Shown: in pieces, positions 1 through 64,000 of the stretch
Numbering within the stretch: position 1 is the first letter of the stretch
Layout of the letters: every line of letters begins with the position of its first letter
Assembly (NCBI GenBank): GCA_965222235.1
Contig: OZ244939.1
Location: forward strand, 184,585-248,584
Origin: Minisyncoccota bacterium
Lineage (GTDB): Bacteria; Patescibacteriota; Minisyncoccia; Phycocordibacterales; JABAAK01
Direction: 5' to 3'
DNA length: 64,000 nt
Notes under the pieces: generated by a model
What the model was told of the DNA's origin: nothing
Databases searched by the model: none
What the model saw: the letters and a program-made list of their open reading frames with translations, nothing else
Program-made: the position numbers and the translations under genes

Positions 1-40
1 CGTCAGCGTCCTGCAGCACAGCGAAGGAGCGTAGGCAGGC

Positions 41-1402
41 TTACAGACGCTCCTGAATATAGCCGGCAAGATCGCTGATAGACACGCGCTCCTGCTCCAT
101 TGAATCACGGCGGCGGACGGTCACGGTATTGTCATTCATCGTGTCATAATCCACGGTCACCGCAAACGGTGTGCCGATTTCATCAGCGCGGCGATACCGT
201 TTTCCGATCGTCCCGGTGTCGTCATAATACACATTGAAATGAGGGGCAAGTGCGGTATATATCTCACGAGCTTTTTCCGGATGCCCGTCTTTTCGCATGA
301 GAGGAAGAGTAGCCGCGGTCATCGGTGCAATGGACGGTTTCAGGCGCAGTACAGTCCGCTCACTGCCGTCGGGCAGTTCTTCAACGGCATATGCATCGCA
401 GATAACAGCAAGGAACAGGCGGCCGACGCCGATTGATGTTTCAATAATATGAGGGAGGATATGCTCATTGGTGTCCCGGTCAAAGTAGGTTAACTGAACG
501 CCGGATTCCCGCGTGTGCTGCGTCAGATCATAGTTTCCCCGGTCATGAATACCCTCCAATTCCTTCCAGCCGAACGGATACCGATATTCAATATCTTCCG
601 CCGCTGCGGCATAGAATACCAGCCGCTCATGCGGCACCGACCGCAGAAAATCTTTCCGTATGCCGAGTCCCCGCAGGCTTTCCAGGCGAAGAGTGCGAAA
701 TTCCTCAAAAAATCTTTTTCTGTCTGATTCATTGATAAAATACTGCATTTCCATCTGTTCAAACTCCCGGGTGCGAAACAGAAACTGCCGGGGCGATATT
801 TCATTGCGGAACGCCTTGCCAATCTGCGCAATACCGAACGGCAATTTCATATGCATACTATCAAGCACCTGCTTAAAGTTCACATATATCCCCTGACAGG
901 TTTCGCCGCGCAGATAGACCTGATCAGCACCGTCCGCAGATCCTACATCTGTCGTCACCAGTAAATTTTGAAATTCCGGCTCGCTCAAATCTTTAGAATT
1001 GCAGCCCTCAACAGATATATCTTTTCTGTGCTGGGCGAATATATCACGGAATTCATCGGGCGCCATGCGCTCATCCGCTGCCACACCGATCGCTTCAAGC
1101 AGATGATCCGCGCGGAACCGTTTACCTGTTTTTGTGCAGGTGACGACGGGATCCGAGAAATTCTTCGTATGTCCCGAAGCATCCCACACATTCGGGTGCA
1201 TAACAATTCCGGCATCAAGACCGATAATGTCGGGGCGCGTACGCACCATCGTATTCCACCAGTCACGCTTCAGATTATTCGCCAGTTCAACGCCGAGAGG
1301 TCCGTAATCATACACACCGCCGAAACCGCCGTATATCTCAGACGACGGGAATATAAATCCCCGCCGTTTTGCAAATATCACTATATCCTCAAGGCTGTGC
1401 AT
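41..1402 (-). CDS. glyQS: glycyl-tRNA synthetase, class II homodimeric (alpha2) type
   Basis: Translation contains GlyRS-typical FAKRRGFIFPSSEIYGGFGGVYDYGPLG and class II motifs. The start is placed at the internal Met (MHSLEDIV) to avoid overlap with the upstream gene. The ORF track extends to 1480. Confidence 0.88.
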   Translation of the reverse strand: MHSLEDIVIFAKRRGFIFPSSEIYGGFGGVYDYGPLGVELANNLKRDWWNTMVRTRPDIIGLDAGIVMHPNVWDASGHTKNFSDPVVTCTKTGKRFRADHLLEAIGVAADERMAPDEFRDIFAQHRKDISVEGCNSKDLSEPEFQNLLVTTDVGSADGADQVYLRGETCQGIYVNFKQVLDSMHMKLPFGIAQIGKAFRNEISPRQFLFRTREFEQMEMQYFINESDRKRFFEEFRTLRLESLRGLGIRKDFLRSVPHERLVFYAAAAEDIEYRYPFGWKELEGIHDRGNYDLTQHTRESGVQLTYFDRDTNEHILPHIIETSIGVGRLFLAVICDAYAVEELPDGSERTVLRLKPSIAPMTAATLPLMRKDGHPEKAREIYTALAPHFNVYYDDTGTIGKRYRRADEIGTPFAVTVDYDTMNDNTVTVRRRDSMEQERVSISDLAGYIQERL

Positions 1403-1454
1403 GCCGCCAGTATACCATCCGGCGGCGGAATAAAGGGTCCGAGAATCAGACACG

Positions 1455-2399
1455 CTACAATGACCGGGGAGGAGAGGCATAGATGCCCCCGCTGTATGAA
1501 AGCAGCATCTTCTTCATGTCTTCAAAACGGCCGGAGCGGGTTGACCCGAGCACAACAAATGCAAGTTTGACACCCCCCTGCTCCGTGACCATGATAAGTG
1601 TGCCGGCGGCGATGTCGGTATATCCGGTCTTAGAGAGCAGTATCCGTTCAGGCACCCGGCCGAGCAGTATATTCGTATTCTCCGCGCCGTACCGAACACC
1701 GTGCCGGGAATAGAAGACCTTTTCTTTCTGCGTTGTCAACGCCGCAAAATCGGGCTGTGTCGCGACAATAATTCCTGCCAGCTTCGCAAGATCAAGTGCG
1801 GAACTTTCCGAACCCGCAAGCGTACTGTGCGTGTCTAATCCGGTCGGATTGATGAAGTGGGTCTGTACCAATGCGTTCTGCCGGGCAAATGCATTCATGA
1901 GAGTGACGAGAGAAACGCCGGTTTTTTCTTCAATGGTGCGGCCGACTGCGTTAATCCCCCGGTTTGAAGAGGTCATGATTGAATATTCAAGCAGCTGCGC
2001 GGTACGCCATGTATCGCCGAGCTGCAGCGGTGTATTTGCCGTCACCCGAAAGTCAGTCTCATCAAGTGTGGTGAGATCATCATCATTGAGGCGCGGATAC
2101 GCAAGCAGTGCCGCAGTCAGTTTTGTTATCGACGCAATTGATTTCAGTTCATTAATGTTTTTTCCCGCGACAACCGAATCATCGGTGATATTGTACACGA
2201 TAGCCGCATCAGCGGTCACTTCATCAGTGATGCGGTAATATTCCTCCTTCTCATGTGGCTTAATGACAAAATCCTCCCTGGTGAACAGGCTGACGGAAAA
2301 AACCAGCAAACTCGCAACGACAAAAAACAGACAGACAAGACGGCACACTGTCGTTTGATTCATGCTCATTATGCGCAGTATACCACGCCCATATTTCAC
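1455..2399 (-). CDS. D-alanyl-D-alanine carboxypeptidase (serine-type, PBP5/6 family)
   Basis: N-terminal signal/TM segment. Contains the SxxK (ASITK), SxN (SSN) and KTG motifs of penicillin-binding serine peptidases. Confidence 0.75.
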   Translation of the reverse strand: MKYGRGILRIMSMNQTTVCRLVCLFFVVASLLVFSVSLFTREDFVIKPHEKEEYYRITDEVTADAAIVYNITDDSVVAGKNINELKSIASITKLTAALLAYPRLNDDDLTTLDETDFRVTANTPLQLGDTWRTAQLLEYSIMTSSNRGINAVGRTIEEKTGVSLVTLMNAFARQNALVQTHFINPTGLDTHSTLAGSESSALDLAKLAGIIVATQPDFAALTTQKEKVFYSRHGVRYGAENTNILLGRVPERILLSKTGYTDIAAGTLIMVTEQGGVKLAFVVLGSTRSGRFEDMKKMLLSYSGGIYASPPRSL

Positions 2400-2938
2400 T
2401 CATTCATTTTTTCTTTGGTCGTACGGATGCCGTTTTGAATTGAGCGGCGAATTGTTTCATAGTCCGGCAGATCCCCCGCGCTTCGGAGACCGAGATGCGC
2501 CAAAAAATCGGTTGTCACGGCGAACAGTTTCCGGCCGCCTTCCTTTTTCTGTTCCTGTATCAGACCGCGCATGGCGAGGCGGCGTACTGCGTACTGCGCG
2601 TTCACTCCGCGAAGAAAATCAATATCAACCTTTGCGATCGGCCCGGCATACGCGATGATAGCGAGGGTCTCCTGCGATGATTTGGAGAGCGGTATGGTAC
2701 GATCTTCCTTCTGCGCCCGTTCTATAAACTCCGCGAGTGCGGGACCGGTCGCAAGCGTCACCTGTGCCCCGTCATCAATGAGTGTCACGCCGCTGCCCTC
2801 GCACAGATCTGCAAACTGTTTGAGCAGCTGCTCAATCTTTTCGCCCGAACAATTCATATGCGCCGCCAGACGCTTCTTCGGCACCGGCGCACCGCTGATA
2901 AAAAGAAGTGCCTGTAATTGTGCAAGTGCGGTGTTCAT
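2396..2938 (-). CDS. scpB: segregation and condensation protein B
   Basis: ScpB-like winged-helix protein of about 180 aa with a 4-bp overlap to upstream scpA. The classic scpA-scpB pair. Confidence 0.8.
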   Translation of the reverse strand: MNTALAQLQALLFISGAPVPKKRLAAHMNCSGEKIEQLLKQFADLCEGSGVTLIDDGAQVTLATGPALAEFIERAQKEDRTIPLSKSSQETLAIIAYAGPIAKVDIDFLRGVNAQYAVRRLAMRGLIQEQKKEGGRKLFAVTTDFLAHLGLRSAGDLPDYETIRRSIQNGIRTTKEKMNE

Positions 2939-3678
2939 GTGTTCTGTTCCTCCTTCACCAACAGAATATCATCAAATTGTCCGTCCTGCCGTGCCAGCAG
3001 CAGGTCTTTCCGCATGAGCTCAAGGATTGCGAGAAAGGAAAGAATCTTTTCCTCTTTATTCCTGCCCGAAGAAAACTCCCGGAATGATGTCCTGATCCGT
3101 TCGCTGACAGTCGTAAGCACATTCTCTATCACCTCCCCCAGCGATATCACCCTGCCCACATTCCTGCGGGGCGGCGTTTTGAGAAACGAAAGATCATTGA
3201 TGACCGCCCGGGCGTTCCGCTGCAGACCCTCAACCGTACACGACGCATCGGGAGAAAATATAACGTTCCGAACCTGCCGGGGCGGACAGACGGGGAATGA
3301 CCGCCGTCTCCAGGTACTCAGTGCGGGTATTGCGTGCGTCCGGATATAATCAAACAGTTTCATTCGCTCCTCCAGTATGACCACATCTCCTTCCTCCTCT
3401 TTAGTGTATTCAAGGAGCGGCAACAGTGATTTTGATTTGATAAATATGAGAATGGAGGCAATGTGCACGAACCGGGCAATTTCTTCCGCTGGCACGGCGG
3501 ACATTTTCTGTATATGGGCGATATAGTCAGCAGTAACTTTTGCCAATGAAATGGTGTTAATCTGCAGCTTTCTCTTTTCCACTAACTGATGCAGCAGATC
3601 AAGCGGTCCCTGAAACTGATCAAGGGAAATGATATACTCAGTGTCCGTTGTGCTATTCATCATACAGTCGTGTATCAA
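2935..3678 (-). CDS. scpA: segregation and condensation protein A
   Basis: N-terminal FQGPLDLLHQLV kleisin motif typical of ScpA. Immediately upstream of scpB. Confidence 0.82.
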   Translation of the reverse strand: MIHDCMMNSTTDTEYIISLDQFQGPLDLLHQLVEKRKLQINTISLAKVTADYIAHIQKMSAVPAEEIARFVHIASILIFIKSKSLLPLLEYTKEEEGDVVILEERMKLFDYIRTHAIPALSTWRRRSFPVCPPRQVRNVIFSPDASCTVEGLQRNARAVINDLSFLKTPPRRNVGRVISLGEVIENVLTTVSERIRTSFREFSSGRNKEEKILSFLAILELMRKDLLLARQDGQFDDILLVKEEQNT

Positions 3679-4990
3679 TGCGTCCGCGGTCGCGGGGAAA
3701 CATCGCCGCCTCTTTGACGTTTACAATGCCGACCATTTTCGCGGTGAGGCGCTCAAGCCCGATCGCCATGCCTCCGTGCGGCGGCATGCCGTATTTGAAT
3801 GCCTGAAGGTAAAAGGCGAAAGTCTTTTCCGGATCCACGTCCGGCAGTTTCTGCCGAATCTTTTCCGTCAGAGTGCCGTAGTCATGTATGCGCTGTCCCC
3901 CGCTGCTGATCTCCACACCCCGAAACAGCAGGTCAAAACTTTTGGTATACCCCGGATCATCGCGGTCCTCATAGACATACATCGGTCGTTTCTCAACCGG
4001 ATAGTGAGTGATAAAGATGAAATCGGAGGAGTGTGTTTTGAGCGCATATTCGCACAGCATCCGTTCATGCTCCGGTGCGAGGTCCGGCTCCCCTTCGCAC
4101 GAAGTGCCGTACTCCCGTTCAAGAATCTGCTGCGCCTCACGCAGCTTCATGACCGGAAACGGCTTTTCCGGGAGCACCGGGAATTCGGCGTTAAGAACCG
4201 CGTACTCCTTCGCCGCATGCCGCTTCAGCATTTCAACAATGTGCCGCATACATCCTTCAAGCATGCGCATGACATCGGTGTGGTCGGTGATATATCCCAT
4301 TTCAAAATCAAGACTGGTGTATTCATTGAGATGGCGGGACGTGTTATGCTTCTCCGCCCGGAACGCCTCGGCAACGCAAAAAACCCGCTCAAAGACGCCG
4401 ACTAATAATTGTTTGTAAAGCTGCGGGCTGGTCGCCAACGATGCCTGTTTGTCAAAATAGTTCACTGAAAAAACCTCGGCGCCGCCCTCGGCATCCCCGC
4501 CGACAATGCTCGGCGCTTGAAATTCTACAAAATCCTGCCCGTTCAGATATTCCCGAAACCCTCTGAGAATCTGCGCCTGCACACGAAACAGGGCGCGATC
4601 CGTCTGACGACGCAGGGTAATCGGACGGTAGTCAAACTTGGTGTCAATGTTAATATCCGCCTCTATATCAAACGGCAATTCATCGGCGCGGGCAAGTACG
4701 GAAAACGATTCAATGACAAATTCAATCATGCCGTTTTCCTCCTCGGTCCTGTTTTTTTCCGGCCGCTCTTTGACTGTGCCGGTAATGCTCATGACGCTTT
4801 CCGGGGACAATTTCTGCGCCTCGGCAAAATCACCGTGCGAAGCGGCAATGAAACACTGAACGGCGGCGGAGCGGTCGCTGAGCGTTATGAAGACAATTTT
4901 TCCGTGATCCCGCAGGGCGGCAACCTTCCCCGCCACGGTAACCGTCGACCCAATGTGATCTTTCAATGTTGCGATAAGATGTCGTTCCAT
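3653..4990 (-). CDS. aspartyl/asparaginyl-tRNA synthetase (class IIb; AsnRS or archaeal-type AspRS)
   Basis: N-terminal OB-fold anticodon-binding domain. Class II motif 2 FRAEKHNTSRHLNEYTSLDFEM and motif 3 GGMAIGLERL. Asp versus Asn specificity cannot be decided by eye. Confidence 0.8.
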   Translation of the reverse strand: MERHLIATLKDHIGSTVTVAGKVAALRDHGKIVFITLSDRSAAVQCFIAASHGDFAEAQKLSPESVMSITGTVKERPEKNRTEEENGMIEFVIESFSVLARADELPFDIEADINIDTKFDYRPITLRRQTDRALFRVQAQILRGFREYLNGQDFVEFQAPSIVGGDAEGGAEVFSVNYFDKQASLATSPQLYKQLLVGVFERVFCVAEAFRAEKHNTSRHLNEYTSLDFEMGYITDHTDVMRMLEGCMRHIVEMLKRHAAKEYAVLNAEFPVLPEKPFPVMKLREAQQILEREYGTSCEGEPDLAPEHERMLCEYALKTHSSDFIFITHYPVEKRPMYVYEDRDDPGYTKSFDLLFRGVEISSGGQRIHDYGTLTEKIRQKLPDVDPEKTFAFYLQAFKYGMPPHGGMAIGLERLTAKMVGIVNVKEAAMFPRDRGRIDTRLYDE

Positions 4991-5023
4991 ATATGTCAGT
5001 GTAGCATGGGCGCGGTTTGAGAT

Positions 5024-6037
5024 TCATCCGAATAATCCCCTGTTGTGCACCGCAAGACCGAGCAGATTGCGGATGTCATTGAGCCGACCGGTGAGCATCG
5101 TGTCAACCTTTTTCCGGTGCCGGCCTATGACACGGTCAATATATGCCGTATCTTTTTCCATAGCCGCGTATCGTTTCCGCTGCGTCTTAAAGTATGCAAA
5201 GTAGGTGTCGGCAAGCAGATCTTTCAGTTCCTGATAGGTTATTGATCCGTTCAGACATTTGTTCTCCACATCGCCGTATTCTTCCGACGACATAAGCAGT
5301 TTGAGATATGTGCATATGATGCAGTCATCAGCCGGTATGGGGCTGCCTGCGGGCGTTGAGTCCGTCACGATGGCGGATATCTTTTTCCGTACAGTGTCTT
5401 CGCTGCCGAAGATGGAGAGCGTGTTATTCTTTGACTTGCTCATTTTCTCTCCGTCAATGCCGGGAACAACCGCCGTTTCTTCTATAACTTTTTCCTGCGG
5501 TTCCTTGAAATACTGAGTTCCGGTAAGAAGGTTGAACTTCCGGGCAATCTCCCGGGTAATTTCCACATGCTGTATCTGATCTTTGCCGACCGGCACAATC
5601 TCTGCGCCGGGCAGGAGAATATCAGCCGCCATCAGCACCGGGTACATAAATATGCCGAGTCCGACCTGCTCTTCGCGCTGCTGCGCATCCTTGTATGCGT
5701 GCCCGATGGTGAGAAACTGATGTTTCAGCAGACAGCTGAATATCCAGGTCAGCTCGGCAATCTGCGGAAATTCCGACTGCCGGTATATAATCGTTCGCTT
5801 CGGATCTATGCCGAGGGCGATATATGCCCGAATAGTGTCATATGACATCCGCGCAAAGGTTTCGGCGCTGTGCCGTTTATTGTCATCACTGAAATCAGTG
5901 AGTGCATGCAAATCTGCGAGGAACATAACGAGATTTCCCTGCTCCTGCAGATCAACCATCTGGCGAATGGTACCGAAATAGTTGCCGAGATGGATGCCCC
6001 CCGTCGGCTTAATTCCGGTGAGTGTGAGTTCCGTCAT
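5024..6037 (-). CDS. trpS: tryptophanyl-tRNA synthetase
   Basis: Class I Rossmann signature TGGIHLGNY (HIGH-like) and KMSKS (GEKMSKSKNN). Start taken at the internal Met (MTELTLTGIKPTG). Confidence 0.88.
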   Translation of the reverse strand: MTELTLTGIKPTGGIHLGNYFGTIRQMVDLQEQGNLVMFLADLHALTDFSDDNKRHSAETFARMSYDTIRAYIALGIDPKRTIIYRQSEFPQIAELTWIFSCLLKHQFLTIGHAYKDAQQREEQVGLGIFMYPVLMAADILLPGAEIVPVGKDQIQHVEITREIARKFNLLTGTQYFKEPQEKVIEETAVVPGIDGEKMSKSKNNTLSIFGSEDTVRKKISAIVTDSTPAGSPIPADDCIICTYLKLLMSSEEYGDVENKCLNGSITYQELKDLLADTYFAYFKTQRKRYAAMEKDTAYIDRVIGRHRKKVDTMLTGRLNDIRNLLGLAVHNRGLFG

Positions 6038-6058
6038 ATATACGGCAGTGTAGCACAC

Positions 6059-6469
6059 CTATCGTTTGCTCCATTGCGGCGCACGGCGTGCTTTGCGGAG
6101 TCCGAACTTTTTACGCTCCTTCTTCCTCGGATCCCGGGTCAGAAAACCGAGATTCTTGAAATACTTCCTGTCTTCCGGATTATGCGCGACAAGTACGCGC
6201 GTCAGTCCGTGACGGATTGCTTCGGCATGCGATGCGATACCGCCGCCCTTCACCACAACAGTTGCGCCGAGCTCCTGATATTCGTCCTTCTCCCGCAACG
6301 GCTGCAGCGCTTTTGTAATAAGCTCAACGGTGGGCAAATACTGTTCTATGGGTCTGCCGTTTACGGTAACCCCCTTCACAATTTTGGAGACGCGCACGCG
6401 GGCGACGGCGGTCTTGCGCCTGCCGACTGCTTCTATATATCCCCCCCGCTGTATCTGATTCTCCGCCAT
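6059..6469 (-). CDS. rpsI: 30S ribosomal protein S9
   Basis: Conserved S9 sequence with the typical C-terminal ...RRAPQWSKR. Confidence 0.95.
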   Translation of the reverse strand: MAENQIQRGGYIEAVGRRKTAVARVRVSKIVKGVTVNGRPIEQYLPTVELITKALQPLREKDEYQELGATVVVKGGGIASHAEAIRHGLTRVLVAHNPEDRKYFKNLGFLTRDPRKKERKKFGLRKARRAPQWSKR

Positions 6470-6472
6470 ATG

Positions 6473-6832
6473 TTATCCCTGTATCTGTATTTTCTTCATT
6501 TTTTCCGTCCGAAGCCGGTTGTCCGGTAGCATACCATACACCGCCCTGCGAAGCACCTCGCCGTATCCTTTCTTTGTAATGACCTGGGCAAGCGTTTCCT
6601 CACGCCGCCCGCCGAAGTAGCCGCTATAACGGTCATACACCTTCTCTTTCTTTTTCTTTTCACTGATGTGCATACGGGATGCATGTTCAACCTTCACCCG
6701 GACATTCGGCGCCTGATTCGGTGCGTACACGACAGTATCCTTGCCGTTGACTATGTCGGCGATCTCCGAAGCAAGCCGGCCCGGTCGCTTTCCTGTTGCA
6801 TCAAGAGTAATTGTTCGCATTTCATTTTTCAT
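6473..6832 (-). CDS. rplM: 50S ribosomal protein L13
   Basis: Conserved L13 sequence forming the rplM-rpsI pair. Confidence 0.93.
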   Translation of the reverse strand: MKNEMRTITLDATGKRPGRLASEIADIVNGKDTVVYAPNQAPNVRVKVEHASRMHISEKKKKEKVYDRYSGYFGGRREETLAQVITKKGYGEVLRRAVYGMLPDNRLRTEKMKKIQIQG

Positions 6833-6834
6833 AC

Positions 6835-7188
6835 TTATACAAATTCAATGACGGCGGCGGTACGCCCTGATCCCTGCCGCGGTTCAACCTTTATCACCCG
6901 TGTATACCCGCCTTTTCTGTCTTTATACTTCGGCCCCAGTTCGTCAAGAAGATTCTTCGCCACCGCCTTGTCATTGTTAAACCGGGCAAGTATCATTCTT
7001 CGCGTTATCAGATCATTGTTTGCCGATCTTGTTACCAGTTTTTCAATATACGGACGGAGGCTTTTTGCCCGCGCTTCGGTTGTTGCAATGCGCTTATGCA
7101 GTATTATTGACCGCGCGAGAGAACGCATCAGCTGCCGACGCTGACCCTGTTTTCGTCCGAATTTTCTTCCTGTGTTCTGGTATGCCAT
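6835..7188 (-). CDS. rplQ: 50S ribosomal protein L17
   Basis: L17 signature (RKFGRKQGQRRQLMRSLARSII...) placed downstream of rpoA as in the alpha operon. Confidence 0.93.
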   Translation of the reverse strand: MAYQNTGRKFGRKQGQRRQLMRSLARSIILHKRIATTEARAKSLRPYIEKLVTRSANNDLITRRMILARFNNDKAVAKNLLDELGPKYKDRKGGYTRVIKVEPRQGSGRTAAVIEFV

Positions 7189-7194
7189 ATATAT

Positions 7195-8133
7195 TTACTC
7201 GTCCTTCAGTACGATTCCCTTATCCTCCAGACGGCTCTTAATCTCCTCAACAGCCTTTGAACCGATGCCCGGTATATCCCGAATGCCGATTACCCCCTTC
7301 TTCAGAATGTCCATAACAGTCTTAATATTGTTTCTTTCAAGAATAGTGACCACGCTCGCACTCAGCTCAAGATCTTTGATGTCAATCACTCTCATGCTGT
7401 CCTCAACCTCTTTCTGCATTTTCTTTTCTCCCGTATCCGCCTGAAAACTGAGCATTGCCTCAAACTGGGAAATCATCGTTCGAATTGCCTTTTCCAGCGC
7501 TTCGCGCGGCGTAATAGTACCGTCTGTTTCAATAAATATGCTGAGACGGTTAAAATCGGTCCGGTCGCCCACGCGCATGTTCTGCACTTCATATGATGAA
7601 CGCTTCACCGGGGAGAAAATTGCGTCAACAACAATTGAGCCGATGGATGCGTCCTCGCCCAATTCCTCGCGGGGACGAAAGCCGATCCCCGTGTGAACAT
7701 CCGCTTCAATGTGCAATTCTCCCCTGTCATCGGTAATTTCGGCAATGACCAAATCCTTGTTCATAATTTCAAGCTGTGACGGGGCCTCAAAATCATTCGC
7801 GGTGATAACACCCTTCCCTTTCTTCTTCAGAGTAATGGTCTGAGGAAATACATCGGTATTCGCTCTCACCCGTATATTTTTCATATTGATGATAATGGTG
7901 AGAACATCCGGCTGAACGCCGTCTATTGTTGAGAACTCGTGCGGTGCGCCCTGAACGCGGATAGTGGTGATAGCGGCACCGGGTATTGATGAGAGCAGCA
8001 TGCGGCGAAGCGCGTTGCCGAGCGTGTTGCCGTATCCGGGGTAGAGTCCGGATATTTCATAGGTACCTTCCATTTCCGTTTCATGAAGCATCTCCGGTTT
8101 TGAGGGGATTGCAATGGTTATATACTCTGTCAT
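7195..8133 (-). CDS. rpoA: DNA-directed RNA polymerase subunit alpha
   Basis: Alpha-subunit N-terminal dimerisation domain (GYGNTLGNALRRMLLSSIPGAAIT) and C-terminal domain, in alpha-operon context. Confidence 0.95.
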   Translation of the reverse strand: MTEYITIAIPSKPEMLHETEMEGTYEISGLYPGYGNTLGNALRRMLLSSIPGAAITTIRVQGAPHEFSTIDGVQPDVLTIIINMKNIRVRANTDVFPQTITLKKKGKGVITANDFEAPSQLEIMNKDLVIAEITDDRGELHIEADVHTGIGFRPREELGEDASIGSIVVDAIFSPVKRSSYEVQNMRVGDRTDFNRLSIFIETDGTITPREALEKAIRTMISQFEAMLSFQADTGEKKMQKEVEDSMRVIDIKDLELSASVVTILERNNIKTVMDILKKGVIGIRDIPGIGSKAVEEIKSRLEDKGIVLKDE

Positions 8134-8165
8134 ATGGTTTCTTGTGAAGTAGTAATAGTATTGAG

Positions 8166-8765
8166 CTAACGGGAGTAGTACTCAAGAATGATGGGGAGTG
8201 AAAAAATATCATCGTCAGTGGCGGGTTTGTCCGCCACACCCCCCTGGTGTGTTTTGCTGTCCCAGGACACCCATCCCACTCGCGGACGCACACCGCTCCC
8301 TGCAAGCATGGTGCGGAACAGGGTGGTTGTGGTGCTGCCTTCGCGAATGCCGACCACATCACTGTTGCGTACCTGATATGACGGAACGGACACCTTCCGT
8401 CCGTTGACCGTGAAGTGGCCGTGCGACACCATCTGACGTGCCATGCGCCGGGTGGGCGCCAGCCCGAGCTGATAGACAACATTATCCAGACGCCGCTCTA
8501 ATATCTCCGCAAGCGCCCCTTCCGCGGATGCTCCCGTCGTCGCGAGCGCTTTTTTGACATACTTCTTCAGAACCCGCTCCGAAATACTGTACAGGTACCG
8601 CACTTTCTGCTTCTCGACAAGCTGTTTACCGTAGTCAGAAATGCCGCGGCGTCGGTGTTTCGGCGGACGACGCTGTTCGCGGAGGATAAACTTCTGCGAT
8701 TGGCATTTCTCGAACAAAGGTGCTTTCAGACGGCGACTGATTTTATATTTCTTTACCTGTTTCAT
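8166..8765 (-). CDS. rpsD: 30S ribosomal protein S4
   Basis: S4 N-terminal and S4 RNA-binding domain sequence in the alpha operon. Confidence 0.93.
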   Translation of the reverse strand: MKQVKKYKISRRLKAPLFEKCQSQKFILREQRRPPKHRRRGISDYGKQLVEKQKVRYLYSISERVLKKYVKKALATTGASAEGALAEILERRLDNVVYQLGLAPTRRMARQMVSHGHFTVNGRKVSVPSYQVRNSDVVGIREGSTTTTLFRTMLAGSGVRPRVGWVSWDSKTHQGGVADKPATDDDIFSLPIILEYYSR

Positions 8766-8768
8766 ATG

Positions 8769-9206
8769 CTATACACGGCGTGGTTTCTTTCTGCGGGGAC
8801 CATTGTGCGGCACCGGCGTCCTGTCCCGTATGGAATGAATGGCAAACCCGCGGTTCAGGAATGAGCGGATTGCGGATTCCCGGCCGCCGCCGACACCTTT
8901 GACAACAATGTCAATATCCTTAACGCCGACAGCAACCGCCTTTTCAGCTATCGCATCAGCGACTTTTGCCGCTGCGTACGGTGTTGCTTTTTTAGCACTA
9001 CTGAAACCGAGTGTGCTGCTGGTTACCCACATCACCACATTCCCGTTCGTTTCGGTGAACAATACTCGTGTATTGTTGAATGTCGCCTCAATGAAGACAA
9101 TACCCTTGCTGATTTTTTTCTTGGGTATTTTTGAGAGCACCCGGGACCGCTTCCCGGAATCATTCCTATTCTGCTCAACCTTATTTGCCGTCCGTTTCTT
9201 TCCCAT
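8769..9206 (-). CDS. rpsK: 30S ribosomal protein S11
   Basis: Conserved S11 core (GIVFIEATFNNTRV...SSTLGFSSAKKATPYAA). Confidence 0.95.
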   Translation of the reverse strand: MGKKRTANKVEQNRNDSGKRSRVLSKIPKKKISKGIVFIEATFNNTRVLFTETNGNVVMWVTSSTLGFSSAKKATPYAAAKVADAIAEKAVAVGVKDIDIVVKGVGGGRESAIRSFLNRGFAIHSIRDRTPVPHNGPRRKKPRRV

Positions 9207-9212
9207 ATATCA

Positions 9213-9590
9213 CTATTTCTTCTGCAGCTTCACTCGTCCTGATCCCATGGTCTTTCTCGGTCCCTTGCGGGTGCGCGCATTGGTCTTAGTTTTCTGACCG
9301 CGCACCGGCAATCCCGCACTGTGGCGGCTGCCGCGCAATGTTCGCATGTCTTTCAGACGCTTGATGTCCTGTGCGACTGAACGGCGGAGGTCGCCCTCAA
9401 TGAGGAATGATTCCATCTTTTTTCGTACGGCGGTTTCCTGATCCGCCGAGAGGTCGTGCACCGTTGATGACGGGGCTATGGTAAGATCCTGCAGAATTGT
9501 CGCGGCACGTGGACGACCTATCCCGTACACAACGGTTAACGCTACTGATAGGTGTTTTTTTTCAGGTATATTTATTCCGGCAATACGCAT
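9213..9590 (-). CDS. rpsM: 30S ribosomal protein S13
   Basis: S13 N-terminus MRIAGINIPEKK. Start adjusted to that Met. Confidence 0.93.
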   Translation of the reverse strand: MRIAGINIPEKKHLSVALTVVYGIGRPRAATILQDLTIAPSSTVHDLSADQETAVRKKMESFLIEGDLRRSVAQDIKRLKDMRTLRGSRHSAGLPVRGQKTKTNARTRKGPRKTMGSGRVKLQKK

Positions 9591-9595
9591 ATATA

Positions 9596-9712
9596 TCATT
9601 TCTGCCGCATCTTTCTGCGGGGGTTTACTTTATTAATGAGATACAAACGCCCTTTTCGACGCACAATCTTATCATGTCTGTCTCGTTTTTTAATGGAGGT
9701 TCGTACCTTCAT
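9596..9712 (-). CDS. rpmJ: 50S ribosomal protein L36
   Basis: Found by hand translation, not in the ORF track because it is under 60 aa. Reads [38 protein letters not shown] between infA and rpsM. Confidence 0.85.
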
Positions 9713-9736
9713 GTGTTTCTTTCTTTATGTATCTAA

Positions 9737-9952
9737 TCAAAGGCGGGAAACGATACGTGCTCGTTCGCTTTGTGCATCTAAAACCAACGAAACTTTATCT
9801 CCTACAAGAACCTTGATGTGGTTCTTGCGCATTCGCCCTGACAGGTAAGCAAGTACTTGATTATCTGTTCCTTCCACGGTAACGCGAAAAAGCGTGTTCG
9901 GGAGCGTTTCAGTAACACTGCCTATGACCTCATCTTGTGTTCTCTTTTTCAT
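9737..9952 (-). CDS. infA: translation initiation factor IF-1
   Basis: S1-like OB fold (GSVTETLPNTLFRVTVEGTDNQVLAYLSGRMRKNHIKVLVGDKV). Start at MKKRTQDE. Confidence 0.9.
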   Translation of the reverse strand: MKKRTQDEVIGSVTETLPNTLFRVTVEGTDNQVLAYLSGRMRKNHIKVLVGDKVSLVLDAQSERARIVSRL

Positions 9953-10039
9953 TGTTACAATGGATAGATAAATCATACCATACATAACAAATATCGTGCA
10001 AGACAGGTGGAAAATAGACAGAATAAAAAATAGATTATA

Positions 10040-10672
10040 TTACTGTTTTATCCTGAACGCATCTATCTTGGCATGGTGTCCTGATCGAAGCACCTCCGGT
10101 ACGGTATACTCCTTCCCGTCATACCTGACCGTTTCGGGGCGGGTATATACCCTGCTGCCGGCAATCCGGGCATCCTCACATGAGTGTTCGTTGCCCAACA
10201 CGCCGACCAGCCGACGCGCTACCGCGTCGGCAATCAACATTGCCGGAATCTCGCCACCGGTGAGCGTATAGGGGCCTACAGAAATTCTATCGGCCCCGGT
10301 TGCTTCCGCAACCCGCTCATCCATGCCTTCGTAGTGTCCACAAAGAAAAATGAGATTATCATACGTTGCATATGCTATCGCCCTTTCCTGCGTGAACAAA
10401 TCGCCTCCAGGAGTGAAGAATACCGCCTTCTTTGTTCCGGAGTGCATCGCCGCCTTATCATACGCACGCAACAGCGGCTCTGCCTGCAGAACCATGCCTG
10501 GGCCGCCGCCGTACGGACGGCTGTCGACCCGCTTAAGTTTCGGTACCTCATCAATGGGGTTATAGTAATGCACATCCAGAATACCGTTTTCTACCGCACG
10601 ACCTATAATGGAATGCTCAAAATACGGTTTGCAGATATCAGGAAACAGTGAAATGATGTGCACGGCTACCAT
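10040..10672 (-). CDS. trmD: tRNA (guanine37-N1)-methyltransferase
   Basis: SPOUT/TrmD signature RPYGGGPGMV plus the GG/GE motifs. Confidence 0.9.
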   Translation of the reverse strand: MVAVHIISLFPDICKPYFEHSIIGRAVENGILDVHYYNPIDEVPKLKRVDSRPYGGGPGMVLQAEPLLRAYDKAAMHSGTKKAVFFTPGGDLFTQERAIAYATYDNLIFLCGHYEGMDERVAEATGADRISVGPYTLTGGEIPAMLIADAVARRLVGVLGNEHSCEDARIAGSRVYTRPETVRYDGKEYTVPEVLRSGHHAKIDAFRIKQ

Positions 10673-10679
10673 ACGGCTG

Positions 10680-10940
10680 TTATGCGCCTTCTTTGTCCGG
10701 TTCGTCTATAACTACGCTGACCTTAGCCTCGTGCTGACCGCCGTATGCGTGCATAATCGTTCTGATCGCGGTTGCCATACGACCCTGAGCGCCGATAACC
10801 TTTCCCATATCTCTCTTGTCAACGCTGAGAGTCAATTTGACACCCTGTTTATCAACCTCATGTTCAACGGTAACGTTGTCGGGGTTGTCTACAACTTTTT
10901 GAACAATCTCTTTCAGAAATTGTGCCTCTTCTTTTTCCAT
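10680..10940 (-). CDS. khpA: KH-domain RNA-binding protein (KhpA/YlqC, UPF0109 family)
   Basis: Protein of about 86 aa with a KH GxxG motif (IGAQGRMA), sitting between rpsP and trmD as in many bacteria. Confidence 0.7.
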   Translation of the reverse strand: MEKEEAQFLKEIVQKVVDNPDNVTVEHEVDKQGVKLTLSVDKRDMGKVIGAQGRMATAIRTIMHAYGGQHEAKVSVVIDEPDKEGA

Positions 10941-10963
10941 ATTTTTTTGTACAAATTACTATT

Positions 10964-11470
10964 TTATCCTTCTTCGGAAGGATTTTTTTCGGGAGTCGGG
11001 GCGGCAACATCTGCCGGAGCCGCGTCTTCCTGCTGCTGTTTGGGTTCGGGAGCACCCGCCTGATCGGCAGACTCGTCTTTCCGCTCTTCGGCTGCCGGAG
11101 TCACATCTTTCTGCTCTTCGGGTGCGGGAGCATCTTCCTGAGCGGCGGTTTCATCCGACGGTGCTGTCGGTTGCTGCTCTTCGGTCGCCGATGCTATGGG
11201 ATGTTTCTTCGGTAGCGCATTTCTTTTTCTGCCCTCCAGCACATTGTTGGTAATAAGAATATTGTGCACCGTGTCAGACACCTGTGCTCCCTGAGACATC
11301 CAATAGAGTACCCGATCCTTGTCAATGGTTGTCTTTTTCCGAATCGTGTCACAGGTGCCGAGCAGGGCAACCGGATTCCCTTTTTTTGCTGCCGAGCGTG
11401 AGTCTACTGCCACAATTCTATACGATGGATTGTTCCTCCTCCCGATACGCTGTAATCGAATCTTTAACAT
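10964..11470 (-). CDS. rpsP: 30S ribosomal protein S16 with a C-terminal Pro/Ala/Glu-rich acidic tail
   Basis: N-terminal MLKIRLQRIGRRNNPSYRIV is the canonical S16 sequence. The C-terminal extension of about 80 aa is low-complexity. Confidence 0.9.
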   Translation of the reverse strand: MLKIRLQRIGRRNNPSYRIVAVDSRSAAKKGNPVALLGTCDTIRKKTTIDKDRVLYWMSQGAQVSDTVHNILITNNVLEGRKRNALPKKHPIASATEEQQPTAPSDETAAQEDAPAPEEQKDVTPAAEERKDESADQAGAPEPKQQQEDAAPADVAAPTPEKNPSEEG

Positions 11471-11524
11471 ACTACCTATATACGGACATACTACCTATGG
11501 ATATGATATTGTCAACCGACCGCC

Positions 11525-12865
11525 TCAGTAGCTTTCCAATTTCTTCATAACCTGATTGGAGCGGAGCTTTTCAAGCGCCCGCGCCTCTATCTGCCGAACC
11601 CGCTCCCGGGTAACCCCCATTCTGTTCCCTATCTGCTCCAGAGTGTACTGAATTCCGTCAGTCATCCCGTGCCGCAATTCAATAACTTCACGTTCTCTCG
11701 GTGAAAGATTTTTAAGGATTGTCTGCACCTGATTTTTGAGAATATCCTGCGCGACAATTGTATCCTGGGTTTCAGTTTCATGATCTTCTATGGTTTCGGA
11801 TATGGTAGTTGAACTGCCCTCATCCGTTCCGTCCAATGTCTGTTCAAGCTGCACGATATCCTGGGATATTCTCCGTATGGTGTGTATCTTTTCAGACTCA
11901 ACACCGAGCTCATCTGCAATTTCCTGTATGGTCGGCGTACGGCCCAGACTTTTTTCCAGCTGCACGGTGATCTTCTGATATTTCTGCGCCGTCTCCGACA
12001 TATGAACCGGTATGCGAATGGTGCGGGATTTATCCGCCAGTCCGCGGACGATTGACTGCCTGATCCAGTGCGTCGCATAGGTTGAAAACTTGAAGCCGTA
12101 TCCCGGATCAAACTTATCCACAGCCCGATACAGCCCTTCTGCGCCCTCCTGCACCAGGTCCAGCAGACTCAAATCCCGATTCCTGCTTCTGCCGGCATAG
12201 TTTTTTGCAATTGAAACAACCAGGCGAAGGTTCGCGAGGGCGAGCCTGCTTCTCGCCTCGGCGCCTTCCGCAAGTATTTTCCTCCGTTCGCCCGGCGTGA
12301 GTTTCCTTCTGGTTTTTTTCTCAAGCAGTTTCTTTCGTTCAATAATTTTCTGCCCGAGCTCCTGCTCCTCTTTTGCGCTCAAAAGCGGATATTTACCGAT
12401 ATCGCGCAGATACATTTGGACAGAGTCATAGGCACTCGGATCAAGCTCGGGGAATCTCGGATCCGATGCTATTGCAACCTCCTTAAGCAGACCTTCGGTC
12501 TCAACGACATCAATACAGTTATTCTTAAGGATATCGTAGATACATCGCCATATGTCATTGCTTTCATCGCATTCGTCCATCGTGACATGCTCCAGGATAA
12601 TATCAGAAGTGGCATATCCGAGCCCCTTACATTTCTTCACCATATCCCGTATACCGCGTCTGTACTTAATGGGAATTGCGCTGTACAACTCCTTTTCTTG
12701 TTTTGCGGTGTCAATAATTGCCTCCACACTTTTCTTTGTGCCTCTTTTTTTGGATGCTGCCCTCTTCTTAACTGCCGTTTTCTTTTTTACAACTTTCTTT
12801 GTCGTTTTCTTCTTTGCCTTCACGGCAATCTTGCTTTTTTTTACAGAAGTTTTTTTACTAACCAT
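11525..12865 (-). CDS. rpoD: RNA polymerase sigma-70 family primary sigma factor with an N-terminal Lys-rich tail
   Basis: Sigma-70 regions 2 to 4 are present (YATHWIRQSI; LEQIGNRMGVTRERVRQIEARALEKLR). Sits immediately downstream of dnaG. Confidence 0.88.
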   Translation of the reverse strand: MVSKKTSVKKSKIAVKAKKKTTKKVVKKKTAVKKRAASKKRGTKKSVEAIIDTAKQEKELYSAIPIKYRRGIRDMVKKCKGLGYATSDIILEHVTMDECDESNDIWRCIYDILKNNCIDVVETEGLLKEVAIASDPRFPELDPSAYDSVQMYLRDIGKYPLLSAKEEQELGQKIIERKKLLEKKTRRKLTPGERRKILAEGAEARSRLALANLRLVVSIAKNYAGRSRNRDLSLLDLVQEGAEGLYRAVDKFDPGYGFKFSTYATHWIRQSIVRGLADKSRTIRIPVHMSETAQKYQKITVQLEKSLGRTPTIQEIADELGVESEKIHTIRRISQDIVQLEQTLDGTDEGSSTTISETIEDHETETQDTIVAQDILKNQVQTILKNLSPREREVIELRHGMTDGIQYTLEQIGNRMGVTRERVRQIEARALEKLRSNQVMKKLESY

Positions 12866-12979
12866 AAAAGAGAGTACGGCACGCGGGAGTGCAGTGATAT
12901 ATAAAAAGAATCATACCATACATTCCTCCTGTACGGCAATGGTATGGGGATAGCGTGAAAACATGCCGATATATACACC

Positions 12980-14611
12980 CTATCCCATATCGCTTTCCCT
13001 GATTTTCTTGAGTTCAAGGCTTTTGTTAATCTCCCGTTCCAGCCGCGACAGCATATCGCGCAATTCATCCTGTATGCATGTAAAGCGGGTGTCCGGATTG
13101 GAAAACCCTTCTTCATACTCAACCGCAAGAATCCGCTCATCACTCTCCGGAAGATGCACGTTGTCAGCAACGGCGGCAATCCGCTCCTGAAGAGATTCGT
13201 CAACAGTGATGTTGTGCAGCACGAGATAGTCGCGCGCGCCGGCAACGCTCGTCGCCAGTTCCGCCAGTCGTTTCTCGCTGTTTTTCCGTTCGGACCGCTT
13301 CTGTTCTTGGCGCTCTTTCACCGCCTTCACCTGTTTCGGACGGCGCGCAGGAACTTTCTGCTGCGCCAGCTGCACACTTTCCTCAATTGCTTCCCGGCTC
13401 ACCGAACAAAACGAGGCGGTTTCCTGTATTGTCCTGTCGCGAATGAGCGGATCCTGTATGTGAACAATGATCGGAATCAGTTCCTCTTTAACACCGCGGA
13501 GCGTGTCTTCGGGAAGTTTCCCGTACGTGTCCGTAATGTGCTTAAAGATGAACGCCACGGACGGCATGGCATCCTTAACTGCCGCCTTAAACTCCCGCGG
13601 ATCCCGGGCGATGATGTCGGCGGGGTCCATGCTCTCGGGCAACACCACAACTTTAACATCCATACCGATACTAAACGCCAGCGTGATGACACGAAGTGTC
13701 GCCCTGACCCCCGCACCGTCGCTGTCAAGTGCGATGAGAAGGCGGTTTGACAGCCGCTGAAGCTGCCGGAGATGGTTCTGGGTTACGGCGGTGCCGGAAG
13801 ACGCAACGGCAACGGGATATCCCGCCTGATGTACCATGACTGTATCAATGACACCCTCGGTTAATATTGAAAAATTGTTTCTGCGGATATGCTGCTTTGC
13901 CGTGTGCAGGCCGTAGAGAAATGTTGACTTATGAAACAGCGGCGACTCCGGCGAGTTTATATACTTTGCTCCCGTTTCTTTCTTATATTCCCGGCCGGAA
14001 AAGCCGATGACTCTATGTTGCGTGTCATGGAACGGAAAGACAATTCTGTCGCGAAACCGGTCATAGATGTTTTTTTCCTTTCGGATACACATACCTGTCT
14101 GTATATGATTCTCCATATGAGCTGTCTGCGGCGTGCAGATGGTGTGCCAGGCATCAGGCGCGTAACCGATGCCCCACTGCTTGATTGAGGCTGCTGATAT
14201 GCCACGCGTTGTCAGATGACTGACAACATCATCGCTCATTTGTTCGCGATACAGCGCTGCCGCGTGTTCTAAAACATGGTACAGTGAAGCGGTGTGCTGT
14301 TTGGGCGTATGTCCGGCGGTAATATCTATCCCCGCCTTCTCCGCAAGAATCTTGAGTGCCTCTCTGAAATCAACCCCCTCCATTTCCTGAACGAATGAAA
14401 ACACATCGCCGCCTTTCTGTGTTGAGAAACAGTAGTACACACCGCCCTCGGGATCTACAAAAAAGGAGGGGGTCTTTTCGTTACTGAACGGAGAGAGCCC
14501 CTTCATCCTCCTGCCCGCGGACTGCAGAGTCGTATATTGCGACACTAAGCTGACCATGTCCGTAGCCTCCCGGACTGATTCTTTTACCGTATTCGAATCC
14601 ATCACCCCCAT
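12980..14611 (-). CDS. dnaG: DNA primase
   Basis: N-terminal CHC2 zinc-finger region (YYCFSTQKGGDVFSF) followed by TOPRIM-type sequence. The conserved dnaG-rpoD pairing supports it. Confidence 0.88.
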   Translation of the reverse strand: MGVMDSNTVKESVREATDMVSLVSQYTTLQSAGRRMKGLSPFSNEKTPSFFVDPEGGVYYCFSTQKGGDVFSFVQEMEGVDFREALKILAEKAGIDITAGHTPKQHTASLYHVLEHAAALYREQMSDDVVSHLTTRGISAASIKQWGIGYAPDAWHTICTPQTAHMENHIQTGMCIRKEKNIYDRFRDRIVFPFHDTQHRVIGFSGREYKKETGAKYINSPESPLFHKSTFLYGLHTAKQHIRRNNFSILTEGVIDTVMVHQAGYPVAVASSGTAVTQNHLRQLQRLSNRLLIALDSDGAGVRATLRVITLAFSIGMDVKVVVLPESMDPADIIARDPREFKAAVKDAMPSVAFIFKHITDTYGKLPEDTLRGVKEELIPIIVHIQDPLIRDRTIQETASFCSVSREAIEESVQLAQQKVPARRPKQVKAVKERQEQKRSERKNSEKRLAELATSVAGARDYLVLHNITVDESLQERIAAVADNVHLPESDERILAVEYEEGFSNPDTRFTCIQDELRDMLSRLEREINKSLELKKIRESDMG

Positions 14612-14631
14612 TCTACCATCCGGCGGTCATT

Positions 14632-17600
14632 TCACTTTTTTACAGCCGCATCGTCGGCCTCCTCTTTCTCCGCTATCCGCTGTGCGATATCATCACGAAT
14701 CTCCTTTACAATGTCATATTTTTTACTCCCCTCAAAGCCGCTGCCGATCGGAACCAGGCGGCCGACAATAACGTTCTCCTTCACGCCGTCCAACGTGTCC
14801 TTTGTGCCGTTCATCGCCGCCCTGATGAGCACACTGGTGGTATTCTGGAATGATGCCGCTGAAAGAAAATTACTGCGCGACACGGCGATGTTGGTGATAC
14901 CCGACACGACATCTTCCGCCTTAATCAGCTGTTTACTCGTTTTTTCAAGTTGCTCGTTCATTTCAAAGAGTTCCCCGAATGCAATATATTCGCCGGCGGT
15001 ATAAGTGCTGTCGCCCGGATCGGTAATACTCAGCTTGCTGAACATTTGGCGGATCATGATTTCAAAATGCACGGATGCGATGCTGATGTTCTGCAGTTCA
15101 TACACCTTTGTTATCTCCCGAAAGATATACTCACGGGTCGCCTCTTTTCCGGCATACTTCAGAAGTTCCTGCAGATTGGCGGTTCCGTCAGTCAGAAACT
15201 GCCCTTTCTTCACTTCATCACCAACCGCAACTTCAATATACCGGAACGGAGCGACCGTGTATTTTTTGTCGGCCGCTGAAGCTTTCTTGGAGCCGGGGTT
15301 GATATATATCGTGTGGCTGCCGTTGCTGTGCGATTCAATCTTTTCAACCGTGCCGTCAACATGTGATATAGCTACGGGAGTTTTCGGCATACGACATTCA
15401 AACACCTCCGTCACCCGGGGAAGCCCGGATGTAATATCACCGCCTGCGACGGCACTTCCCCGGTGAAATGTACGCATAGTGAGCTGTGTACCCGGCTCGC
15501 CGACCGACTGAGCTGCGATAGTGCCGACCGGCTCGCCGATATCAACAACCTTGCCCGTTGACTTGTCCTCGCCGTAGCACCTCACACACACACCCTGCGC
15601 ATACTGGCAGGACACCGGAGAACGCACCTTGACGGACACGATACCCTCATCCTGATCTATTGTATTCGCCAGATCAAGATCAATATATTGATTTTTCTTC
15701 ACCACGACCGCACCGTCTGTCCCGGTAACTTCTTCCGCGGCATATCTGCCGCGTACGCGCTCCCCGAACGGAATAACAATGCCCGACGCAGTCTCACGAT
15801 ACAGGCGGAAACCGCGCGTTGTACCGCAATCGCTTCTTTCAATCTTAATCTCATGCGCAACGCTGAAAAGTTTCCGCGAAAGGTAGCCAGCCTCCCCTGT
15901 TTTGAGCGCGGTATCCGCAAGACCCTTACGCGCGCCGAATGAAGCGTTGAAATATTCAATTGAGGTGATGCCGTCTTTGAGACAGGATACCACCGGCTGC
16001 TCAATTGATTCGCCGGACGCCGATTCAACAATGCCGAACATGGAGGTCATATCACCCAAATCATCAAAAGAACCGCGCGCGCCCGATCGAATCATGTATC
16101 CTATGGATGAATCTTCGGAAATTTCCTTCTTCACCACATCTGAAAGATCGGCCTTGATTCTTTGCCACAAATCAATAGTTTTGCGTTTCCGTTCATCAAG
16201 CGATATATATCCCTCATCATATTCACCACGGACACGGTCCGCTTCAGCATATCCTTCCCGTATTTTTGCACCACGATCAACCGGCTGTTTCATGTCATCC
16301 CATGAGAATGTGATGCCCGACTTAGACGCGTATTTGAATCCGAAATCCTTAATAGGGTCAAGATGCTGCACCAGCACATCTCTGCCGAGCGTGTTGATAA
16401 TATTCTGAACAATTGCATTCAGGCCCTTTCTGGTAATTACCTCATTAACATACGGATATATCTTCGGCAGCCGCACATTAAAAAGCAGCCGACCGACTGT
16501 TGTTTCAAGCATTGTTCCTCCAAACCCTTTATATTTTTCTTTCTTTGACAAATACACTTTTACTTTTGTATGCAGGTCAACAATACCGAAGTCATATGCG
16601 GAGATAGCCTCGCTGGGGCTGCTGAAGTATCTGCCTTCGCCTTTTCCTCCTTCCTGCACCGTCGTTGCCCAGTGACAGCCGAGCAGAATATCCTGTGTCG
16701 CCGGTGAAATGTTAATATCACCGGATGCGGGTGTAATGATATTGTTCAGTGACGTCATAATATTCCTGGCCTCCGCCTGCGCCTCATCAGACAGGGGCAA
16801 ATGCACCACCATTGCATCGCCGTCAAAGTCCGCATTGTATGCCGAACACACCAGCGGATGCAGCTCTATGGCGAGTCCTTCAATGAGAATCGGCTTAAAT
16901 GCCATGATACTCTGCCGGTGCAGTGTGGGCGGACGATTGAGCAGCATATATTTCCCTTCAACAACTGATTCCAGTATCTCCCAGACGATCGGCGCCTCTG
17001 TTTCAATAATGCGCTGTGCGCCGCGGACATTGTACGCCAGTTCCCGGCTCAGTATTTCACTTATGACAAACGGGCGAAATATTTCCAGCGCCATACTCTT
17101 CGGCAGGCCGAACTCATCCAGCTTCAGATGCGGTCCGCTGACAATAACTGTTCGTCCGGTAAAGTCAACCCGCTTTCCGAGCAGATTTGTCCTGAAGTAG
17201 CCGGTCTTGCCGCCGAGATACTCTGATATTGATTTCAGCTGCCGTGACTGCCCGCGCCCGGAAAAGGTACTCCGGTTGAGCGTATTTTTCTCAAACAACG
17301 CGTCAACTGCCTCCTGCAGGAGCCGTTTTTCCGTATTGATAAATATCTGAGGCGTTTTGGTGGCAATAAAATCTTTCAGGCGATTGTTTCTGATGATGAC
17401 AGTGCGGTAAAGGTCGTTAAGATCGGAGCTTGCCGGCTGACCGCCGTCAAGCAGAAGAACGGGACGGATACCCGGAGGTATCACCGGCAGCCGCGTCAGA
17501 AACATCCACTCAGGGCGGTTGCCCGACTGAATGAACGAACGGATGAGCAGCAGCTGTTTCTGCAGCTTCTCCTGCCGCATTTTGGTCGTATCTTTCAGCT

Positions 17601-18315
17601 CCTTTATGATTTCTTTTTCCTTCGCCTTCAGATCAAAATTCTTCAGCAGATTATAGACAACCTCGCCGCCCTTCTCCGCCTTAAAAAGTCCGGGAAATTG
17701 TTTGCTGAACCGTTCATATTTCACCTCCTCAATAATGGAATCCCGCTGAACAAGCTTGAGCTCCTGAACACGGTCGGCATACAGCGTTCCGAGCATGGTG
17801 CGGGTCTCGTCCCGCTCCGCCTTCTTAATCTTTTCATCAAATTCTTTTTTGATATCCGATTCCAGGTTCTTCCTCTTTGCCTCGTTCACCTCGGTGATGT
17901 AGTACGATGAAAAGTACACCACATTCTGCACCTGCTGGGGCGGCAGACCGAGCAGCGTCGCAACGCGTGACGGAACCTTGCGCAGATACCAGAAGTGTGC
18001 AATCGGAACGGCGAGATCAATATGTCCCATCCGCTCGCGCCGCACCAATGCCCGGGTCACCTCAACACCGCAGTTGTTGCATTCTATACCCTGATACTGC
18101 ATCCCCTTATACTTGCCGCAGCTGCACTGGAAATCGGCCTCAGGTCCGAATATTTTTTCACAAAAGAGACCGTCCCGTTCGGATTTCTGCGTCCGATAGT
18201 TTATCGTCTCGGATTTCTTCACTTCGCCGAATGACCACGACAGCACGTCCTCAGGAGAGGCAAGATGAATGTTCAATGAATCAAAGCGCTGCGTTTTTTT
18301 GATTACTTTTTTCAT
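14632..18315 (-). CDS. rpoC: DNA-directed RNA polymerase subunit beta'
   Basis: Protein of 1227 aa with the catalytic NADFDGD motif and zinc-binding Cys clusters. Confidence 0.97.
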   Translation of the reverse strand: MKKVIKKTQRFDSLNIHLASPEDVLSWSFGEVKKSETINYRTQKSERDGLFCEKIFGPEADFQCSCGKYKGMQYQGIECNNCGVEVTRALVRRERMGHIDLAVPIAHFWYLRKVPSRVATLLGLPPQQVQNVVYFSSYYITEVNEAKRKNLESDIKKEFDEKIKKAERDETRTMLGTLYADRVQELKLVQRDSIIEEVKYERFSKQFPGLFKAEKGGEVVYNLLKNFDLKAKEKEIIKELKDTTKMRQEKLQKQLLLIRSFIQSGNRPEWMFLTRLPVIPPGIRPVLLLDGGQPASSDLNDLYRTVIIRNNRLKDFIATKTPQIFINTEKRLLQEAVDALFEKNTLNRSTFSGRGQSRQLKSISEYLGGKTGYFRTNLLGKRVDFTGRTVIVSGPHLKLDEFGLPKSMALEIFRPFVISEILSRELAYNVRGAQRIIETEAPIVWEILESVVEGKYMLLNRPPTLHRQSIMAFKPILIEGLAIELHPLVCSAYNADFDGDAMVVHLPLSDEAQAEARNIMTSLNNIITPASGDINISPATQDILLGCHWATTVQEGGKGEGRYFSSPSEAISAYDFGIVDLHTKVKVYLSKKEKYKGFGGTMLETTVGRLLFNVRLPKIYPYVNEVITRKGLNAIVQNIINTLGRDVLVQHLDPIKDFGFKYASKSGITFSWDDMKQPVDRGAKIREGYAEADRVRGEYDEGYISLDERKRKTIDLWQRIKADLSDVVKKEISEDSSIGYMIRSGARGSFDDLGDMTSMFGIVESASGESIEQPVVSCLKDGITSIEYFNASFGARKGLADTALKTGEAGYLSRKLFSVAHEIKIERSDCGTTRGFRLYRETASGIVIPFGERVRGRYAAEEVTGTDGAVVVKKNQYIDLDLANTIDQDEGIVSVKVRSPVSCQYAQGVCVRCYGEDKSTGKVVDIGEPVGTIAAQSVGEPGTQLTMRTFHRGSAVAGGDITSGLPRVTEVFECRMPKTPVAISHVDGTVEKIESHSNGSHTIYINPGSKKASAADKKYTVAPFRYIEVAVGDEVKKGQFLTDGTANLQELLKYAGKEATREYIFREITKVYELQNISIASVHFEIMIRQMFSKLSITDPGDSTYTAGEYIAFGELFEMNEQLEKTSKQLIKAEDVVSGITNIAVSRSNFLSAASFQNTTSVLIRAAMNGTKDTLDGVKENVIVGRLVPIGSGFEGSKKYDIVKEIRDDIAQRIAEKEEADDAAVKK

Positions 18316-18341
18316 ATACTATACGGTGTTGTTATTAAATG

Positions 18342-21300
18342 CTATGCCGTCAGTTCAGATCGTCTCCTTCCCCGTGGTGTCGGACGCCCTTCCCGCTCGG
18401 GAATTTCCAGGTGCACATTGAGACCGAGACCGCGCAGATGGTACAGCAGCACATTAAATGTTGCGGGAATGCCCGTCTGAACGATGGGTTCGTTATGTAT
18501 AATTGAGCGGTATGCGGCGTTTCGCCCCTGCATATCATCCGACTTTATCGTCAGCATCTCCCGCAGCGTATACGCGGATCCGTGACCGAGAAGCGCCCAC
18601 ACTTCCATTTCCCCGAGACGGTTTCCGCCGAAGCGCGCGCGTCCGCCGGGGGGCTGCTGGGTAATGAGCGAATATCGGCCGGTTGAACGGGCGTGCACTT
18701 TGTCCTCCACCATGTGCTCCAGCTTCATAACATACATCCAGCCGATGGCGACATCACTGGCAAACTTTTCCCCCGTCTTGCCGTCAAAGAGCTCAATGCG
18801 GCCGTTTTCCGGATACCCGGCCCGCTTCAGTTCTTCGCGCAGTTCTTCGTCAGTGACAGAAGTCATAGTCGGCACAATCGCCTGATAGTTCAGGGAATGT
18901 GCGGCGAGACCCAGATGCATTTCCAGAATCTGCCCGAGATTCTTTCGGGACGGGACACCGAGTGATGAAAGAATGATGTCAATGGGTTCACCGTCATTGG
19001 TGAACGGCATATCCTCCACGGGCGCAACACGAGATATGACTCCCTTGTTTCCGTACCGGTTCGCCAGCTTGTCGCCTATCTGAATGCTGCGCAAATCGGC
19101 GACGGTAATATTAATCTGTTTCAGCACCCCTGTTTTTATATGATGGCCGTCTTCACGATTCCGCACCTGCACGGAAACAACCTTTCCTTTCTCGCCCGGT
19201 GGCAGCACCTTGGAGGTGTCGCGCATATCCTTCGCCTTGTCGCCGAATATTGACTGCAGCAGACGCTCCTCGGCCGACAGTTGCACCTCGCTTCTCGGCG
19301 TCAGCTTGCCGACCAGAATATCACCCGTCGTCACTTCCGAGCCGACGCGGACGATGCCCTCAGCGTCAAGATTTCTCAGCTTCCGGTCGGACACGTTCGG
19401 TATATCCGCGGTCATCACATCCGGACCGAGCTTGGTTTCGCGAATCTCGGCGACATATTCCTCAACCTGCGTAGAAGTGAGCACATCATCCCGCACCAGC
19501 CGTTCGGAAATAATAATTGAGTCCTCAAAGGTTCCGCCGTCGTACGGAAGGAACGCAACGCGCAGATTTTTTCCGAACGCCATCTGTCCGTTCTCCGTTG
19601 ATGCGTTATCCGCAAGCACATCCCCCTCCTTTACCCTGTCCCCCGGCCGCACCACCGAACGCTGATGGTTGGCAAATGAATGTGCCAGACCCGCGGGTGT
19701 AAACACCTCAAGGTCATAGCGTTTTGTACCCTGTTTGGTTTTCAAAGTGACATGGTTCGCGTCAGATTCAACAATCTCACCGGCCTCTTCCGCGTAAATC
19801 AGCCGGCCGGATGCCTGAGCGAAACCGGATTCAAGACCTGTTGCAACAAGCGGCGGCTCCGGATGGAGGCACGGCACCGCCTGCTGCTGCATTCGCGTTC
19901 CCGTTGCGGCACGGACCGGCAGCGTGTTGTGCAGAAACGGAATAAGCACGGATGACACGGAAAACATCTGGGCGGTAGAGACATCAACGTAGTCCACCAT
20001 TTCCGCGTGCACACGCTCGTACTGACCGTTATGCCGCACCAGAACGACATCCTGGGTAATGACCGTCTTGTCGTTCACCGCCACATCCGCGCCGGCAATG
20101 TGATACTGCCCTTCTTCAATCGCGGTGAAGTACTGAACTTCATCGGTAATCTTCCCGTTATCCACCTTAAAATACGGACATTCCAGAAGCCCGTACTGGT
20201 TAATGCGGGCATACAGGGCAAGGTGCAGCACCAGTCCGATGTTCGGCCCCTCGGGAGAGTGGATCGGGCAGATACGACCGTAGTGGGTATGATGAATATC
20301 ACGCACCGAAAGGCTGGCATGCTCGCGGGATACGCCGCCGGAGCCGAGCGCGGACACCGTCCTTAAATGATCCAGCTCGGTCAGAATATTTTGCTGTTTC
20401 AGCTGCTGCGAGAGCTGGTTGGTATTAAAAAACCCGTAGACCGTTGACTGAAATGTGCGCATGTACAGCGCGTTCGTCGGAAGATCAAGCGACTTCGGAT
20501 CCAGGGTAAGCATCCGGTCACGGGTATTTTTGCACATTCGCATAAAGCCGGTGCGTGCATATTCATACGCTAACTCGCCGACTGACCGCACGCGCCGCAT
20601 ACCGAGATGATCAATATCGTCATCAGCGGCATCCGGCGTGTTATTCAGCCGCACGATTTCCTTGATGATAACGGTGATATCATCCAGAGTGAGTATCCGC
20701 TGTTTCAGCGCCTGTGCATCGGTCGGTCGATTAAACCGCTTGTTAAAACTCATTCTCCCCAGCTCGGTTAAGTCATACCACTCGGGAGAAAACCTCGTCT
20801 GCACCAGCTGCTTGGCCCGCTCGGCGCTCACCGCACTGCCCGCCCGCAGAAACTTATAGAACGACGTCCATACTTCATTCATGATTTTGGCGTCATCAAC
20901 GGCGAATGTTTTCTTGACAGCCGCTAACGCAAGTTCGTCATCCTTAAAAAGGTTAAGAACCGCCTCCTCCGTCTCAGGACCGAATGCGCGCAGAAAAAGT
21001 GTGATCGGCATTTTTCGGTTCCCCTGATCAACCCGAACGAAGATGCGGCCGCTCGGATCGCTTTCAAATACAATCCATATACCGCGACCTTTTTGAGGTA
21101 TTATCTGGGCACCGAACGTTCGCGCCTTGCCGGTGCTGACGCTTGAGAACCGGACTCCGGGCGCCCGGACCAACTGCGAGATAACGGTACGTTCAATGCC
21201 GTTGATGATAAAGGTGTGCTGCGGGGTCATAATCGGTATATTGCCGAACAGTACCTCCTCATCTTTTTTTACTCCGGTTACTTTGTTTTCCAGACTCAGG

Positions 21301-21566
21301 TGTACCTTGAAAGGCGCGGTGTAACTGGCGAACTTCTCTTTCACCTCCTGCACTGACACGCGGGGTTCCTCCATTTTGCAGGATTTGAAGTGTATGTAAA
21401 AGCGTTCGTTTGAATCAACAATCGGGAAAAACTCCTGAAACAGCTTCTGGAGATCTGTTTTCAAAAACGTATCGTACGACTTTTTTTGGAACGACAGTAT
21501 GTTCCCCGGTGCCAGGGGCGACATACGATAACTCGAAAAAGTTTTTTGTGGCCGTGTTTCCTTCAT
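18342..21566 (-). CDS. rpoB: DNA-directed RNA polymerase subunit beta
   Basis: Protein of 1074 aa carrying conserved beta-subunit blocks. Immediately upstream of rpoC. Confidence 0.97.
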   Translation of the reverse strand: MKETRPQKTFSSYRMSPLAPGNILSFQKKSYDTFLKTDLQKLFQEFFPIVDSNERFYIHFKSCKMEEPRVSVQEVKEKFASYTAPFKVHLSLENKVTGVKKDEEVLFGNIPIMTPQHTFIINGIERTVISQLVRAPGVRFSSVSTGKARTFGAQIIPQKGRGIWIVFESDPSGRIFVRVDQGNRKMPITLFLRAFGPETEEAVLNLFKDDELALAAVKKTFAVDDAKIMNEVWTSFYKFLRAGSAVSAERAKQLVQTRFSPEWYDLTELGRMSFNKRFNRPTDAQALKQRILTLDDITVIIKEIVRLNNTPDAADDDIDHLGMRRVRSVGELAYEYARTGFMRMCKNTRDRMLTLDPKSLDLPTNALYMRTFQSTVYGFFNTNQLSQQLKQQNILTELDHLRTVSALGSGGVSREHASLSVRDIHHTHYGRICPIHSPEGPNIGLVLHLALYARINQYGLLECPYFKVDNGKITDEVQYFTAIEEGQYHIAGADVAVNDKTVITQDVVLVRHNGQYERVHAEMVDYVDVSTAQMFSVSSVLIPFLHNTLPVRAATGTRMQQQAVPCLHPEPPLVATGLESGFAQASGRLIYAEEAGEIVESDANHVTLKTKQGTKRYDLEVFTPAGLAHSFANHQRSVVRPGDRVKEGDVLADNASTENGQMAFGKNLRVAFLPYDGGTFEDSIIISERLVRDDVLTSTQVEEYVAEIRETKLGPDVMTADIPNVSDRKLRNLDAEGIVRVGSEVTTGDILVGKLTPRSEVQLSAEERLLQSIFGDKAKDMRDTSKVLPPGEKGKVVSVQVRNREDGHHIKTGVLKQINITVADLRSIQIGDKLANRYGNKGVISRVAPVEDMPFTNDGEPIDIILSSLGVPSRKNLGQILEMHLGLAAHSLNYQAIVPTMTSVTDEELREELKRAGYPENGRIELFDGKTGEKFASDVAIGWMYVMKLEHMVEDKVHARSTGRYSLITQQPPGGRARFGGNRLGEMEVWALLGHGSAYTLREMLTIKSDDMQGRNAAYRSIIHNEPIVQTGIPATFNVLLYHLRGLGLNVHLEIPEREGRPTPRGRRRSELTA

Positions 21567-21681
21567 TTGTCGCGTTTGACTATCGCACGCAGCACAATAA
21601 TAAACACGGACAGATGGTCAAATCCTGAGTGCCTTGTTACAGAACGCATGCTACCAAATCACTATAATTTGTCAACCCATC

Positions 21682-21707
21682 CTTAATGGTTCAATACATT
21701 TGCACAT
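21682..21707. repeat. IS481-family terminal inverted repeat, left copy (26 bp)
   Basis: Exact reverse complement of 22618-22643. Confidence 0.85.
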
Positions 21708-22597
21708 GAGTGTACCACATCTATGGGTTTCTTAAGGTCAATGCCGAAATGCGGTCTCTCATGGTTGTAATGATGGAGGTATTGGGCGTATTGTTCTCTG
21801 AGATCGTCATATTCTTTGAAAGGAGCCTTGTAGTAGATGAACTCCTCCTCATCAGTCCTGAACGATCGTTCAATGACGGCATTCTCGTTAGGACTTGATT
21901 TGTGAATATAGTGGTGTTTTGTACAGAGAGCAGTTACATGGGTATGGAATCTTTTTTGAAATTCAAGACCGTTATCCGTTTGGATGAATACTGTTCTGAA
22001 GGGTAGACGGTTCACTATTTCCGTCATAGCTGAAATGGCATTATTCTGATTCAGATCATTGTATATGACGGCATCCTTGTATCGGGAGTAAATGTCTATG
22101 ATGGCATACTCGAAACAGGTCCAGGGCAATCCTGTCAATTCAGGGGTGAGGTACTTCACATCCATCTGGAGGTAGCCGACGGTTTCAGCGTTCTTTGCGT
22201 GCATATGTACTGTATTCTGACACAAGGGACGACGATGTCGCTTCTTCTGTCGTATGTAGCCACGGGCTATCAGGAACCGTTTCACCGTACTTACTGATAC
22301 CGCTATACCGGTTTCCTCCCTGAGTTTCTCGGCACACCATCCCCGTTTCTGCCTCATTGCCGCAATGACTACTCTTTCCTCCCCGGAGAGTGCCGGTTCC
22401 CTCAGTCTCTTCGGTCTCGTGCTCTTCCGCTGCAGTCCCCGCATGACATACCGCGGTTCCCCGTAGGGATACGGTGACCGTGCCCGTCTCAGCCACCGGG
22501 ATACCGTGGTTCTGTGGATACCGAGCAGTTCAGCAGTATGCTGTATATCTCTTGTTTCTTTGTATATTTGAATGATTTTCTTGGGATGTTGTCTCAT
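21683..22597 (-). CDS. IS481-family DDE transposase (N-terminal HTH plus rve integrase core)
   Basis: N-terminal helix-turn-helix (LLGIHRTTVSRWLRR). DDE core with QTDNGLEF and HYNHERPHFGI motifs typical of IS481/IS3-superfamily integrases. A single ORF of 304 aa. Confidence 0.82.
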   Translation of the reverse strand: MRQHPKKIIQIYKETRDIQHTAELLGIHRTTVSRWLRRARSPYPYGEPRYVMRGLQRKSTRPKRLREPALSGEERVVIAAMRQKRGWCAEKLREETGIAVSVSTVKRFLIARGYIRQKKRHRRPLCQNTVHMHAKNAETVGYLQMDVKYLTPELTGLPWTCFEYAIIDIYSRYKDAVIYNDLNQNNAISAMTEIVNRLPFRTVFIQTDNGLEFQKRFHTHVTALCTKHHYIHKSSPNENAVIERSFRTDEEEFIYYKAPFKEYDDLREQYAQYLHHYNHERPHFGIDLKKPIDVVHSCANVLNH

Positions 22598-22617
22598 ACA
22601 TCTGCAGTATCGCTGCT

Positions 22618-22643
22618 ATGTGCAAATGTATTGAACCATTAAG
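22618..22643. repeat. IS481-family terminal inverted repeat, right copy (26 bp)
   Basis: Exact reverse complement of 21682-21707. Lies about 20 bp upstream of the transposase ATG. Confidence 0.85.
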
Positions 22644-22793
22644 CCCATCATATACCATACACCCGAAAAGACGAACGCATCATGATGCCCACGGCACATT
22701 GTCGGAAAAAGTAATCACCAGAAGCGCTCCAATCAGCACGAACACCAGCATTGTGAACACGCGGTAATTATCCATACACCCACTATATCACAA

Positions 22794-24185
22794 TCAGGAT
22801 TGTAGATATTCACGGGGATCTAATTTCGCCTCCGTGGCGGCAACCGGCACCAGCAGACCGCGGCATCGGGCACTGGCGGAAACCTGCTCGTACGGCACCA
22901 CCCGGATACCGTTTGAATCGTACACGCCGAAGTGCAGATGCGGACCCGTGCTGAAACCGGTATTGCCGCTGTAGCCGATGAGATCGCCCATCTCAATCCG
23001 CTGTCCCAGACGCACCTTGGTAAGCGACAGGTGTGCATAGAGCGTGGTAAGACCGAAGGCATGCCTGATAAGCACCCACTTACCCCATGACTGACAGCTC
23101 GGAACAAGATCCGTGTTCCCCGTACCGATAATGATACCCGCAGCGCTTGACAGCAGTTCCGTCCCTGACGGCAGGGCGAAGTCAATTCCGTCGTGGAACG
23201 GCCTGCCGTATCGCCGCGCGTTCGCCTTGGCAAAGCTGGTTTCGCCGAAGTTCTGTGTCACCCGCGCCACAGGATTAAACGGTCGGCGCAGCAGCCCCCG
23301 CCGCGGTTCCGGCACCGCGTCAGGATCATACAGATATTCAATCCGCGACTCATATTCATATATCTCCTGCTGCAGTTCCAGCCGCTCCTCCTGCTTATCC
23401 CGCAGTAGCTTCTGATACACCGCTTCATCATTTTTAGTCCTATCAACCAGCCGCTGCTTCGCCACAATTGAGAACTTGTATATTTTCTTTCTGTCCTCGA
23501 GCGCGCGTTGTTCCCGCGTCAGTGTAATCTGCTCATCAGCGACTTCGCCTTTATTCTCCTCCAGATACTTCGTCTCCTGTTCAAGCAACTGCAGCTGATT
23601 CCGCAATGATGTGGAATACCGCTCCAGCTCCTCAAGCGAGCGGAGTACTTCAAAGAGCGACGGATTCAGAAAAATTGACATCTCACTGTCCTGCAGCTCA
23701 AATTCATTCGCCCGCTGATAGTTGTTGACAAGAATGCGGTGGAGCGTTTCAATATTCCCCTCGTTCGTGCCGATTGAGCTGTCAAGCGATGTGACCCGAA
23801 GTTTCCCCTGCTGTATGCGCCCCTCCGTCACCCGAATTTGCGCCTCATTCCTTCTGTTCGTCAGCGACAGACTCTCCAGCTCGGACTCCAGGGTATCCTT
23901 CTTCTTGTATATCTCGCGCAGATCCTCGTTGATGCTGTCAATTTCCTCCTCCGTTTGTCTGATGTGATTCTCCCGTTTGTCCAGCTCCTGTTTCAGATTC
24001 GCAATCTCGGGATTTTCACGCACAAGAACAACACCGCTATCAAGCTCCGATCCGTTCTGCGTCGGCACATACGCCCCCTCCTGCTCGGAAGGGCGTACCA
24101 GCGTCTCCTGCGCAAAGACACCGAAGACCGAAACGGCGATACACAGCCATGAGAGAATATATACAGCATAGATGGATACGCGCAT
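22794..24185 (-). CDS. M23-family peptidoglycan metalloendopeptidase with an N-terminal coiled-coil region (EnvC/LytM-like)
   Basis: Signal/TM segment, then about 250 aa of heptad-rich coiled coil. The C-terminal M23 domain has intact HxxxD (HDGIDF) and HxH (GPHLHF) zinc motifs. Confidence 0.8.
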   Translation of the reverse strand: MRVSIYAVYILSWLCIAVSVFGVFAQETLVRPSEQEGAYVPTQNGSELDSGVVLVRENPEIANLKQELDKRENHIRQTEEEIDSINEDLREIYKKKDTLESELESLSLTNRRNEAQIRVTEGRIQQGKLRVTSLDSSIGTNEGNIETLHRILVNNYQRANEFELQDSEMSIFLNPSLFEVLRSLEELERYSTSLRNQLQLLEQETKYLEENKGEVADEQITLTREQRALEDRKKIYKFSIVAKQRLVDRTKNDEAVYQKLLRDKQEERLELQQEIYEYESRIEYLYDPDAVPEPRRGLLRRPFNPVARVTQNFGETSFAKANARRYGRPFHDGIDFALPSGTELLSSAAGIIIGTGNTDLVPSCQSWGKWVLIRHAFGLTTLYAHLSLTKVRLGQRIEMGDLIGYSGNTGFSTGPHLHFGVYDSNGIRVVPYEQVSASARCRGLLVPVAATEAKLDPREYLQS

Positions 24186-24193
24186 ACCTTAGT

Positions 24194-25570
24194 TTATATA
24201 ATACCGCTCTTTTTTCCGCCGAGCACGGCAATCGCACGCGTAATCCGTGAGAGCGTCCGTGTCCGACCGAGCGCAGCCGCGATAAAAAAGGAATCGGGGC
24301 TCTGTTCCCTGCCGGAGAGCGCAACGCGCAGCGGCCAGAGCACCGCCGAGCGTCCCTGTTTCTCGGCATGGCTCCACACCGCGTCGCGAATCGCTTCGGC
24401 ATACCACTGCCGGTATGCGCCGAGCGCGCTCAAAAGATCATGGGTTGTCTCAAGCCCCCGCAGCACCGCCACGCGGTCAACCGCTTTCGGGATAAGCAAA
24501 TCAGCCGGGTACACCGGAGTGATAAACAGAAAATCATACGCTCCGTCCTTAATCGCATCACGATCCCGGGCAAGCAGCCCCCCCCGTTCGCGCACCGCGG
24601 CAAGCACCGCCCGTACCGAACGCGGATACAGCCGCGACCGCAGCGGAAACCTGCGCGTCAACTCCGGCACAATCTCCCCACGCAGCCTGGTTTCGGACAG
24701 CGAACGAATGTATTGTTTATTGAACCACTGCATCTTCTGCTCATTGAACACGGCCTCCTTTTTCTGCAGACGACCGGGATCAAACGCATCAATCAGATCA
24801 TCAAGCGTGAACAGTTCACGATCATCACCCGGCGACCAGCCGAGCAGCGCGATGGTGTTCAGTACCGCCTCGGGAAGGTACCCCCGATTTCTGAAATCCG
24901 TGACGGATGCCGCATCCTTCCGCTTGGACAGTTTGCCGCCGGACGGCGAATGAATGAGCGGGATGTGCGTATACACCGGCAGCGCCGCGCCGAGCGCCCG
25001 CAGAAGAAGTATCTGCCGCGGCGTGTTCACGATATGGTCGTCACCGCGCAGGACATGCGTAATACCCATCTCACTGTCGTCAATCGCCGTTGCAAGGTTA
25101 TAAAGCGGATCGTCAGAACCGCGGGCAATGACGAAATCCCCCAAATCAGATGTGTCAATAGTGATATCGCCGCGTACCGTGTCGGTGAACGAAACAACCG
25201 GATCACGGTTACGGAACCGGATGACCTCAACGGTATGCTCGGGATCTTTCTTTGACGGCTCACGCGACACGTACGCCCGGTCAGATTCAAGAAGGTGTCT
25301 GATATGCCGCTCATAGATCCGCCGCCGCGCCGACTGCCGGACAACGGCGTCCGGACGGATACCGAGCCAGTACAGGGAAAACAGTATCTCCTGTTCATGC
25401 CGTCGTTCGCTCCGCTCCCGGTCGGTGTCGTCAAACCGGACGATATATGTGCCGTTATGCTGTTTCGCGAATACATAGTTAAACAGCGCGGTACGCGCGG
25501 TGCCGACATGAAATGAGCCGGTCGGAGACGGTGCGACGCGGGTAACGATACGGGGTGCGGAACTGTTCAT
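24194..25570 (-). CDS. gltX: glutamyl-tRNA synthetase
   Basis: Class I signature PSPTGSFHVGTART and a KMSKS-type KLSKRK motif. Confidence 0.9.
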   Translation of the reverse strand: MNSSAPRIVTRVAPSPTGSFHVGTARTALFNYVFAKQHNGTYIVRFDDTDRERSERRHEQEILFSLYWLGIRPDAVVRQSARRRIYERHIRHLLESDRAYVSREPSKKDPEHTVEVIRFRNRDPVVSFTDTVRGDITIDTSDLGDFVIARGSDDPLYNLATAIDDSEMGITHVLRGDDHIVNTPRQILLLRALGAALPVYTHIPLIHSPSGGKLSKRKDAASVTDFRNRGYLPEAVLNTIALLGWSPGDDRELFTLDDLIDAFDPGRLQKKEAVFNEQKMQWFNKQYIRSLSETRLRGEIVPELTRRFPLRSRLYPRSVRAVLAAVRERGGLLARDRDAIKDGAYDFLFITPVYPADLLIPKAVDRVAVLRGLETTHDLLSALGAYRQWYAEAIRDAVWSHAEKQGRSAVLWPLRVALSGREQSPDSFFIAAALGRTRTLSRITRAIAVLGGKKSGII

Positions 25571-25573
25571 ATG

Positions 25574-26731
25574 CTATGCCTCATGGGATTTAAGAATATC
25601 GGCGAGTGTGCGCGCCACCTTTTTTGCCGCATCGGGCTTTGCGAACTCCTTCGCCTTCTGTGAGAGCTGATCGCGCATCGCGGAATTGTCAAGCACCGCG
25701 TTAATCTGCGAAACCAGCAGATGCGGCGAGAGGTTCTGCTCTTCAATGACAATGCCTGCCGCGGACCGGGCATAGGCATAGGCGTTCTTTTTCTGATCAT
25801 GCGACACCTCCTCGCGGATGGGGATGACAATAGCGGGGATACCCCACGCCGCTATCTCAAACAGCGTTCCCGAACCGGCGCGGGTGATGATGATATCTGC
25901 GACAGAATACAGAACACGCATATAGTAGGCGTTCAGAAAAGAGAGCGGGCGGTAGATATGCGCTCCTTCAAACATACGCAGGTAGCTCTCCGTCTCATGC
26001 TCAATATCCTTAATGTTCCGCTTACCCGTCTGATGCACCACCTGATACTGCTTCAGCAGATTCGGCAGCGCGTCCACCACATTGTCGTTAATATATGTCG
26101 CGCCGGATGATCCTCCCAGCACCACGACCGTCGGCACATTCGGATCCAATTTCAGCAGATCATGCGCTTCAGGATTCGGATTATACAGCACTTCCCGCCG
26201 GAGCGGCACGCCGATGAGGGCGGTGCGCTGCCGCTCTTTTTCTTTCAGTTCCTGCTCCGCCTCGGGGTACGCGACGGCGATATACTTCGCGAACGACGCC
26301 GACCACTTCGTCACTCTGCCGAGCGCGGCGTCGGATTCGTGAATGACCACGGGAATGCGCAGCAGGCGGGCGGCGAAAAGCACCGGAAAGCTCGCGTACC
26401 CGCCTTTGCTGAACACCGCATCGGGAAAGATAAGGTAGAGATTGACCGTCGCCTTGAATATGCCGAAGACAATCGGAAAAAAAGCGAACAGGTTTCTGAT
26501 CCGCGACCCGATATCCCGGGTTCGGCGTATCTTGCCGGCGGAACAGTACACATACCGCATGCCCGCATTGTAGAGCGCCTTCTCGTCATACTTTCCCGGC
26601 CCGAAATAATATTTTTTGGGCTGAATCAGCTGATGCTCCTGGGCATAAGTGTCAATTTCCTGCGCTACGGCTATGAGAGGATAAAAATGGCCGCCGGTAC
26701 CGCCGCCGGTAAAGACTACTTTCATATGCAT
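25574..26731 (-). CDS. murG: UDP-N-acetylglucosamine--N-acetylmuramyl-(pentapeptide) pyrophosphoryl-undecaprenol N-acetylglucosamine transferase
   Basis: N-terminal GGTGGH motif and a GT-B fold glycosyltransferase of about 380 aa. Confidence 0.88.
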   Translation of the reverse strand: MHMKVVFTGGGTGGHFYPLIAVAQEIDTYAQEHQLIQPKKYYFGPGKYDEKALYNAGMRYVYCSAGKIRRTRDIGSRIRNLFAFFPIVFGIFKATVNLYLIFPDAVFSKGGYASFPVLFAARLLRIPVVIHESDAALGRVTKWSASFAKYIAVAYPEAEQELKEKERQRTALIGVPLRREVLYNPNPEAHDLLKLDPNVPTVVVLGGSSGATYINDNVVDALPNLLKQYQVVHQTGKRNIKDIEHETESYLRMFEGAHIYRPLSFLNAYYMRVLYSVADIIITRAGSGTLFEIAAWGIPAIVIPIREEVSHDQKKNAYAYARSAAGIVIEEQNLSPHLLVSQINAVLDNSAMRDQLSQKAKEFAKPDAAKKVARTLADILKSHEA

Positions 26732-26782
26732 ACAGTATATACCATCCGCCGAACGGCACGTTTCATGGTTACACCGAAACCC

Positions 26783-28423
26783 CTATCCCCGCAGCTGCCG
26801 CAGAATCCGGAATATCTGCTTCCGCACAATATTACACTCTTCATTCGCAACGTGACACAGTATCCCGTACCACAACAGAAAACCGACCAGTGTCATGCAG
26901 GCGAGCGCAATCATGCCGTCAAAGGTGTTGTACGCCACATCAGCGAAAAACAGGTTCTTCGTGATAATGATTCCCGCGGCGAGTATAACGGCGGCAACGG
27001 TATGCTGCACCAGCGAACTCAGTATTGAAACGGAATTGCACCCGACGGTTCGCACGAGTATCCTGAACAGCACCAGCGCGGCGATGGTTTCAAGAAAGAC
27101 AATTGTTATAACCGTCGCAAACAGCATGCCGAACCCGCCGGAAGTCAGTCCGGTATACTCAAGTATCACGAGCAGCGGTTCACGATGCGTTTTGAGAAAA
27201 GCGGTCACGCCGTACACACCGGCGACCTCGGCAACAGCAAGGGAGAAGAACACGAGAAAAGGCAGCAATGATTTTCCGTAGGCATACATAGCGCGGGCGC
27301 AGAGCACCAACACGCTCATGGTAAGGGCACTGAATACAAATATACCGAGAATGGTCGCGGTGATGATGGTGGTCTCCGGCGTGAACAGTCCGGACTCAAA
27401 AAAGAAACTAATCAACGGCTCACGGAGCGCGAAGATATAGGCGATAAGAGGGAGAATGAAGAAAAAGAGGCGACGGAATGATGATTCCAGCACGTCACGA
27501 AACCGCCCCATGTTATGTTCAGTAACATAATTGACCAGTATCGGGAATGTCGCGACCGAATAGGCGGTGCCGACGATAACCAGCGGCACCGCCTTCAGAT
27601 TGTCGGCGAAATAGTACACGCTGAGCACCCCTTCGGAGATGGAGACAATGAGACCGAAAATAATAATATTCGCCACACCGATTGAGAGCAGTGCGGATGC
27701 CCGCGGCACCGACATCTTGACGGCGTGCCAGGTTTCAATCATCATGCTCCGTGTCGGCACCGGCACCGGAACAATACCGTCGCGAATAATAATAGGCAGC
27801 TGTATACCAACGCTCATAACTATACCGATGAGTACGCCGAGTGCCAGACCGATTGAACCGTAGGCAGGATAGAGAACGATAACACCGAATATAATACCGA
27901 CATTGTAGATAATCGGGAGAAGCGAGTAGAGAAAAAATTTCCGCTTCAGCTGCAGCAGCGCGGTGAAAAAACTTGACACGGCAAAAAGGAACGCCTGTAT
28001 AATAAATACACGGCTGAACAGCACGAATGTCTCAAATGCTTCCGGCGAAAAACTGGAAAAGAAGTACGCGGCGATAGTCGGCATTGCCATGAAGAGCACT
28101 GCGGCACCGAGAACGAGAAAAATAAGAAGGAGGCAGAAGGTGGTGTTGATAAATTCCCGCAGCTCCCGTCGGCCCTGTTTTTGTTTTTTCTCAAACATGG
28201 GGAGTAACGCATAGACTGAGATAAAGGCGGTAGTGGCAATAAATAGCAGGTCAGGTATGCGAAAACTGGCGATATAGACATCAAGCATCTCGGTCGCGCC
28301 GAAATGATGTGCAAAGATTCTGTCCCTGAGGAATGAAATAACATACCCGAATATACTGACTGTTCCGAGAATGTACGCTATGGTATGTACATTGGTGTGC
28401 GACCTGCCTAATATCTTCCACAT
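26783..28423 (-). CDS. murJ: lipid II flippase MurJ (MviN family)
   Basis: Polytopic membrane protein of 546 aa with a MurJ-like N-terminus (ASFRIPDLLF, GATEMLDVY). Adjacent to murG. Confidence 0.82.
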   Translation of the reverse strand: MWKILGRSHTNVHTIAYILGTVSIFGYVISFLRDRIFAHHFGATEMLDVYIASFRIPDLLFIATTAFISVYALLPMFEKKQKQGRRELREFINTTFCLLLIFLVLGAAVLFMAMPTIAAYFFSSFSPEAFETFVLFSRVFIIQAFLFAVSSFFTALLQLKRKFFLYSLLPIIYNVGIIFGVIVLYPAYGSIGLALGVLIGIVMSVGIQLPIIIRDGIVPVPVPTRSMMIETWHAVKMSVPRASALLSIGVANIIIFGLIVSISEGVLSVYYFADNLKAVPLVIVGTAYSVATFPILVNYVTEHNMGRFRDVLESSFRRLFFFILPLIAYIFALREPLISFFFESGLFTPETTIITATILGIFVFSALTMSVLVLCARAMYAYGKSLLPFLVFFSLAVAEVAGVYGVTAFLKTHREPLLVILEYTGLTSGGFGMLFATVITIVFLETIAALVLFRILVRTVGCNSVSILSSLVQHTVAAVILAAGIIITKNLFFADVAYNTFDGMIALACMTLVGFLLWYGILCHVANEECNIVRKQIFRILRQLRG

Positions 28424-28534
28424 AGTTTAGTAACCGTCACAGTGTACCATCATATCCGCAGCCTGGTACCTGCTGTTAATTAAAGCGGCATGTCGGCACG
28501 AAAAAAGACACCGCAAGGCGCCTTTTTTCATGTA

Positions 28535-28870
28535 ACCCGAGGTATAAGCCGGATTCTGTATCTGCAAAGCAGACGGTAATCATTTATCTTGAGATGCTGT
28601 TACCAGCACCTTCAATGCGGCACTCCGCATAACGCGGCACGGCCTTGCACCCAGGTAGGAATTTAGCCGTTTCACTGCTGCGTCGCCGCAGCATTTGCCT
28701 CAGAGAGGCACTCTCGCCTTTCGGTCTGAGCGTCACTGTTCGCATCCCTCGCCTTTCGGCGGACGGGCGTTACCCGCTACCCTGCTCCGTGAAACACGGG
28801 GGTGTCCGGACTTTCCTCCCGCAGAACATATATTCCGCGGGCGATTACCCGCTCGGGTGTGCGCAGTATA
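28535..28870 (-). ncRNA. rnpB: RNase P RNA, bacterial type A
   Basis: The minus strand contains the universally conserved P4 strands GGAGGAAAGUCCGGAC (plus coordinates 28806-28816) and ACAGAAUCCGGCUUA (plus 28555-28569). A P3 hairpin GCGGGUAAUCGCCCGC and a P2 pairing ACCCGAG/CUCGGGU are also present. An A6/T6-flanked hairpin follows the 3' end. The end coordinates are approximate. Confidence 0.78.
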
Positions 28871-28906
28871 CACCACTGCACCCTGTATACACAACAACGA
28901 ACGCCC

Positions 28907-29608
28907 CTATGCCGTAACAAGCGCGCCGGTATACTCAACCAGCAGTGCCTGCAGCTTCGTCAACATCCGATCTATCTCAGCCCGAATATCGACGGCGGTA
29001 CGTTTCCGGGGCTGCTTCTGCTCCTGGGAATGATCGGAATCCCGCGACTGTCCGAATGCAACATGCTTCTTCTCCGGTGTCGTGGACGCGGTCTGCTTGG
29101 TTTCCTCTCCCCAGTGCCAGGTCGGCGCGCGCACCTCTCCGCGGCGGTGAGCGTTTGAGCTTCCTCCTGCGTCATCTCTCAGCTTCCGAAGGTCGCGACG
29201 GAAATCCTGAATAATATCGTCAATATATCTGCGCAGATCGTCCGCACGATCGCTCACCTCGGCGCGGCAGTCCTCATACTGTGAACGGTCGCGCAGATCA
29301 CGAAAACTATCATACCGCCGATCACCCTCCCGATCCGCATCGTCAATGTCACTGTCCAGACCCCGCAGCGCGGCGTCAACCGCCGAACTGCTTCCTCCAC
29401 GACGGATTTCATCGCGAATATCACGAACGGTGTCTGTAATATCCAGATCATCAACCTCATCATCAAAATCAGCAACCGCATTGTCATACTTCCGCTCAAT
29501 GCTCCGATCATCGGACCTGCTGCAGGAAGCCGCATGCACCGGCACTGCTGCCACAAACAGTGCGGCGATGAACAAAACGGCGGCGGCGTGAAAACGGATT
29601 GATACCAT
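28907..29608 (-). CDS. hypothetical secreted protein, Asp/Arg-rich low-complexity
   Basis: Start taken at MVSIRFHAAAVLFIAALFVAAVPVHAASC, a signal peptide. The remainder is a highly charged D/R-rich sequence with no recognisable domain. The ORF track extends to 29773. Confidence 0.4.
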   Translation of the reverse strand: MVSIRFHAAAVLFIAALFVAAVPVHAASCSRSDDRSIERKYDNAVADFDDEVDDLDITDTVRDIRDEIRRGGSSSAVDAALRGLDSDIDDADREGDRRYDSFRDLRDRSQYEDCRAEVSDRADDLRRYIDDIIQDFRRDLRKLRDDAGGSSNAHRRGEVRAPTWHWGEETKQTASTTPEKKHVAFGQSRDSDHSQEQKQPRKRTAVDIRAEIDRMLTKLQALLVEYTGALVTA

Positions 29609-29694
29609 ATATGTATAGAGAATACCATATAGCGGAGCGGTCAGGGCATTTCGGTGTAAAAAGATGGCAGCGGAAGGGTGGTATAGTACTATCC

Positions 29695-30195
29695 ATGAAA
29701 TACCTTGCAGGAGAGCAATTGCGGGAGGCAATGCGCTTCCTGTCTGAGGCGGAACAGATGGCGCGACAATCAACCTGCCTTCGGCGGCGGTGCGGTGCGG
29801 TCATTGTCTCAGACGGACAGGTTGTCGGCGCGGGATACAACAGCCCGGCGGGCGGAGAACGGCACCGGTGCACCGTTGAGAAACGGACATATGATGCTAA
29901 AGTGACGGACAAAACATGCTGTATGCACGCAGAACAGCGCGCTGTTCTGGATGCGCTCCGGCGGCATCCGGATTACATCGCCGGATCAACCATCTTTTTT
30001 GTTTCCGTTGATGTAAACGGTATCAGAGAGTTCGCCGGCGAGCCGTACTGCACCGTCTGCAGCAAACTATGTGTGGATACCGGCATAGCGTTCTTTATAC
30101 TCGCGCATGAGCGCGGTGTCTGCTCATACCCCGCCGCACGATACAATACTCTTTCATATCATTACTCTCCGGCCGCCGATACATCACACGGATGA
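29695..30195 (+). CDS. cytidine/deoxycytidylate deaminase family zinc enzyme (dCMP deaminase/ComEB-like)
   Basis: The HAE...PCxxC zinc-binding signature is present (CMHAEQRAV ... PYCTVCSKL). Start chosen at MKYLAGEQ. Confidence 0.65.
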   Translation: MKYLAGEQLREAMRFLSEAEQMARQSTCLRRRCGAVIVSDGQVVGAGYNSPAGGERHRCTVEKRTYDAKVTDKTCCMHAEQRAVLDALRRHPDYIAGSTIFFVSVDVNGIREFAGEPYCTVCSKLCVDTGIAFFILAHERGVCSYPAARYNTLSYHYSPAADTSHG

Positions 30196-30777
30196 TGCGG
30201 AAGACTGTCCGAGTATGTTTCCCAAAAATGATTGCCGGTGTGCCGGACATGCGCCGTGCGTACACACCGCATCCCGGTGCTCCTGCGTGCCGTATCCTTT
30301 GTTCCGCTCAAATCCATAGACGGGAAACTGCTCAGAGAGATTGACCATGGCGGCGTCCCGGGTGACCTTCGCAACAATGGAGGCAAGTGCGATGAGCGGA
30401 TGCTGCTCATCCCCTTTTATAATATGCGTCGCGGTGTATACATCGGGCAGCGGCAGGCCGTAATCTGAATACACATGCGACACATCATGCAGGCCGATCA
30501 GCGCCCGGTCGGCGGCACGGTAGAGGGCCTGTGAAATTCCTGCCTCGTCTATTACCCGAGCATCAACTGAACACACCTGATACCGAAGCATGCGACCGAG
30601 CGTCACGGCATATTCCGCCCAGGATAACCGCTTTGCGGCGGACAACTTTTTGGAATCCCGAATGCCCGAAAGAAATGCATCGGGCGGTTCGTCGGAAAGC
30701 CACTGCACCGCGCACACCGTTACCGGACCGGCAAGCGGTCCCCGTCCGACTTCGTCAATGCCGACCGTATATTTCAT
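30184..30777 (-). CDS. rnhB: ribonuclease HII
   Basis: N-terminal GIDEVGRGPLAGPV catalytic motif of RNase HII. Confidence 0.9.
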   Translation of the reverse strand: MKYTVGIDEVGRGPLAGPVTVCAVQWLSDEPPDAFLSGIRDSKKLSAAKRLSWAEYAVTLGRMLRYQVCSVDARVIDEAGISQALYRAADRALIGLHDVSHVYSDYGLPLPDVYTATHIIKGDEQHPLIALASIVAKVTRDAAMVNLSEQFPVYGFERNKGYGTQEHRDAVCTHGACPAHRQSFLGNILGQSSASSV

Positions 30778-30845
30778 ATATACACACTATACCCGGTCAT
30801 ACGCTGATACGGGTAAACATCAAAACTCCGCATGCGCTTCCCTCC

Positions 30846-32129
30846 CTACGACCCCATGACGGTACAAAATGATTCGGTAATATCCGCCGGTACATCGGTA
30901 TTGCCGACATAGCACAGTGCCATCGCCTTCGGATTGAGTATGGCACGCGCAACACGACGCACATCCTCCGGTGTCACCGCTTTCAATTGTTTTTCATACT
31001 CCTCCTCGTCCACTATTGTCCGTATCCGTGCGAATGTCTGCATATTCCTCATAGCCACGGTTGCCGCACTCTGCTGCTGTATCGCCCTGACACCGAGAGC
31101 ATATTCCCGCGCTTTCCGTACTTCATCATCAGTAACCGGTGCGTTTTTGACTGCCGCACATTCTTCGGCAATCGCTTCCGTCACCTCCCCGACCCGTTTT
31201 CCGTTAATGCCGGTGTGTATATAAAAGGTGCCGTAGGTGGTGGCTGAGCTGACACTACTGCGGATAGAATAGCAGGCGCCGAGATGTTCACGCACCCGCA
31301 GGAACAGGCGCGAGCTCATTGATCCGCCGAGCAGCACGGAGAACAGTATCGCCGCATACCTGTCCGTATCAGTGAATGCCGGCGCATAGCCGGCGATGTT
31401 AATATGTGCCTGTTCCAGATTCGCGCGCACAATGCTTGTATGCGCGTTCTTCACCCCCCGCGGTGAAACGGCGATCTGATCACTGCGCGTGCCGTTCGGC
31501 GCGACGGCATATATTTCTTTCAGCGCGGCAAGCACCTCCTCCGCATCAAACCCTCCGGCGACCGAGATAACGGTATTGCCGGCGGTATAGTGTTTTCCCA
31601 GGAAACGGATGAAATCGTCGCGGGAGAATGAGTGCACGGAATCAACTGTTCCGAGAATGTCATGCTCAACAGCGGTACCGTGAAACAGTGACTGTTCAAC
31701 CTCACTCGCCGCTTTCGCTTCCGGATCATCTTCATACATCGCTATCTCCTCAACGATGACTCCCTTTTCTTTTTCCAAATCTCTTTCCGGAAAGAGCGAG
31801 CGAAGAAAAATTTCGGCGGTGAGTTCAATCATGTCGGCAATCCGTTCGGACCTGCCGAGCAGATAATAGCCGGTATATTCCCTACCCGTGTACGCATTGC
31901 CGACGAGACCCGATTCATCCATGCGCACGGCCAGCTGTGTATGGTCGGGGTAATGTTCAGTTCCTTTGAAACACATATGCTCAAAGAAATGGGCGAGGCC
32001 GTGTTCCCGGTCCGTTTCATGGTTGGCGCCGACAGCAACACCGACCGTGACACACACTGTTTTTATATGCACATCCGGCGCGAGTATGACGGAAACACCG
32101 TTATCTAATGTATGTACTTCCGCTTTCAT
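30846..32129 (-). CDS. M16-family (pitrilysin/insulinase-like) zinc peptidase
   Basis: Inverted zinc motif HxxEH (HFFEHM) near the N-terminus. Length about 430 aa. Confidence 0.78.
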   Translation of the reverse strand: MKAEVHTLDNGVSVILAPDVHIKTVCVTVGVAVGANHETDREHGLAHFFEHMCFKGTEHYPDHTQLAVRMDESGLVGNAYTGREYTGYYLLGRSERIADMIELTAEIFLRSLFPERDLEKEKGVIVEEIAMYEDDPEAKAASEVEQSLFHGTAVEHDILGTVDSVHSFSRDDFIRFLGKHYTAGNTVISVAGGFDAEEVLAALKEIYAVAPNGTRSDQIAVSPRGVKNAHTSIVRANLEQAHINIAGYAPAFTDTDRYAAILFSVLLGGSMSSRLFLRVREHLGACYSIRSSVSSATTYGTFYIHTGINGKRVGEVTEAIAEECAAVKNAPVTDDEVRKAREYALGVRAIQQQSAATVAMRNMQTFARIRTIVDEEEYEKQLKAVTPEDVRRVARAILNPKAMALCYVGNTDVPADITESFCTVMGS

Positions 32130-32142
32130 ACGCTGCTGTGTA

Positions 32143-33138
32143 TCATATCACATCGCTGTTCCGCAGTGTATCCCGAAGTGCCTCTTCGGCTTTTTCTGTA
32201 TCATTTTTCTCCTGCCACTTTTCCTCCTTCTGCGGAACATACCGATGCCAGAGCAAAAGCAGTGACGGACCGAAAAAGAGCGATGAATAGGTACCGGCCA
32301 CAACACCGACGAAGAGTGCGATGCCGAACCACTGGACGACCGGGACGAACGATACTAAAAAGATGAGCGGTATGACGGTTGAAAGCGAGGTGTACACCGA
32401 CCGCCTGAAACTGGTACGGACACCGCGGTCAATAACCGCGGCAAAATCCTCTTTTCTCTTTTTTGCCGCATTGTCCGTAAGGCGGTCGCGAATGCGGTCA
32501 AACACCACGATGGTGTCGTTGATGGAGTAGCCGAGCGTGGCGAGAAGTGCGGTCACAAATAATGTGTCAACTGCGGCATCAGTGAACGGAGCGAGAAGTG
32601 CGAACACACCGAGCGGCGCAATGACATCATGAAACAGCGCGAGAATTGCAACCGTACCGTACTTCCACGAAGCAAGCGGATATGACACCCCCCTGAAGAC
32701 AAATGATATATACAGAACAATAACGATAGAGGCGATGATAAGGGCGATGACCGCCTTGCGTATCAGCTCCCTGCTGATTGAGGGAGAAAATGACTGATAC
32801 TCCGTAATAGTATGCACGCCGATTGTATCCGTAATATGGCTGAGCAGTGAGATATATTCCTTGTCACCGAGCGCGCGGGAGGTGAAGCGGTACGCCGTTT
32901 CCGAGAGCGGCTCTGCGGCAACGGCGTACGGCAGCGGTGAAAGAGCCGCAGCAACCTCGTCGGAATGCTGCTCGCTCTGGAATACCACCTGCAGATGAGC
33001 GCTGCCGCTGAACTCCGGGGCGACATTCGGACTGATGGCGATGACGCTCAGCAGAAACACGACGACAAGCGCTATGCCTGCCCCCATGTGTATGTGTGCG
33101 TACTTGCTGATGCTGTTGTGTAAAAAATTCTGTATCAT
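32143..33138 (-). CDS. secF: protein translocase subunit SecF
   Basis: SecF C-terminal signature GYSINDTIVVFDRIR. Six-TM architecture. Downstream of secD. Confidence 0.85.
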   Translation of the reverse strand: MIQNFLHNSISKYAHIHMGAGIALVVVFLLSVIAISPNVAPEFSGSAHLQVVFQSEQHSDEVAAALSPLPYAVAAEPLSETAYRFTSRALGDKEYISLLSHITDTIGVHTITEYQSFSPSISRELIRKAVIALIIASIVIVLYISFVFRGVSYPLASWKYGTVAILALFHDVIAPLGVFALLAPFTDAAVDTLFVTALLATLGYSINDTIVVFDRIRDRLTDNAAKKRKEDFAAVIDRGVRTSFRRSVYTSLSTVIPLIFLVSFVPVVQWFGIALFVGVVAGTYSSLFFGPSLLLLWHRYVPQKEEKWQEKNDTEKAEEALRDTLRNSDVI

Positions 33139-33142
33139 ATAT

Positions 33143-34426
33143 CTAACGAATGTACCACTGTTTCATGCCGCGCTGAAACACGCCGGCGGTCGTTCTAAGC
33201 AGCAGGCGTGTCAGCAGATACGCCGAGAGCATGCTGAGCAGCACGCCGATGATAAACGCGAGAGCGAACCCCTTGATGATGGAGGTGCCGAACCAGAACA
33301 GCAGAAAGGCAATAATGATGCTGGTGAAATTCGCGTCACGGATAGCCAGCCACGCGCGTCGGCATCCGCGCTCTATTGCCTCGTCCCGGGCGATGCCGTT
33401 CCGTATTTCCTCCCGCATGCGCTCAAATATGAGCACATTCGCGTCAACGGCAAAACCGAGTGACATGATGAATCCGGCGAGGCCGGCGGCGGTCAGCACA
33501 ATCGGTATACCCTTAAACACCGCGAGGATCACCGCGATATATACCGCGAGAGCGGCGAGAGCCACCAGGCCGGCGAAGCGGTAGACGACCAGGAACATAA
33601 GGGCGATGATCAGAAACGCGGCAAACGCGGCCGTGGCGCTTTTCTCAACCGTCTCGGCGCCGAGCGTCGGGCTGACCGTGCGGGTTTCAGCGAGCGCGAT
33701 GGGAATGGGCAGCGCGCCGAGGCTCAGGCTGTCCGCAAGATCGGTCGCCGACTCCAGTGTAAAATTACCTTCTATCTGTGTCGTTCCGCTGAGTATTGCC
33801 GTTCTGATAACCGGCGTTGATATGGGTGTGCCGTCTAGGAATATGCCGAGTGCATTACCGACATTGGCTTTGGTGAGGTCCGCGAATAATTTTGCCCCCT
33901 CGCGGTTAAAGTTCAGTATCACCACCGGTTCGCTTGTCAGCGAACCGCCGATTCCCTGCATGAACTGTACGCCCGCCGATGTGACATGTCCTCCCTGCAG
34001 CCCCGTCGGTTCAAACCGCTCGCGTGCTTTGCTGAATATCTGAAATTCAAGGTACGGCGTGCGGCCGATCGCTTTCGTCGCCTCCTCTATGTCCGTAACG
34101 CCGGGCAGCTCAACAACGAGCCGGTATTCGGTCGGCAGGCCCGTGAATGCGGATGTTTGCGCCGTATATACTCTGGGTTCGGATACCCCCAGCGCGTTCA
34201 CCCGCCGCTCAATCACCTGCTGCAGCGCGTCCATGCGTCCGCCTATCTCACTTTCAGGCACCCCGTCCATATCGGCTGTGTATGTTACCTGCGTGCCGCC
34301 CGCGAGATCAAGACCGAATGAAAACGGATACCGATCCGTGTCATACACATACAGCACCGACAGCATTGCGCTGATCGCCAGTACCGCTACACTGCCGGCC
34401 GTTAACATCAGTTGCCGTCTCTTCAT
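33143..34426 (-). CDS. secD: protein translocase subunit SecD
   Basis: Periplasmic domain followed by an RND-like TM bundle, with the SecD-typical FERMREE motif. Confidence 0.85.
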   Translation of the reverse strand: MKRRQLMLTAGSVAVLAISAMLSVLYVYDTDRYPFSFGLDLAGGTQVTYTADMDGVPESEIGGRMDALQQVIERRVNALGVSEPRVYTAQTSAFTGLPTEYRLVVELPGVTDIEEATKAIGRTPYLEFQIFSKARERFEPTGLQGGHVTSAGVQFMQGIGGSLTSEPVVILNFNREGAKLFADLTKANVGNALGIFLDGTPISTPVIRTAILSGTTQIEGNFTLESATDLADSLSLGALPIPIALAETRTVSPTLGAETVEKSATAAFAAFLIIALMFLVVYRFAGLVALAALAVYIAVILAVFKGIPIVLTAAGLAGFIMSLGFAVDANVLIFERMREEIRNGIARDEAIERGCRRAWLAIRDANFTSIIIAFLLFWFGTSIIKGFALAFIIGVLLSMLSAYLLTRLLLRTTAGVFQRGMKQWYIR

Positions 34427-34493
34427 ATGTCATTACAGTATACACACTCAGCGCGCAATACCAAAAACACCATTGTTAGAAACCGAAACCGTC

Positions 34494-35639
34494 TCATACC
34501 CGCCGCTTTCTCCCGGAAAGCAGTTCATCAAAACTGCCGGCAAACTGCATCTTTGCCATACCGAGCACCAATGCAATTGCGATCGCCTCAGCGAGAAGAT
34601 GCGATCCGCCGTAACTCATAAACGGCAGCGTGATGCCGGTAACCGGAATGATGCCGGAATTCACGCCGATATGCAGCAGCACATGCGAGAAGATTAAGAC
34701 CATAACGCCGATGGTACAGAGTATCTCAAAATTTGTTCTCCCCTGAACGGCATGTATAAGCAGCCGCCAGCCGATGACAATATAGAGCATAAAGAGCACC
34801 AGTACACCGGCAAATCCCCATTCCTCGGCGAACGCGGCGAACACAAAATCGGATTCATAAAGCGGCAGAAAGCCGAGCTTGGACTGTGTTCCCTCACCTA
34901 TCCCCCTGCCGAACAGCTCGCCCGATCCGATCGCTATCTTCGACTGATGCGCCGTGTACCCTGATGACTGAAGATTTTCAAGCGGTGATATGAACGCGAG
35001 AACCCGCTCCTGCTGATACTGGGGGACGAACTGCCAGCCGATAACCGCGACCAGCACAGCGAACAGAATGAGAGCGGCGATGTGTTTTTTTGACACGCCG
35101 GAGACAAAAATCATACCTCCCCATATCATAAGAAAAATAACTGATGATCCGAGATCGGGCTGCTTAAACACCAGAAAAAACAGTGCCAGCGTAATGCCCA
35201 GTGACACGGCGACATGTCTCAGGTGCCGTATATGTATATGCCGGGTGGCGAAATACCGCGCAAGGATGATAATCAGGAATATTTTGATAAATTCAACAGG
35301 CTGCACAGCCACGACATTAAAAAAGATAAACCAGCTGTGTGCCCCGTTTATCTCCGGCGCAAACAGGAGCAGTGAGATCAGCACAACCAGGGATACCAGA
35401 AACAGTACCAGGGAAACGAGCGGCCCTTTCAGCACGGCGTACGTGTTCATTGATCCGAACAGTATGATGCCAATGCCGAGCAATACGAATATCACCTGTT
35501 TGAAGAACAGCGAATCAAATGAAAATCCGTCAAGCGGAAAATTTGTCGTGAGCCCTATCGCCATGATGAGGATAACAGGCGTCACCAGCAGCCAATCAAT
35601 TGTCTGCAGATGTTTCAGCAAAGAATTCATACCTACCAT
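34494..35639 (-). CDS. SEDS-family peptidoglycan glycosyltransferase (RodA/FtsW)
   Basis: Polytopic membrane protein of 381 aa with the FtsW/RodA/SpoVE-family C-terminal conserved region. Confidence 0.78.
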   Translation of the reverse strand: MVGMNSLLKHLQTIDWLLVTPVILIMAIGLTTNFPLDGFSFDSLFFKQVIFVLLGIGIILFGSMNTYAVLKGPLVSLVLFLVSLVVLISLLLFAPEINGAHSWFIFFNVVAVQPVEFIKIFLIIILARYFATRHIHIRHLRHVAVSLGITLALFFLVFKQPDLGSSVIFLMIWGGMIFVSGVSKKHIAALILFAVLVAVIGWQFVPQYQQERVLAFISPLENLQSSGYTAHQSKIAIGSGELFGRGIGEGTQSKLGFLPLYESDFVFAAFAEEWGFAGVLVLFMLYIVIGWRLLIHAVQGRTNFEILCTIGVMVLIFSHVLLHIGVNSGIIPVTGITLPFMSYGGSHLLAEAIAIALVLGMAKMQFAGSFDELLSGRKRRV

Positions 35640-36430
35640 CTCCGTATGACCGGGATAATTTCAATTTTCTTCACCTGCTGCAGGCATGTGCCGCCGGGAC
35701 AGGTGTCCCTGCGCAGGGTGAACGGATGTATCCAGGAAAATTCCAGATGCCGCTCCTCATTCGGATTTACATATGTTTCAAATGTCCGCGAGGCGGCGAT
35801 TGCGACACCGCCTTCGTCATAGACAATGACGACAAAATCAACCTCCGGCACCGTTTCAGAGCCGATATTTCTCACCGTCGCGCTCACCCGGGGCGCTCCG
35901 CGCTCCGGTACGTGTGTCGCAATATCCGAGACGGAAAATGCTGCATCGTTCGGTTTGGGAACAAACACCGACTCATTCACAAAACGGAATGACGCGCCCG
36001 CCACCTTTGATTCTCCGGTGAGAATAGCAGAAACAAAAATCGGCGTGATGCTGTTCGGCATGATGGATGTCTTTTCCGAGTGCCGCGAGATCACAGATCC
36101 GTTTTTGTCGTAGAGCAGTATTTCGTACTGCACTGACGGCACATACAAATCACTGTTCTGATTTTCAATATAGGCCACCGCCGAATAGATGCCGTTAACA
36201 ACGGGAAAGTACCGGGTCCACAGATCCAGGAGTTTCTTCGGTGTCTCCGGACAGGCGTTCGGACACGCTCCGCCGCAGTCAACACCGACCTCCAGACCGT
36301 TCCGAATACCGTCATCACAGGTGACCGGGTTATAATATATGACGAAAATGATGCTGCTGACCGCAAATGAGGCGACCACAAAAAAGGTAAGGAGCAGATT
36401 AATTTTTCTTTGTGTGCTCCATGCCGACAT
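35633..36430 (-). CDS. hypothetical membrane-anchored extracytoplasmic protein with a Cys-rich segment
   Basis: N-terminal TM anchor followed by CDDGIRNGLEVGVDCGGACPNACPE. No recognisable family. Confidence 0.4.
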   Translation of the reverse strand: MSAWSTQRKINLLLTFFVVASFAVSSIIFVIYYNPVTCDDGIRNGLEVGVDCGGACPNACPETPKKLLDLWTRYFPVVNGIYSAVAYIENQNSDLYVPSVQYEILLYDKNGSVISRHSEKTSIMPNSITPIFVSAILTGESKVAGASFRFVNESVFVPKPNDAAFSVSDIATHVPERGAPRVSATVRNIGSETVPEVDFVVIVYDEGGVAIAASRTFETYVNPNEERHLEFSWIHPFTLRRDTCPGGTCLQQVKKIEIIPVIRRW

Positions 36431-36467
36431 ACCGCCATCAGTATACCATTCGCCCGGAGTGTGTTAT

Positions 36468-38981
36468 TTAAAATGACGAAACATACGTGAGAATAATATC
36501 CCGTGTCGCCTTGTCCAGTGCCCCGGTGACCTCAATGCCGTTCACCAGCTGAAAGATTCTCAGTGCCCGTTCGGTCGCGGACCCGAATACCGCGCTCTCG
36601 TTGCCCGGACTTCCCGGTCCTTCACGCGCAATTGTGTAGCCGTTTTCATTAAGGAACACCTGCAGCCGGTAAATATCATCGTGCTTATCGCCAACATGCA
36701 GCGCCTTTATCTCAACGGGAACCACGATGCCGATATCCCGCCGCGTTTCATCAACCACCTCCTCCCGTGACCGAACCGAATCGTCAACGACCGGCGGCGC
36801 AGCACCGATGATAATATCAATCTCAACTTTTTTGGGTATGCCCGGTGCGGTTATCCCACGCAGCTCGGCGGCGCGGCGTTGGGCATCCGTGTTTGCAACG
36901 CGCTCATCGTAGACAACAATCCGATCCTGTTTTTTGATAATGCTCTCCTGATCCCGCTTGATGCCGGCTGTTAATGCCGACATGATGTTCCGCGTGTGCC
37001 CTATCAGTTTTTCCAGTACTGATTTTCTCTCTTCAAGCAGATCAACGGCACTCTTGTCTGAATATTTCCCGTCTGTTACCGGCAACACCGGCGGCTTTTC
37101 CTCTGGGCAGTCGCCTGATCGTACCTGATACACATACACCGCGCCCGCATCTGACACCGCCGCGTCATCATGATCCGCTCCCACAGCGAGATAGGTGCCG
37201 TCAAATGATATGCTGCCGCCGAACTTGTCTCCCCGCTTCGTCGCGCCTTGAATGACATCCCCCGCGGGCTTCCAGAGACCGTTCTCCATGCTGTAGGCGT
37301 ACACCGCGCCGGTTCTCTCTTCAACGACACTGTCGCTGTCAGGTGCACCGATCAGAAGCAATCCTCGTTCGTATGCGATTGACGAGCCGAACAGACGCGC
37401 CCGCCCCTCCCCGGAAAACACTATTTTCTGAGTCGGTTGCCAGAAGCCGCTGTTGAGCGTGTATGTATATACCGCGCCTTCCATATACTTTGTGGCGGCA
37501 ATAAACAGAGTGCCGTTTCTGAGAAGAACTTCACTGCCGAAGCTGCCGTGCGGACCGGTTTCTTTCGGAGCCGGAATCTTTTGCATAACCTGCTGCGAAT
37601 CCTGATTCTGATATACATACACCGCGCCGCCGCTGTCTCCCGGAGCACCGACCGCCACTATCGTGCCGTCTACCGATACACTGTATCCGAAACGCTGCTT
37701 CTTTCGGCTGTCGGGAGGCACCAGCCGAATCGGCGCAATCCAATGATCGCCGGAGCGGGAATAGGTATAGACCGATCCGCTGGAATCACGCTCCTCAACC
37801 CCGACCGCGAGAAGTGTATCGCCCGCGTCAATACTGATGCCGAAACCGCTGTATGCGGCGAGTGTACGCGGCAGCAGTATATGCTGATGTGCCCACTGTC
37901 CGGCACTCATAGCGTAGATATGCACGCTGCCGGAATTAATGCCGGTGTAATTGGTGTTCGGAATACCGAGCATAACCGTGTTCCCTTCGGAGAGCACTGA
38001 TGTTTCGCTTACACTGGTATCGGTATAGTCCGCTTCTGTTATGGCAATATCCTGTTTCCATACCCCGTTGCCGTCGCGATATATATAGCTCTGATAATCG
38101 CCGCCGCTTACAACGAGCGTCCCCCCGTCAATGCTCACCTCCCTGCCGAAGTATGTTTTTGATTCGCTGTCCGGACGGTGAATTTTCTGCACAAGTGTGT
38201 ATGCGGGACAAGCAATGTCCGCCTCACCGCTGTCAGTGCGTTCGGGAACGATTGTTTGTTTCGGCTTGGGTTTCGGCTTGGGTACGGACTCAGCGACGGA
38301 AACTGACATTGATCCCATTCTGCTTTCGGTCGATCCTCTTTTAATCTGCGCTTCAAATATATTCCTGCCGATGTTCAGCTGCTGCACGGGAATCGGATCC
38401 GACACCACGGTCTGCTGTGCCGCCTCCTCTTCCGTCAGATCTTTTTCCTGTTTTTTATTCTTGTTCACAAAGAAGACAATGGTGTCCCCGACCTTAAACG
38501 CACCTGATGCCGTGATGATATACTGATCGCCGTCTTCTTTCACCGTTACTGACGGCCTGTCCGGCGGGGCTTTCGGTGTGTCCCGTACCTGTAATACCAG
38601 GGGCGCCGTTTCGCTGACGACCCTGCCGCGGCGCTCCAACTTGGCGACGATGTTGTTATCCCCGCTTTCAAAGGTGTCCGTGGAAATATTAGAAATGAGA
38701 ACCTCGCGCCCGTCCTCGCTCGCGTCGTCGGACCGTATCACTTTCCCTTTGAGAAACTTGTCGTTGGTGTACAGCGAAATGACATCCTGATCGAGGAACG
38801 CGCCGAATACCTTTATCCCGACAACCGCGCTGTTCTCCTGATTCTGAAGGATGTCCAGCACCCGAAACGAGTCTCCCTGTGCAACGGCTTTGAACGCGGC
38901 CAGCCATAGCAGAATACAGACACCCGTGAGAACGGCAAGATGCGCAAACCTTTTTCTGAAGGAATATTCCCGTGTTTTCAT
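36468..38981 (-). CDS. large membrane-anchored FG-GAP (integrin-alpha-like beta-propeller) repeat protein with a C-terminal peptidoglycan-binding domain
   Basis: N-terminal TM and a PKPKPKPK linker. Multiple FG...GD...G repeats, for example FGYSVSVDGTIVAVGAPGDSGGAVYVY. The C-terminus resembles PG_binding_1 (GSATERALRIFQLVNGIEVTGALDKATRDIIL). Confidence 0.6.
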   Translation of the reverse strand: MKTREYSFRKRFAHLAVLTGVCILLWLAAFKAVAQGDSFRVLDILQNQENSAVVGIKVFGAFLDQDVISLYTNDKFLKGKVIRSDDASEDGREVLISNISTDTFESGDNNIVAKLERRGRVVSETAPLVLQVRDTPKAPPDRPSVTVKEDGDQYIITASGAFKVGDTIVFFVNKNKKQEKDLTEEEAAQQTVVSDPIPVQQLNIGRNIFEAQIKRGSTESRMGSMSVSVAESVPKPKPKPKQTIVPERTDSGEADIACPAYTLVQKIHRPDSESKTYFGREVSIDGGTLVVSGGDYQSYIYRDGNGVWKQDIAITEADYTDTSVSETSVLSEGNTVMLGIPNTNYTGINSGSVHIYAMSAGQWAHQHILLPRTLAAYSGFGISIDAGDTLLAVGVEERDSSGSVYTYSRSGDHWIAPIRLVPPDSRKKQRFGYSVSVDGTIVAVGAPGDSGGAVYVYQNQDSQQVMQKIPAPKETGPHGSFGSEVLLRNGTLFIAATKYMEGAVYTYTLNSGFWQPTQKIVFSGEGRARLFGSSIAYERGLLLIGAPDSDSVVEERTGAVYAYSMENGLWKPAGDVIQGATKRGDKFGGSISFDGTYLAVGADHDDAAVSDAGAVYVYQVRSGDCPEEKPPVLPVTDGKYSDKSAVDLLEERKSVLEKLIGHTRNIMSALTAGIKRDQESIIKKQDRIVVYDERVANTDAQRRAAELRGITAPGIPKKVEIDIIIGAAPPVVDDSVRSREEVVDETRRDIGIVVPVEIKALHVGDKHDDIYRLQVFLNENGYTIAREGPGSPGNESAVFGSATERALRIFQLVNGIEVTGALDKATRDIILTYVSSF

Positions 38982-39036
38982 GACTATTGGCAGTGTACAG
39001 CACTATTTCCCGGATGTGCCGCGCTTTCCACCGCCG

Positions 39037-39969
39037 TTAATCGTCCAGATACCGCATGGTCGAGAGGTAGCTTGAAATGATGCCGACGAGCACGCCGATG
39101 AGAATGAGGACAAGAATGAGGACGGGAAATTCGGAGGTATAGTAGTCAATGAGCCCCTTGCCGGCAAAGAACCGCTCCACCTGCGGAGACAGCAGCTCCG
39201 ATGCCGGATACAGCAGCATGACCGCGATAACAGAGCCGATCAGACCGTAAATACCGCCGGACACCAGGAACGGCATGCGGATGTACCAGTCCTCCGCACC
39301 GATGAGGCGCATGACCTGAATTTCTTCCCTGCTGAGATAAATAATGAGGCGGATGATGTTAAAGATAATGATGAACGATATGAGCGTCAGGAGTATAATA
39401 ATAAACCAGGAGAATGATTTGGTCGTGGTGATAACCGAATTCAGGCGCTGGATAATTTCCCGATTCTGATAGTAGTCATTCTTTTCAATGACGGTGGTGC
39501 GGTTCTCCGAAAAGATATCGTTTTCCGTCAGAAAGTCAGATATCCGCTTGTACACCACTTCGCTCGGCTCATGCGCGCGTATGGAAAGACGGGCGCGGAA
39601 CGGATTTTCATTAAGAATGTCCAGACCCTTAAGAATATCAATATCGTTCTCATGCCGCTTCCGGTACTCCTCAAGCGCGGTGAGCTGGGAGACATAGGTG
39701 ACCTCACGGACATATGACAGCTTCTTGATGTGGTCCCGGAATTCAAAAATCTGATCTTCCGATGTGCCGGGAACGAAGTACACCGTCATGTCCGCTTTGT
39801 TGCCGAGCTCCTCAACGACACCGCCCATTACCTGCACAAAGAGAAGAGAGAAACCGACAATGAAGAGAGTCACCGTCATGACAAGTATGACTGAGAACGA
39901 CACAAACGAATTGCGAACGACATTCACCAACCCTAAATAGAATACTCTTTTTATCTGCGAATAGGTCAT
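39037..39969 (-). CDS. ftsX: cell division ABC transporter permease FtsX
   Basis: Four-TM topology with a large first extracytoplasmic loop. Immediately downstream of ftsE. Confidence 0.85.
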   Translation of the reverse strand: MTYSQIKRVFYLGLVNVVRNSFVSFSVILVMTVTLFIVGFSLLFVQVMGGVVEELGNKADMTVYFVPGTSEDQIFEFRDHIKKLSYVREVTYVSQLTALEEYRKRHENDIDILKGLDILNENPFRARLSIRAHEPSEVVYKRISDFLTENDIFSENRTTVIEKNDYYQNREIIQRLNSVITTTKSFSWFIIILLTLISFIIIFNIIRLIIYLSREEIQVMRLIGAEDWYIRMPFLVSGGIYGLIGSVIAVMLLYPASELLSPQVERFFAGKGLIDYYTSEFPVLILVLILIGVLVGIISSYLSTMRYLDD

Positions 39970-39971
39970 AA

Positions 39972-40655
39972 TTATAGAATATACTTCCCCCCAGTATCGT
40001 CAAGGGCAATCTCACCGTTTGCAAGCGTGATAACCCGGCCTTTCACCTTTTCAACAACGGACCGGTCGTGCGTTGTGAGCAGGACCGTGGTGCCCAGCTT
40101 GTTAATCTGTTTGAGAATACTGACGACCTCGTGGGCGTTCACCGGATCCAGATTGCCGACCGGCTCATCCGCCAGCAGCAGCTCCGGCTGATGTACTATA
40201 GCGCGGGCAATCGCCACCCGTTGCTGCTCACCGCCGGAGAGTTCGGCGGGAAACGACCAGACCTTATGCTGTAGATCAACCAGTTCAAGTGCGTACGGCA
40301 CATCGCTTTCAATCTGCTCCTCATCGTAACCGAGCGCCTCCATGGTGAACGCGATATTTTCGTAAACCGTTTTCCGGGACAGCAGACGGAAACTCTGAAA
40401 GATAACACCGGTCTTTCTCCGGTGTTCAAGCAAATCGTCCTCCGACATCTCAGCGACATCAAGACTGCCACGACAGACGGCACCGCTGTACAGATATTCC
40501 TCGCCGAGGATAACCTTGAACAACGTGCTTTTTCCTGACCCGGAATGACCGATAAAGGTGACAAAGTCACCGTAGCCGACATCAAAAGACACATTTTGCA
40601 GTGCAATTGTGTCGCCGTAATATTTGGTCGCATCTTTGAAAGAAATGATATCCAT
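39972..40655 (-). CDS. ftsE: cell division ATP-binding protein FtsE
   Basis: Walker A (GHSGSGKST), ABC signature (LSGGEQQRVAIARA) and Walker B (LLLADEP). Start placed at MDIISFKD. The ORF-track extension to 40784 is judged spurious. Confidence 0.9.
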   Translation of the reverse strand: MDIISFKDATKYYGDTIALQNVSFDVGYGDFVTFIGHSGSGKSTLFKVILGEEYLYSGAVCRGSLDVAEMSEDDLLEHRRKTGVIFQSFRLLSRKTVYENIAFTMEALGYDEEQIESDVPYALELVDLQHKVWSFPAELSGGEQQRVAIARAIVHQPELLLADEPVGNLDPVNAHEVVSILKQINKLGTTVLLTTHDRSVVEKVKGRVITLANGEIALDDTGGKYIL

Positions 40656-40698
40656 CGGTACCGCCAGTGTAGCACATACAATCGGGGGTAGTGGACAA

Positions 40699-41562
40699 TT
40701 ACCCGTCGTATCCCCGGAGCGCCTCAATGAAGCCGTCAATCGCACCGTCAAACACACTGTCCGGATCCCGTTCCTCATAGTCAACCCGCATATCTTTCAC
40801 CAATTTATACGGATGCAACACATACGAACGGATCTGATTGCCCCATTCAATACTTGTCTGTTTATCAAATGAAAGATCCTGCAGCTGCTGCACCCGTTTC
40901 CGCTGCATGAGGGAAAAAAGTTTTCCGCGGAGAATCTCAAGTGCCGCTTCCCGGTTCTGCGCCTGTGACCGTTCCTGCTCAACACGGACAATGATTCCCG
41001 AGGGAACATGTTTGATGCGCACCGCCGTCTCCCGCTTGTTCACATTCTGTCCGCCGGGTCCGCCGGCATTGGTAAACGACACCTCCAGATCGCTTTCCGG
41101 AATGTCCACCCTGCTGACCGGCGGCAATTTCGGAACAACATCCACCAATGCAAACGAGGTGTGCCGCTGCTGCTTTGCGTTGAACGGCGAAATACGCACC
41201 AGGCGGTGCACGCCGGTCTCGCGGCGCAGCAGCTCATACGCCCGCCTGTCGGCGATTTCAATCGTAATATTTTTATACCCCCCGTGCTCGTTCTCATGCT
41301 TCTCCACCTCATATACCGGAAATCCTTTCTGTTCGGCGTACCGGCGGTACATAGTCGCGAGCATGCCGGCGAAATCTTCCGCATCATCACCGCCACTGCC
41401 GGCGATGACCTGCACGACCGCGGGGAATGACGATGCGACGCCGTCCGAGGCCTTAAGCTCGCTGTATTCCTGCACGATATCCTGCGCCTGTTCCTTGTTA
41501 TCCCAGAATCCCGGCGACGCCATAATCGCTTCAAGCTCCTTTTTTCTTTCTTCAGTATCCAT
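40699..41562 (-). CDS. prfB: peptide chain release factor 2, short form lacking the +1 frameshift segment
   Basis: GGQ motif (GGPGGQNVNKRETAVRIKH) and RF2-like SPGFWDNKEQAQ at the N-terminus. The ATG abuts the tRNA-Thr gene, leaving no room for the N-terminal frameshifted exon. Confidence 0.82.
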   Translation of the reverse strand: MDTEERKKELEAIMASPGFWDNKEQAQDIVQEYSELKASDGVASSFPAVVQVIAGSGGDDAEDFAGMLATMYRRYAEQKGFPVYEVEKHENEHGGYKNITIEIADRRAYELLRRETGVHRLVRISPFNAKQQRHTSFALVDVVPKLPPVSRVDIPESDLEVSFTNAGGPGGQNVNKRETAVRIKHVPSGIIVRVEQERSQAQNREAALEILRGKLFSLMQRKRVQQLQDLSFDKQTSIEWGNQIRSYVLHPYKLVKDMRVDYEERDPDSVFDGAIDGFIEALRGYDG

Positions 41563-41563
41563 G

Positions 41564-41636
41564 AGCCACCTGTCGGATTCGAACCGACGACCTACGCGTT
41601 ACGAGTGCGTTGCTCTACCGACTGAGCTAAGGTGGC
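41564..41636 (-). tRNA. tRNA-Thr (anticodon CGU)
   Basis: Manually folded cloverleaf. A 7-bp acceptor stem GCCACCT/AGGTGGC, D-arm GCTC/GAGC, anticodon loop CTCGTAA with U33 and A37, and T-loop GTCGG-TTCGAAT-CCGAC. There is one A:C mismatch at the base of the anticodon stem. Confidence 0.8.
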
Positions 41637-41690
41637 GTAGTACTGGTGTATAGTAGCATGCGGAATAATATACTACACTATATATATTCA

Positions 41691-41761
41691 GCGGGTATAG
41701 TTCAGTGGCAGAACGTAGCCTTCCCAAGGCTAAAACGAGGGTTCAATTCCCTCTACCCGCA
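41691..41761 (+). tRNA. tRNA-Gly (anticodon CCC)
   Basis: GCGGGTATAGTTCAGTGGCAGAAC...TAGCC-TTCCCAA-GGCTA...GAGGG-TTCAATT-CCCTC-TACCCGCA. A typical tRNA-Gly acceptor and D arm with a short variable loop. Confidence 0.8.
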
Positions 41762-41861
41762 CTTAAGTGTAAAAGAAGGATGGTACCCAGTTCCCCATTG
41801 ATGCCCCGAACTATAGACGGAGTGCTTATATTGCATTGTTATGCCTAATCATCAACAGGAC

Positions 41862-44144
41862 CTATTTTTGACCGGTTGAAATTATTTTATCCAGAATTTC
41901 AATCTCTCGCCGCATACTACTATCTCCAATACTATCAATTTCATCAGCAAGATACTCTCTCAACGTGGTCATGATTGAGCGGTATTCGTCTGATAATGCG
42001 AGACGATTGGATGTTCGTTCCCACCTGCCCAGTTCGGTAATAACCTCGATAACCGGTATACCTTCCTCACGGTAGCGAATGATCGGGATTTCTATTTGTG
42101 CTTCCGGAGCAAGCTCCGCTTCGTGCACAATCCAATCCTTCATTACATTCACATACCGTGACAAAACCACCCCTTTGTGAATGCCGGAGTTTGCGAAATA
42201 TTCCTCGTCGTCAGCACTGTCAAATTGAATATCTTGTTCATTTGTAAACTCTTCTCCCGAACGATTTTCATAGCTGACTCCGAGCTTCAGTTTTGCATCG
42301 TTGGTTAGCTTGCTGAGATGGAGGAGCACCAACCCACCTCTTGTTTCCTCGTTTATTCGTTCTGACGGGAAGAGGGTGCTCACTTTCATGAGTTCGCCGG
42401 TTGACAAATCTGCTTCGGGAGAGCCGTATACAGCATGAATGTCATACCCTTCTGATTCTAGGTTCAGTGTCAGGTCAAATACCAATGGAGTAACCATGTA
42501 GTCAAATCCGTCATCCATACGGTCTGTAAAGCCCTTTGCTGAGTGTACAGAGTAATAGTTTGCCCCTTTGGTCTTGGTGATTTCATTAATAAGTTCAGTA
42601 TTGAAATCAACACCTATACCAATAAAAGTGGTGTAAATGCCGTCATCAGCATTTTGCTTTGTAAGTCCAAATAAACCTTCCTCGCTGATTTGGCCCGTAT
42701 TAGGCATGGCATCAGTCAAAAAGATAATCCGGTTTTCATACTCGCTCCGATCCGAATCCTTAAATCTCTGGAAAAGTGCGGTGCCGGCCTGATACCCCGC
42801 TTCCATGTAGGTGCCGCCCGTCGGTATTATCTCAAGAATGTGGCTTTTGATTGCGTTCATATCAGTGCTTTCAACGCTGCGAAGACCCTTCGCGACATAG
42901 GCGCTACTCTCAAACAGAACCATTGCAAATCTATCTTTCAATTCAAGATGATCTAAAAGAGTTACAACCGATTCATTGGCGATTTTCATTTTTGACCGAT
43001 TATCAAACTCTTCCGCTGTACCAACGACATTCTCATGGTCTGTTCTGAATCGGTCATAGTAATAGCGATTAAACGATGAACCCATTGAACCAGATATATC
43101 AAGTACCACCACCAGGTTGAGCTTTTTTCGCCTAAAGTCATCCTGCCTGATGTCGGAGTTCAGACCGACCGATAAGAAGTGCTCCGTACTGCCGGAGAAC
43201 GGATCTCTTGAGACCGCGGTAGTGTATGAAGGACAAAATAAGTCAGTGCATGCCGCCTGAAGACCGGTATCAAATGTGTAGTCATAGAAGATACCTTCGT
43301 GAGTGATATCAGTTGGCACCGGAAGGTACCCATTGTTGATGTTTTCACGGAAGTTGTTTATATCGTTTGCTCCGCCCACCGCCAAACCGATTGTGTCAGA
43401 TTGGCTAAGCTTGACCGCCTGAAAAGAAAGACTGTCCAACGTAGCGTGCTGCACAAAACGAGATACGCCTTGCGCCATGAACTGAGTAACCATCCAAACA
43501 ACTAACAGCGGAACAAGCAATAAAATGTAGTAAAGGGAGAACAAAAACTTATTTCTGCCTGTTCGTCTGGTTATATCGTCCCCGCGATTACGAATCCAGT
43601 TGTATATGCCGCCGAAGAACAGGCATGCTATAAGCAGCAGAAAGGCAATGCCGATAGCACCGAATATCCAGAGCACAAGCGCTTCATTATTCTCAAAAAA
43701 AGCGAGCAAACTTCCGTGCAGGTTAAAAGCAAAAACCACCAAAACGACATAGAGCAGGACAACAAAACAAACAGCCGGCGCGCCCAACCAAAGGCGATGC
43801 TTTTTCCATACAGAGCTGCTATATTCACTTCGTGTCTTATCTGACCCACGCTTATGCTCTTTTGATATGAGTCCTTGGGAGAATTTGTATAACGGGAACC
43901 CAATGTAGGCAACAAAAAGAACTGCAAGTAAAACAACAATGATTTTGCCACCCAGTCCCGATTCTGCCCAAGATGTGGTTAAGCCCGATATGAGCGAAAA
44001 GCCTCCGTCATACATCCAATCGTCTACTTTACTGACACCAAAATCGTTGAATATATTTCTTATGACTGAAATAATTGATGGCAGCAATGGAATTGCTAAA
44101 AAAATACCCAGTGTTGTCCAAAAAGTTTGCTTTTTCATGATCAC
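41862..44144 (-). CDS. multi-TM membrane protein with an extracytoplasmic von Willebrand factor A (VWA) domain
   Basis: About six N-terminal TM helices. The VWA MIDAS motif DISGSMGSS is followed by the conserved downstream T and D. It is the first gene of the AT-richer island. Confidence 0.65.
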   Translation of the reverse strand: MIMKKQTFWTTLGIFLAIPLLPSIISVIRNIFNDFGVSKVDDWMYDGGFSLISGLTTSWAESGLGGKIIVVLLAVLFVAYIGFPLYKFSQGLISKEHKRGSDKTRSEYSSSVWKKHRLWLGAPAVCFVVLLYVVLVVFAFNLHGSLLAFFENNEALVLWIFGAIGIAFLLLIACLFFGGIYNWIRNRGDDITRRTGRNKFLFSLYYILLLVPLLVVWMVTQFMAQGVSRFVQHATLDSLSFQAVKLSQSDTIGLAVGGANDINNFRENINNGYLPVPTDITHEGIFYDYTFDTGLQAACTDLFCPSYTTAVSRDPFSGSTEHFLSVGLNSDIRQDDFRRKKLNLVVVLDISGSMGSSFNRYYYDRFRTDHENVVGTAEEFDNRSKMKIANESVVTLLDHLELKDRFAMVLFESSAYVAKGLRSVESTDMNAIKSHILEIIPTGGTYMEAGYQAGTALFQRFKDSDRSEYENRIIFLTDAMPNTGQISEEGLFGLTKQNADDGIYTTFIGIGVDFNTELINEITKTKGANYYSVHSAKGFTDRMDDGFDYMVTPLVFDLTLNLESEGYDIHAVYGSPEADLSTGELMKVSTLFPSERINEETRGGLVLLHLSKLTNDAKLKLGVSYENRSGEEFTNEQDIQFDSADDEEYFANSGIHKGVVLSRYVNVMKDWIVHEAELAPEAQIEIPIIRYREEGIPVIEVITELGRWERTSNRLALSDEYRSIMTTLREYLADEIDSIGDSSMRREIEILDKIISTGQK

Positions 44145-44346
44145 ATTGTGCCAAGAAAATCGGCATTTATACTACATTTTTATAATACCACCATCTTCCA
44201 ACTACGACTAAAAGAATCCACACAATGTAAAATAGCTGTATATGCTGCGGATTCCCGAGTCAAATTCCTACCGTATGAAAACGCTGCCGGCTGCCACAAC
44301 ACAAGTACGGAAACAAGACATACCGCCAACATGCTATACTGCCAGT

Positions 44347-44511
44347 ATGAAAAAAGATAATGAACATAAAGTACACGACGTACAAAAAAAGGTTCCTATC
44401 CTTAAAGCGCATGAGGTGCGCGACAAGTTCACTGATAAAGAATTTGAAGTGTTTGCTAAAGATATTCGGGATCGTTTCTTACCTGCGTTTAAAAAACTCG
44501 CTAAAGAATAG
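44347..44511 (+). CDS. candidate antitoxin (small charged protein immediately upstream of doc)
   Basis: ORF of 54 aa (MKKDNEHKVHD...) ending 3 bp before the doc start. Position and size fit a Phd-like partner. There is no sequence-family evidence. Confidence 0.4.
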   Translation: MKKDNEHKVHDVQKKVPILKAHEVRDKFTDKEFEVFAKDIRDRFLPAFKKLAKE

Positions 44512-44514
44512 TGT

Positions 44515-45006
44515 ATGGATTTTACCTATCCGCCGAAAGATGAGATGAGGGTGCGTATTGAAAAAATCAAAAATCTCTGCGAAAAAGAAAAAGATTCTTT
44601 CCTTGCAAGGATGTTCGCTTCACCCGACCCGCATGATAAGACAGTGGTGTTTGACTACATTGACGATGAATGGATAGACACGGTACACGGAAAGATTCAG
44701 TCGGTCGCTGAAAGCAGTATGTATAACGGTGACGGTACCGTTGAGCACCGAATCGCCTATATCTGCGTTGACATTAACACAGCGCATCGTTTCGGCAACG
44801 GTAACAAACGTTCAAGCCTGTTGACCTTACTTTTACTCCTCATCTACAACGATATGTGGGAGCGAATTCGCATGACAAATGATACAGACATCTACAACCT
44901 CGCCAAAAAGATCGCACGGGAGGGCTCAGCGGGGAGAGATAACAATATCATTGCTCTTCGTGAATGTCTCAAACACGGCAACTTTAAAAAATGTACCGAG
45001 ATTTAA
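44515..45006 (+). CDS. doc: Doc (death-on-curing)/Fic-fold toxin
   Basis: Doc-type Fic motif HRFGNGNKR (consensus HxFx(D/N)GNKR) in a protein of about 160 aa. Confidence 0.7.
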   Translation: MDFTYPPKDEMRVRIEKIKNLCEKEKDSFLARMFASPDPHDKTVVFDYIDDEWIDTVHGKIQSVAESSMYNGDGTVEHRIAYICVDINTAHRFGNGNKRSSLLTLLLLLIYNDMWERIRMTNDTDIYNLAKKIAREGSAGRDNNIIALRECLKHGNFKKCTEI

Positions 45007-45176
45007 TTCAATTTAAATAATCACATACCTAGCTCTACGGGTACAACGAGTCATGGACTTTGAGATTACCGAGATGTACGCGTGTCGTGTCTGTGACTAC
45101 TCTGTCTGCGTATGTAGTGTCTCATATCCCGCCGAACGCTGTGTCTGCCACGCCACAGAGCATCCTTGTTTTTTAC

Positions 45177-45644
45177 TCATCTTCCGGTGTAGGGGCGCAT
45201 TATACCGTTGTCTTCATTGATCCAGAATCTCTTGCCGGCATTCGGACCAGTGAAGTATATTCTACCGCACTCGCACTGCTCTCCCGTCTTATCCGGCTTG
45301 CAGATTCCGAATCTATCGTAGCGATAATTGTTTTCATCGTAAAGTACTGATGCAACCGACGGAATGATCGGACACACCAGCGGTTGTTTTGATGGGGCGG
45401 ATGTTTTCTCAGCTGAGATGTTTTTGAGCGCTTCCGTTACTTCCTGAAACCCCCGGTCAATTTGCTCCAGAATTTCTTCTATTGCTTTGTTGTCTTCATA
45501 CCGGGAAAATGTCTCAACAGGATTAATCGCACCGGTGCTACGCAATAGCGGGCTGTACGAGCCGGTTACAAAGCCGAGTATGAACAGCGCAAGCCCAACA
45601 ACCAACATACTGCAGATAATTTTGTGTTTTTGGCTCATATGCAC
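45177..45644 (-). CDS. hypothetical membrane-anchored protein
   Basis: N-terminal TM (IICSMLVVGLALFILGFV) and a C-terminal region with four Cys. No recognisable family. Confidence 0.35.
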   Translation of the reverse strand: MHMSQKHKIICSMLVVGLALFILGFVTGSYSPLLRSTGAINPVETFSRYEDNKAIEEILEQIDRGFQEVTEALKNISAEKTSAPSKQPLVCPIIPSVASVLYDENNYRYDRFGICKPDKTGEQCECGRIYFTGPNAGKRFWINEDNGIMRPYTGR

Positions 45645-45789
45645 CCATCATTATACTTTATATGTCATTAAGTTTCAGATTGAATTCGCACCTGAAGTGC
45701 AACAAAAAGAAAAAACACATACGCCCGCTTGGTACTATGGATATGTTACTAACCATAACCAAACAGGCGTATGTACACTCATAGTACCA

Positions 45790-46407
45790 TTACTAAGTGG
45801 TATACACCACCAGAGAATCTATGACCGGGTAAGAAGAGAGCGACCGGATCTCAAAGACAGGTTGCCGAGAAAAGGAAGGAAGAAAAGAAAGAAAACAGGA
45901 AAGAGGACAGTATGGGTCAGTACAACACGGTCAATACACAACAGACCGGAGACAGACGGGCTCTCCCGGGAGGGAGACACACTGGTGGGGCCGACAAAGA
46001 CAAGAATACTCACCCATGTGGAGAGGAAAAGCTTGTATCTTGATGCCAGAGTCATACGAGACGGTTTGTCCTACACCGTACATGAGACACTGCAAAAGAG
46101 ACCGCTGCAGGGACAAATCACCTATGACTGCGGTTCTGAATTCACCCTATGGAAATGGATAGAAGAGGATACGGGAGCGACTGTCTACTTTTGTGATCCT
46201 CATTCCCCGGGACAGCGGGGCAAGAATGAGAACACTACCGGCAGGCTCAGACGAGTCTACCCCAAGAACACTGATCTCAGCACGATAGCACAACAGAATC
46301 TCAACAATATTGTCCACCTCATGAACAACACCCCGAGGAAGTCCCTTAACTGGAAAACTCCCGCTCAGGTGTATACTGCACTTGTTGCATCTCAGTCGAG
46401 AGTCTAA
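45790..46407 (+). pseudogene. IS30-family transposase, 5'-truncated remnant (catalytic DDE domain only)
   Basis: The C-terminal 200 aa match the IS30 catalytic region (EGDTLVG ... YDCGSEF ... YFCDPHSPGQRGKNENTTGRLRRVYPKNTDL ... NNTPRKSLNWKTPAQVY). The N-terminal HTH domain is absent and no terminal inverted repeats were found. Confidence 0.65.
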
Positions 46408-46497
46408 TAAACGCAAAGGAAAACACATATCAGGAAAATATACAGCAAAATCAAGAAAAAGGAGGGCATTTCATTATTTCAACAAATTATCCGGAAT

Positions 46498-46602
46498 ATG
46501 ATGCTTTTTCCCACAATGTTTGTGTTACAATGCAATACATATGAAGGAGGGAAAAGAGTACATCCCGAGGTCGCAGGAACCAAAACCTTTCATGGAAGGA
46601 GC
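46498..46602 (+). repeat. direct repeat, left copy of the pair bracketing the RHS locus
   Basis: The 97-bp stretch at 46506-46602 is identical to 57499-57595, verified base by base. It carries ...ttgtgttacaatgcaatacat ATG AAGGAGG..., so it includes a start codon and an SD-like purine tract. This copy is followed by only a 29-codon ORF. Confidence 0.85.
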
Positions 46603-47247
46603 AAGGAAGAGGGAGGCGAAGTGGTGAGGGGAGAGCGAGGGCGAAGCGAAGCACAGCCCGAACTGACCCGAGCCCTGAGGCGATCGATGACGAAGTGAAC
46701 TCGCGAAGCAAAAGGACGGAAGGGGGAATACTGTACCTGCCGCGCCTTTCACCGACGACATTTTCTTTTTCCTTTGCCCCGTCGTGCGAGACGCAGTTCT
46801 GTCAAAGACATGATGACTGTCCACTCTCCATACCGTACCGGTACCTGGCTGTCTCGAGCACGCGGGGTGCGGGGTGCGGTTGAATTGCAAAAGAAAATGA
46901 CGACGGTGATTGGCGCGGGGAGCGGCGCGGAACACTTTGCGCGTTGCGAGCTTGCGAGTGGCGCTCCTTTGTTGGTTAAAGTGTTTACTGTGCGTACGGA
47001 GCGTATGGTTTGGTTTGGAGCTATGGGGCGAGTGGAGCGTGCGAGTTGGGAGTGTTTAAATTACACTGTTTCCGGAGTTCGTGGACAATGTAGGTTACTG
47101 TACTTTTGGGTAGTGTTTTGGAACTCTCTGAAGTTTGAGCACAATCTCCTAAACGGCACTTAGAGGTAAAAGATAGCACTATGCGATTGTTTATTCAGCT
47201 CTGCTGATCCTACTCGGCATAGTATATATTTTCTTTTAAAAACCTTT

Positions 47248-47892
47248 TCAATCCCATGGTATTTTATTTTCGTTTTCATCTACCGGGTAGTAATCTAAGA
47301 TAACACCATTTCTAAGAAAAGGAGATAGGGGCAGGTGATGGAAGTAGTACCTTTGACCTTCTTTGGGTCTGTGAGGTTGAAGGAATAAGTAGGTGTTTAG
47401 ACTGTTTTTTGCGCGTGCACTCCCACCGATATTAAATTCCGGATCCGCGATATTTATATGAGTACTCCAACCGAATGCACCCTGATTATAACTTTCAACT
47501 GTGTATATCTTTTTAATAGAAACATCCCCATAGATTAAAGAGATCATAGTATATTTTATGGCGGGGAATAAATAAAATAATAGGAAGATTCCTACAAAAA
47601 ACCCCATAAAATGGAGTGTGACTGCCATCTTGTTTGGTTTTCTGCGGGGAGAGATAAAATTGTACAACCCCTTTTTATTTCTTTTGTACAAAAAATAGTC
47701 TGTTTTGTACATTTCAAATAGAAGTAAAAGGGACACTGCACTGTAGAAGGAAAAATAAAAAATCCAGCTTGCCAACCATTCCGGTAGAAAAAATTGTGAT
47801 ATGGAAATAGTCACAAAAAAAACAGTACCGGTATATTTATAAATAGGATTTCCCTTGAAAAATTTAATGATTTTCTTTAGAATGTTCTTCAT
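47248..47892 (-). CDS. candidate immunity protein for the orphan RHS C-terminal toxin (3-TM membrane protein, paralog of 49369-50013)
   Basis: Protein of 214 aa. Its start overlaps the orphan toxin stop by 4 bp. It is roughly 50-60% identical by eye to the protein following the full-length RHS gene. Three predicted TM helices and a roughly 100-aa C-terminal soluble part. Confidence 0.55.
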   Translation of the reverse strand: MKNILKKIIKFFKGNPIYKYTGTVFFVTISISQFFLPEWLASWIFYFSFYSAVSLLLLFEMYKTDYFLYKRNKKGLYNFISPRRKPNKMAVTLHFMGFFVGIFLLFYLFPAIKYTMISLIYGDVSIKKIYTVESYNQGAFGWSTHINIADPEFNIGGSARAKNSLNTYLFLQPHRPKEGQRYYFHHLPLSPFLRNGVILDYYPVDENENKIPWD

Positions 47893-49400
47893 CTTCCTGA
47901 CTGTAACTCTGCTATTTGTCTTTTTATTCGTGTTATCTCTCTTATTAAGTAAGAGATTTTTTCTCTTTTTGCTCGCGCAGCCTGATAGGTTTCTATGTGT
48001 CTCCCTACTCCGCTATAAAAGGATTTTGGAAACGATCTTGTTGTCTCAGCAACAAAGCCTTTCAATCCTGTTGTAGCACTTACACCAAATATAGAAACGT
48101 TTCCGTTGCTAAGTTTTGTGAGTGTTGATGAGTACACTGCAGAAAAACTGTTGGAACCACTTGTAATGCCAGATATTTTTATATATTTGCCAATACCAGA
48201 AAAAACAGCACTCTCAAAAAATCTTGAACTAAGTCTTGCAAAATTAAACTCCTGATTCGGGTCCTTATGCATCTCCCATCCTTGCTCAATTGAATCTCTG
48301 ACTACACCACCAGCAGTGCCTGCAATGATAGCAGCTAGTAAAGAAGTACCTACTACCAGCCCTCCGGTAGTAGCACCTCCGGCTGTAGCTGCAATATATT
48401 TATACCCTTCAGAAACCTCACCGGCAATAACATCAGTAATCACCTGAGAACCTGCCCCTACTAATACACCAACTGTGACACCAATCGCTATATGCGCCAA
48501 CTCCCCATCCCTATCCTCATAGCGCAGAGGATTATTCATAGCATACGCATAGGTATGGTGTGCCTGAGGATTGGTAAGGTAGTCAAGAAACGATACGCCT
48601 GTTGCTGCCTCAAACGCCACCGGACCTCCTATGTATTCTATTACCGGATCTTTGGAGATAAACAGTCCTTTATTCGGATCGTAGTATCGAGCATTTCTGT
48701 AGATAAAGTCTGTTTCATCCGTTATATTCCCCGTATGGGTATAGAGTGAATCTGTTGTGGCTGTTTCCGTATGTTTTTCTCCGTAGGGGTAGTAGTCTAT
48801 TGTTTGGGTTACCGTTCCTTCTTTATTTATTCCCGCAATGGTACTTCCCAGTGCATCAGTGTAGAGATGGGTGTGCTGTGTTTTCTTGCATCGGGTGTCT
48901 TCTGTATTCGGGGATACAGTGACTGCTGTTTCATTTCCTCTTTTTACTACGATATTACCGTTTTCCGTTACCTTTGTATACTCTGTCTCCGGTGTGAGAG
49001 TGAAGAGGAGACTGGTTTGTGTGAGGAGACAAAGATCACTTACCCCGCTTACATTCTTGATACTTCCTATCACTTCTCCTTCGGCGAAGATGTGTGTTTC
49101 AATAGTACCGTTTTCAAGGGTGTAGTACGGATTTACAAAAACTGTACTACCTGTCCCCTTTGTTTCTTTCACCCGATTACCTTCATGATCATAGAGATAG
49201 GTGTAGGTGTCAGCTCCTTCGGTGATTGTTTTTACTCTGCCTTTGTAGTCCCAGGTAAGGGTGTTGGTTCCGTCTGTCAGGAAGTTTCCGTTTGTGTCAT
49301 AGGTCTGTGCCGCTGTGCCTACTGTAGTGGGCATGTGGGGGGTGGTGAAGGTTGTCTCATCGATTGTTCTACTCATCATATATCCTATTTCTATTTTCAT
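47889..49400 (-). CDS. orphan RHS C-terminal module: the last YD repeats, the RHS core (...RYYDPNKGLFISKDP...) and a diverged C-terminal toxin domain
   Basis: Residues from DETTFTTPHMPTT to NNPLRYEDRDGELAHIAIG are near-identical to the C-terminal part of the 50010-57374 protein. The last 200 aa diverge (VTVGVLVGAG... versus AAIGAAIGAL...). It has its own ATG (MKIEIGYMMSR). Expression is uncertain. Confidence 0.7.
   Translation of the reverse strand: MKIEIGYMMSRTIDETTFTTPHMPTTVGTAAQTYDTNGNFLTDGTNTLTWDYKGRVKTITEGADTYTYLYDHEGNRVKETKGTGSTVFVNPYYTLENGTIETHIFAEGEVIGSIKNVSGVSDLCLLTQTSLLFTLTPETEYTKVTENGNIVVKRGNETAVTVSPNTEDTRCKKTQHTHLYTDALGSTIAGINKEGTVTQTIDYYPYGEKHTETATTDSLYTHTGNITDETDFIYRNARYYDPNKGLFISKDPVIEYIGGPVAFEAATGVSFLDYLTNPQAHHTYAYAMNNPLRYEDRDGELAHIAIGVTVGVLVGAGSQVITDVIAGEVSEGYKYIAATAGGATTGGLVVGTSLLAAIIAGTAGGVVRDSIEQGWEMHKDPNQEFNFARLSSRFFESAVFSGIGKYIKISGITSGSNSFSAVYSSTLTKLSNGNVSIFGVSATTGLKGFVAETTRSFPKSFYSGVGRHIETYQAARAKREKISYLIREITRIKRQIAELQSGR
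48479..49362. repeat. duplicated RHS core segment, orphan copy (about 884 bp, near-identical to 50615-51498)
   Basis: The ORF track shows identical antisense ORFs at 48492 and 50628. Only a handful of mismatches were seen. The boundaries were read from where the alignment breaks: above 49362/51498 and below 48479/50615. Confidence 0.85.
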
Positions 49401-50013
49401 CTACTGGGTAGTAATCTAGTATGACCCCTACTCTAAGAAAAGAAGAAAGGGGTAAGTAATGAAAATAATATTCTTGATCTGGTTTCGGTCTGAACGGGTG
49501 TAAAAATAAAAAGGTGTATAAACTGTTCCTTTCGCTTGCACTACCACCGATATTAAATTCGGGGTCTTTAATATAAATATGTGTTATCCAACCAAACCCA
49601 CCCTGACCAGACTTTTCAACCGTGTATACCTTTTTAATAGAAACATCTTCATGAGCTAAGGAAACAACAGTGTGTTTAATGACAGGAAGGACAGAGAATA
49701 AAACAAGAATAATCATAAGAGATTCTAAAATACGTAGTACGAGTAATGTTTTGGTTGGTTTCTTATTAAAATAAAGATAGGCATGTAATCTTTTTTTATT
49801 TTTTGTATATAGAAAGTAAATCGGTTTGCATAACTCAAACAAGCAAACAAAAAACATGGCAGTATAGAAATAGAAGTAGAAAATCCACGTTGATAGCCAT
49901 ATTGGTATGAAGTATTTCGGTACAAAGAGGACAATGAAAAGACCGATGCCGATATAGGTATAGATAGGGTGTTTCTTAAAAAATCTGATAATTTTTTTCA
50001 AAATGTTCTTCAT
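49369..50013 (-). CDS. candidate immunity protein for the full-length RHS toxin (3-TM membrane protein)
   Basis: Its start codon overlaps the RHS stop in an ATGA arrangement at 50010-50013. Protein of 214 aa, paralogous to 47248-47892. Confidence 0.55.
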   Translation of the reverse strand: MKNILKKIIRFFKKHPIYTYIGIGLFIVLFVPKYFIPIWLSTWIFYFYFYTAMFFVCLFELCKPIYFLYTKNKKRLHAYLYFNKKPTKTLLVLRILESLMIILVLFSVLPVIKHTVVSLAHEDVSIKKVYTVEKSGQGGFGWITHIYIKDPEFNIGGSASERNSLYTFLFLHPFRPKPDQEYYFHYLPLSSFLRVGVILDYYPVDENRNRIYDE

Positions 50014-53000
50014 CTTCTTGATTGTAGTGCTCTGATCCTTCTTTTTAATCTTGTTATTTCTTTTCGTAAGTAAGAGATTCTTTTCCTGATGCTTTGTGTC
50101 GTTATGTTGCTGTTATGTACACGTCTCTGAGTTCCTTCAAAAAAAGATTGAGGAAGTGATCGTGTTGTTTCAGCAACAAAGCCTTTTAATCCTGTTTTAG
50201 CACTCACATTAAGTATGGAAGCAGTGCCCCTACCAACTCGTGTGAGTGTTGATGAGTATGTTGAAGAAAAACTATGAGAACCTTTTGTGACATATGGAAT
50301 TTTTACAAATTTGCCGGCACCAGAAAGAAGAGAACTTCCTATTGTCCTAAAACCAAATCTCACAAAATTAAATTTCTGATCCTCGTTTTTATGCACCTCC
50401 CAACCTTGCTCAATTAAATCTCTCGTTGCCCCACCGGCACCTCCTGCAAGAAACAAACTGGCACCTCCTGTACCCGCTGCTATTGTCCCGGTAGTAGCAC
50501 CTCCAACCCCGGCAGCAACATAGCGGTAGGGATCAGAAACCTCTCCTGCGATGACATCAGCAACTACTTGAGAACCTATTCCTGCTAGTGCACCAATCGC
50601 AGCACCAATCGCAGCACCAATCGCTATATGCGCCAACTCCCCATCCCTATCCTCATAGCGCAGAGGATTATTCATAGCATACGCATAGGTATGGTGTGCC
50701 TGAGGATTGGTAAGGTAGTCAAGAAACGATACGCCTGTTGCTGCCTCAAACGCCACCGGACCTCCTATGTATTCTATTACCGGATCTTTGGAGATAAACA
50801 GTCCTTTATTCGGATCGTAGTATCGAGCATTTCTGTAGATAAAGTCTGTTTCATCCGTTATATTCCCCGTATGGGTATAGAGTGAATCTGTTGTGGCTGT
50901 TTCCGTATGTTTTTCTCCGTAGGGGTAGTAGTCTATTGTTTGGGTTACCGTTCCTTCTTTATTTATTCCCGCAATGGTACTTCCCAGTGCATCAGTGTAG
51001 AGATGGGTGTGCTGTGTTTTCTTGCATCGGGTGTCTTCTGTATTCGGGGATACAGTGACTGCTGTTTCATTTCCTCTTTTTACTACGATATTACCGTTTT
51101 CCGTTACCTTTGTATACTCTGTCTCCGGTGTGAGAGTGAAGAGGAGACTGGTTTGTGTGAGGAGACAAAGATCACTTACCCCGCTTACATTCTTGATACT
51201 TCCTATCACTTCTCCTTCGGCGAAGATGTGTGTTTCAATAGTACCGTTTTCAAGGGTGTAGTACGGATTTACAAAAACTGTATTATCTGTCCCCTTTGTT
51301 TCTTTCACCCGATTACCTTCATGATCATAGAGATAGGTGTAGGTGTCAGCTCCTTCGGTGATTGTTTTTACTCTGCCTTTGTAGTCCCAGGTAAGGGTGT
51401 TGGTTCCGTCTGTCAGGAAGTTTCCGTTTGTGTCATAGGTCTGTGCCGCTGTGCCTACTGTAGTGGGCATGTGGGGGGTAGTGAAGGTTGTCTCATCGGA
51501 GGTAAGATAAGTATAGTTGCCGACACCCGTTTTTGAGGTTATATTCCCTATCGCGTTGTATGTATAGCTTCTTGTGTAATTGTTTGATCCGTTATTGGTT
51601 ACTGTTGCACTAATGAGACGATTCATATTGTCATACGTGTATGCTTTGTTTACCGCTGTACCCGATGTGTTAGTATCAATCGTAGCAGTTATGTTACTGT
51701 CTCTGTCGTAGGTGTACTCAAGTTTTCTCGCAACAGCGATACTATTCCCCTTCACTTCCCTTATTGTCAGTCTTCCCGATGAATCGTATGTGTTTGTTTC
51801 TTTTGATCCGTTTGATCCGGTTTTTGTGTCAACCAGACCGAATACGTTGTAGGTAAGGGTTGTAAAGGGAGTATCGCTCACGGATACCGAAGAAACTCTG
51901 CCATTTTTTCCGTAGATGTTTTTAATAACAGTGCTGTTCGGAAGTGTTGTGGTGACTATGCCATTCTGTAAATTATGTGTATAGGTTGTTGTGTATGCGG
52001 TGCCGCTGATTGTTTTCACCTCTTCTTTCAGATTTCCTTCTTTATCGTATTTATAGGTCGCATTAACACTATCCGCTGAGGTAACAGAACAGATGCTTCC
52101 TTTTCCGTTCTCACAGGAATCGTATGTATACTGATAATCCGTTCCTGTAACAGATGCTCTGTCCTCCGTTAATGCCCTGCCGAGTGCATCATAGGTATAT
52201 GCTATAGCGGTTCCGTCCCGCTTTGTTTTTGATGTCAGGTACTCCTTGTTATACGCAAATTGCAGTGTCTTGTATGTCGTATCACTCGTGTGATGTAAAT
52301 CCTCAATGCTTGTGGTTCGTCCTATCATGTCATACTGTATACCACGGACATTATTCAACGCATCCTTCACTTTAATAATGCGATCCAATGGATCGTAGGT
52401 ATAGGTGGTGGTATGGGTGGAGGCACCGTCTATTTCATGCACCCTGTGCAGACGCCCGTAGCTGTCGTGTTCCAAACGTTTTTTCCTGTCCTCCGCCGAG
52501 GTAATTTCAACCGTATGCCCGTCATATGATGAAGTTGTTGTTCCGACCGGATTAACCACAGATACTATTCTGTTCAGCCCGTCATAGGTTGAGGAAGTGT
52601 TTGACGTGCCGGTTGGTGTTGTTGCATATGAACTTGTTGATGACTGGTACGGCATGTATTTTTTCTCAATCAGTCCCCGCTCGGTGTATGTTACATCCTC
52701 AGTATCAAACTTCGTGCCGTTAGATGTTTTTGTCTGTATTGTTCTGCCCAGACCGTCCATGTATGTCTGTCCGATTCTGGTTGCTGATCCGAAGTGCTCC
52801 CTCCTTTGCACTGAGTACGGACGATTTGTAAAGTTATACGAATAATCCGCCACTGTCTCTTTTGTACTTGCCCGTTTTTTCTTTATCGCCGTTATTCTGT
52901 CAATTCCGTCAAATTCGTAGTATATCTCAAAACCGTTCGGGTCTGTTATTTTTGTTACCTCTCCTGATGTTTCGTCGTATTCATACTGTGTGACATGTGA

Positions 53001-56000
53001 GAGTGGGTTGGTTTCCTGTGTCAGACGCAGTGAGTTGGTGTCATACGTATAGGTTGTTGTGTTGTTCAGGGAATCATTTTCCGTCAGCACCCGCCCTCTC
53101 GTGTTGTATGTGTAGGTTCTTTTTTGCTTTGTCGTGCCGTCTATCTTTCTCTTTTTTGTGAGCATATTCCCATTTGAGTCGTAGGTATACTCATTTTCAA
53201 CAATAATCACATCCGATGCATTTTTTATCGTTTCCTCGGACAGCAATGAAACTATATAATTGGTCGTGTCCGGCGTTTTGTAGGTGTACACTACCTTGCG
53301 CAATACGGCGGTTCCGCTCTTTTTTGTCTCAGTGAGCACATTACCGTATGTGTCGTAAGTGTATTCCGTGCTGTTTGAGTAGTCATCACCGAATGTTACA
53401 TTGCCGCTGCCGTATACCGTCTTTTTCTCTTTTGTCAGGTACATGTATGTGCTGTTTGTGCCGTTGCTGGTTTCCCCGTATGTGTATTCAATCTTTTCAA
53501 GAAGAATGTTCGACTCGCCTTCATTTACTGCCGCTTGGTATATTTCTTTCTTGTACGGAAGTCCTATTTTTGCATACGAGTCAGTCGGTTCCGCATTGGT
53601 GCTATTCTGCCCATTTCCCTGGTGGTAGTATATTTTTTCTTTTCTGTTTCCCCGTGTTCTCTCCACTGTTTCAAAACCGGCGAACTTTTTGTCAGACGGA
53701 CCGTTAAAGTAGTAATACCCGCCTGTGTACCCGAGAGTTTCCGTGTTGTCCGTGGCATATGTATCCGTATATGCAATTGAGGAGACGATGCGGAGGGGAA
53801 ACGGCACCCTGTTGGTTGTATCATGCACTCCGGCACCGGTGTACGATATATCAAAACTGCCGCCGTATTTGGTAGTGATTGTGTCTAATTCAAACGTGTT
53901 GTCAGCAATGAAGTATTTGTAGTCATATCCAAAATTTCTTCTCCCCACTCTTTGCTTTTTATAGTACACATCATTTATTCCGTCGCCGTTTACATCTATC
54001 ATGGCATTTACATATATATTTCCGTTTGAGTTTGATCCGGCATGTTCTAATATACCTGCATTCCTGAGAGCGTCGGTATATTTCTTACTGTATTGATACC
54101 CATCAATACCCTTACTCAAATAGACTCGGTATCCGTAGTTATGTGTTTTGGTTATATCTTTGATATTTCGATCAATATCTCTATCGTTATAAATATCGGT
54201 GACAATGAGGTCATACATACCATCCGTGTTTATATCCTTCCATGATCCGGCATATCTGTCAGTACTGAAGTTATTGTTTCCGTCGGCAAAATAAATTGTG
54301 GGGTAATTCAAGTAATCAATGTCCGCCGACCAGCCGAACCCATTATTGATTTTAGATCTACTTATATCAGCAAGACCGTCACCGTTGTAGTCAATAAGGA
54401 AGTTCGGAACTCGTAACCCGTAATAGGGACCGTGATAGGGATCCCCCCTGTTGTAGTACAGAATATACGGTACTGATATGGTGCTTGACTGTACCGGATT
54501 AAATCCGTCGGCGTTTAGAAACACAAGTGTTGTAGTGTAATCCCTCCATCCGCCACCACGAGTATGCCTATCATACCTCTTTGGAAATACATCCAACGTC
54601 CCATCTCCGTTTATATCACCCAGACCGTCAGCCCATGAGGAATGAAAGTCCCTGTTAATAGAGGTTCTGCTGAAGGTGTTGAGTGAGCCATTATTCTTGT
54701 ATATATAACTGTTAGTACTGCACCTCTTACATCTTCTTGTTATGACCTGAAGAAAATCAGGGTAATAATCGCCGTTCATATCAAACTTACCCTGAACGCT
54801 ATCAAATGTCGGAAACATATCGATTGCGGAGTTAAAACCGTTACCATTGTTCACCTGAGTATCATTTGTCGCCCCCAAGGAAACAACATCAGGCATACCA
54901 TCCCTTGTCGCATCTGCAAGACCTGACGGACCGGTAGATCCATAACTGCTGTTTTCCGTGTATGAAATAGTGTCAGTGTATCCAAACGTTGTTTTCGGTT
55001 CGGTTGTCCAATTGCCGTCTGCATCCTTGCCGTATTTGTACAACGCTTTGATAACATACGTGTATTTCAATTCATTGACAAGTTCAAGATCCTGTTTGTA
55101 TGAAAATAGTTTTTCCGTACCTTTGTAAAAGTCAATGCCGTTTATTATGTACTTCGTTTTTACCGGAAATCCTGTATTGAAAAGTTTTGTCTTATCATTT
55201 CTCCCCTGTTTGGTGAATTGGAGCGAATACACATATGATCCTCCGGAAGTATTTACATACTCTATCTTCTTCGGGTATATCTGCCCGTGGTCTTTGGTGT
55301 ATGTGTACTCTATCGTGTTGCCATTTGTATCTTCTATCTTTTCAAGCATCCATTTGAACGTTTCTGTTTCCCACTGTACCGTGCCGTCCTGACGCGCCTG
55401 CAGAGTTTCACCGAAGTAATACTTCGTACCGACGGTATCAGTTACTACCCAATAATCACCAATTTTCTCGTATTTTCTGAATGCTCCTTTTTCTGTCCTC
55501 GGCTTATACATCTCCGACTGTGTGGTACTCTTTGTTGTTGTTTCACTTATTTTGTATGTGTATACCTCACCCCCATCGTACCACCGGTTTCGGCGACTGT
55601 CAAACCTGGTAACTCCCGCAGCGATATATCCTCCGTCAAGAGATATTGATCGCGCAGAAAAATCACCTGTGATGTCGGGGGGAATTACTTTTCTCTCAAA
55701 TCCCCAGGTGCCGTCACTTTTCTCTTTATACACATAAAACATATACTTTCTATGTTCTGTATCCCTTGCGCCCACTGTTAAGGTGTCTCCGTCGAGCAAA
55801 ACACCCCATGAACCGAAAACAATGTTCGAGTGGCTGTCTGACGCTTTCAGTTTCACCGGATTACCCCATGTTCCGTCTGATTCTCTCGTGTATACATACA
55901 CCGCACCAGAGGATTCAATACCGGTACTCTCCCCACTCATACCGATTGCCAAGGTGTTTCCGTTGATTGCAACAGATGTGCCGAATGGGGTTTTTCCTAT

Positions 56001-57374
56001 TATGACTTGATTTTCATATTTTGTAGTATTGCCGGGCTTGCTTGCATTACCCCACCCTCCGTTCACATCCTCTTCGTATATAAATACTGCCGGACCGTTG
56101 CCTGTAGTAACTACAAGACGATTTCCTGCTAATGAAATACGATCTCCGAACTCTCCTGAAGTGTTGCGATTCCCATATCTGGCGCTCGGATACAGTGACT
56201 CTTTTTTTATCCACGAACCCGCATCATTCCGTTTATATACCTCAATATACCACCATGACTGTCTATCCCTCGCCTTCACCGCCAGTATGTCATCATCAAG
56301 GTATACGGTATCAGCAGACCGAACCTGAATTTCCGTTCTGTTTCCCCACACATCATTCGTCCCCCTTTTATACACAAATACCTTGTTACTTGAAACCGTG
56401 ACAGCCAAATAATCTCCTGATAGGGAAATATTTTCTCCGAAACTGGAATATGTGGCATCCGACAATCGTTGTAAAAAAGCCCACGAGCCGCTACTCTGCC
56501 TCTTGTATATATACACCACACCGTCTGCTCCATTTCTTTCGTTGTCGTCTAAGTCGTATGTAGGGGCACTCATAGCAAGGTAGTCCCCGTTTAGTGAAAC
56601 CCTTTGTCCGAACCGGCTGCTTGCTTTCCAATCGGTCGGCACAATTTTCTGTTTACTACCGATGGCATACTCCTTTACGGGATATGATGTAGACGATATA
56701 CTTGCCGTATTTTGTTTTACTATTTCACCGTCCAGTGATGAAATATAATCATCGTTTGTATATATTTTATTTGAACCCTTTTTTGTTGATCGCTCTATAT
56801 ATGGTATATCCACTTCCCAACCGTACCCGAATATGCCGTTATTCTTTTTGTTGGAACTCTTGAAAACAAGATTGTGCTGAGGAGTAAACCCGTTTCTCCC
56901 TTCGGGGACGGTAAGAGAGTATGAATAGGTGAGTGATCCGTCTAAATTGTCTATCAATGGGTGAATAACATTCCCTGATGATTTTATTGTTCCCGTTGTC
57001 CCGGATGAAGAGCCCGATGCCCCTGATGCCCCATCTTCAGTATCCTGATTATCAACATAATCGTCAGGCAACTCAAAGGACGGGTGAATGGGGCCCCCGC
57101 TATCAACAGAACCCTGAGCGGGAGGTTCCGGCAAATCACCGATTCCGTCATCCTCATCCGGCGATACGGTACCGCTCGGTCCGTCCTCTATCTGCCCTGA
57201 CGGTCCCGAAGTTTCACCCTGTGCATAAGAAACCAACGGGTTAAGGACAAGGAGCAGTGAAAGTGTAAAAGAAAGGAGTACCGATGATATTGAATGATAT
57301 CTCTTATTGCGAAACGGTACAATAGTATCAAGTGAACTATACGAACTGGTTACCATATTAAAGAAACGGTACAT
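50010..57374 (-). CDS. giant RHS/YD-repeat polymorphic toxin, a fused TcB/TcC-like cocoon protein: signal peptide, SpvB-like N-terminal domain, FG-GAP/VCBS beta-propeller repeats, YD repeats, RHS core and a variable C-terminal toxin domain
   Basis: Start set at MYRFFNMVTSS, 57374. The ORF-track extension to 57731 runs through the divergent promoter region and is judged artefactual. Signal peptide ISSVLLSFTLSLLLVLNPLVSYAQG. SpvB-like block GSLTYSYSLTVPEGRNGFTPQHNLVFKSS...GYGWEVDIPYIERST. DxNGDGxxD repeats (DINGDGTLDV, DYNGDGLADI, DVNGDGINDV). Dozens of YD repeats (YTYDTNGN, YEYDETSG, YTYDALGR...). RHS core RYYDPNKGLFISKDP ... NNPLRYEDRDGE, followed by a 208-aa C-terminal domain rich in glycine-zipper motifs. 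Confidence 0.85.
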   Translation of the reverse strand: MYRFFNMVTSSYSSLDTIVPFRNKRYHSISSVLLSFTLSLLLVLNPLVSYAQGETSGPSGQIEDGPSGTVSPDEDDGIGDLPEPPAQGSVDSGGPIHPSFELPDDYVDNQDTEDGASGASGSSSGTTGTIKSSGNVIHPLIDNLDGSLTYSYSLTVPEGRNGFTPQHNLVFKSSNKKNNGIFGYGWEVDIPYIERSTKKGSNKIYTNDDYISSLDGEIVKQNTASISSTSYPVKEYAIGSKQKIVPTDWKASSRFGQRVSLNGDYLAMSAPTYDLDDNERNGADGVVYIYKRQSSGSWAFLQRLSDATYSSFGENISLSGDYLAVTVSSNKVFVYKRGTNDVWGNRTEIQVRSADTVYLDDDILAVKARDRQSWWYIEVYKRNDAGSWIKKESLYPSARYGNRNTSGEFGDRISLAGNRLVVTTGNGPAVFIYEEDVNGGWGNASKPGNTTKYENQVIIGKTPFGTSVAINGNTLAIGMSGESTGIESSGAVYVYTRESDGTWGNPVKLKASDSHSNIVFGSWGVLLDGDTLTVGARDTEHRKYMFYVYKEKSDGTWGFERKVIPPDITGDFSARSISLDGGYIAAGVTRFDSRRNRWYDGGEVYTYKISETTTKSTTQSEMYKPRTEKGAFRKYEKIGDYWVVTDTVGTKYYFGETLQARQDGTVQWETETFKWMLEKIEDTNGNTIEYTYTKDHGQIYPKKIEYVNTSGGSYVYSLQFTKQGRNDKTKLFNTGFPVKTKYIINGIDFYKGTEKLFSYKQDLELVNELKYTYVIKALYKYGKDADGNWTTEPKTTFGYTDTISYTENSSYGSTGPSGLADATRDGMPDVVSLGATNDTQVNNGNGFNSAIDMFPTFDSVQGKFDMNGDYYPDFLQVITRRCKRCSTNSYIYKNNGSLNTFSRTSINRDFHSSWADGLGDINGDGTLDVFPKRYDRHTRGGGWRDYTTTLVFLNADGFNPVQSSTISVPYILYYNRGDPYHGPYYGLRVPNFLIDYNGDGLADISRSKINNGFGWSADIDYLNYPTIYFADGNNNFSTDRYAGSWKDINTDGMYDLIVTDIYNDRDIDRNIKDITKTHNYGYRVYLSKGIDGYQYSKKYTDALRNAGILEHAGSNSNGNIYVNAMIDVNGDGINDVYYKKQRVGRRNFGYDYKYFIADNTFELDTITTKYGGSFDISYTGAGVHDTTNRVPFPLRIVSSIAYTDTYATDNTETLGYTGGYYYFNGPSDKKFAGFETVERTRGNRKEKIYYHQGNGQNSTNAEPTDSYAKIGLPYKKEIYQAAVNEGESNILLEKIEYTYGETSNGTNSTYMYLTKEKKTVYGSGNVTFGDDYSNSTEYTYDTYGNVLTETKKSGTAVLRKVVYTYKTPDTTNYIVSLLSEETIKNASDVIIVENEYTYDSNGNMLTKKRKIDGTTKQKRTYTYNTRGRVLTENDSLNNTTTYTYDTNSLRLTQETNPLSHVTQYEYDETSGEVTKITDPNGFEIYYEFDGIDRITAIKKKRASTKETVADYSYNFTNRPYSVQRREHFGSATRIGQTYMDGLGRTIQTKTSNGTKFDTEDVTYTERGLIEKKYMPYQSSTSSYATTPTGTSNTSSTYDGLNRIVSVVNPVGTTTSSYDGHTVEITSAEDRKKRLEHDSYGRLHRVHEIDGASTHTTTYTYDPLDRIIKVKDALNNVRGIQYDMIGRTTSIEDLHHTSDTTYKTLQFAYNKEYLTSKTKRDGTAIAYTYDALGRALTEDRASVTGTDYQYTYDSCENGKGSICSVTSADSVNATYKYDKEGNLKEEVKTISGTAYTTTYTHNLQNGIVTTTLPNSTVIKNIYGKNGRVSSVSVSDTPFTTLTYNVFGLVDTKTGSNGSKETNTYDSSGRLTIREVKGNSIAVARKLEYTYDRDSNITATIDTNTSGTAVNKAYTYDNMNRLISATVTNNGSNNYTRSYTYNAIGNITSKTGVGNYTYLTSDETTFTTPHMPTTVGTAAQTYDTNGNFLTDGTNTLTWDYKGRVKTITEGADTYTYLYDHEGNRVKETKGTDNTVFVNPYYTLENGTIETHIFAEGEVIGSIKNVSGVSDLCLLTQTSLLFTLTPETEYTKVTENGNIVVKRGNETAVTVSPNTEDTRCKKTQHTHLYTDALGSTIAGINKEGTVTQTIDYYPYGEKHTETATTDSLYTHTGNITDETDFIYRNARYYDPNKGLFISKDPVIEYIGGPVAFEAATGVSFLDYLTNPQAHHTYAYAMNNPLRYEDRDGELAHIAIGAAIGAAIGALAGIGSQVVADVIAGEVSDPYRYVAAGVGGATTGTIAAGTGGASLFLAGGAGGATRDLIEQGWEVHKNEDQKFNFVRFGFRTIGSSLLSGAGKFVKIPYVTKGSHSFSSTYSSTLTRVGRGTASILNVSAKTGLKGFVAETTRSLPQSFFEGTQRRVHNSNITTQSIRKRISYLRKEITRLKRRIRALQSRR
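50615..51498. repeat. duplicated RHS core segment, copy inside the full-length gene (about 884 bp)
   Basis: See 48479-49362. The offset between the copies is 2136 bp. Confidence 0.85.
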
Positions 57375-57488
57375 ACATGCAAACACTAATATTACTATGA
57401 TACCTTTTAAATTAACCCGCGACTCACTTTCCCACTTTGGAGGCGCCGACCCGGCGCGGTTGCGCCGCATATGATGCGGAGAAAAGAC

Positions 57489-57595
57489 ATGATGTTCCTT
57501 TTCCCACAATGTTTGTGTTACAATGCAATACATATGAAGGAGGGAAAAGAGTACATCCCGAGGTCGCAGGAACCAAAACCTTTCATGGAAGGAGC
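57489..57595 (+). repeat. direct repeat, right copy, including the promoter/RBS/start of the 57533 gene
   Basis: The 97-bp stretch at 57499-57595 is identical to 46506-46602. It lies in the divergent intergenic region between the RHS gene on the minus strand and the 57533 gene on the plus strand. Confidence 0.85.
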
Positions 57596-58094
57596 GGCGT
57601 ATAGGCCTGGGGAAATCATACATTTTGACCAGGCAACCAAAGAGGAGGTTGTGGAGATTTTGAACAATCAAGATTTGTCTCAAAACGAGCGGGAGAAACG
57701 TGTTTTCACATATCTTAAAAATCATCCGCAAGATCAGCTAGTTATTGAGGGACAGATAGATGAAGTAACCTACGACGGCATTGAGAACCTGCCCCTTCCG
57801 GAGAAATATGTACTATTCTCGCATCTAATGCGAAAGTGGGATGAAAATAAATCCGTAAAAATGGAGTTAAGGAAAACCGTTGAAACCATATTTAAACGGG
57901 AGGATATCAGTGAGACAGAACAGGATGCCCTCATATCCAAGTATGTGCAAGAACAAGGTTTATCGGCAACAGATACCGATCTTCTTATACAGAAAATTGT
58001 AACCCGAGGAACCGGCAGTTTGAGCAGAAAAGAAAATGTCGCTCTTTACACAGCCCTTGAAGAGAATTGGAAACAACAGCATCACCCGCACTAA
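57533..58094 (+). CDS. hypothetical soluble protein, AT-rich, divergently transcribed from the RHS gene
   Basis: Start chosen at ATG AAG GAG GGA (MKEGKEYIPRSQ...). No recognisable family. AT-rich composition like the rest of the island. Confidence 0.4.
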
Positions 58095-58126
58095 TCCGCG
58101 GTATCATACACATTCTATAGGAATAT

Positions 58127-59092
58127 TTGAACAAAACTTTCGCGCGCATGGCGTATTTCGCGAATCAAACGAAAAACATTTATGACGGGCTGGCGTGCAT
58201 TTTTTGTGTGGTACCATACCGTACAGTTATGGATGTTCGTACCAAATTCATTCTCAGCATGTTCATCCTTGCCGGTGCGGTCGGCGCAGTCAGCGTATTT
58301 GTATACATCTCCGCAACCTCGGACCCATTCGCTGACGGCGGACAGGAAATACCCCTCCGTCCGACATCCATAGAGGACGGCGGCACGGGAGGAGTAGATC
58401 CCCTGTTCCCCATAGGAGGCGGAGAGAATAACGAGACTCCGGAAAGAAAACCGGTCGGCACCATATCTCTGGAGACTCCCGAAACGCCCGAATACGAAGC
58501 GGAAAAAGATCCCGGCAGCAGATCAAACAGGGCGCGGTATCGGGTCCGCATGCATGCCCCCTGGAGCCAGCTGCAGCACGGTACTTTCTACCCGGCAGGC
58601 GCGCACCTCTCACCGATGGTTGCCTGGGCGCACCGGCTGAAAAATACGGTGTTCGCCACCGGGACGCTTGCAAGCGACGGCATGGAAATCATGGCGGAAA
58701 CGGGAGCAACCAAAACGCTCGCCGGGGAACTGCAGGAACTCGGAAAAGAGGGACGACTCCACAACTACAACATCGGGAAGCGTATTGACGCGCCCGGCGA
58801 AGACAGCGTGATTATCGTTCTCTCCAACACCGCCCCGTTTGCGAGCGTCGTGAGCATGATAGCCCCGAGTCCGGACTGGTTCATCGCAGCACATAATGTA
58901 CGACTGTTTGAAAATAATCAATGGGTGAAAAAGAGTTCGGTTCCCGCCGTTCTGTATGACTCCGGCACCGACAGCGGAACGACCTTCACCGCGAAAGACG
59001 CGGACACCGCACCGCCCGAACCCATCCACCGGTTTGCGAAAGCGCCCGTCGTACCGATTGCCACATTTGATTTCATACGCATTGAGGATTAG
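58127..59092 (+). CDS. secreted/membrane-anchored protein with a spondin_N-like domain
   Basis: TM/signal segment (FILSMFILAGAVGAVSVFVYI). Motifs reminiscent of the F-spondin N-terminal domain (YRVRMHAPWS...FYPAGAHLSPMVAWAH...SPDWFIAAHNVRLFENNQW). The assignment is tentative. Confidence 0.45.
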   Translation: MNKTFARMAYFANQTKNIYDGLACIFCVVPYRTVMDVRTKFILSMFILAGAVGAVSVFVYISATSDPFADGGQEIPLRPTSIEDGGTGGVDPLFPIGGGENNETPERKPVGTISLETPETPEYEAEKDPGSRSNRARYRVRMHAPWSQLQHGTFYPAGAHLSPMVAWAHRLKNTVFATGTLASDGMEIMAETGATKTLAGELQELGKEGRLHNYNIGKRIDAPGEDSVIIVLSNTAPFASVVSMIAPSPDWFIAAHNVRLFENNQWVKKSSVPAVLYDSGTDSGTTFTAKDADTAPPEPIHRFAKAPVVPIATFDFIRIED

Positions 59093-60417
59093 CGTTCGCT
59101 ATGCACACGGCGCAGCACATCGCGGATAATCGCTCTCTCATCCCACGGCAACGATTTCCCCCGCACCTCCATGGTCACTTCGGCTCCTTTGCCGGTGATA
59201 ATCACCACATCCCCCGCACGCGCCATGGCAACCGCTGTATGTATCGCCTTACGACGGTCGGGCTCTGTATGCCACTTCGCACGCTCAACCCGCCTCGCGC
59301 CGGCGGCAACTGCTTCTATAATCTCTTGAGGATTATCAAAAAACGGATCAACATCCGTGATGACGATGATATCGGCTGAGCGGGCGGCCGCCTCCCCTAT
59401 CGCCTCGGCATTGTACCGCCATCGGGACGCGCCGACGCCGCCGACCACGACAATGACCCTGCCGTCCGGTTTCGCATACGCCCTGAGCGCTTCGCATACA
59501 CTTTTTATACTGAGCGGTTCATGCGCATAATCGCAAAAGACCCTGAACGACTGCCCTTCGTCAATGCGTTCCAGCCGACCGGGCAGTGTCAGCGACCCGA
59601 TGCCGTGATTAATCTGCTCCGCCGTCGCCCCGCAGTATCGCTGTGCGAGGATGATTGCGGGCAACACATTTCGCACCGTCAGCGATCCGGGATACGGAAC
59701 GGTATAGGCCTCGTCCGCGACGGTAAATGATACGGCGGTACTGTCCTGATACAGCCGCGCCCGCACATCGGCGCGACCGCCCAGGCCGAACCGAATCGTT
59801 TCATATCGGGACGACGCGCACGCCGCTATATAGTCGGCATTGTTATCGTCCGCGTTAATCAGCACGAGACGTTGTACCGCCGTGCCCCGAATCTTTTTCA
59901 CACCGCTCCGGGCATGTCTTCGGAACAGCCGACACTTGGTGTCGCGGTATCGTTCAAACGTTTTGTGCGTAACCAGATGTTCGGGAGAAAGATTGGTAAA
60001 CACAACCGCGTCATACCAGACACCGAGGTCTCTGAACTGGCGTATACCCTCGGAGGGTGTTTCAATAACGGCATGAGTGCAGCCGGCATCCGCCATAGTT
60101 TTAAGATACCGCTGCACAAAACCGCGGCCGGGCATCGTCATGTGCCGGGCGTTTGCATGCACGGTGTCCCCCACCCGTATCTCGGCAGTTGAGAGCAGTC
60201 CTGTCCGGGTGCCGGCAGCTGAGAGCGCCGCATGTATATAGAGAGCGGTTGATGTCTTGCCTTTCGTTCCGGTAACACCGATAACAATCAGCCGGCGCGA
60301 CGGATGCCGATACAGCACCAGTGCGACGATGGCGAAAAAACAATGGTAGGCGAGCAGCGCGCATTCGGGAACACAGTGTTTCAAAGCCCGCTTGATTGTC
60401 GCTGCAACAGTGCGCAT
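59089..60417 (-). CDS. Mur ligase family protein, MurE-like (UDP-MurNAc-tripeptide synthetase) with a short N-terminal domain
   Basis: ATP-binding P-loop GVTGTKGKTST. Mid-domain ...EHLVTHKTFERYRDTKCRLF. DYAHEP, and C-terminal DNPQ / GKGAE resembling the MurE DNPR / GKGHE motifs. Only about 45 aa precede the P-loop. Confidence 0.58.
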   Translation of the reverse strand: MRTVAATIKRALKHCVPECALLAYHCFFAIVALVLYRHPSRRLIVIGVTGTKGKTSTALYIHAALSAAGTRTGLLSTAEIRVGDTVHANARHMTMPGRGFVQRYLKTMADAGCTHAVIETPSEGIRQFRDLGVWYDAVVFTNLSPEHLVTHKTFERYRDTKCRLFRRHARSGVKKIRGTAVQRLVLINADDNNADYIAACASSRYETIRFGLGGRADVRARLYQDSTAVSFTVADEAYTVPYPGSLTVRNVLPAIILAQRYCGATAEQINHGIGSLTLPGRLERIDEGQSFRVFCDYAHEPLSIKSVCEALRAYAKPDGRVIVVVGGVGASRWRYNAEAIGEAAARSADIIVITDVDPFFDNPQEIIEAVAAGARRVERAKWHTEPDRRKAIHTAVAMARAGDVVIITGKGAEVTMEVRGKSLPWDERAIIRDVLRRVHSER

Positions 60418-60435
60418 AGATTCAGTATACCCCCT

Positions 60436-61506
60436 TCATCCTTCACGCAGTTCAACCATGACGGCGCGGTATGACCGCGCCGCAACACGGCGGGCCACGG
60501 TAACCGGATACAGGCGCATAAACCTGAAAAGCCAGTATCGCCACATACTCACGACAATATCCCGCGGATGTCCGTGATCAACGACCGCACCCCCGAATTT
60601 TTCCTTGAATAATGACTGGCTCTTTAAGCTGCGCTGCGCGTACGAACCGGATGACACCACCCCCAGGTTATACCGCCTGAGTCCCTGCTTCTTTGCCTCG
60701 CGTATCGCCAGATACATGGCAAATGTCGGCATGCCCGCATTGTAGCCCCGTACATCATTGCCGGAGATAAGCTGATAGGCCTCCGTTCCCGTATACATCG
60801 TCAGCACCGCGGATACCGGTTTCTTATCGTCAGGCAGGTAGCCGAGTACCAGCGATCCGTACTCGGGATTTTTTGTCAACGTATCAAACAATGTTTCATA
60901 ATACGCATACGGATGCGGCGAAAATCCTTTGAGCAACGCCGCCTGCATGAGCAGATCATGCACCGCAGAGAGATGCGTGCGAAAATCCGTTGTTTCAATA
61001 TGAAACCGAATGCCTTGTCGATTCCGTTCAAAGTTCCGCACCATACGCTTGGTGTTTTTCGCGAACCGGTTGACAATATCATCCATATCTCCGTCAAGCT
61101 GAACAATCTGTTCCGCGGACGGCTGATTAAACGAACCGGGCGTCTGCTCTGCCGGCACTGTTCTCTGCGCGGACGGCGGGTACTGCACTCTGATATGCGA
61201 TGTCCGCGGCTCCGCCTCAACGCACAGCCGGCGCAGTTCGCCATAGAAGGCAATTTCAATATTGCGGTCGCTGAAAGATCCGACGGGGCCGCGCACAGCA
61301 ACCCAGAGCGTACCCGTGAGCGGTACGCGGTACGCGATGCATTGAATATATACTTTCGGCGTGCCGGACGGATCACTGACCACAAGGGAAACGGTCCTGT
61401 GGCCGCACGCCTCCTTCCAGTTCCGGAAACACAAACTCTGATTCAACGACACATTTCTGAAATGCTTCTCGGGATCAAAGGTGTGCGGCGGCGCATATAT
61501 CAGCAT
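60436..61506 (-). CDS. FemAB-family peptidoglycan branch peptidyl transferase (FemX/MurM-like)
   Basis: GNAT-like duplicated fold of about 350 aa with the FemAB-type C-terminal region (MYLAIREAKKQGLRRYNLGVVS). Adjacent to the Mur ligase. Confidence 0.68.
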   Translation of the reverse strand: MLIYAPPHTFDPEKHFRNVSLNQSLCFRNWKEACGHRTVSLVVSDPSGTPKVYIQCIAYRVPLTGTLWVAVRGPVGSFSDRNIEIAFYGELRRLCVEAEPRTSHIRVQYPPSAQRTVPAEQTPGSFNQPSAEQIVQLDGDMDDIVNRFAKNTKRMVRNFERNRQGIRFHIETTDFRTHLSAVHDLLMQAALLKGFSPHPYAYYETLFDTLTKNPEYGSLVLGYLPDDKKPVSAVLTMYTGTEAYQLISGNDVRGYNAGMPTFAMYLAIREAKKQGLRRYNLGVVSSGSYAQRSLKSQSLFKEKFGGAVVDHGHPRDIVVSMWRYWLFRFMRLYPVTVARRVAARSYRAVMVELREG

Positions 61507-61521
61507 TACACCTATTCTACC

Positions 61522-62751
61522 CTATCCCAGCATGCTTCGTGTCCGTTTCCTCCGGTGCCTACCGATTGCGAACCGGTGCGCCTCGGCGTTCGCCCGAATG
61601 ATATCTCGCTCCCGGACGGATACATGCCCGGCACTGCCGAGAATATCCCGCGGCGCATGTTTCTCGTTTTTGACAACCGATACCACGGGCACCGCAAGAC
61701 CGTATTTCTCCAGTATCCGCTCCGCCGCCGATAACTGCGCCTTCCCTCCGTCCACAACCGCAAGATTAGGAAAGCGCCATTCTGCATGCCGAAGGCGGCG
61801 CTCCAGTATCTCCCGCAATGCACCGATGTCATCGCCCGCTTTCGCGTCGCGAACAGTGAAAGTGCGATACTCGGCGGGCGCAGGCTCGCCGTCAAGAAAA
61901 ACAACCATGACGCCGACGGTATCCGTGCCGGCGAGATGCGCGACATCATACGCTTCAATGCGGAATGTACTGTTGTCCGTTTCATCGGAAATGTTTTCCT
62001 CCTTGATGAGCGCGACATCCTGTATGTGCGTCAGCGCGAATATTCTCTTCCGTATGTCTTCCGCTTTTTCAAATTCCCGCTGTCGTGCATACCGCTTCAT
62101 TTCCCGCTCAAGCACAGTCAACAGCTGTTTTTTTCTGCCGCTGAAGAATAGGACCAACTCGCGCACCCGCCCCGCATATTCCTTCCGGTCAATCAGGCCG
62201 GCGCACATGCCGGGACAGAGTCCCAGCTGCGCACGGAAACATTTTTTTCCGTTCGGTGCCGGAGAGCAGGTGTCGCGGTACGGCAGAATGCGCCTGAGTA
62301 TCTTCAGCGCCTCTTTCAGCGTACCGCCGCGGGGGAACGGACCGAAGACATATTTGAATGCCGTGCCGGGAACGCCCTGTTCAAGATTTCTGCCGCGCAC
62401 CGTCACAACGCGCGGGAATGCCTCGTCGGTGATACCGACAAACTGAAAGCTTTTGTTGTCCTTGTCCGCGACATTGTACGGCGGTTCGTGCTGTTTAATA
62501 TATTTCGCCTCCAATATATATGCCTCAAGTACGCTGTCGGTCGGAATGGCCTCTATCCGCTTCGCCTGCTCCAGCACTTCGGACAGCCGCGGGCCGCGGT
62601 CGGCCTCAAGACGGGAGGAGAAATAGCTGCGCACCCGGGACCGCAGATCGGTCGCCCGTCCGACATACAGCATCCTGTTCCGCGCGCCGCGGAATATATA
62701 TATACCCGGTTCCTCGGGCAGCGTCCTGAAATCTATATCGTCCCGCCGCAT
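61522..62751 (-). CDS. uvrC: excinuclease ABC subunit C, short form
   Basis: N-terminal GIY-YIG nuclease (GIYIFRG...LYVGRATDLRSRVRSYF), a UvrBC-interaction region and the start of the RNase H-like endonuclease domain. At 409 aa it lacks the usual C-terminal HhH. Confidence 0.8.
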   Translation of the reverse strand: MRRDDIDFRTLPEEPGIYIFRGARNRMLYVGRATDLRSRVRSYFSSRLEADRGPRLSEVLEQAKRIEAIPTDSVLEAYILEAKYIKQHEPPYNVADKDNKSFQFVGITDEAFPRVVTVRGRNLEQGVPGTAFKYVFGPFPRGGTLKEALKILRRILPYRDTCSPAPNGKKCFRAQLGLCPGMCAGLIDRKEYAGRVRELVLFFSGRKKQLLTVLEREMKRYARQREFEKAEDIRKRIFALTHIQDVALIKEENISDETDNSTFRIEAYDVAHLAGTDTVGVMVVFLDGEPAPAEYRTFTVRDAKAGDDIGALREILERRLRHAEWRFPNLAVVDGGKAQLSAAERILEKYGLAVPVVSVVKNEKHAPRDILGSAGHVSVRERDIIRANAEAHRFAIGRHRRKRTRSMLG

Positions 62752-62787
62752 ATATATGCATGATACCGAAAAACAAATTCGGTGGCA

Positions 62788-62964
62788 CTATTCGGGACGG
62801 TTGCGGTGTTTCTGTTTCCGGTTGTACTTCGTCCGGTCCCGTTCAACACGGTGCCCGTACTGGCGATTGGTCGTGAGTTCCTTGGCAGTGGCGTTCCCCT
62901 TCTTTTTCTGTTCCAGGTTCTGAATAGTGTTGCGCAACCGCCTGGGCAGTCCTTCTAACTTCAT
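62788..62964 (-). CDS. small basic protein (58 aa), hypothetical
   Basis: Hand-translated: MKLEGLPRRLRNTIQNLEQKKKGNATAKELTTNRQYGHRVERDRTKYNRKQKHRNRPE. Lies in the 257-bp gap between uvrC and uvrA. No family recognised. Confidence 0.3.
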   Translation of the reverse strand: MKLEGLPRRLRNTIQNLEQKKKGNATAKELTTNRQYGHRVERDRTKYNRKQKHRNRPE

Positions 62965-63007
62965 ATATGCAGTATGCCGTATAAAATTGCGGTTGAGGAG
63001 CGCTCCG

Positions 63008-64000
63008 CTATCTTTTCAGCACCTTTTTCAGATACGTGCCGGTATGGCTGCCGGCGCACTTCGCCACCGTCTCCGGCGTGCCCTCGGCGATAATAGTGCC
63101 GCCGCGCAGTCCCCCTTCCGGACCGATGTCAATGATATGATCGGCGCTCTTGATAACATCAAAGTTATGCTCAATGAAAAGCACCGTGTTGCCCCGGTCC
63201 ACCAGCCGGTTCAGTATATCTATCAGTCTCCTGACATCGTCATAGTGCAGACCGACCGTCGGCTCGTCCAGCAGATACACCGTCCGACGGGTATTCGGAC
63301 GGTAGAGCTCGGAAGCAATCTTCACCCGCTGCGCCTCCCCGCCCGAGAGCGTGGTGGATGACTGTCCGAGCTGCAAATATCCCAGACCGACGTCAACCAA
63401 TGTGCTGAGACGATCATGCACTGTGGGTATATGTTTAAAAAATGTCACCGCTTCTTCCGTCGGCATCGCAAGTATCTCGTGAATGTTTTTGCCGCGGTAT
63501 GTCACATCCAGTACTTCCTTGCTGTATCGCCTGCCGAAACATTCGTCGCAGGTCACATATACCGTCGGCAGAAAGTGCATTTCAACGGCGATGGATCCGT
63601 TCCCCTCGCATTTCTCGCACCGGCCGCCGCGGACATTGAACGAAAACCTGCCGGCCTTCCAGCCGCGGTACCGCGCCTCCTCGGTCGCCGCGAACAGGTC
63701 GCGGATATGCAAGAACGCGCCGACATAGGTGACGGGAGTGGAACGGGGTGTGCGGCCGATGGGCGACTGATCAACCAGAATCACCCTGTTCAGGTCGGTG
63801 TATCCTTCAAACCCGCTCACATTGAAGTTCTTTTTCACTGTCAGCCGCCGTTCAAGTTTGTGACGGAGATTTTTGTAGATGACATCATGAAGGAGTGTGG
63901 ACTTTCCCGATCCGGACACGCCGGTAATGCCGACCATCTTCCCCAGCGGCACCGTAACGGTGCTGCCTGTAATGTTATTCACATTGATGCCGCGGAGCAC
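63008..64000 (-). CDS. uvrA: excinuclease ABC subunit A, C-terminal part (gene continues beyond the window)
   Basis: Second ABC ATPase module of UvrA with Walker A (GVSGSGKSTL), ABC signature (LSGGEAQRVKIASEL) and Walker B (YLLDEPT), plus the zinc-finger Cys pattern CEKCEGNG...CDEC. Confidence 0.9.
   Translation of the reverse strand: MLRGINVNNITGSTVTVPLGKMVGITGVSGSGKSTLLHDVIYKNLRHKLERRLTVKKNFNVSGFEGYTDLNRVILVDQSPIGRTPRSTPVTYVGAFLHIRDLFAATEEARYRGWKAGRFSFNVRGGRCEKCEGNGSIAVEMHFLPTVYVTCDECFGRRYSKEVLDVTYRGKNIHEILAMPTEEAVTFFKHIPTVHDRLSTLVDVGLGYLQLGQSSTTLSGGEAQRVKIASELYRPNTRRTVYLLDEPTVGLHYDDVRRLIDILNRLVDRGNTVLFIEHNFDVIKSADHIIDIGPEGGLRGGTIIAEGTPETVAKCAGSHTGTYLKKVLKR

Follow-up and report, generated by a model that had tools for sequence, protein, structure and literature searches.

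Immediately upstream of rpoB in the 64-kb window (the whole stretch of DNA that was analysed) lies an insertion sequence, and the locus raises the question of whether this insertion has rewired or endangered transcription of the genes behind it, and of how it came to lie there. rpoB (18342–21566, minus strand; identified by Pfam) is the first gene of an rpoB-rpoC-dnaG-rpoD array, with rpoC, dnaG and rpoD downstream of it on the same strand, and starts 115 nt from the end of the element; the upstream neighbour on the other side is an M23 peptidase gene (22794–24185, minus strand; Pfam Peptidase_M23 at 2e-25). This position between the two genes, 115 bp from rpoB and on the same strand, had been given by an earlier sequence-only reading of the locus, and is borne out. 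The best explanation, to which we assign a probability of about 85%, is that the element is an intact IS481-like insertion sequence from a clade that selects sigma-70-type promoters, the rpoB promoter being its target in the window.

Anatomy and family placement of the element

The insertion sequence proper is 962 bp long (21682–22643, minus strand) and is bounded by perfect inverted repeats of 26 nt that are 100% complementary. The repeat at the 3′ end of the transposase gene (21682–21707, minus strand) reads CTTAATGGTTCAATACATTTGCACAT and contains the TAA stop codon of that gene, and the repeat at its 5′ end (22618–22643, minus strand) is the exact reverse complement of CTTAATGGTTCAATACATTTGCACAT; the inverted-repeat consensus across the family is CTTAATSTNNCANNACATWTGC. 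The hexamer CCCATC flanks both ends as a target-site duplication, at 21676–21681 on the rpoB side (GATGGG on the minus strand, at promoter positions of about −41 to −36) and at 22644–22649 on the M23 side, and duplications in relatives of the element are 6 bp as well. The span of 21676–22649 originally given for the element takes in both duplicated hexamers. The transposase gene (21683–22597, minus strand) is a single uninterrupted open reading frame for 304 amino acids with its stop codon within the repeat, and just 5′ of its ATG is a short leader with a small predicted hairpin (22598–22626, minus strand; −6.8 kcal/mol), which is stronger in most relatives (−9 to −13.6 kcal/mol) and carries compensatory, covarying changes in many of them.

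The transposase has two N-terminal helix-turn-helix domains (residues 5–39 and 72–111) followed by an RNase-H-like DDE core, with Pfam matches to rve_3 (5e-14) and to N-terminal HTH models. In an AlphaFold model (pLDDT 82) the predicted fold is nearest, among solved folds, to the IstA transposase and retroviral integrases, and a sequence search of solved structures gave a sole and weak match, to the Tc3 bipartite DNA-binding domain. An alignment of 30 homologues shows no variation at D146, D208 and E243, and the reading frame is intact, so that the degeneration on alignment named by the sequence-only reading as evidence against itself was not seen; the anatomy that it had described, with perfect 26-bp repeats, a CCCATC duplication and an intact 304-residue HTH-plus-DDE transposase, is all present.

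The IS481-family label given at the outset stands as to best-scoring family, architecture and duplication, but not as to the curated cut-off, the termini or the target sequence. First, the best NCBIfam match of the transposase is IS481 (NF033577), aligned over the full profile length (positions 5–283 of 284) with a score of 159.5 bits (E = 1e-46) that falls below the curated cut-off of 224 bits. Secondly, the element resembles IS481 and IS1002 of Bordetella in having a single open reading frame, a length of ~1 kb, inverted repeats, and a transposase of ~300 amino acids with an N-terminal HTH and an rve-type DDE core (DD(35)E in the family), and its 6-bp duplication matches those of the family, which are 2–15 bp and mostly 6 bp (PMC10045372). 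Thirdly, the termini are CTTAAT...ATTAAG and not TGT...ACA, the TGT terminal signature being that of IS481EU (PMC10045372). Across the clade, C at position 1 and T at position 3 were seen in 118 of the 118 ends counted, a figure that has to be read with the requirement for these two bases when metagenome ends were called. IS481 itself has TGT termini, and it and IS1002 are said (by Stibitz, in 1998) to use an NCTAGN target; unlike these, the clade has its specificity determinant outside the duplication and on one side only, and no palindromic target consensus was found inside the duplication, where the duplicated positions show a weak C/G preference at the last base alone. We class the element as IS481-like and as a member of a clade that occurs in CPR/Patescibacteria and Dehalococcoidia. 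The IS3 family, the second-best NCBIfam match (79.6 bits versus a cut-off of 160), was rejected, the element having one continuous reading frame and a 6-bp duplication; IS3 elements have two overlapping frames joined by −1 frameshifting, duplications of 3–5 bp and TG...CA ends.

The proposal that the element is active or recently inserted has gained support, and the element, which is intact, is probably either recent or active, judging from the perfect repeats, the intact duplication and reading frame, and its recovery as a stand-alone contig. An independent Logan assembly of run ERR13605531 contains the identical 962 bp as a separate contig (L001) ending exactly at the repeat tips, and the rpoB contig of the same assembly stops 29 nt inside the element. 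Such breaks at the element's edges are expected of a de Bruijn graph if the element sits in more than one context, and it is solely these breaks that suggest multiple contexts in the source genome; within the 64-kb window no further copy of CTTAATGGTTCAATACATTTGCACAT was found at three or fewer mismatches (chance expectation 0). One assembly of CPR-like genomes has at least seven identical copies of a 70%-identical relative, spread over three contigs, and the earlier remark that insertion sequences are rare in very reduced genomes fails for this family.

The rpoB promoter and the landing position across the clade

A predicted sigma-70-type promoter, TTGACA-16-TGgTAGCAT, spans 21675–21648 between the element and rpoB. 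Its −35 hexamer TTGACA (21670–21675, minus strand) directly abuts the duplicated hexamer and is separated by a 16-bp spacer from the extended −10 TGgTAGCAT (21648–21656, minus strand), the order on the minus strand being the element's end, GATGGG, TTGACA, 16 bp and TGgTAGCAT. Only three intergenic promoter matches in the whole 64-kb window reach 10 or more of 12 positions, and this is one of them. The rpoB leader (21567–21647, minus strand) has a further and weaker promoter-like site at 21621–21594, as well as blocks (AAC..., GTCCGT...) that are conserved in relatives, and an Rfam search of 21300–23000 found no known RNAs. The predicted start of rpoB at the upstream ATG (21566), as previously read, is supported over that at 21524, implied by a public RpoB record of 1060 amino acids, because the N-terminal peptide is conserved in relatives; look-ups of the exact window M23 protein and the 1074-residue RpoB found neither on record.

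Synteny on the M23 side gave no comparison, since the closest homologues (62–64% identity) keep a murG-gltX-M23 order but do not have rpoB next to it, and the rpoB side was used to find relatives free of the element. Two such relatives (75–77% RpoB identity) have rpoB promoters that align column for column with that of the window, with TTGACA invariant and TGn and TAnnnT kept, and the comparison that the sequence-only reading had suggested for locating the native promoter thus identified one that is orthologous in both. Because the predicted promoter is conserved in these relatives, rpoB appears to keep its own promoter, and the rpoBC-dnaG-rpoD array is most likely still transcribed from it. 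When metagenomes were scanned for the reconstructed empty site TATATGATGGGTTGACAAATTA, there were 0 matches, and with no same-species empty site found, the case for a promoter older than the insertion is made by orthology with relatives at 75–77% RpoB identity.

The arrangement at rpoB proves to be the rule in a set of 46 insertion sites in CPR bacteria and Dehalococcoidia. These sites come from species representatives, the source genome of the window not being among them, and their ends were defined only by inverted repeats plus duplication and called without reference to the flanks. First, an exact TTGAC begins right after the 6-bp duplication (offset 6) at 29 of the 46 sites and at 0–1 sites at each of 39 other offsets (P = 3e-60), with base counts at the target hexamer of T46, T40, G43, A38 and C34. 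In an independent metagenome set, TTGAC is found at offset 6 in 39 of 124 unique flanks and in 0–1 at other offsets (P = 7e-79), and TTG is enriched at the extended −10 TG position too; taken together, the two data sets show the fixed register between duplication and −35 in over 100 independent flanks, about a third of loci having been left out because they had no clean ends. Secondly, a −10 follows the insertion-site TTGAC in 13 out of 14 cases in Dehalococcoidia and in 12 out of 14 in CPR bacteria (25/28 together), whereas only 6% and 12%, respectively, of background TTGAC sequences in the same loci have one, which argues that the targets are, as predicted from sequence, real promoters, presumably in use. 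The spacers between −35 and −10 are 17 bp at 30 sites, 18 bp at six and 16 bp at five, and where the −35 is weak, a good −10 is nonetheless present at the proper spacing, and on no other side. Thirdly, the promoter faces the left end of the element at 24 sites and the right end at 22.

In the 70%-identical relative, each of the six copies that were analysed in full has a 6-bp duplication that abuts TTGACx or TTGxxx, followed by a −10 at 17–18 bp, and the adjoining promoters point at tuf, rplS, nusA and other genes. Relatives at 76% and 71% identity follow the same rule, which holds in subclades with different repeat sequences, down to ~46% transposase identity, and the window element has the features by which the clade is recognised, i.e. 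ends of the form C[TG]TAAT..., a length of ~930–990 bp, a 6-bp duplication abutting TTGACx and a one-sided −10 at 16–18 bp. There are a few departures: sites L035 and L074 lack a promoter, and L078, L098 and the right flank of L171 are out of register by 1–5 bp. A crude test for downstream genes looked for open reading frames of at least 80 amino acids that begin no more than 300 nt away; 29 of 36 promoter sides had one, as did 21 of 35 other sides, and the test is too unspecific. Gene calls in the neighbourhood of the six copies of the 70%-identical relative give a clearer picture.

We propose that the transposition machinery of the clade selects sigma-70-type promoters and makes its 6-bp staggered cut in the six base pairs (about −41 to −36) that adjoin the −35 hexamer on its upstream side; a group-1 sigma factor that includes region 4 is encoded by the host. 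In the window, the insertion displaced the sequence upstream of −36 by 968 bp and left the −35 hexamer, spacer, extended −10 and leader of rpoB intact. Landing at the promoter edge would be a safe-haven strategy in which neither a gene nor a core promoter is broken, and this fits genomes with ~90% coding density. We infer that the bias arises at integration rather than through later selection, although all of the analysed sites are insertions that survive in genomes, and some of the association with promoters must be due to purifying selection against insertions within genes.

Promoter recognition and alternative readings

As to how promoters would be recognised, we lean, at roughly even odds, towards docking on promoter DNA occupied by sigma-70/RNA polymerase. 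A more specific version, at somewhat less than even odds, is that the transpososome would be recruited by the promoter-bound sigma-70/RNA polymerase holoenzyme and would integrate at the first accessible base pairs upstream of sigma region 4. Tethering to the transcription machinery would find indirect support in the −10 enrichment together with the use of promoters with a weak −35.

Alternatively, the transposase could read TTGAC directly at a fixed distance from the cut, with no host protein involved, and selection could purge the gene-breaking insertions at non-promoter sites; we regard this as a real alternative, though less likely than not. The register is very strict, with the first T present at 46 of 46 sites and −35 hexamers that are strongly consensus-like, but sites matching TTGACA at only 2–4 of 6 positions are still used given a good −10 at 17 bp, and a −10 accompanies 25 of the 28 used TTGAC sequences against 6–12% in the background. 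Use of the same rule in two distant phyla would be easier without a co-evolving host partner; in Dehalococcoidia genomes of 2–3 Mb, however, direct readout would need roughly 200-fold purging of non-promoter insertions. The first HTH matches sigma-70 region-4 models, weakly (E = 0.0016 and E = 0.01) and with many HTH models scoring equally, and repeat positions 7–12 read CTGACA or GTGACA in many members, but changes in the element's own repeat hexamer (GGTTCA, CTCTCA, CTAGCA and others) are not matched by changes in the target hexamer, so the repeat-binding surface is not simply reused. Repeat mimicry, in which the target resembles the element's own end (CTTAAT-CTGACA in many members), was rejected, as the repeat hexamer varies among subclades and the target stays TTGAC[AT].

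We consider it unlikely that the functionally important outcome of the insertion is that the element feeds rpoBC-dnaG-rpoD, whether its end carries an outward or hybrid promoter or the transposase transcript reads through. The transposase gene and rpoB are co-oriented and 115 bp apart, but members of the clade show no orientation bias towards the neighbouring promoter and face it with either end (24:22), so the shared orientation carries no meaning and shows no sign of selection. No terminator-like structure is predicted between the transposase stop codon and rpoB (folding from the element's end to the rpoB start, z = −0.25), and some read-through may occur, but the predicted native promoter, conserved and intact, stands in between. 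IS481 of Bordetella pertussis does have an outward promoter, and its transposase transcript enters the downstream gene in 101 copies, a documented case of read-through into downstream genes (PMC6161684); that promoter, however, lies at the other end, close to where the transposase gene begins (PMC6161684). In the end facing rpoB the promoter scan calls no outward promoter, and the only outward −35-like hexamer is TTGAAC, 7 nt from the tip, whose partner at 17 bp is CAAATT. An outward or hybrid promoter comparable to the IS481 Pout is therefore absent from the predictions for this end, and the outward promoter originally put forward for the array is unsupported.

That an element with little target preference landed in the M23-rpoB spacer, with the adjacent TTGACA a coincidence or an artefact of end calling, is exceedingly improbable, for although intergenic survival is expected in a ~90% coding genome, the enrichment at a single offset (P about 1e-60 and 1e-79) is found in two independent sets with ends called independently of the flanks, and the duplicated hexamers differ between copies whose flanks beyond the promoter are unrelated.

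Relation to known targeting systems and significance

The proposed selection of promoters by this IS481-like clade can be set beside several known systems. In the ISAjo2 group of the IS1202 family ("dif site hunters") the short duplication of a DDE insertion sequence similarly adjoins a functional site whose motif stays intact, but the transposases are TnsB-like and 441–457 amino acids long and the target is dif/pdif (PMC10132070). ISAjo2-type elements are always in one orientation, and the present clade is found in both (24:22). Among eukaryotic retroelements, Ty3 is targeted to Pol III start sites via TFIIIB, Ty1 via Pol III subunits, Tf1 to Pol II promoters, and MLV via BET proteins. These have in common with the clade a fixed, gene-sparing position that would be set by the transcription apparatus, and an integrase-type DDE enzyme; they differ in that the window element is a bacterial DNA transposon, and in that host-protein tethers are proven for them, whereas a tether is one of two candidate mechanisms here. 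Recruitment by the holoenzyme, if true, would be the bacterial parallel to Ty3/TFIIIB targeting and would make this the first insertion sequence that is led to its target by the transcription machinery of the host. Tn7, at attTn7 downstream of glmS, likewise has a safe haven beside an essential conserved gene and inserts there without damage. Tn7 relies on a dedicated targeting protein (TnsD) and enters a single site per genome, always in the same orientation, whereas members of the present clade encode one protein only, enter many promoters per genome and do so in either orientation.

The landing position amounts to a target-selection rule for a bacterial DDE transposon, with a fixed register at the upstream edge of the −35 of many different promoters, of which we found no published account; the literature searched for −35-adjacent targeting by insertion sequences was open-access papers, and an earlier description could have been missed. 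The clade offers a testable system for asking whether a transposase reads promoters directly or through sigma/RNA polymerase, and tools for placing DNA beside promoters could perhaps be developed from it. The rule would explain how insertion sequences multiply in genomes of ~0.6 Mb and ~90% coding density without host death, as with the seven or more identical copies in one assembly. For the rpoB operon, the insertion in the window is probably near-neutral rather than a threat or a rewiring. Each copy of the clade may serve as a natural promoter marker in the mostly uncultivated CPR bacteria and Dehalococcoidia, which have almost no mapped promoters, and the copy in the window would mark the promoter of rpoB.

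Insertion at the upstream edge of promoters

The insertion sequence between the M23 peptidase gene and rpoB belongs to an IS clade with a target rule that we could not find described, insertion at the upstream edge of promoters. Six copies of a relative with a 70%-identical transposase (P0003) were fully analysed, and all have CTTAAT ends and each a different 6-bp duplication. One side of every duplication adjoins TTGACx or TTGxxx, and a -10 element follows at 17–18 bp; the promoters so defined are directed towards tuf, rplS, nusA and other genes. The same arrangement recurs in the two relatives nearest to the window's own element, which have 76% and 71% identity.

The family alignment, run against one genome per species, yielded 79 loci spanning many CPR lineages and complete Dehalococcoidia genomes, and ends were called at 46 sites, including the window, from the inverted repeats and 6-bp duplication only, with the flanks ignored. 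Exact TTGAC is present at offset 6 (the first base after the duplication, counted from the IS end) in 29 of the 46, and 0 or 1 times at each of the other 39 offsets (binomial P = 3e-60). The promoter-side hexamer is T in all 46 sites, followed by T (40), G (43), A (38), C (34), and then A or T, and the spacer to a TAnnnT box is 17 bp in 30 sites, 18 bp in six and 16 bp in five. The opposite flank in this genome set carries no signal, and the promoter adjoins the left IS end 24 times and the right one 22 times. A replication set of 80 metagenome loci, with ends called from inverted repeats alone, provided 124 unique flanks, 39 of which have exact TTGAC at offset 6, with 0–1 elsewhere (P = 7e-79); TTG is also enriched at the position expected for an extended -10 TG. 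Metagenome copies with an intact duplication have a promoter on one side (n = 10) or neither (n = 2), and none on both; among copies with unmatched flanks the ratio of both, one and neither is 17 : 25 : 9, near the 1:2:1 expected if repeat copies were chimerically assembled or mutually recombined. Further copies on one Dehalococcoidia chromosome and a subgroup at 46–48% identity also obey the rule. The exceptions are two loci without a promoter (L035 and L074), and a register shifted by 1–5 bp in L078, L098, and one flank of L171.

The association with -10 boxes makes the targets look like functional promoters, not bare TTGAC matches. Where an insertion site has exact TTGAC, it is followed by a -10 box in 13/14 Dehalococcoidia and 12/14 CPR sites, compared with only 6% and 12%, respectively, of the other TTGAC occurrences in the same loci (P = 1e-13 and 6e-9). 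Among 55 unique sites with verified duplications, hexamers with 2–4 of six matches to TTGACA still pair with a good -10 at 16–18 bp, on that flank and not on the opposite one.

Several of the retrieved contigs have peculiarities of their own. In L033 the right flank contains the non-promoter-side duplicated hexamer and then a second IS end (CTTAATCTCT...), and the whole of contig L125 is an IS, 6 bp, and the IS start once more; these are either repeated hits on one promoter or the circle or tandem junction of a copy-out-paste-in intermediate. Close relatives of the CPR-type IS, with low-GC promoter flanks of the same kind, are present on contigs of genomes labelled Gammaproteobacteria or Pseudomonadales (L011, L016, L018, L076 and L083) or Bathyarchaeia (L079), which is probably a matter of mis-binning and not of real hosts. 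At L171:441–1106, some 350 bp away from the 71%-identical IS copy, there is a Y1 (IS200/IS605-type) transposase gene; the IS copy has no matching duplication, and the locus looks like a small mobile-element cluster.

The rpoB junction and its promoter

The neighbours are those named in the sequence-only reading, with the M23 peptidase gene (22794–24185) upstream and rpoB (18342–21566), rpoC, dnaG and rpoD downstream, all on the minus strand. The host is a Kaiserbacteria-like parcubacterium, and the window is part of a 641-kb contig. Read on that strand, the junction consists of the IS end ...ATTAAG, GATGGG, TTGACA, AATTATAGTGATTTGG, and TAGCAT; the consensus -35 adjoins the duplicated hexamer without a gap, and a 16-bp spacer ending in TGG (extended -10) precedes the -10 hexamer. 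This predicted promoter is the top site of the region in the promoter scan, and the whole window has only seven sites with at least 10/12 matches and a good -35, just three of them intergenic. An empty site of the same species was not found, and the M23 side offers no synteny in relatives usable for comparison. Two relatives (RpoB identity 77% and 75%) have no IS upstream of rpoB and different upstream genes, and the sequence ahead of rpoB in both can be aligned with the empty site reconstructed for the window: TTGACA is invariant, TGn-TAnnnT is retained, and leader blocks including AAC and GTCCGT are conserved. The ancestral rpoB promoter is thus taken to have had as its -35 the hexamer that touches the duplication. 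The comparison with IS-free relatives, which the sequence-only reading had suggested for finding the native promoter, points to this TTGACA-16-TAGCAT site, and rpoB retains an intact, conserved predicted promoter.

That reading had also proposed the IS as an outward promoter for the rpoBC-dnaG-rpoD array, and this found no support: neither the sequence nor the promoter scan reveals a convincing promoter in the IS end facing rpoB, and a role as functional driver is unsupported, given the intact native predicted promoter and that co-orientation with the target promoter is not a feature of the clade. Transposase read-through into rpoB could occur, as no terminator is predicted between the two genes and Bordetella IS481 provides a known precedent (PMC6161684). 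Everything upstream of -36 at rpoB is replaced by the IS end, which could remove an UP element or activator site.

The public RpoB record is 1060 aa in length (start 21524), and starting at the upstream ATG (21566) lengthens the protein to 1074 aa; the 14 residues gained at the N-terminus (..TRPQKTFSSY..) are conserved in the relatives, which favours ATG 21566, and the record start is probably too short. Within the leader (21567–21647, minus strand; L173:1625–1900 and L174:1830–2050 in the relatives), AAC after the -10 and GTCCGT about 45 nt before the ATG are conserved and may constitute a regulatory leader element, with no match in Rfam. The leader also contains a second, weaker promoter-like site (TTGACC-16-TATTGT, 21621–21594).

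A 31-codon ORF (MDNYRVFTMLVFVLIGALLVITFSDNVPWAS, 22680–22775, minus strand) begins 18 nt past the M23 stop, with 30 nt left between its end and the duplicated hexamer; the product is strongly hydrophobic, perhaps a small membrane protein. The murG-gltX-M23 synteny (window 22794–26731) is conserved in L087, L088 and L089, with a different gene after M23 in each, and the upstream neighbour of rpoB differs in each relative; judged by gene order, the M23/rpoB junction is a rearrangement-prone boundary even without the IS. Elsewhere in the window there is a very long ORF of 2573 codons (50010–57731, minus strand).

The element, its family and its activity

The complete insertion sequence, including both duplicated hexamers, occupies 21676–22649 and is intact, as first described: a perfect 26-bp inverted repeat (CTTAATGGTTCAATACATTTGCACAT) bounds the 962-bp IS proper (21682–22643), CCCATC is present directly outside each end, and an uninterrupted 304-codon transposase ORF (21683–22597, minus strand) fills the element, with its TAA stop inside the terminal repeat. 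The rest of the 64-kb window has no further copies of the repeat at up to three mismatches. The transposase matches Pfam rve_3 and several HTH models, and across 30 aligned homologues D146, D208 and E243 never vary and have the spacing of a classical DD(35)E. An AlphaFold model (pLDDT 82) has two three-helix bundles (residues 5–39 and 72–111) followed by an RNase-H-like core; among solved folds it comes closest to IstA, the transposase of IS21, and to retroviral integrases, and the sole solved relative by sequence is the bipartite DNA-binding domain of Tc3 transposase.

The top NCBIfam model is IS481, aligned over its full length, with IS3 a distant second, but the score of 159.5 bits is below the curated cut-off of 224. 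The 6-bp duplication agrees with that usual for most IS481 members (PMC10045372), whereas the termini are CTTAAT...ATTAAG rather than TGT...ACA, and the duplicated hexamers have no palindromic consensus. IS481 is therefore the nearest family, with some of its five membership features present and others, including the curated score, absent, and because of the score, termini and hexamers we treat the group as a separate clade and refer to it as IS481-like.

A strong hairpin, its 3' arm running up to the transposase ATG, is present in most clade members (L015, L093, L115, L143, L164 and others), and its arms covary between members (ACAACAG/CTGTTGT, ACATCAG/CTGATGT, ACACTTTT/AAAAGTG); the window element has a weak version (-6.8 kcal/mol; 22598–22626, minus strand). 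The loop often holds a -10-like TAAACT or TAGAAT 5–7 nt ahead of the ATG, and this arrangement suggests a leaderless transposase mRNA together with blocked translation of read-through transcripts.

In the independent Logan assembly of run ERR13605531 the identical 962 bp form their own contig, ending exactly at the repeat tips, and the rpoB contig extends only 29 nt into the IS, matching the window exactly over 6.2 kb apart from this break. At 26 bp, the repeat falls short of the assembler word length, which we take to be k = 31, and therefore cannot cause the breaks, which indicate that more than one flank adjoins the element in the sample. From these breaks the element would be either multi-copy or polymorphic there, in support of the proposal that it is recent or active. 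P0003 occurs on three long contigs of a single assembly, all its copies there being identical.

Choice of target

Integration is staggered by 6 bp, with one edge at the first base of the -35 hexamer, and proceeds in either orientation. Target choice would take place at integration, and we lean, at a probability of about one half, towards docking on a promoter occupied by sigma-70/RNA polymerase. The -10 association is strong in genomes of 2–3 Mb, where selection alone would need a ~200-fold purge of non-promoter insertions; promoters with a weak -35 are used when the -10 is good; and the target hexamer does not covary with the element's own repeat hexamer. A more tentative explanation is that a free HTH of the transpososome reads TTGAC directly and selection clears intragenic insertions, and this is consistent with the very strict register, the invariant first T, the unusually consensus-like -35 hexamers, and the identical rule in two distant phyla.

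In its logic the clade is near to eukaryotic retroelements whose integration sites are fixed by the transcription machinery, and to Tn7 at attTn7. Nearest are the IS1202-type "dif site hunters", with a 5-bp duplication beside the XerC-binding arm (PMC10132070), but these differ in inserting always in one orientation. We found no report in the open-access full-text literature of an IS inserting at the upstream edge of a -35 element, and the rule is of high interest in two fields, mobile-DNA biology and the annotation of promoters in uncultivated bacteria.

Follow-up and report, generated by a model that had tools for sequence, protein, structure and literature searches.

A low-GC accessory region with an RHS toxin array downstream of tRNA-Gly(CCC) in a Parcubacteria chromosome

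Introduction

tRNA genes are classic integration sites, and B. subtilis WapA is a Sec-exported monoderm example of the Rhs/YD toxins. Rhs/YD polymorphic toxin loci with orphan rhs-CT/immunity arrays have been described (Poole et al., 2011; PMC3150448). In the BC components of Tc toxins (TcB-TcC), an SpvB N-terminal domain is combined with a beta-propeller and an RHS cocoon, and these proteins have been surveyed (PMC7861908). An RHS-type secreted toxin has also been reported from the genome of T. rhizospherense, a member of the Saccharibacteria (PMC6031116).

Here we analysed a window of 64 kb (the term means the whole stretch of DNA studied) on the circular chromosome of a Parcubacteria (CPR/Patescibacteria) organism, which is 831,337 bp long and assembled at 97x (ena:ERZ25072670:ctg256451_97x_c). 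The initial annotation had proposed a horizontally acquired island integrated next to a tRNA gene. We read the region as a mosaic accessory locus of foreign composition, assembled in at least two steps and not as a single integrase-driven tRNA island, with an RHS cassette that would function as set out in the Discussion; we give this reading a probability of roughly three in four.

Results

The GC content, tetranucleotide usage and codon usage of the window were compared inside and outside the proposed island of about 16 kb, and all three were shifted alike. Positions 41763-58100 have a GC of 0.433; the sequence to their left has 0.523, that to their right 0.562, and everything outside the island taken together 0.528. 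In 1-kb bins the mean was 0.433 inside (n = 16, maximum 0.502) and 0.527 outside (n = 48, minimum 0.456; Mann-Whitney p = 6e-9). With GC normalised, tetranucleotide usage in the low-GC region correlated with that of the remaining window at 0.27-0.63, down from 0.83-0.94, and GC3 was 0.33-0.53 in island genes versus 0.53-0.69 in core genes. A further 21 kb of the host genome (L169) had a GC of 0.543. The composition change had been placed directly after tRNA-Gly(CCC) and the return to core-like values at about 58.1 kb, and the GC profile bore out both edges: GC drops immediately 3′ of the tRNA gene, from 41763, and recovers at 58.1-58.3 kb, where the gene of a Spondin_N-domain protein begins (58149..59092, plus strand, start as called in L081; Pfam Spond_N 1e-32). 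This gene, with a GC of 0.56, is the first of normal composition past the island and marks its right edge. The left flank is a minus-strand housekeeping neighbourhood throughout, as had been described, and the relatives of the host prfB, FtsE and FtsX were Patescibacteria in all cases. The AT-rich 16-kb stretch is real and is foreign to its ultrasmall Parcubacteria host.

The divergent tRNA pair was recovered with both ARAGORN and Rfam, with tRNA-Thr(CGT) at 41563..41636 on the minus strand and tRNA-Gly(CCC), which bounds the low-GC region on the left, at 41691..41762 on the plus strand. The 3′ end of tRNA-Thr(CGT) abuts the prfB start codon at 41562, and among the 18 Parcubacteria loci scanned, most show the tRNA-Thr(CGT)-prfB adjacency. 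In the nearest genome available (L001; RF2 69% identical to that of the host), prfB is preceded at a distance of ~800 nt by an orthologous tRNA-Gly(CCC) with ~91% identity as judged by eye, and the 2 kb visible beyond the tRNA gene holds unrelated genes of normal GC. Neither of the two collections searched contained a closer relative, and no close-relative genome without the region was found. No integrase or other recombinase was detected among the main and most of the smaller ORFs (Pfam, NCBIfam, PADLOC, PHROGs); the sole mobility gene in these scans was a 5′-truncated IS30 transposase, and no stretch of the region as long as 900 nt is unassigned, which leaves no room for an integrase. The initial annotation had seen no obvious far-end repeat of the tRNA-Gly gene, and a computed search likewise found no second copy of its 3′ end in the window (15-, 18- and 25-nt probes, up to 3 mismatches). 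The lone extra match, a 15-mer with 3 mismatches at 46624, was taken as chance.

The gene content is accessory, in agreement with the earlier gene list, and the RHS toxin/immunity block includes an orphan cassette. Outside this block is an islet of ~5.3 kb. Its first gene encodes a VWA-domain membrane protein of 758 aa (41862..44138, minus strand; Pfam VWA 5e-10; GC 0.44, GC3 0.46) with five hydrophobic segments at the N-terminus by hydropathy, and its closest homologs over the full length, at 72% and 61% identity, stand in other gene contexts on contigs of 0.38-0.43 GC. A putative Doc/Fic-family toxin of 163 aa follows on the plus strand (44515..45006). It scored 1.7e-7 and 31.4 bits against TIGR01550 DOC_P1, which is under the cutoff of 38.65, and matched a PHROG Doc-like toxin (2.5e-7) and Pfam Fic (2.7e-4); its translation shows HRFGNGNKR, the Fic-type motif being HxFx(D/N)(A/G)NKR. 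The plus-strand ORF upstream (44242..44511; 89 aa, possibly shorter) ends 4 nt ahead of the Doc gene, and this tight spacing and its position fit a candidate antitoxin. This partner ORF had no match in Pfam, NCBIfam, PADLOC or PHROGs, and the Phd/YefM-family antitoxin of a Phd/Doc type II pair was not found upstream.

Beyond the Doc gene, the minus strand encodes a small membrane-anchored, Cys-containing protein of 153 aa (45177..45638, described from its translation), without family matches in scans that included PHROGs. Next is an IS30-family transposase remnant on the plus strand (45697..46407), which covers profile positions 72-267 of 267 in NCBIfam IS30 (2.4e-38, 132 bits) and 124-340 of 344 in a PHROG transposase (3.4e-40). 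It retains the catalytic part only, as ~70-120 N-terminal residues are missing and the minus-strand gene sits in their place. Whereas a complete IS30 element has an N-terminal HTH and terminal inverted repeats, only a partial DDE transposase is present here, and none of the inverted repeats from the repeat search flanks it. The last low-GC gene of the islet, at the far end of the region, is a small acidic ORF of 186 aa counted from the ATG at 57534 (57534..58094, plus strand; GC 0.43; start uncertain within 57471-57585), for which scans including Pfam and PHROGs gave no significant family match.

The islet is interrupted by a 10,896-bp insert, bracketed by two perfect 97-nt direct repeats (46506..46602 and 57499..57595, plus strand, 100% identity in the repeat search) spaced by 10,993 nt. 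Each copy contains the first codons of the small acidic ORF together with the sequence ahead of them: the right copy runs into the intact ORF, and the left copy continues into unrelated sequence. Homology between the repeat flanks does not go beyond a ~10-nt gapped extension that includes ATGATG. Because low GC continues past the right repeat into ORF 57534-58094, at least two acquisition layers are indicated. An independent contig (L082) crosses the left-repeat junction, and the Logan contig L081 ends at 57566, where an assembly with k=31 should break if a repeat extends to 57595; this position fits two repeat copies in that sample. The cargo of the insert is an SpvB/FG-GAP/RHS toxin with a Sec signal, accompanied by a putative immunity gene and by an orphan cassette of RHS-CT and immunity type, and no recombinase is encoded.

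The main RHS toxin has 2454 aa (50010..57374, minus strand; Pfam RHS_repeat 4.8e-23, FG-GAP_2 1.1e-20, SpvB 5.9e-15) and is ordered as signal peptide, SpvB, FG-GAP propeller, RHS/YD shell, YEDRDGEL junction and CT1. By sequence, it matched PDB entries of Rhs (7Q97, 1.5e-11), SpvB (6P0X) and Tse5 (8CP6), and its nearest homologs have equal architecture, one of them named a Paceibacterota SpvB/TcaC protein. The core/CT junction reads NPLRYEDRDGEL, which P0002 keeps as YEDRNGEL, and the canonical motif is PxxxxDPxGL. CT1 is a Gly/Ala-rich C-terminal domain of 205 aa. Its family has 124 cluster representatives, proteins of 130-2700 aa in which it almost invariably occupies the C-terminal end or lies close to it, and RHS repeats with different N-terminal domains were present in 6 of the 10 carriers scanned. 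CT1 is a modular C-terminal domain on different carriers and a putative toxin; no family match supports a toxin activity, and the structure prediction gave a pLDDT of only 38.

Two membrane proteins of 214 aa each overlap the stop codon of a CT, and both are candidate immunity proteins by this position and by hydropathy or paralogy. Imm1 (49369..50013, minus strand, GC 0.32) follows the main RHS gene and had no family matches in scans that included Pfam and NCBIfam. Imm2 (47248..47892, minus strand, GC 0.35), which has 2-3 hydrophobic segments and is a paralog of imm1 at 50-80% nucleotide identity, follows the CT of an orphan fragment composed of an RHS-associated core and a variant CT2 (47889..49400, minus strand; TIGR03696 Rhs_assc_core 1.9e-13). 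The sequence that matches TIGR03696 is also present in the main gene: window positions 51500-50640 (main gene) and 49364-48504 (orphan) are ~100% identical over ~860 nt, whereas the CT and immunity genes that follow share 50-80%.

Between the left repeat and imm2 lies a non-coding segment (46603..47247) that is GC-rich (0.52), contains a 30-nt inverted repeat and has no Rfam match. It is homologous to a segment directly upstream of an RHS gene on another contig (L165), and its orientation relative to the RHS gene is kept (colinear alignment z = 7 versus block shuffles; opposite orientation z = -1.1). The segment is about 60-65% identical between the two genomes and the RHS gene is 98.6% identical, so that both the transferred unit and its history were not simple. 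A third variant of the segment, from 46961 leftwards, is joined to an identical CT2-imm2 in contig L163.

L165 comes from the same sample and a different Parcubacteria lineage of 42-44% GC. It aligns with the window from 57499 down to 50871 at 98.5% nucleotide identity over 6.6 kb (98.6% for the RHS gene), including the RHS gene upstream region (57375..57498), which forms the right end of the shared DNA. Direct reading of the junction sequences shows the homology stopping precisely where the 97-nt repeat begins on its inner side, with a shared ATGATG microhomology there; the retrieved part of the contig lacks the 97-nt sequence. Of 89 mismatches, 86 fall in the coding region (41 synonymous, 45 nonsynonymous; 45 at third codon positions), with two in-frame 3-nt indels in addition; the two versions are real alleles and not sequencing errors. 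The genes flanking the RHS gene on L165 are unrelated to those of the window, flank GC is 0.37-0.50, and its slipin shares 64% aa and 68.7% nt identity with the ortholog on the 831-kb contig, which shows that L165 belongs to a different organism. The RHS gene is thus nearly identical in two genomes whose slipins are only 64% identical, a case of recent horizontal transfer. L165 is a 3x contig and turns after 16596 to 0.66-GC DNA that encodes a Gfo/Idh/MocA-type oxidoreductase; this far end is probably chimeric and makes the contig less than perfectly reliable.

Discussion

The locus is an Rhs polymorphic toxin locus, of a known kind in an unusual host. Like Rhs/YD loci, it has a long RHS-repeat protein with a core domain and then a variable CT, a small immunity-type gene directly downstream, and a downstream orphan that shares homology at the core end alone (~860 nt) and carries a diverged CT/immunity pair; the composition is foreign, and the CT/immunity part is still lower in GC. 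It differs from them in its CPR host with an 831-kb genome, in the lack of T6SS, PAAR or VgrG context in the window, in a Tc-like N-terminus (SpvB and FG-GAP) with a Sec signal, in a YEDRDGEL instead of a DPxGL junction, in an unannotated CT family and in the 97-nt repeats around the array. The succession of SpvB, FG-GAP propeller, RHS shell and C-terminal toxin in a single chain is that of Tc BC components, but no TcA-like partner was found among the scanned ORFs of the window, and an adjoining immunity gene with an orphan cassette is what one expects of antibacterial Rhs systems and not of insecticidal Tc toxins. The T. rhizospherense toxin is likewise an RHS/YD polymorphic toxin of ~2,500 aa in a CPR genome with an immunity gene nearby; that protein, however, has PA14 and galactose-binding domains, and an orphan array, evidence of transfer and flanking repeats are not described in the report (PMC6031116).

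Of the tRNA-integrated horizontal island proposed initially, the foreign composition, the accessory content and the horizontal acquisition of the largest part, attested by the 98.6% shared RHS gene, were upheld; integration at tRNA-Gly as one unit was not, as both an integrase and a tRNA repeat are lacking. The region is like tRNA-linked islands and integrative elements in that it adjoins a tRNA gene, has an unusual composition, carries accessory cargo and contains the remnant of a transposase, but it is of composite origin, and its sole direct repeats are internal, derive from the 5′ region of a protein gene and form the only sharp structural boundaries. One could still suppose a classical island, inserted site-specifically in the 3′ end of tRNA-Gly(CCC), that has meanwhile lost both its integrase and its distal att repeat by decay: composition falls immediately past the gene, such genes commonly serve as integration sites, and the decayed IS30 shows that mobility genes do erode at this locus. 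We consider this very unlikely, because neither an integrase-like ORF nor room for one exists, a search that allowed up to 3 mismatches gave no convincing 3′-end repeat, the nearest VWA-gene homologs have no tRNA linkage, and the 97-nt repeats and the L165 junction show separate arrival of the biggest block, 4.7 kb from the tRNA gene. Nor is it credible, except as a slim chance, that the whole region is native and owes its low GC to fast-evolving surface and conflict genes, through their amino-acid composition or through relaxed selection on them. RHS proteins are indeed rich in Tyr, Asn and Thr, and CPR variable regions do hold large surface proteins, such as a 7162-aa protein in L169, but GC3 is lowered as well, the native FG-GAP surface protein of the window has a GC3 of 0.61, and the RHS gene is 98.6% identical to a gene in a genome whose slipin is 68.7% identical at the nucleotide level. 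For the RHS block, native origin is ruled out by L165.

An assembly error that joined another organism's DNA through the 97-nt repeat is highly improbable. Among the contigs retrieved, only the 97x circular assembly spans the 57498/57499 junction, and another organism in the same sample has a near-identical RHS gene; against this, the host contig closes as a circle at 97x, the break in L081 matches two repeat copies, and the 97-nt sequence is missing from the retrieved part of L165. The window allele is moreover 1.4% off that of L165 and thus not that organism's sequence. Independent contigs confirm the order prfB-VWA-Doc-IS30-repeat-GC-rich segment (L082), GC-rich segment-imm2-CT2 (L163), CT1-imm1 (L164) and small ORF to uvrC (L081), the first two together linking IS30 and the left repeat to imm2 and CT2. 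An unlikely but more serious alternative is that the RHS cassette is a non-autonomous integrative circle, inserted by a Campbell-type single crossover through a recombinase acting in trans or through RecA on the 97-nt homology. It would account for the perfect direct repeats around the block, and in L165 the two ends of the block, the GC-rich segment and the region upstream of the RHS gene, lie 82 nt from each other, as in a circular permutation; the third variant on an identical CT2-imm2 also suggests a recombination hotspot at this point, and cultivated Saccharibacteria are documented to be naturally competent (PMC10633639). The 82-nt linker of L165, however, is unrelated to the 97-nt repeat, so that no att core is shared; there is no nearby recombinase, tandem RHS modules in a donor explain the permutation equally, and the GC-rich segment has diverged far more than the RHS gene. 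More speculatively, the RHS array could be a self-contained, recombinase-less mobile cassette that moves among co-occurring CPR lineages by DNA uptake and a circular form, with a target duplication of ~100 nt and the conserved but quickly diverging GC-rich segment at its end as the site of recombination or joining, a proposal we hold with considerable doubt. We know of no standard mechanism for a 97-nt target duplication.

In the mosaic history that we favour, a low-GC islet would have been established downstream of tRNA-Gly(CCC), and the 10,896-bp RHS cassette would then have entered the 5′ region of ORF 57534-58094, leaving perfect 97-nt direct repeats of recipient sequence on either side. 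The 2454-aa protein would be exported by Sec, its SpvB/FG-GAP/RHS part forming a shell of the Tc-BC/Rhs type around the ~205-aa CT1, which is suspected to be membrane-active, and the multi-pass membrane protein encoded downstream would shield the producer. The orphan core-CT2/imm2 may be a silent alternative that could take the place of CT1/imm1 when the two ~860-nt identical core stretches recombine. A crossover between the 97-nt repeats would be expected to release the cassette as a 10,993-bp circle. The RHS gene was exchanged very recently with the co-occurring low-GC Parcubacteria lineage represented by L165, and it was probably donated by this lineage or by one related to it. The named relatives of the L165 slipin are Patescibacteria/Parcubacteria, and L171, a relative of L165, has a GC of 0.444.

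Composition and edges of the low-GC region

The GC content of 41763-58100 was 0.433, compared with 0.523 in the left flank, 0.562 in the right flank and 0.543 in another 21 kb of the host chromosome. When 1-kb bins were compared, mean GC was 0.433 inside the region (n = 16, maximum 0.502) and 0.527 outside it (n = 48, minimum 0.456; Mann-Whitney p = 6e-9). GC-normalised tetranucleotide profiles correlated with the rest of the window at 0.83-0.94 for chunks outside and at 0.27-0.63 for chunks inside; the shift exceeds mononucleotide content. GC3 was 0.33-0.53 in every gene of the region and 0.53-0.69 in 20 core genes, one of which encodes a large FG-GAP surface protein. The fine GC profile placed the left edge directly after tRNA-Gly and the right edge at 58.1-58.3 kb, and the first gene of normal GC encodes a spondin_N protein (58149-59092). 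The initial annotation had described an AT-rich shift after tRNA-Gly(CCC) and a return to core-like composition at about 58.1 kb; sliding GC, tetranucleotide and codon-usage analyses agree with it, and the window is not uniform.

The divergent tRNA pair at the left edge was placed by both ARAGORN and Rfam, with tRNA-Thr(CGT) at 41563-41636 (minus strand) and tRNA-Gly(CCC) at 41691-41762 (plus strand), 54 nt apart. An Rfam scan of the window returned RNase P and these two tRNAs only. All genes to the left of the tRNAs, including prfB, ftsE and ftsX, lie on the minus strand, as had been described for this housekeeping run, and the large minus-strand ORFs there are probably RNA polymerase subunits.

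Searches with RF2, FtsE and FtsX gave Patescibacteria matches only, the best being a MAG labelled Ca. Kaiserbacteria (69%, 76% and 67% identity, respectively). A protein 100% identical to the region's VWA protein was found on ena:ERZ25072670:ctg256451_97x_c, a circular contig of 831,337 bp at ~97x coverage. This places the window in a complete CPR chromosome and makes a draft artefact unlikely.

The low-GC islet and the tRNA island question

The VWA membrane protein, the hypothetical membrane protein and the IS30 remnant expected in the region were all found. Domain search and hydropathy identified a 758-aa protein (41862-44138, minus strand) with a VWA domain and, at its N-terminus, five hydrophobic segments; a 153-aa membrane-anchored protein is encoded at 45177-45638 (minus strand), and the C-terminal two-thirds only of an IS30 transposase at 45697-46407 (plus strand). 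In the proposed Phd/Doc-like pair, the candidate Doc member is a Doc/Fic protein (44515-45006, plus strand) with the motif HRFGNGNKR, a PHROG Doc-like match of 2.5e-7 and a DOC_P1 score of 31 bits, below the cutoff. Its supposed partner, a small ORF (44242-44511, plus strand) ending 4 nt 5′ of the Doc gene, matched no family, and PADLOC on the region gave a marginal Doc match and no other defence-system match. At the far right, a small acidic ORF of uncertain start (57534-58094, plus strand) is still low in GC. The closest full-length homologs of the VWA protein (72% and 61% identity) are in other gene neighbourhoods on contigs of 0.38-0.43 GC, so the islet genes look imported too. The C-terminal two-thirds of the VWA protein shared 55-58% identity with DPANN proteins (Woesearchaeota, Nanoarchaeota, Altiarchaeota, Micrarchaeota), a level that also includes the CPR bacteria Moranbacteria and Uhrbacteria. 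The family is very conserved, and the gene is common to ultrasmall symbionts of both domains.

Low GC and adjacency to a tRNA had suggested a tRNA-integrated island, and both features stand. However, family scans of the main ORFs and most of the smaller ones found no integrase or other site-specific recombinase, and the unassigned gaps are all too short for such a gene. As by eye, the search for a second copy of the tRNA-Gly 3′ end returned nothing convincing. The largest block, the RHS insert, has its own boundaries 4.7 kb from the tRNA. A classical tRNA island is therefore unlikely; a low-GC region beside a tRNA need not be a tRNA-integrated island. The low-GC zone reaches past the RHS block on both sides, which points to an older islet that received the RHS cassette. 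For synteny, the best genome in a search for RF2 relatives had 69% identity (L001, 2.9 kb upstream), metagenome contigs gave nothing above 56%, and tblastn of the island and right-flank proteins against 80 genome loci found none. In L001, the DNA past the orthologous tRNA-Gly(CCC) is of normal GC and carries unrelated genes (2 kb visible).

The RHS toxin/immunity array

The predicted RHS toxin/immunity array was present, with all four genes on the minus strand. Domain search and translation placed the main RHS gene at 50010-57374, followed by the candidate immunity gene imm1 (49369-50013), an orphan RHS core with its own C-terminal domain, CT2 (47889-49400; TIGR03696 Rhs-associated core, 1.9e-13), and imm2 (47248-47892). 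By hydropathy, imm1 and imm2 encode membrane proteins with 2-3 hydrophobic segments each. The main RHS protein carries a Sec-type signal peptide (...LLLVLNPLVSYA/QGE) and gives domain matches to SpvB (N-terminal, 5.9e-15), FG-GAP repeats (1.1e-20) and RHS repeats (4.8e-23). Its core ends ...RYYDPNKGLFISKDP...NNPLRYEDRDGEL and is followed by a 205-aa C-terminal domain (CT1), the first 95 residues of which are 20% Gly and 20% Ala. Over ~860 nt (51500-50640 versus 49364-48504), the orphan is essentially 100% identical to the main gene; beyond that stretch, identity is 50-80% across the CT and immunity genes, and the similarity stops shortly after each immunity stop codon. The unit is 2136 nt long, and the arrangement is the textbook orphan one.

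CT1 matched no Pfam family. Exhaustive HMMER searching gave 124 cluster representatives of CT1 homologs, in proteins of 130-2700 aa, with the match nearly always C-terminal or close to the C-terminus. Six of the 10 homologs scanned were RHS proteins with varied N-terminal modules (DUF6443, DUF6531, beta-helix). In addition, P0002, a full-length homolog of the main RHS protein (40% identity), has the same CT family and a YEDRNGEL junction. Given the C-terminal position on varied carriers and the CT and junction shared with P0002, CT1 behaves, at the level of sequence, as a modular polymorphic-toxin domain. We infer that it is a putative membrane-active toxin. An AlphaFold prediction of CT1 from a 3-sequence alignment had a mean pLDDT of 38. 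The P0002 gene (L166 3841-12229, on a 0.39-GC contig) adjoins a DNA methylase and a HATPase/Hypoth_Ymh gene, and no GC-rich segment lies upstream of it.

Recent exchange of the RHS gene between two Parcubacteria lineages

Among 5.8 billion proteins, the closest homolog of the main RHS protein was P0001 (98% identity), encoded on L165, the 78-kb same-sample contig ctg251913_3x_l. At the nucleotide level, L165 matched window 57499-50871 at 98.5% identity over 6.6 kb, and the homology stopped at 57499, the inner edge of the right copy of a 97-nt repeat. There were 89 mismatches, 86 of them coding (41 synonymous and 45 nonsynonymous), with 45 of the 86 at third codon positions, and two of the indels were in-frame triplets. 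The third-position bias and the triplet indels indicate diverged alleles rather than read errors. Upstream of the RHS gene, L165 has a GC of 0.37-0.50 and only genes unrelated to those of the window, among them amidase, tRNA-Met, slipin, PdaC-like and Kelch genes.

The slipin gene was used to compare the two lineages. The host's own ortholog is on the 831,337-bp contig, and those relatives of the L165 slipin that carry a name belong to Patescibacteria/Parcubacteria. Slipin identity between the window genome and L165 was 64% for the protein and 68.7% for nucleotides, whereas RHS nucleotide identity was 98.5-98.6%. Thus, two clearly different Parcubacteria from the same sample share a near-identical RHS gene, and the exchange between them is demonstrably recent. 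The composition of the gene (GC 0.435, GC3 0.43) matches the L165 lineage and not the host genome, which suggests transfer from the L165 lineage to the window genome. Synteny around slipin was not conserved between L165 and L171, its circular 829-kb relative (GC 0.444), so this comparison gives no information on the residence time of the RHS gene in the L165 lineage. At L165 16597-17578, the RHS frame is cut after ...TDSLY and runs into DNA of 0.53-0.66 GC, in which translation reads a putative TAT-signal Gfo/Idh/MocA-type oxidoreductase, atypical for a 0.42-GC CPR genome. This is probably a chimeric end of the 3x contig; otherwise, it is a real truncation.

Insertion between 97-nt repeats and permuted ends

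The RHS cassette (46603-57498, 10,896 bp, GC 0.429) lies between perfect 97-nt direct repeats at 46506-46602 and 57499-57595, 10,993 nt apart. The flanks of the two copies share only a gapped extension of ~10 nt on the left side. The right copy runs on into the intact small acidic ORF and holds its upstream sequence and first codons, whereas the sequence past the left copy is GC-rich and unrelated. The insert is thus bracketed by duplicated recipient sequence. The 97-nt sequence was absent from the retrieved 17.6 kb of L165, so it derives from the target and not from incoming DNA. No similarity was found between the small ORF and the ORF that precedes the RHS gene in L165. The left junction reads ...CCGGAAT-ATGATG-C-TTTTTCCCACAATG, the right junction GCGGAGAAAAGAC-ATGATG-TTCC-TTTTCCCACAATG and the L165 junction GCGGAGAAAAGAC-ATGATA-TTCC-TCAGGCGATG, with a 6-nt ATGATG microhomology at the join. 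With its perfect repeats, the insertion scar is clean and datable. A promoter scan of the repeat gave no sigma-70-type site by the tool's criteria; on our own reading, TGTTACAAT is an extended -10-like candidate. Just inside the right junction, the RHS upstream region carries the palindromes GCGCCG-ACC-CGGCGC and CCGCAT-ATG-ATGCGG (57443-57479).

The left end of the insert is a 645-nt GC-rich non-coding segment (46603-47247). It is colinear over ~560 nt, in the same orientation relative to RHS, with the GC-rich non-coding DNA immediately 5′ of the RHS gene in L165 (local score 66.5; block shuffles mean 25.8, sd 5.8, maximum 50; z = 7), and the opposite orientation gave z = -1.1. Identity is ~60-65% with many indels, so the segment is far more diverged than the RHS gene. 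The order in L165 is GC segment, 82-nt linker, RHS upstream region and RHS; on the RHS strand of the window, it is repeat, RHS upstream region, RHS, imm1, orphan, imm2, GC segment and repeat. The two ends of the insert therefore correspond to neighbouring points in L165. Such permuted ends could arise if a circular form had opened at the linker, or if the donor had carried tandem modules, each preceded by a GC-rich segment. The 82-nt linker showed no similarity to the 97-nt repeat. Another contig, L163, matches the window through CT2 and imm2 into the GC segment, and from 46961 leftwards has a third, partly L165-like variant; the segment looks like a recombination-prone junction. Highly diverged RHS-linked GC-rich segments thus occur in three contexts (46603-47247; L165 9352-9889; L163 1541-1654), and that of the window contains a 30-nt inverted repeat (46740-46769/46889-46918). 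Rfam gave nothing at E <= 1 for the window and L165 segments; RNA folding statistics were mixed (z = -4.2 for L165 and -1.6 for the window) and do not establish a structured RNA.

Independent contigs support most of this structure. L082, from another sample, covers 33325-47176 at 99.96% and joins prfB, VWA, Doc, IS30, the left repeat and the GC segment. Among Logan contigs, L163 (another run) covers 48508-46921 at 99.5%, joining CT2, imm2 and the GC segment; L164 covers 50644-49314 at 100%, joining CT1 and imm1; and L081 covers 57566-63353 at 100%, from the small ORF through uvrC. The end of L081 is the exact break point of a k=31 graph given the repeat end at 57595, and 57498/57499 is the sole junction outside independent contig cover. 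Exact-protein matches are mostly of the same strain (L081, L082, L163, L164, L170); no exact-protein record exists for the VWA protein with its GTG start or for the small ORF read from ATG 57534.

Relation to known systems

Bacteria of the CPR/Patescibacteria have very small genomes and live on other cells. The Rhs locus type is already known and the island concept is ordinary; what is of interest here is the CPR host, the recent inter-lineage exchange and the 97-nt target duplication with circularly permuted ends. The RHS locus, a predicted Sec-exported toxin with a spare toxin/immunity cassette, occupies ~1.3% of a complete Parcubacteria genome. Together with the recent exchange and the repeat scar, this makes it a concrete and testable example of weapons passing between ultrasmall bacteria. 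The cassette is of the Rhs/YD polymorphic toxin type with orphan CT/immunity arrays (Poole et al. 2011, PMC3150448). The N-terminal architecture of the carrier is Tc-BC-like, and Sec export of the carrier is expected in a cell with neither outer membrane nor T6SS. Literature searches on CPR/Patescibacteria fighting competitors or hosts returned little: one anecdotal mention of an RHS toxin, in a Saccharibacteria genome (PMC6031116), and a 2024 Patescibacteria perspective from which the words toxin, horizontal gene transfer and mobile genetic are absent. Since cultivated Saccharibacteria are naturally competent (PMC10633639), DNA uptake is a plausible route for the cassette.

Other observations in the host genome

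Within 40699-41636, the 3′ end of tRNA-Thr(CGT) (41563) abuts the prfB ATG (41562), leaving no spacer and no ribosome-binding site; the same adjacency occurs in many Parcubacteria loci with gaps of a few to some tens of nt. The RF2 encoded by prfB is short, 287 aa, and covers profile positions 117-350 of 353, so ~70 N-terminal residues and any frameshift site are missing. A bacterial class A RNase P RNA lies at 28529-28860 (minus strand; full-length match, 142.8 bits). Directly 3′ of ftsEX, in the same strand run, an 837-aa FG-GAP protein with a C-terminal peptidoglycan-binding domain (36468-38981, minus strand) has native composition (GC3 0.61). At 59089-61506 (minus strand), a 442-aa MurE-type ligase, which lacks ~60-95 N-terminal profile positions, precedes a FemAB/GNAT-like protein; the pair adjoins uvrC and is possibly a CPR peptidoglycan side-chain module. 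The host genome encodes further very large surface proteins, and L169 1-7001 (host-genome record 371034-378034) holds the last part of a giant 7162-aa protein that carries FG-GAP, Big and P_proprotein domains.

Follow-up and report, generated by a model that had tools for sequence, protein, structure and literature searches.

A perfect 97-bp direct repeat around an Rhs toxin array in a CPR bacterium looks like an ectopic duplication scar inside a tRNA-Gly island

What does it mean that an entire toxin locus is enclosed between two identical copies of a short sequence? This question is raised by a 64-kb stretch of DNA (the window) from a CPR bacterium, in which positions 46506-46602 and 57499-57595 are identical at 97/97 nucleotides. 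The identity of these two stretches (hereafter R) had been noticed in a first-pass annotation, together with the fact that they bracket a whole Rhs toxin/immunity array of about 10.9 kb. Both points hold, as the copies are 10,993 bp apart from start to start, with 10,896 bp in between, and such an identity is not expected by chance. Within the window, which covers 64 kb of a 641-kb genome, exactly two copies of R were found at ≤3 mismatches, while 100 shuffles gave none; a repeat dispersed at many sites, which would have made R a generic sequence, is thus not what the window contains. A 24-mer from R had zero matches in JGI metagenome contigs and IMG/VR.

46506..46602, plus strand: R-left, probable ectopic copy of the orf186 promoter-like region (35 nt) and of the first 62 nt of its coding sequence; identical to 57499-57595 and also found in contig L008
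57499..57595, plus strand: R-right, native 5' region of orf186, with an extended -10-like motif, TGTTACAAT, at 57516-57524 and the ATG at 57534

Both copies of R are supported by independent assemblies. In L008, an ENA contig from another sample, the IS30-family element located left of R-left, a spacer, R and the GC-rich element G are continuous, and both flanks of R are present. This copy of R-left differs at a single base, through an indel in a homopolymer; as the contig has 2x depth, it is probably a sequencing error. In a third sample, the Logan contig L001 ends at 57566, after entering R by exactly 30 nt from the right, which matches the k=31 graph branch expected if R-G and R-orf186 paths both exist. 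Only the window assembly shows R-right joined to the Rhs upstream region.

R corresponds to the start of orf186, with its promoter-like region and 21 codons; the gene is complete on the right side and interrupted on the left.

57534..58094, plus strand: orf186, intact 186-aa orphan gene, divergent from rhs, 43% GC
46541..46627, plus strand: truncated frame from R-left, 28 aa, MKEGKEYIPRSQEPKPFMEGARKREAKW, then a stop

R-right runs on into an open reading frame of 186 codons and R-left reaches a stop after 28. The first-pass annotation had rightly recognized the right copy as the 5' end of an intact gene divergent from rhs, and the left copy as keeping the same start ahead of an early stop, but its details need amending: the ATG is at 57534 and not 57533, the product has 186 and not 187 residues, and the truncated frame encodes 28 aa instead of 29 codons. 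It had also read a -10-like element and a ribosome-binding site in the repeat. TGTTACAAT is indeed an extended -10-like motif, which ends 9 nt ahead of the orf186 ATG, a spacing that suggests a leaderless-type start; however, a consensus promoter scan, the kind of prediction which had been proposed for the repeat, gave no call for this region. As for the ribosome-binding site, AAGGAGG (57537-57543) lies 3' of the ATG and therefore cannot serve it. Among 5.8 billion proteins, the only match to orf186 was itself, an exhaustive HMMER search of 1.84 billion representatives likewise returned nothing else below E=2e-4, and an exact-protein look-up found no record. Its AlphaFold2 model has a pLDDT of 48.

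The DNA enclosed by the two copies contains four genes of the Rhs array.

47248..47892, minus strand: immunity-like membrane protein 2, 214 aa, part of the orphan module
47889..49400, minus strand: orphan rhs fragment, 503 aa, end of the core and alternative C-terminal toxin
49369..50013, minus strand: immunity-like membrane protein 1, 214 aa
50010..57374, minus strand: main Rhs protein, ~2454 aa, with a signal-peptide-like N-terminus, SpvB, FG-GAP, RHS repeats and a C-terminal toxin

Pfam domains detected in the main Rhs protein are RHS_repeat (1.4e-23), FG-GAP_2 (7.8e-21) and SpvB (7.3e-15). The main and orphan genes share ~850 bp of core at roughly 100% identity (48512-49360 vs 50648-51498) and are 58-78% identical in their C-terminal toxin/immunity part. 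Judged from its sequence, this is an Rhs toxin locus with an orphan module, composed of predicted toxins and immunity genes. Its organization, i.e. a main rhs gene and its immunity gene followed by an orphan rhs fragment and a second immunity gene, is that of Rhs loci carrying orphan C-terminal modules for toxin and immunity (Poole et al., 2011, PMC3150448; Koskiniemi et al., 2014, PMC3967940), in which the near-identical core is a known substrate for toxin-swapping recombination. In contrast to these systems, the host is here a CPR bacterium, and its Rhs protein combines SpvB and FG-GAP domains with an N-terminus that resembles a signal peptide. For the N-terminal 800 aa of this protein, no relative covering ≥40% of the length exceeds 27% identity (one match reaches 42% over 16%). 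Moreover, the rhs genes do not contain the 97-bp repeat, which has no relation to their core homology. Besides the two immunity-like proteins, the orphan rhs and the main rhs, no recombinase or transposase was found among the open reading frames of 46603-57498.

On the left side, R-left is preceded by an insertion sequence and a spacer.

45680..46407, plus strand: internally deleted IS30-family element; left inverted repeat at ~45680-45706, right inverted repeat at 46382-46407, including the stop codon; transposase residues ~10-96 missing
46408..46497, unstranded: AT-rich 90-bp spacer, 31% GC, separating the end of IS30 from the repeat; no relation to the sequence left of R-right

The transposase with its DDE catalytic domain (NCBIfam transpos_IS30, E=2.4e-38, 132 bits vs a cut-off of 80) and the terminal inverted repeats place this element in the IS30 family. 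Its left and right inverted repeats were set by comparison with contigs L010-L012, and the Logan contig L009 ends at 45708, i.e. the left inverted repeat plus 30 nt. Residues 97-304 are 63% identical to intact 304-aa relatives. With most of the N-terminal helix-turn-helix DNA-binding region deleted, the element is predicted not to be autonomous. The IS30 remnant that the first-pass annotation had placed 90 bp away was therefore correctly assigned, but it has lost internal sequence while both inverted repeats are kept, and its end at 46407 lies 98 bp before the perfect repeat and 90 bp before 46498. IS30-family insertion sequences generate 2-3-bp target duplications, and none is discernible at this element. 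More generally, a transposon with a target-site duplication would show 2-15 duplicated bp abutting its terminal inverted repeats, whereas the repeat is here 97 bp long and parted from the end of the insertion sequence by unrelated DNA. The IS30 terminus was considered as the left edge of R and rejected, as the right inverted repeat, which includes the stop codon, ends at 46407; R is therefore neither an insertion-sequence terminus nor a target duplication. A mechanistic tie between IS30 and the repeat is thus not supported by the arrangement of the sequence, an unrelated AT-rich spacer lying in between. A second IS30 copy was noted separately (P0162).

The deleted IS30, the spacer and R-left are themselves part of a larger island, which ends with G and attR.

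41759..47175, unstranded: integrase-less tRNA-Gly island, 5.4 kb, with a vWA protein, an 89-aa ORF, a small Fic/Doc protein, a 155-aa ORF, the deleted IS30, the spacer, R-left and G
41759..41779, plus strand: attL core, GCACTTAAGTGTAAAAGAAGG, overlapping the 3' end of tRNA-Gly(ccc) at 41691-41762
46598..47050, unstranded: G element, GC-rich (58%) non-coding repeat, sharing its first 5 nt, GGAGC, with the end of R-left; internal 30-nt inverted repeat at 46740-46769 / 46889-46918
47133..47175, plus strand: end of the island right arm and attR core (core 47155-47175, GCACTTAGAGGTAAAAGATAG), from alignment with attL and with the attP-like junction of L007

The attL and attR cores (41759-41779 and 47155-47175) match at 16/21 positions. 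In a different genome of 831 kb (L007), positions 7195-7310 correspond to the right arm, the core and the left arm joined in an attP-like manner. A core at both ends, one of them at a tRNA 3' end, and an attP-like arrangement elsewhere identify a serine-recombinase-type tRNA island. In L007, a large serine recombinase (495 aa, with Resolvase, Recombinase and Zn_ribbon_recom domains) is located beside that genome's own tRNA-Gly, and a tblastn search with this protein gave no match in the window, this candidate for a cognate recombinase being present only in the related L007 locus. Positions 41759-45846 are 99.8% identical to a segment of L007 and, since this is a different CPR genome, such identity is evidence of recent horizontal transfer. 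Identity to L007 falls to 77% in G (L007 6686-7181 and 14339-14834, with single-base indels), and R-left, between the deleted IS30 and G, therefore sits in the interval where lineages were joined. Both G copies of L007 are devoid of R. G was rejected as a structured RNA (no match in Rfam; fold z-scores of -1.05 and -1.36, not better than shuffles) and, because of the single-base indels relative to L007, as a coding sequence; its cores had zero matches in JGI metagenome contigs and IMG/VR. Over the whole block 41763-58126, GC is 32-48% apart from G, against a core of 52-56%, from which it follows that the Rhs array is probably acquired DNA.

Both edges of R-left carry short homologies.

46491..46504, plus strand: homology at the ragged left edge, CCGGAATATGATGC, which aligns with CCGCATATGATGC (57465-57477) of hairpin 2, upstream of R-right
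57443..57479, plus strand: pair of GC-rich hairpins (57443-57457 and 57465-57479) shortly before R-right; folded as DNA, -14.5 kcal/mol with z -2.25

On the right, the R/G junction falls within the 5-nt microhomology GGAGC, common to R-right, R-left and the L007 copy of G, and the right junction of R-left coincides with the first base of homology to the G of L007. On the left, the edge is a 9-13-nt match to the hairpin 21 nt upstream of R-right: ATATGATGC abuts R-left directly and recurs inside this hairpin, and ATGATG recurs once more 4 nt upstream of R-right. By our own estimate, the chance of finding this 9-mer within 60 nt is ~6e-4. Beyond the ragged edge, the aligned flanks of the two copies are otherwise unrelated. 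At the inner edges of the bracketed segment, no terminal inverted repeats were found (score 8 vs a null mean of 8.3).

Collectively, these data lead us to favor, with some reserve, the view that R-left is a non-functional ectopic duplicate of the orf186 5' end, which arose by a RecA-independent, microhomology-mediated event at a mosaic junction inside the island. Short ectopic "filler" copies produced by microhomology-mediated illegitimate recombination or template switch are known at rearrangement junctions in bacterial genomes. Here, ~100-130 bp covering the promoter-like region and the first 21 codons of orf186 would have been copied, by template switch or illegitimate joining, to the place where the island cargo (deleted IS30 and 90-bp spacer) meets the GC-rich right arm (G and attR), presumably by copy choice and from right to left. 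Since the Rhs array lies between the island and orf186, its enclosure by the two copies, along with that of the island arm, attR, the immunity genes and the Rhs upstream region, would simply be a coincidence of position. Like duplications of this type, R-left has two novel junctions at short shared sequences (5 nt, GGAGC, and 9-13 nt around ATATGATGC), a length of ~100 bp, a source ~11 kb away on the same replicon, a hairpin beside one breakpoint and a position at the joint of DNA with different ancestry. It departs from them in its unclean left junction, where an extra 20-nt gap and a mismatch are not explained by one clean template switch. GGAGC belongs equally to G and orf186 and is compatible with either direction of copying, and the complete identity over 97 nt would also result from gene conversion, or from selection if the element were functional. 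As no ancestral state (a spacer-G joint or an island without R) was recovered, we infer how many events took place and in which order. Among the origins suggested by the first-pass annotation, a partial duplication of the 5' end of a gene is what R-left turned out to be, and a recombination scar is plausible given the microhomology at the junctions and the location of R-left inside the island.

The other origin it had suggested was the footprint of an RHS module inserting in the 5' region of a gene. In such a scenario, the segment 46603-57498 (G, attR and the Rhs array) would have entered the orf186 5' region as a unit, through a Campbell-type crossover of an R-bearing circle or an integrase acting in trans, and the R copies would be the attL and attR of an excisable cassette. 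Like the att sites of integrative islands and prophages, R forms perfect direct repeats around acquired DNA (here the whole array, of low GC) in a tRNA-linked hotspot, with the target gene rebuilt intact on one side, and segments of identity of ~100 bp are found at some tyrosine-integrase att sites. While the identical repeats at both ends of an att-bounded integrative element are thus present (97/97), the integrase within the element and the self-contained unit are both lacking. The bracketed segment has no integrase, transposase or terminal inverted repeats and starts with G and attR (46598-47175) of a separate island whose attL, at 41759, is left of R-left; it cuts across that island and is not a discrete module. 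In addition, 97 bp is far above transposon target duplications, and the junctions are ragged and microhomologous with no defined core. No empty site, circle junction, attB/attP form or repeat-less Rhs locus was recovered, because the searchable collections contain no sufficiently close relative: a scan of the genome collection with the neighbouring Mur ligase placed the nearest genomes at 57-62% amino-acid identity with rearranged synteny, and exact-protein look-ups (Mur ligase, imm2, Fic and the G-overlapping ORF) returned the same few contigs only. We consider insertion as a unit unlikely.

It is similarly doubtful that R-left is the remnant of a larger duplication, either a tandem G...R duplication joined at GGAGC, of which the first copy was then deleted, or a second, island-borne orf186 truncated against G. 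Among spontaneous rearrangements in bacteria, tandem duplications with a short microhomology at the joint are the most frequent, the R|G joint with GGAGC is exactly the novel joint predicted, and the messy left edge fits a second, independent deletion. However, at least two illegitimate events are required, the second removing almost exactly one 11-kb copy before homologous collapse, and the window holds no other trace of a second orf186 or array.

A functional role for R has little probability in our view. R would be a duplicated promoter and start cassette, from which R-left drives a small peptide or RNA into G/attR, antisense to the 3' end of the orphan array, and could regulate island excision or orphan-module expression, its identity being kept by selection or gene conversion. 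The absence of any difference between the copies, the -10-like motif and ATG kept in R-left and the conservation of non-coding G across genomes are consistent with this idea; against it stand the promoter scan, the lack of a significant fold or Rfam match in G, the L007 copies of G without R, and the arbitrary end of the 28-aa frame inside G. Even less probable is a bolder proposal, in which an Rhs cassette of CPR, devoid of an integrase and mobilised in trans, recombines at R and inserts at the orf186 5' end, rebuilding promoter and N-terminus, with the neighbouring G/att module, which serine-recombinase islands also have, as platform; if true, whole toxin/immunity arrays would be excisable and exchangeable between co-resident Paceibacterota. 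Finally, it is highly improbable that the repeat was created by the assembly, through a chimeric join or through the collapse or duplication of a repeat, since, although one junction of R-right is specific to the window's own assembly, two other samples agree with the repeat through L008, which spans spacer-R-G, and L001, which stops exactly k-1 nt inside R, and the contig names suggest long-read assemblies, in which reads easily span 97 bp.

The ectopic duplicate thus has the appearance of a common recombination scar, of the sort that genome plasticity routinely leaves, and not of a new mobility mechanism. As the first-pass annotation had anticipated, the repeats could mediate loss of the locus, 97 bp being long enough for homologous deletion: a RecA-dependent event would remove the 10,993-bp unit together with attR and leave IS30-spacer-R-orf186, and tandem amplification of the same unit would be the alternative outcome. 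The repeat would hence at most mark a unit, made of the island attR and the whole Rhs array, that is open to homologous loss or amplification. The mobile-element mosaic which surrounds it is more notable, and the mobile-element biology of such layered hotspots is, to our knowledge, poorly documented in CPR bacteria: in this Paceibacterota genome of ~0.64 Mb, the tRNA-Gly hotspot combines an island and a Sec-type Rhs toxin, the latter with its orphan module, with a derivative of IS30 and a GC-rich repeat of the dispersed kind.

The direct repeat that the first-pass annotation reported around the Rhs locus is borne out: positions 46506–46602 (R-left) and 57499–57595 (R-right) were found by both a repeat finder and a pattern search to be identical across 97 nt, with a spacing of 10,993 bp from start to start. 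A search tolerating up to three mismatches recovers exactly these two copies from the 64-kb window and none from 100 shuffled sequences. An assembly artefact was rejected as the source of this repeat. Contig L008 (ENA), assembled from a different sample, spans the IS30 element, the following spacer, the repeat and the adjoining G element with 99.95% identity, and contig L001 (Logan), which comes from a third sample, stops exactly 30 nt inside the repeat, counted from its right boundary, as expected of a k = 31 graph if both continuations of the repeat occur in that sample. The junction between R-right and the region upstream of rhs is known from a single assembly.

A Mur ligase near the locus matches only Candidatus Paceibacterota/Pacebacteria genomes (57–62% identity), which assigns the window to a CPR bacterium; the contig bearing its proteins is 641 kb long in the protein collection record. 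The features surrounding the repeat are as follows.

Features around the two repeat copies (window positions)
about 45680–45706: left inverted repeat of the IS30 element, retained together with the first 10 codons
46382–46407: right inverted repeat of the IS30 element, retained
46598–47050: G, a GC-rich (58%), non-coding element starting immediately right of R-left
47248–47892, − strand: second 214-aa immunity-like protein
47889–49400, − strand: orphan rhs fragment
49369–50013, − strand: membrane protein of 214 aa, immunity-like
50010–57374, − strand: Rhs protein of 2454 aa with SpvB, FG-GAP and RHS repeats

The main rhs gene followed by an orphan module corresponds to the classical orphan-module architecture (PMC3150448, PMC3967940). 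About 850 bp of the main rhs core (50648–51498) and of the orphan fragment (48512–49360) are roughly 100% identical, whereas the toxin and immunity parts of the two modules share merely 58–78% identity. Such core identity is a known substrate for toxin-swapping deletions in Rhs loci with orphan modules; the shared stretch is much longer than the 97-bp repeat and suits homologous recombination far better. The Rhs protein is predicted to begin with a signal-peptide-like segment, after which come SpvB, FG-GAP and VCBS-like repeats. A search of 5.8 billion proteins with its first 800 residues returned no relative that covers at least 40% of them with more than 27% identity; one match reaches 42% identity, but across 16% of the length. 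As a delivery region, this N-terminal part is unusual for a CPR bacterium without known contact-dependent secretion systems.

R-right forms the 5′ region of orf186, whose start and length, previously given as 57533 and 187 residues, are corrected to an ATG at 57534 and 186 residues (57534–58094). In R-left, the same frame (46541–46627) does end early, as had been proposed, with 28 residues rather than 29 codons preceding the stop. The ribosome-binding site claimed for each copy did not hold: AAGGAGG lies 3′ of the ATG and is thus excluded as its Shine-Dalgarno sequence. The extended −10-like motif TGTTACAAT ends 9 nt before the ATG, a placement suggestive of a leaderless-type start, and a simple consensus scan of both repeat copies called no promoter. 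The orf186 product is an orphan, its sole match among 5.8 billion clustered proteins being itself; among 1.84 billion representatives, nothing scored below E = 2e-4, and an AlphaFold model built from the single sequence has a pLDDT of 48, too low to be reliable. Between the rhs start and orf186, beside the left breakpoint of the repeat, two adjoining GC-rich hairpins with 6-bp stems are predicted (57443–57479, DNA fold z −2.25). Next to cell-wall genes, positions 58127–59092 encode a protein with a Spondin_N domain (E = 1e-32), a domain best known from animal F-spondin; it is kept in one relative (L002, 50% identity).

The IS30 element noted 90 bp from the repeat was confirmed (NCBIfam transpos_IS30, E = 2.4e-38), and its ends were mapped by comparison with intact relatives of 301–304 aa (L010–L012); members of this subgroup have the transposase stop codon within the right inverted repeat. 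The window holds an element with both ends kept (45680–46407) from which transposase residues of about 10–96 are gone. This deletion looks in-frame and takes out the helix-turn-helix DNA-binding region. No target duplication is discernible, and a second copy elsewhere in the genome is 96% identical (P0162, 263 aa). Since the element ends at 46407 and the next 90 bp, which are AT-rich, bear no resemblance to the sequence left of R-right, the repeat was rejected as an IS terminus or target duplication.

The surroundings of R-left were clarified by comparison with L007, a different Paceibacterota genome on an 831-kb contig that is circular according to its name. Positions 41759–45846, which encode a vWA protein, an 89-aa ORF, a small Fic/Doc protein, a 155-aa ORF and the start of the IS, are 99.8% identical to L007, even though the sole housekeeping stretch common to both loci is 188 nt long and only about 73% identical, underlying a gene called dCMP deaminase in L007. 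The shared block starts at the 3′ end of tRNA-Gly(ccc) (41691–41762). A 21-nt core, GCACTTAAGTGTAAAAGAAGG (41759–41779), recurs as GCACTTAGAGGTAAAAGATAG at 47155–47175 (16/21), preceded by the right-arm sequence AGTTTGAGCA...CTCCTAA.CGGCA. In L007, the same right arm is joined via the core to the vWA side, forming an attP-like junction (L007 7195–7310), and tRNA-Gly(ccc) adjoins a large serine recombinase (495 aa); no such gene is present in the window. The L007 stretches considered alongside the island were 7195–7310 and 17650–17796. From these sequence comparisons, we conclude that 41759–47175 is an integrase-less island inserted at tRNA-Gly, and that it contains R-left where its cargo meets its right arm. 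The att structure suggests that, before insertion, tRNA-Gly and the distal end of the Rhs array lay side by side. Apart from G, the block 41763–58126 is low in GC (31–48% vs 52–56% in the core), so that the Rhs array and orf186 were probably acquired earlier, into the same hotspot.

Within the island, at 44242–45006, the 89-aa ORF lies directly 5′ of a 163-aa protein whose Fic/Doc match is weak (E = 2.7e-4, narrowly missing the Pfam cut-off); as island cargo, the two may form a toxin–antitoxin pair. L007 has arm-plus-core units of about 290 bp (four copies 98–99% identical and a fifth at 77%), a 252-bp inverted repeat bracketing the recombinase gene (15947–16198/17483–17734) and the vWA–Fic segment as a 4,682-bp inverted duplication (5514–10195/11325–16006, 99.7%); this arrangement could reflect either a palindrome created in assembly or a hotspot of rearrangement driven by a recombinase. 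L008 ends at 47176, 1 nt past the attR core, and another Logan contig (L009) begins at 41759, the first attL-core base, which would fit alternative core joints in these samples, stemming from an excised or tandem island or from the co-occurring L007-type genome.

The G element is 77% identical to two copies in L007, with several partial copies there and in L006, which carries a longer variant with an extra block of about 52 nt. Single-base indels between copies indicate that it is non-coding; an Rfam search gave no match and a fold test no significant structure. It is a dispersed, purine-skewed repeat with a MITE-like internal 30-nt inverted repeat (46740–46769/46889–46918) and a sub-repeat (46921–47041).

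Homology of L007 to G begins at GGAGC, the final 5 nt of the repeat, and the right junction of R-left falls within this motif, common to orf186, R-left and the L007 copy of G. The left junction is ragged: CCGGAATATGATGC (46491–46504) abuts R-left and matches CCGCATATGATGC (57465–57477), inside the second predicted hairpin and 21 nt upstream of R-right, and ATGATG is found again at 57489–57494. We estimate at ~6e-4 the chance that a 9-mer abutting one copy recurs no more than 60 nt from the other. Apart from these short matches, the flanks show no relationship, and no inverted repeats were found at the inner edges of the bracketed DNA.

The simplest account of this anatomy is a RecA-independent event mediated by microhomology, in which a template switch or illegitimate join would have placed a copy of ~100–130 bp from the 5′ region of orf186 in the island, at the point where the 99.8% lineage (cargo) meets the 77% lineage (right arm), with a secondary loss of 20 nt at the left edge afterwards. 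R-right is probably the original copy, as it runs on into the 186-codon frame; the direction of copying is no firmer than probable because GGAGC belongs to both partners. That the repeat is a remnant of a larger duplication or a functional promoter cassette are minor possibilities. One reading offered by the first-pass annotation was the footprint of an Rhs module inserting into orf186 with a 97-bp duplication. This is disfavoured, as the bracketed DNA has no recombinase, opens with the arm and attR of another island instead of being self-contained, and has ragged, microhomologous edges. Homologue searches, a genome scan and metagenome scans returned no close relative, and no ancestral state was recovered.

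RecA-dependent deletion between the two copies is plausible; it would drop attR along with the whole Rhs array and join the IS30 element, spacer and repeat to orf186. The copies could equally support amplification. No variant of either kind was seen. Collectively, the repeat is genuine but best read as an ordinary scar of recombination within a mobile-DNA mosaic, a known kind of feature. More noteworthy are the island and its twin in a different CPR genome, whose 99.8% identity, together with the att and recombinase arrangement of L007, points to a recent horizontal transfer from one CPR bacterium to another.
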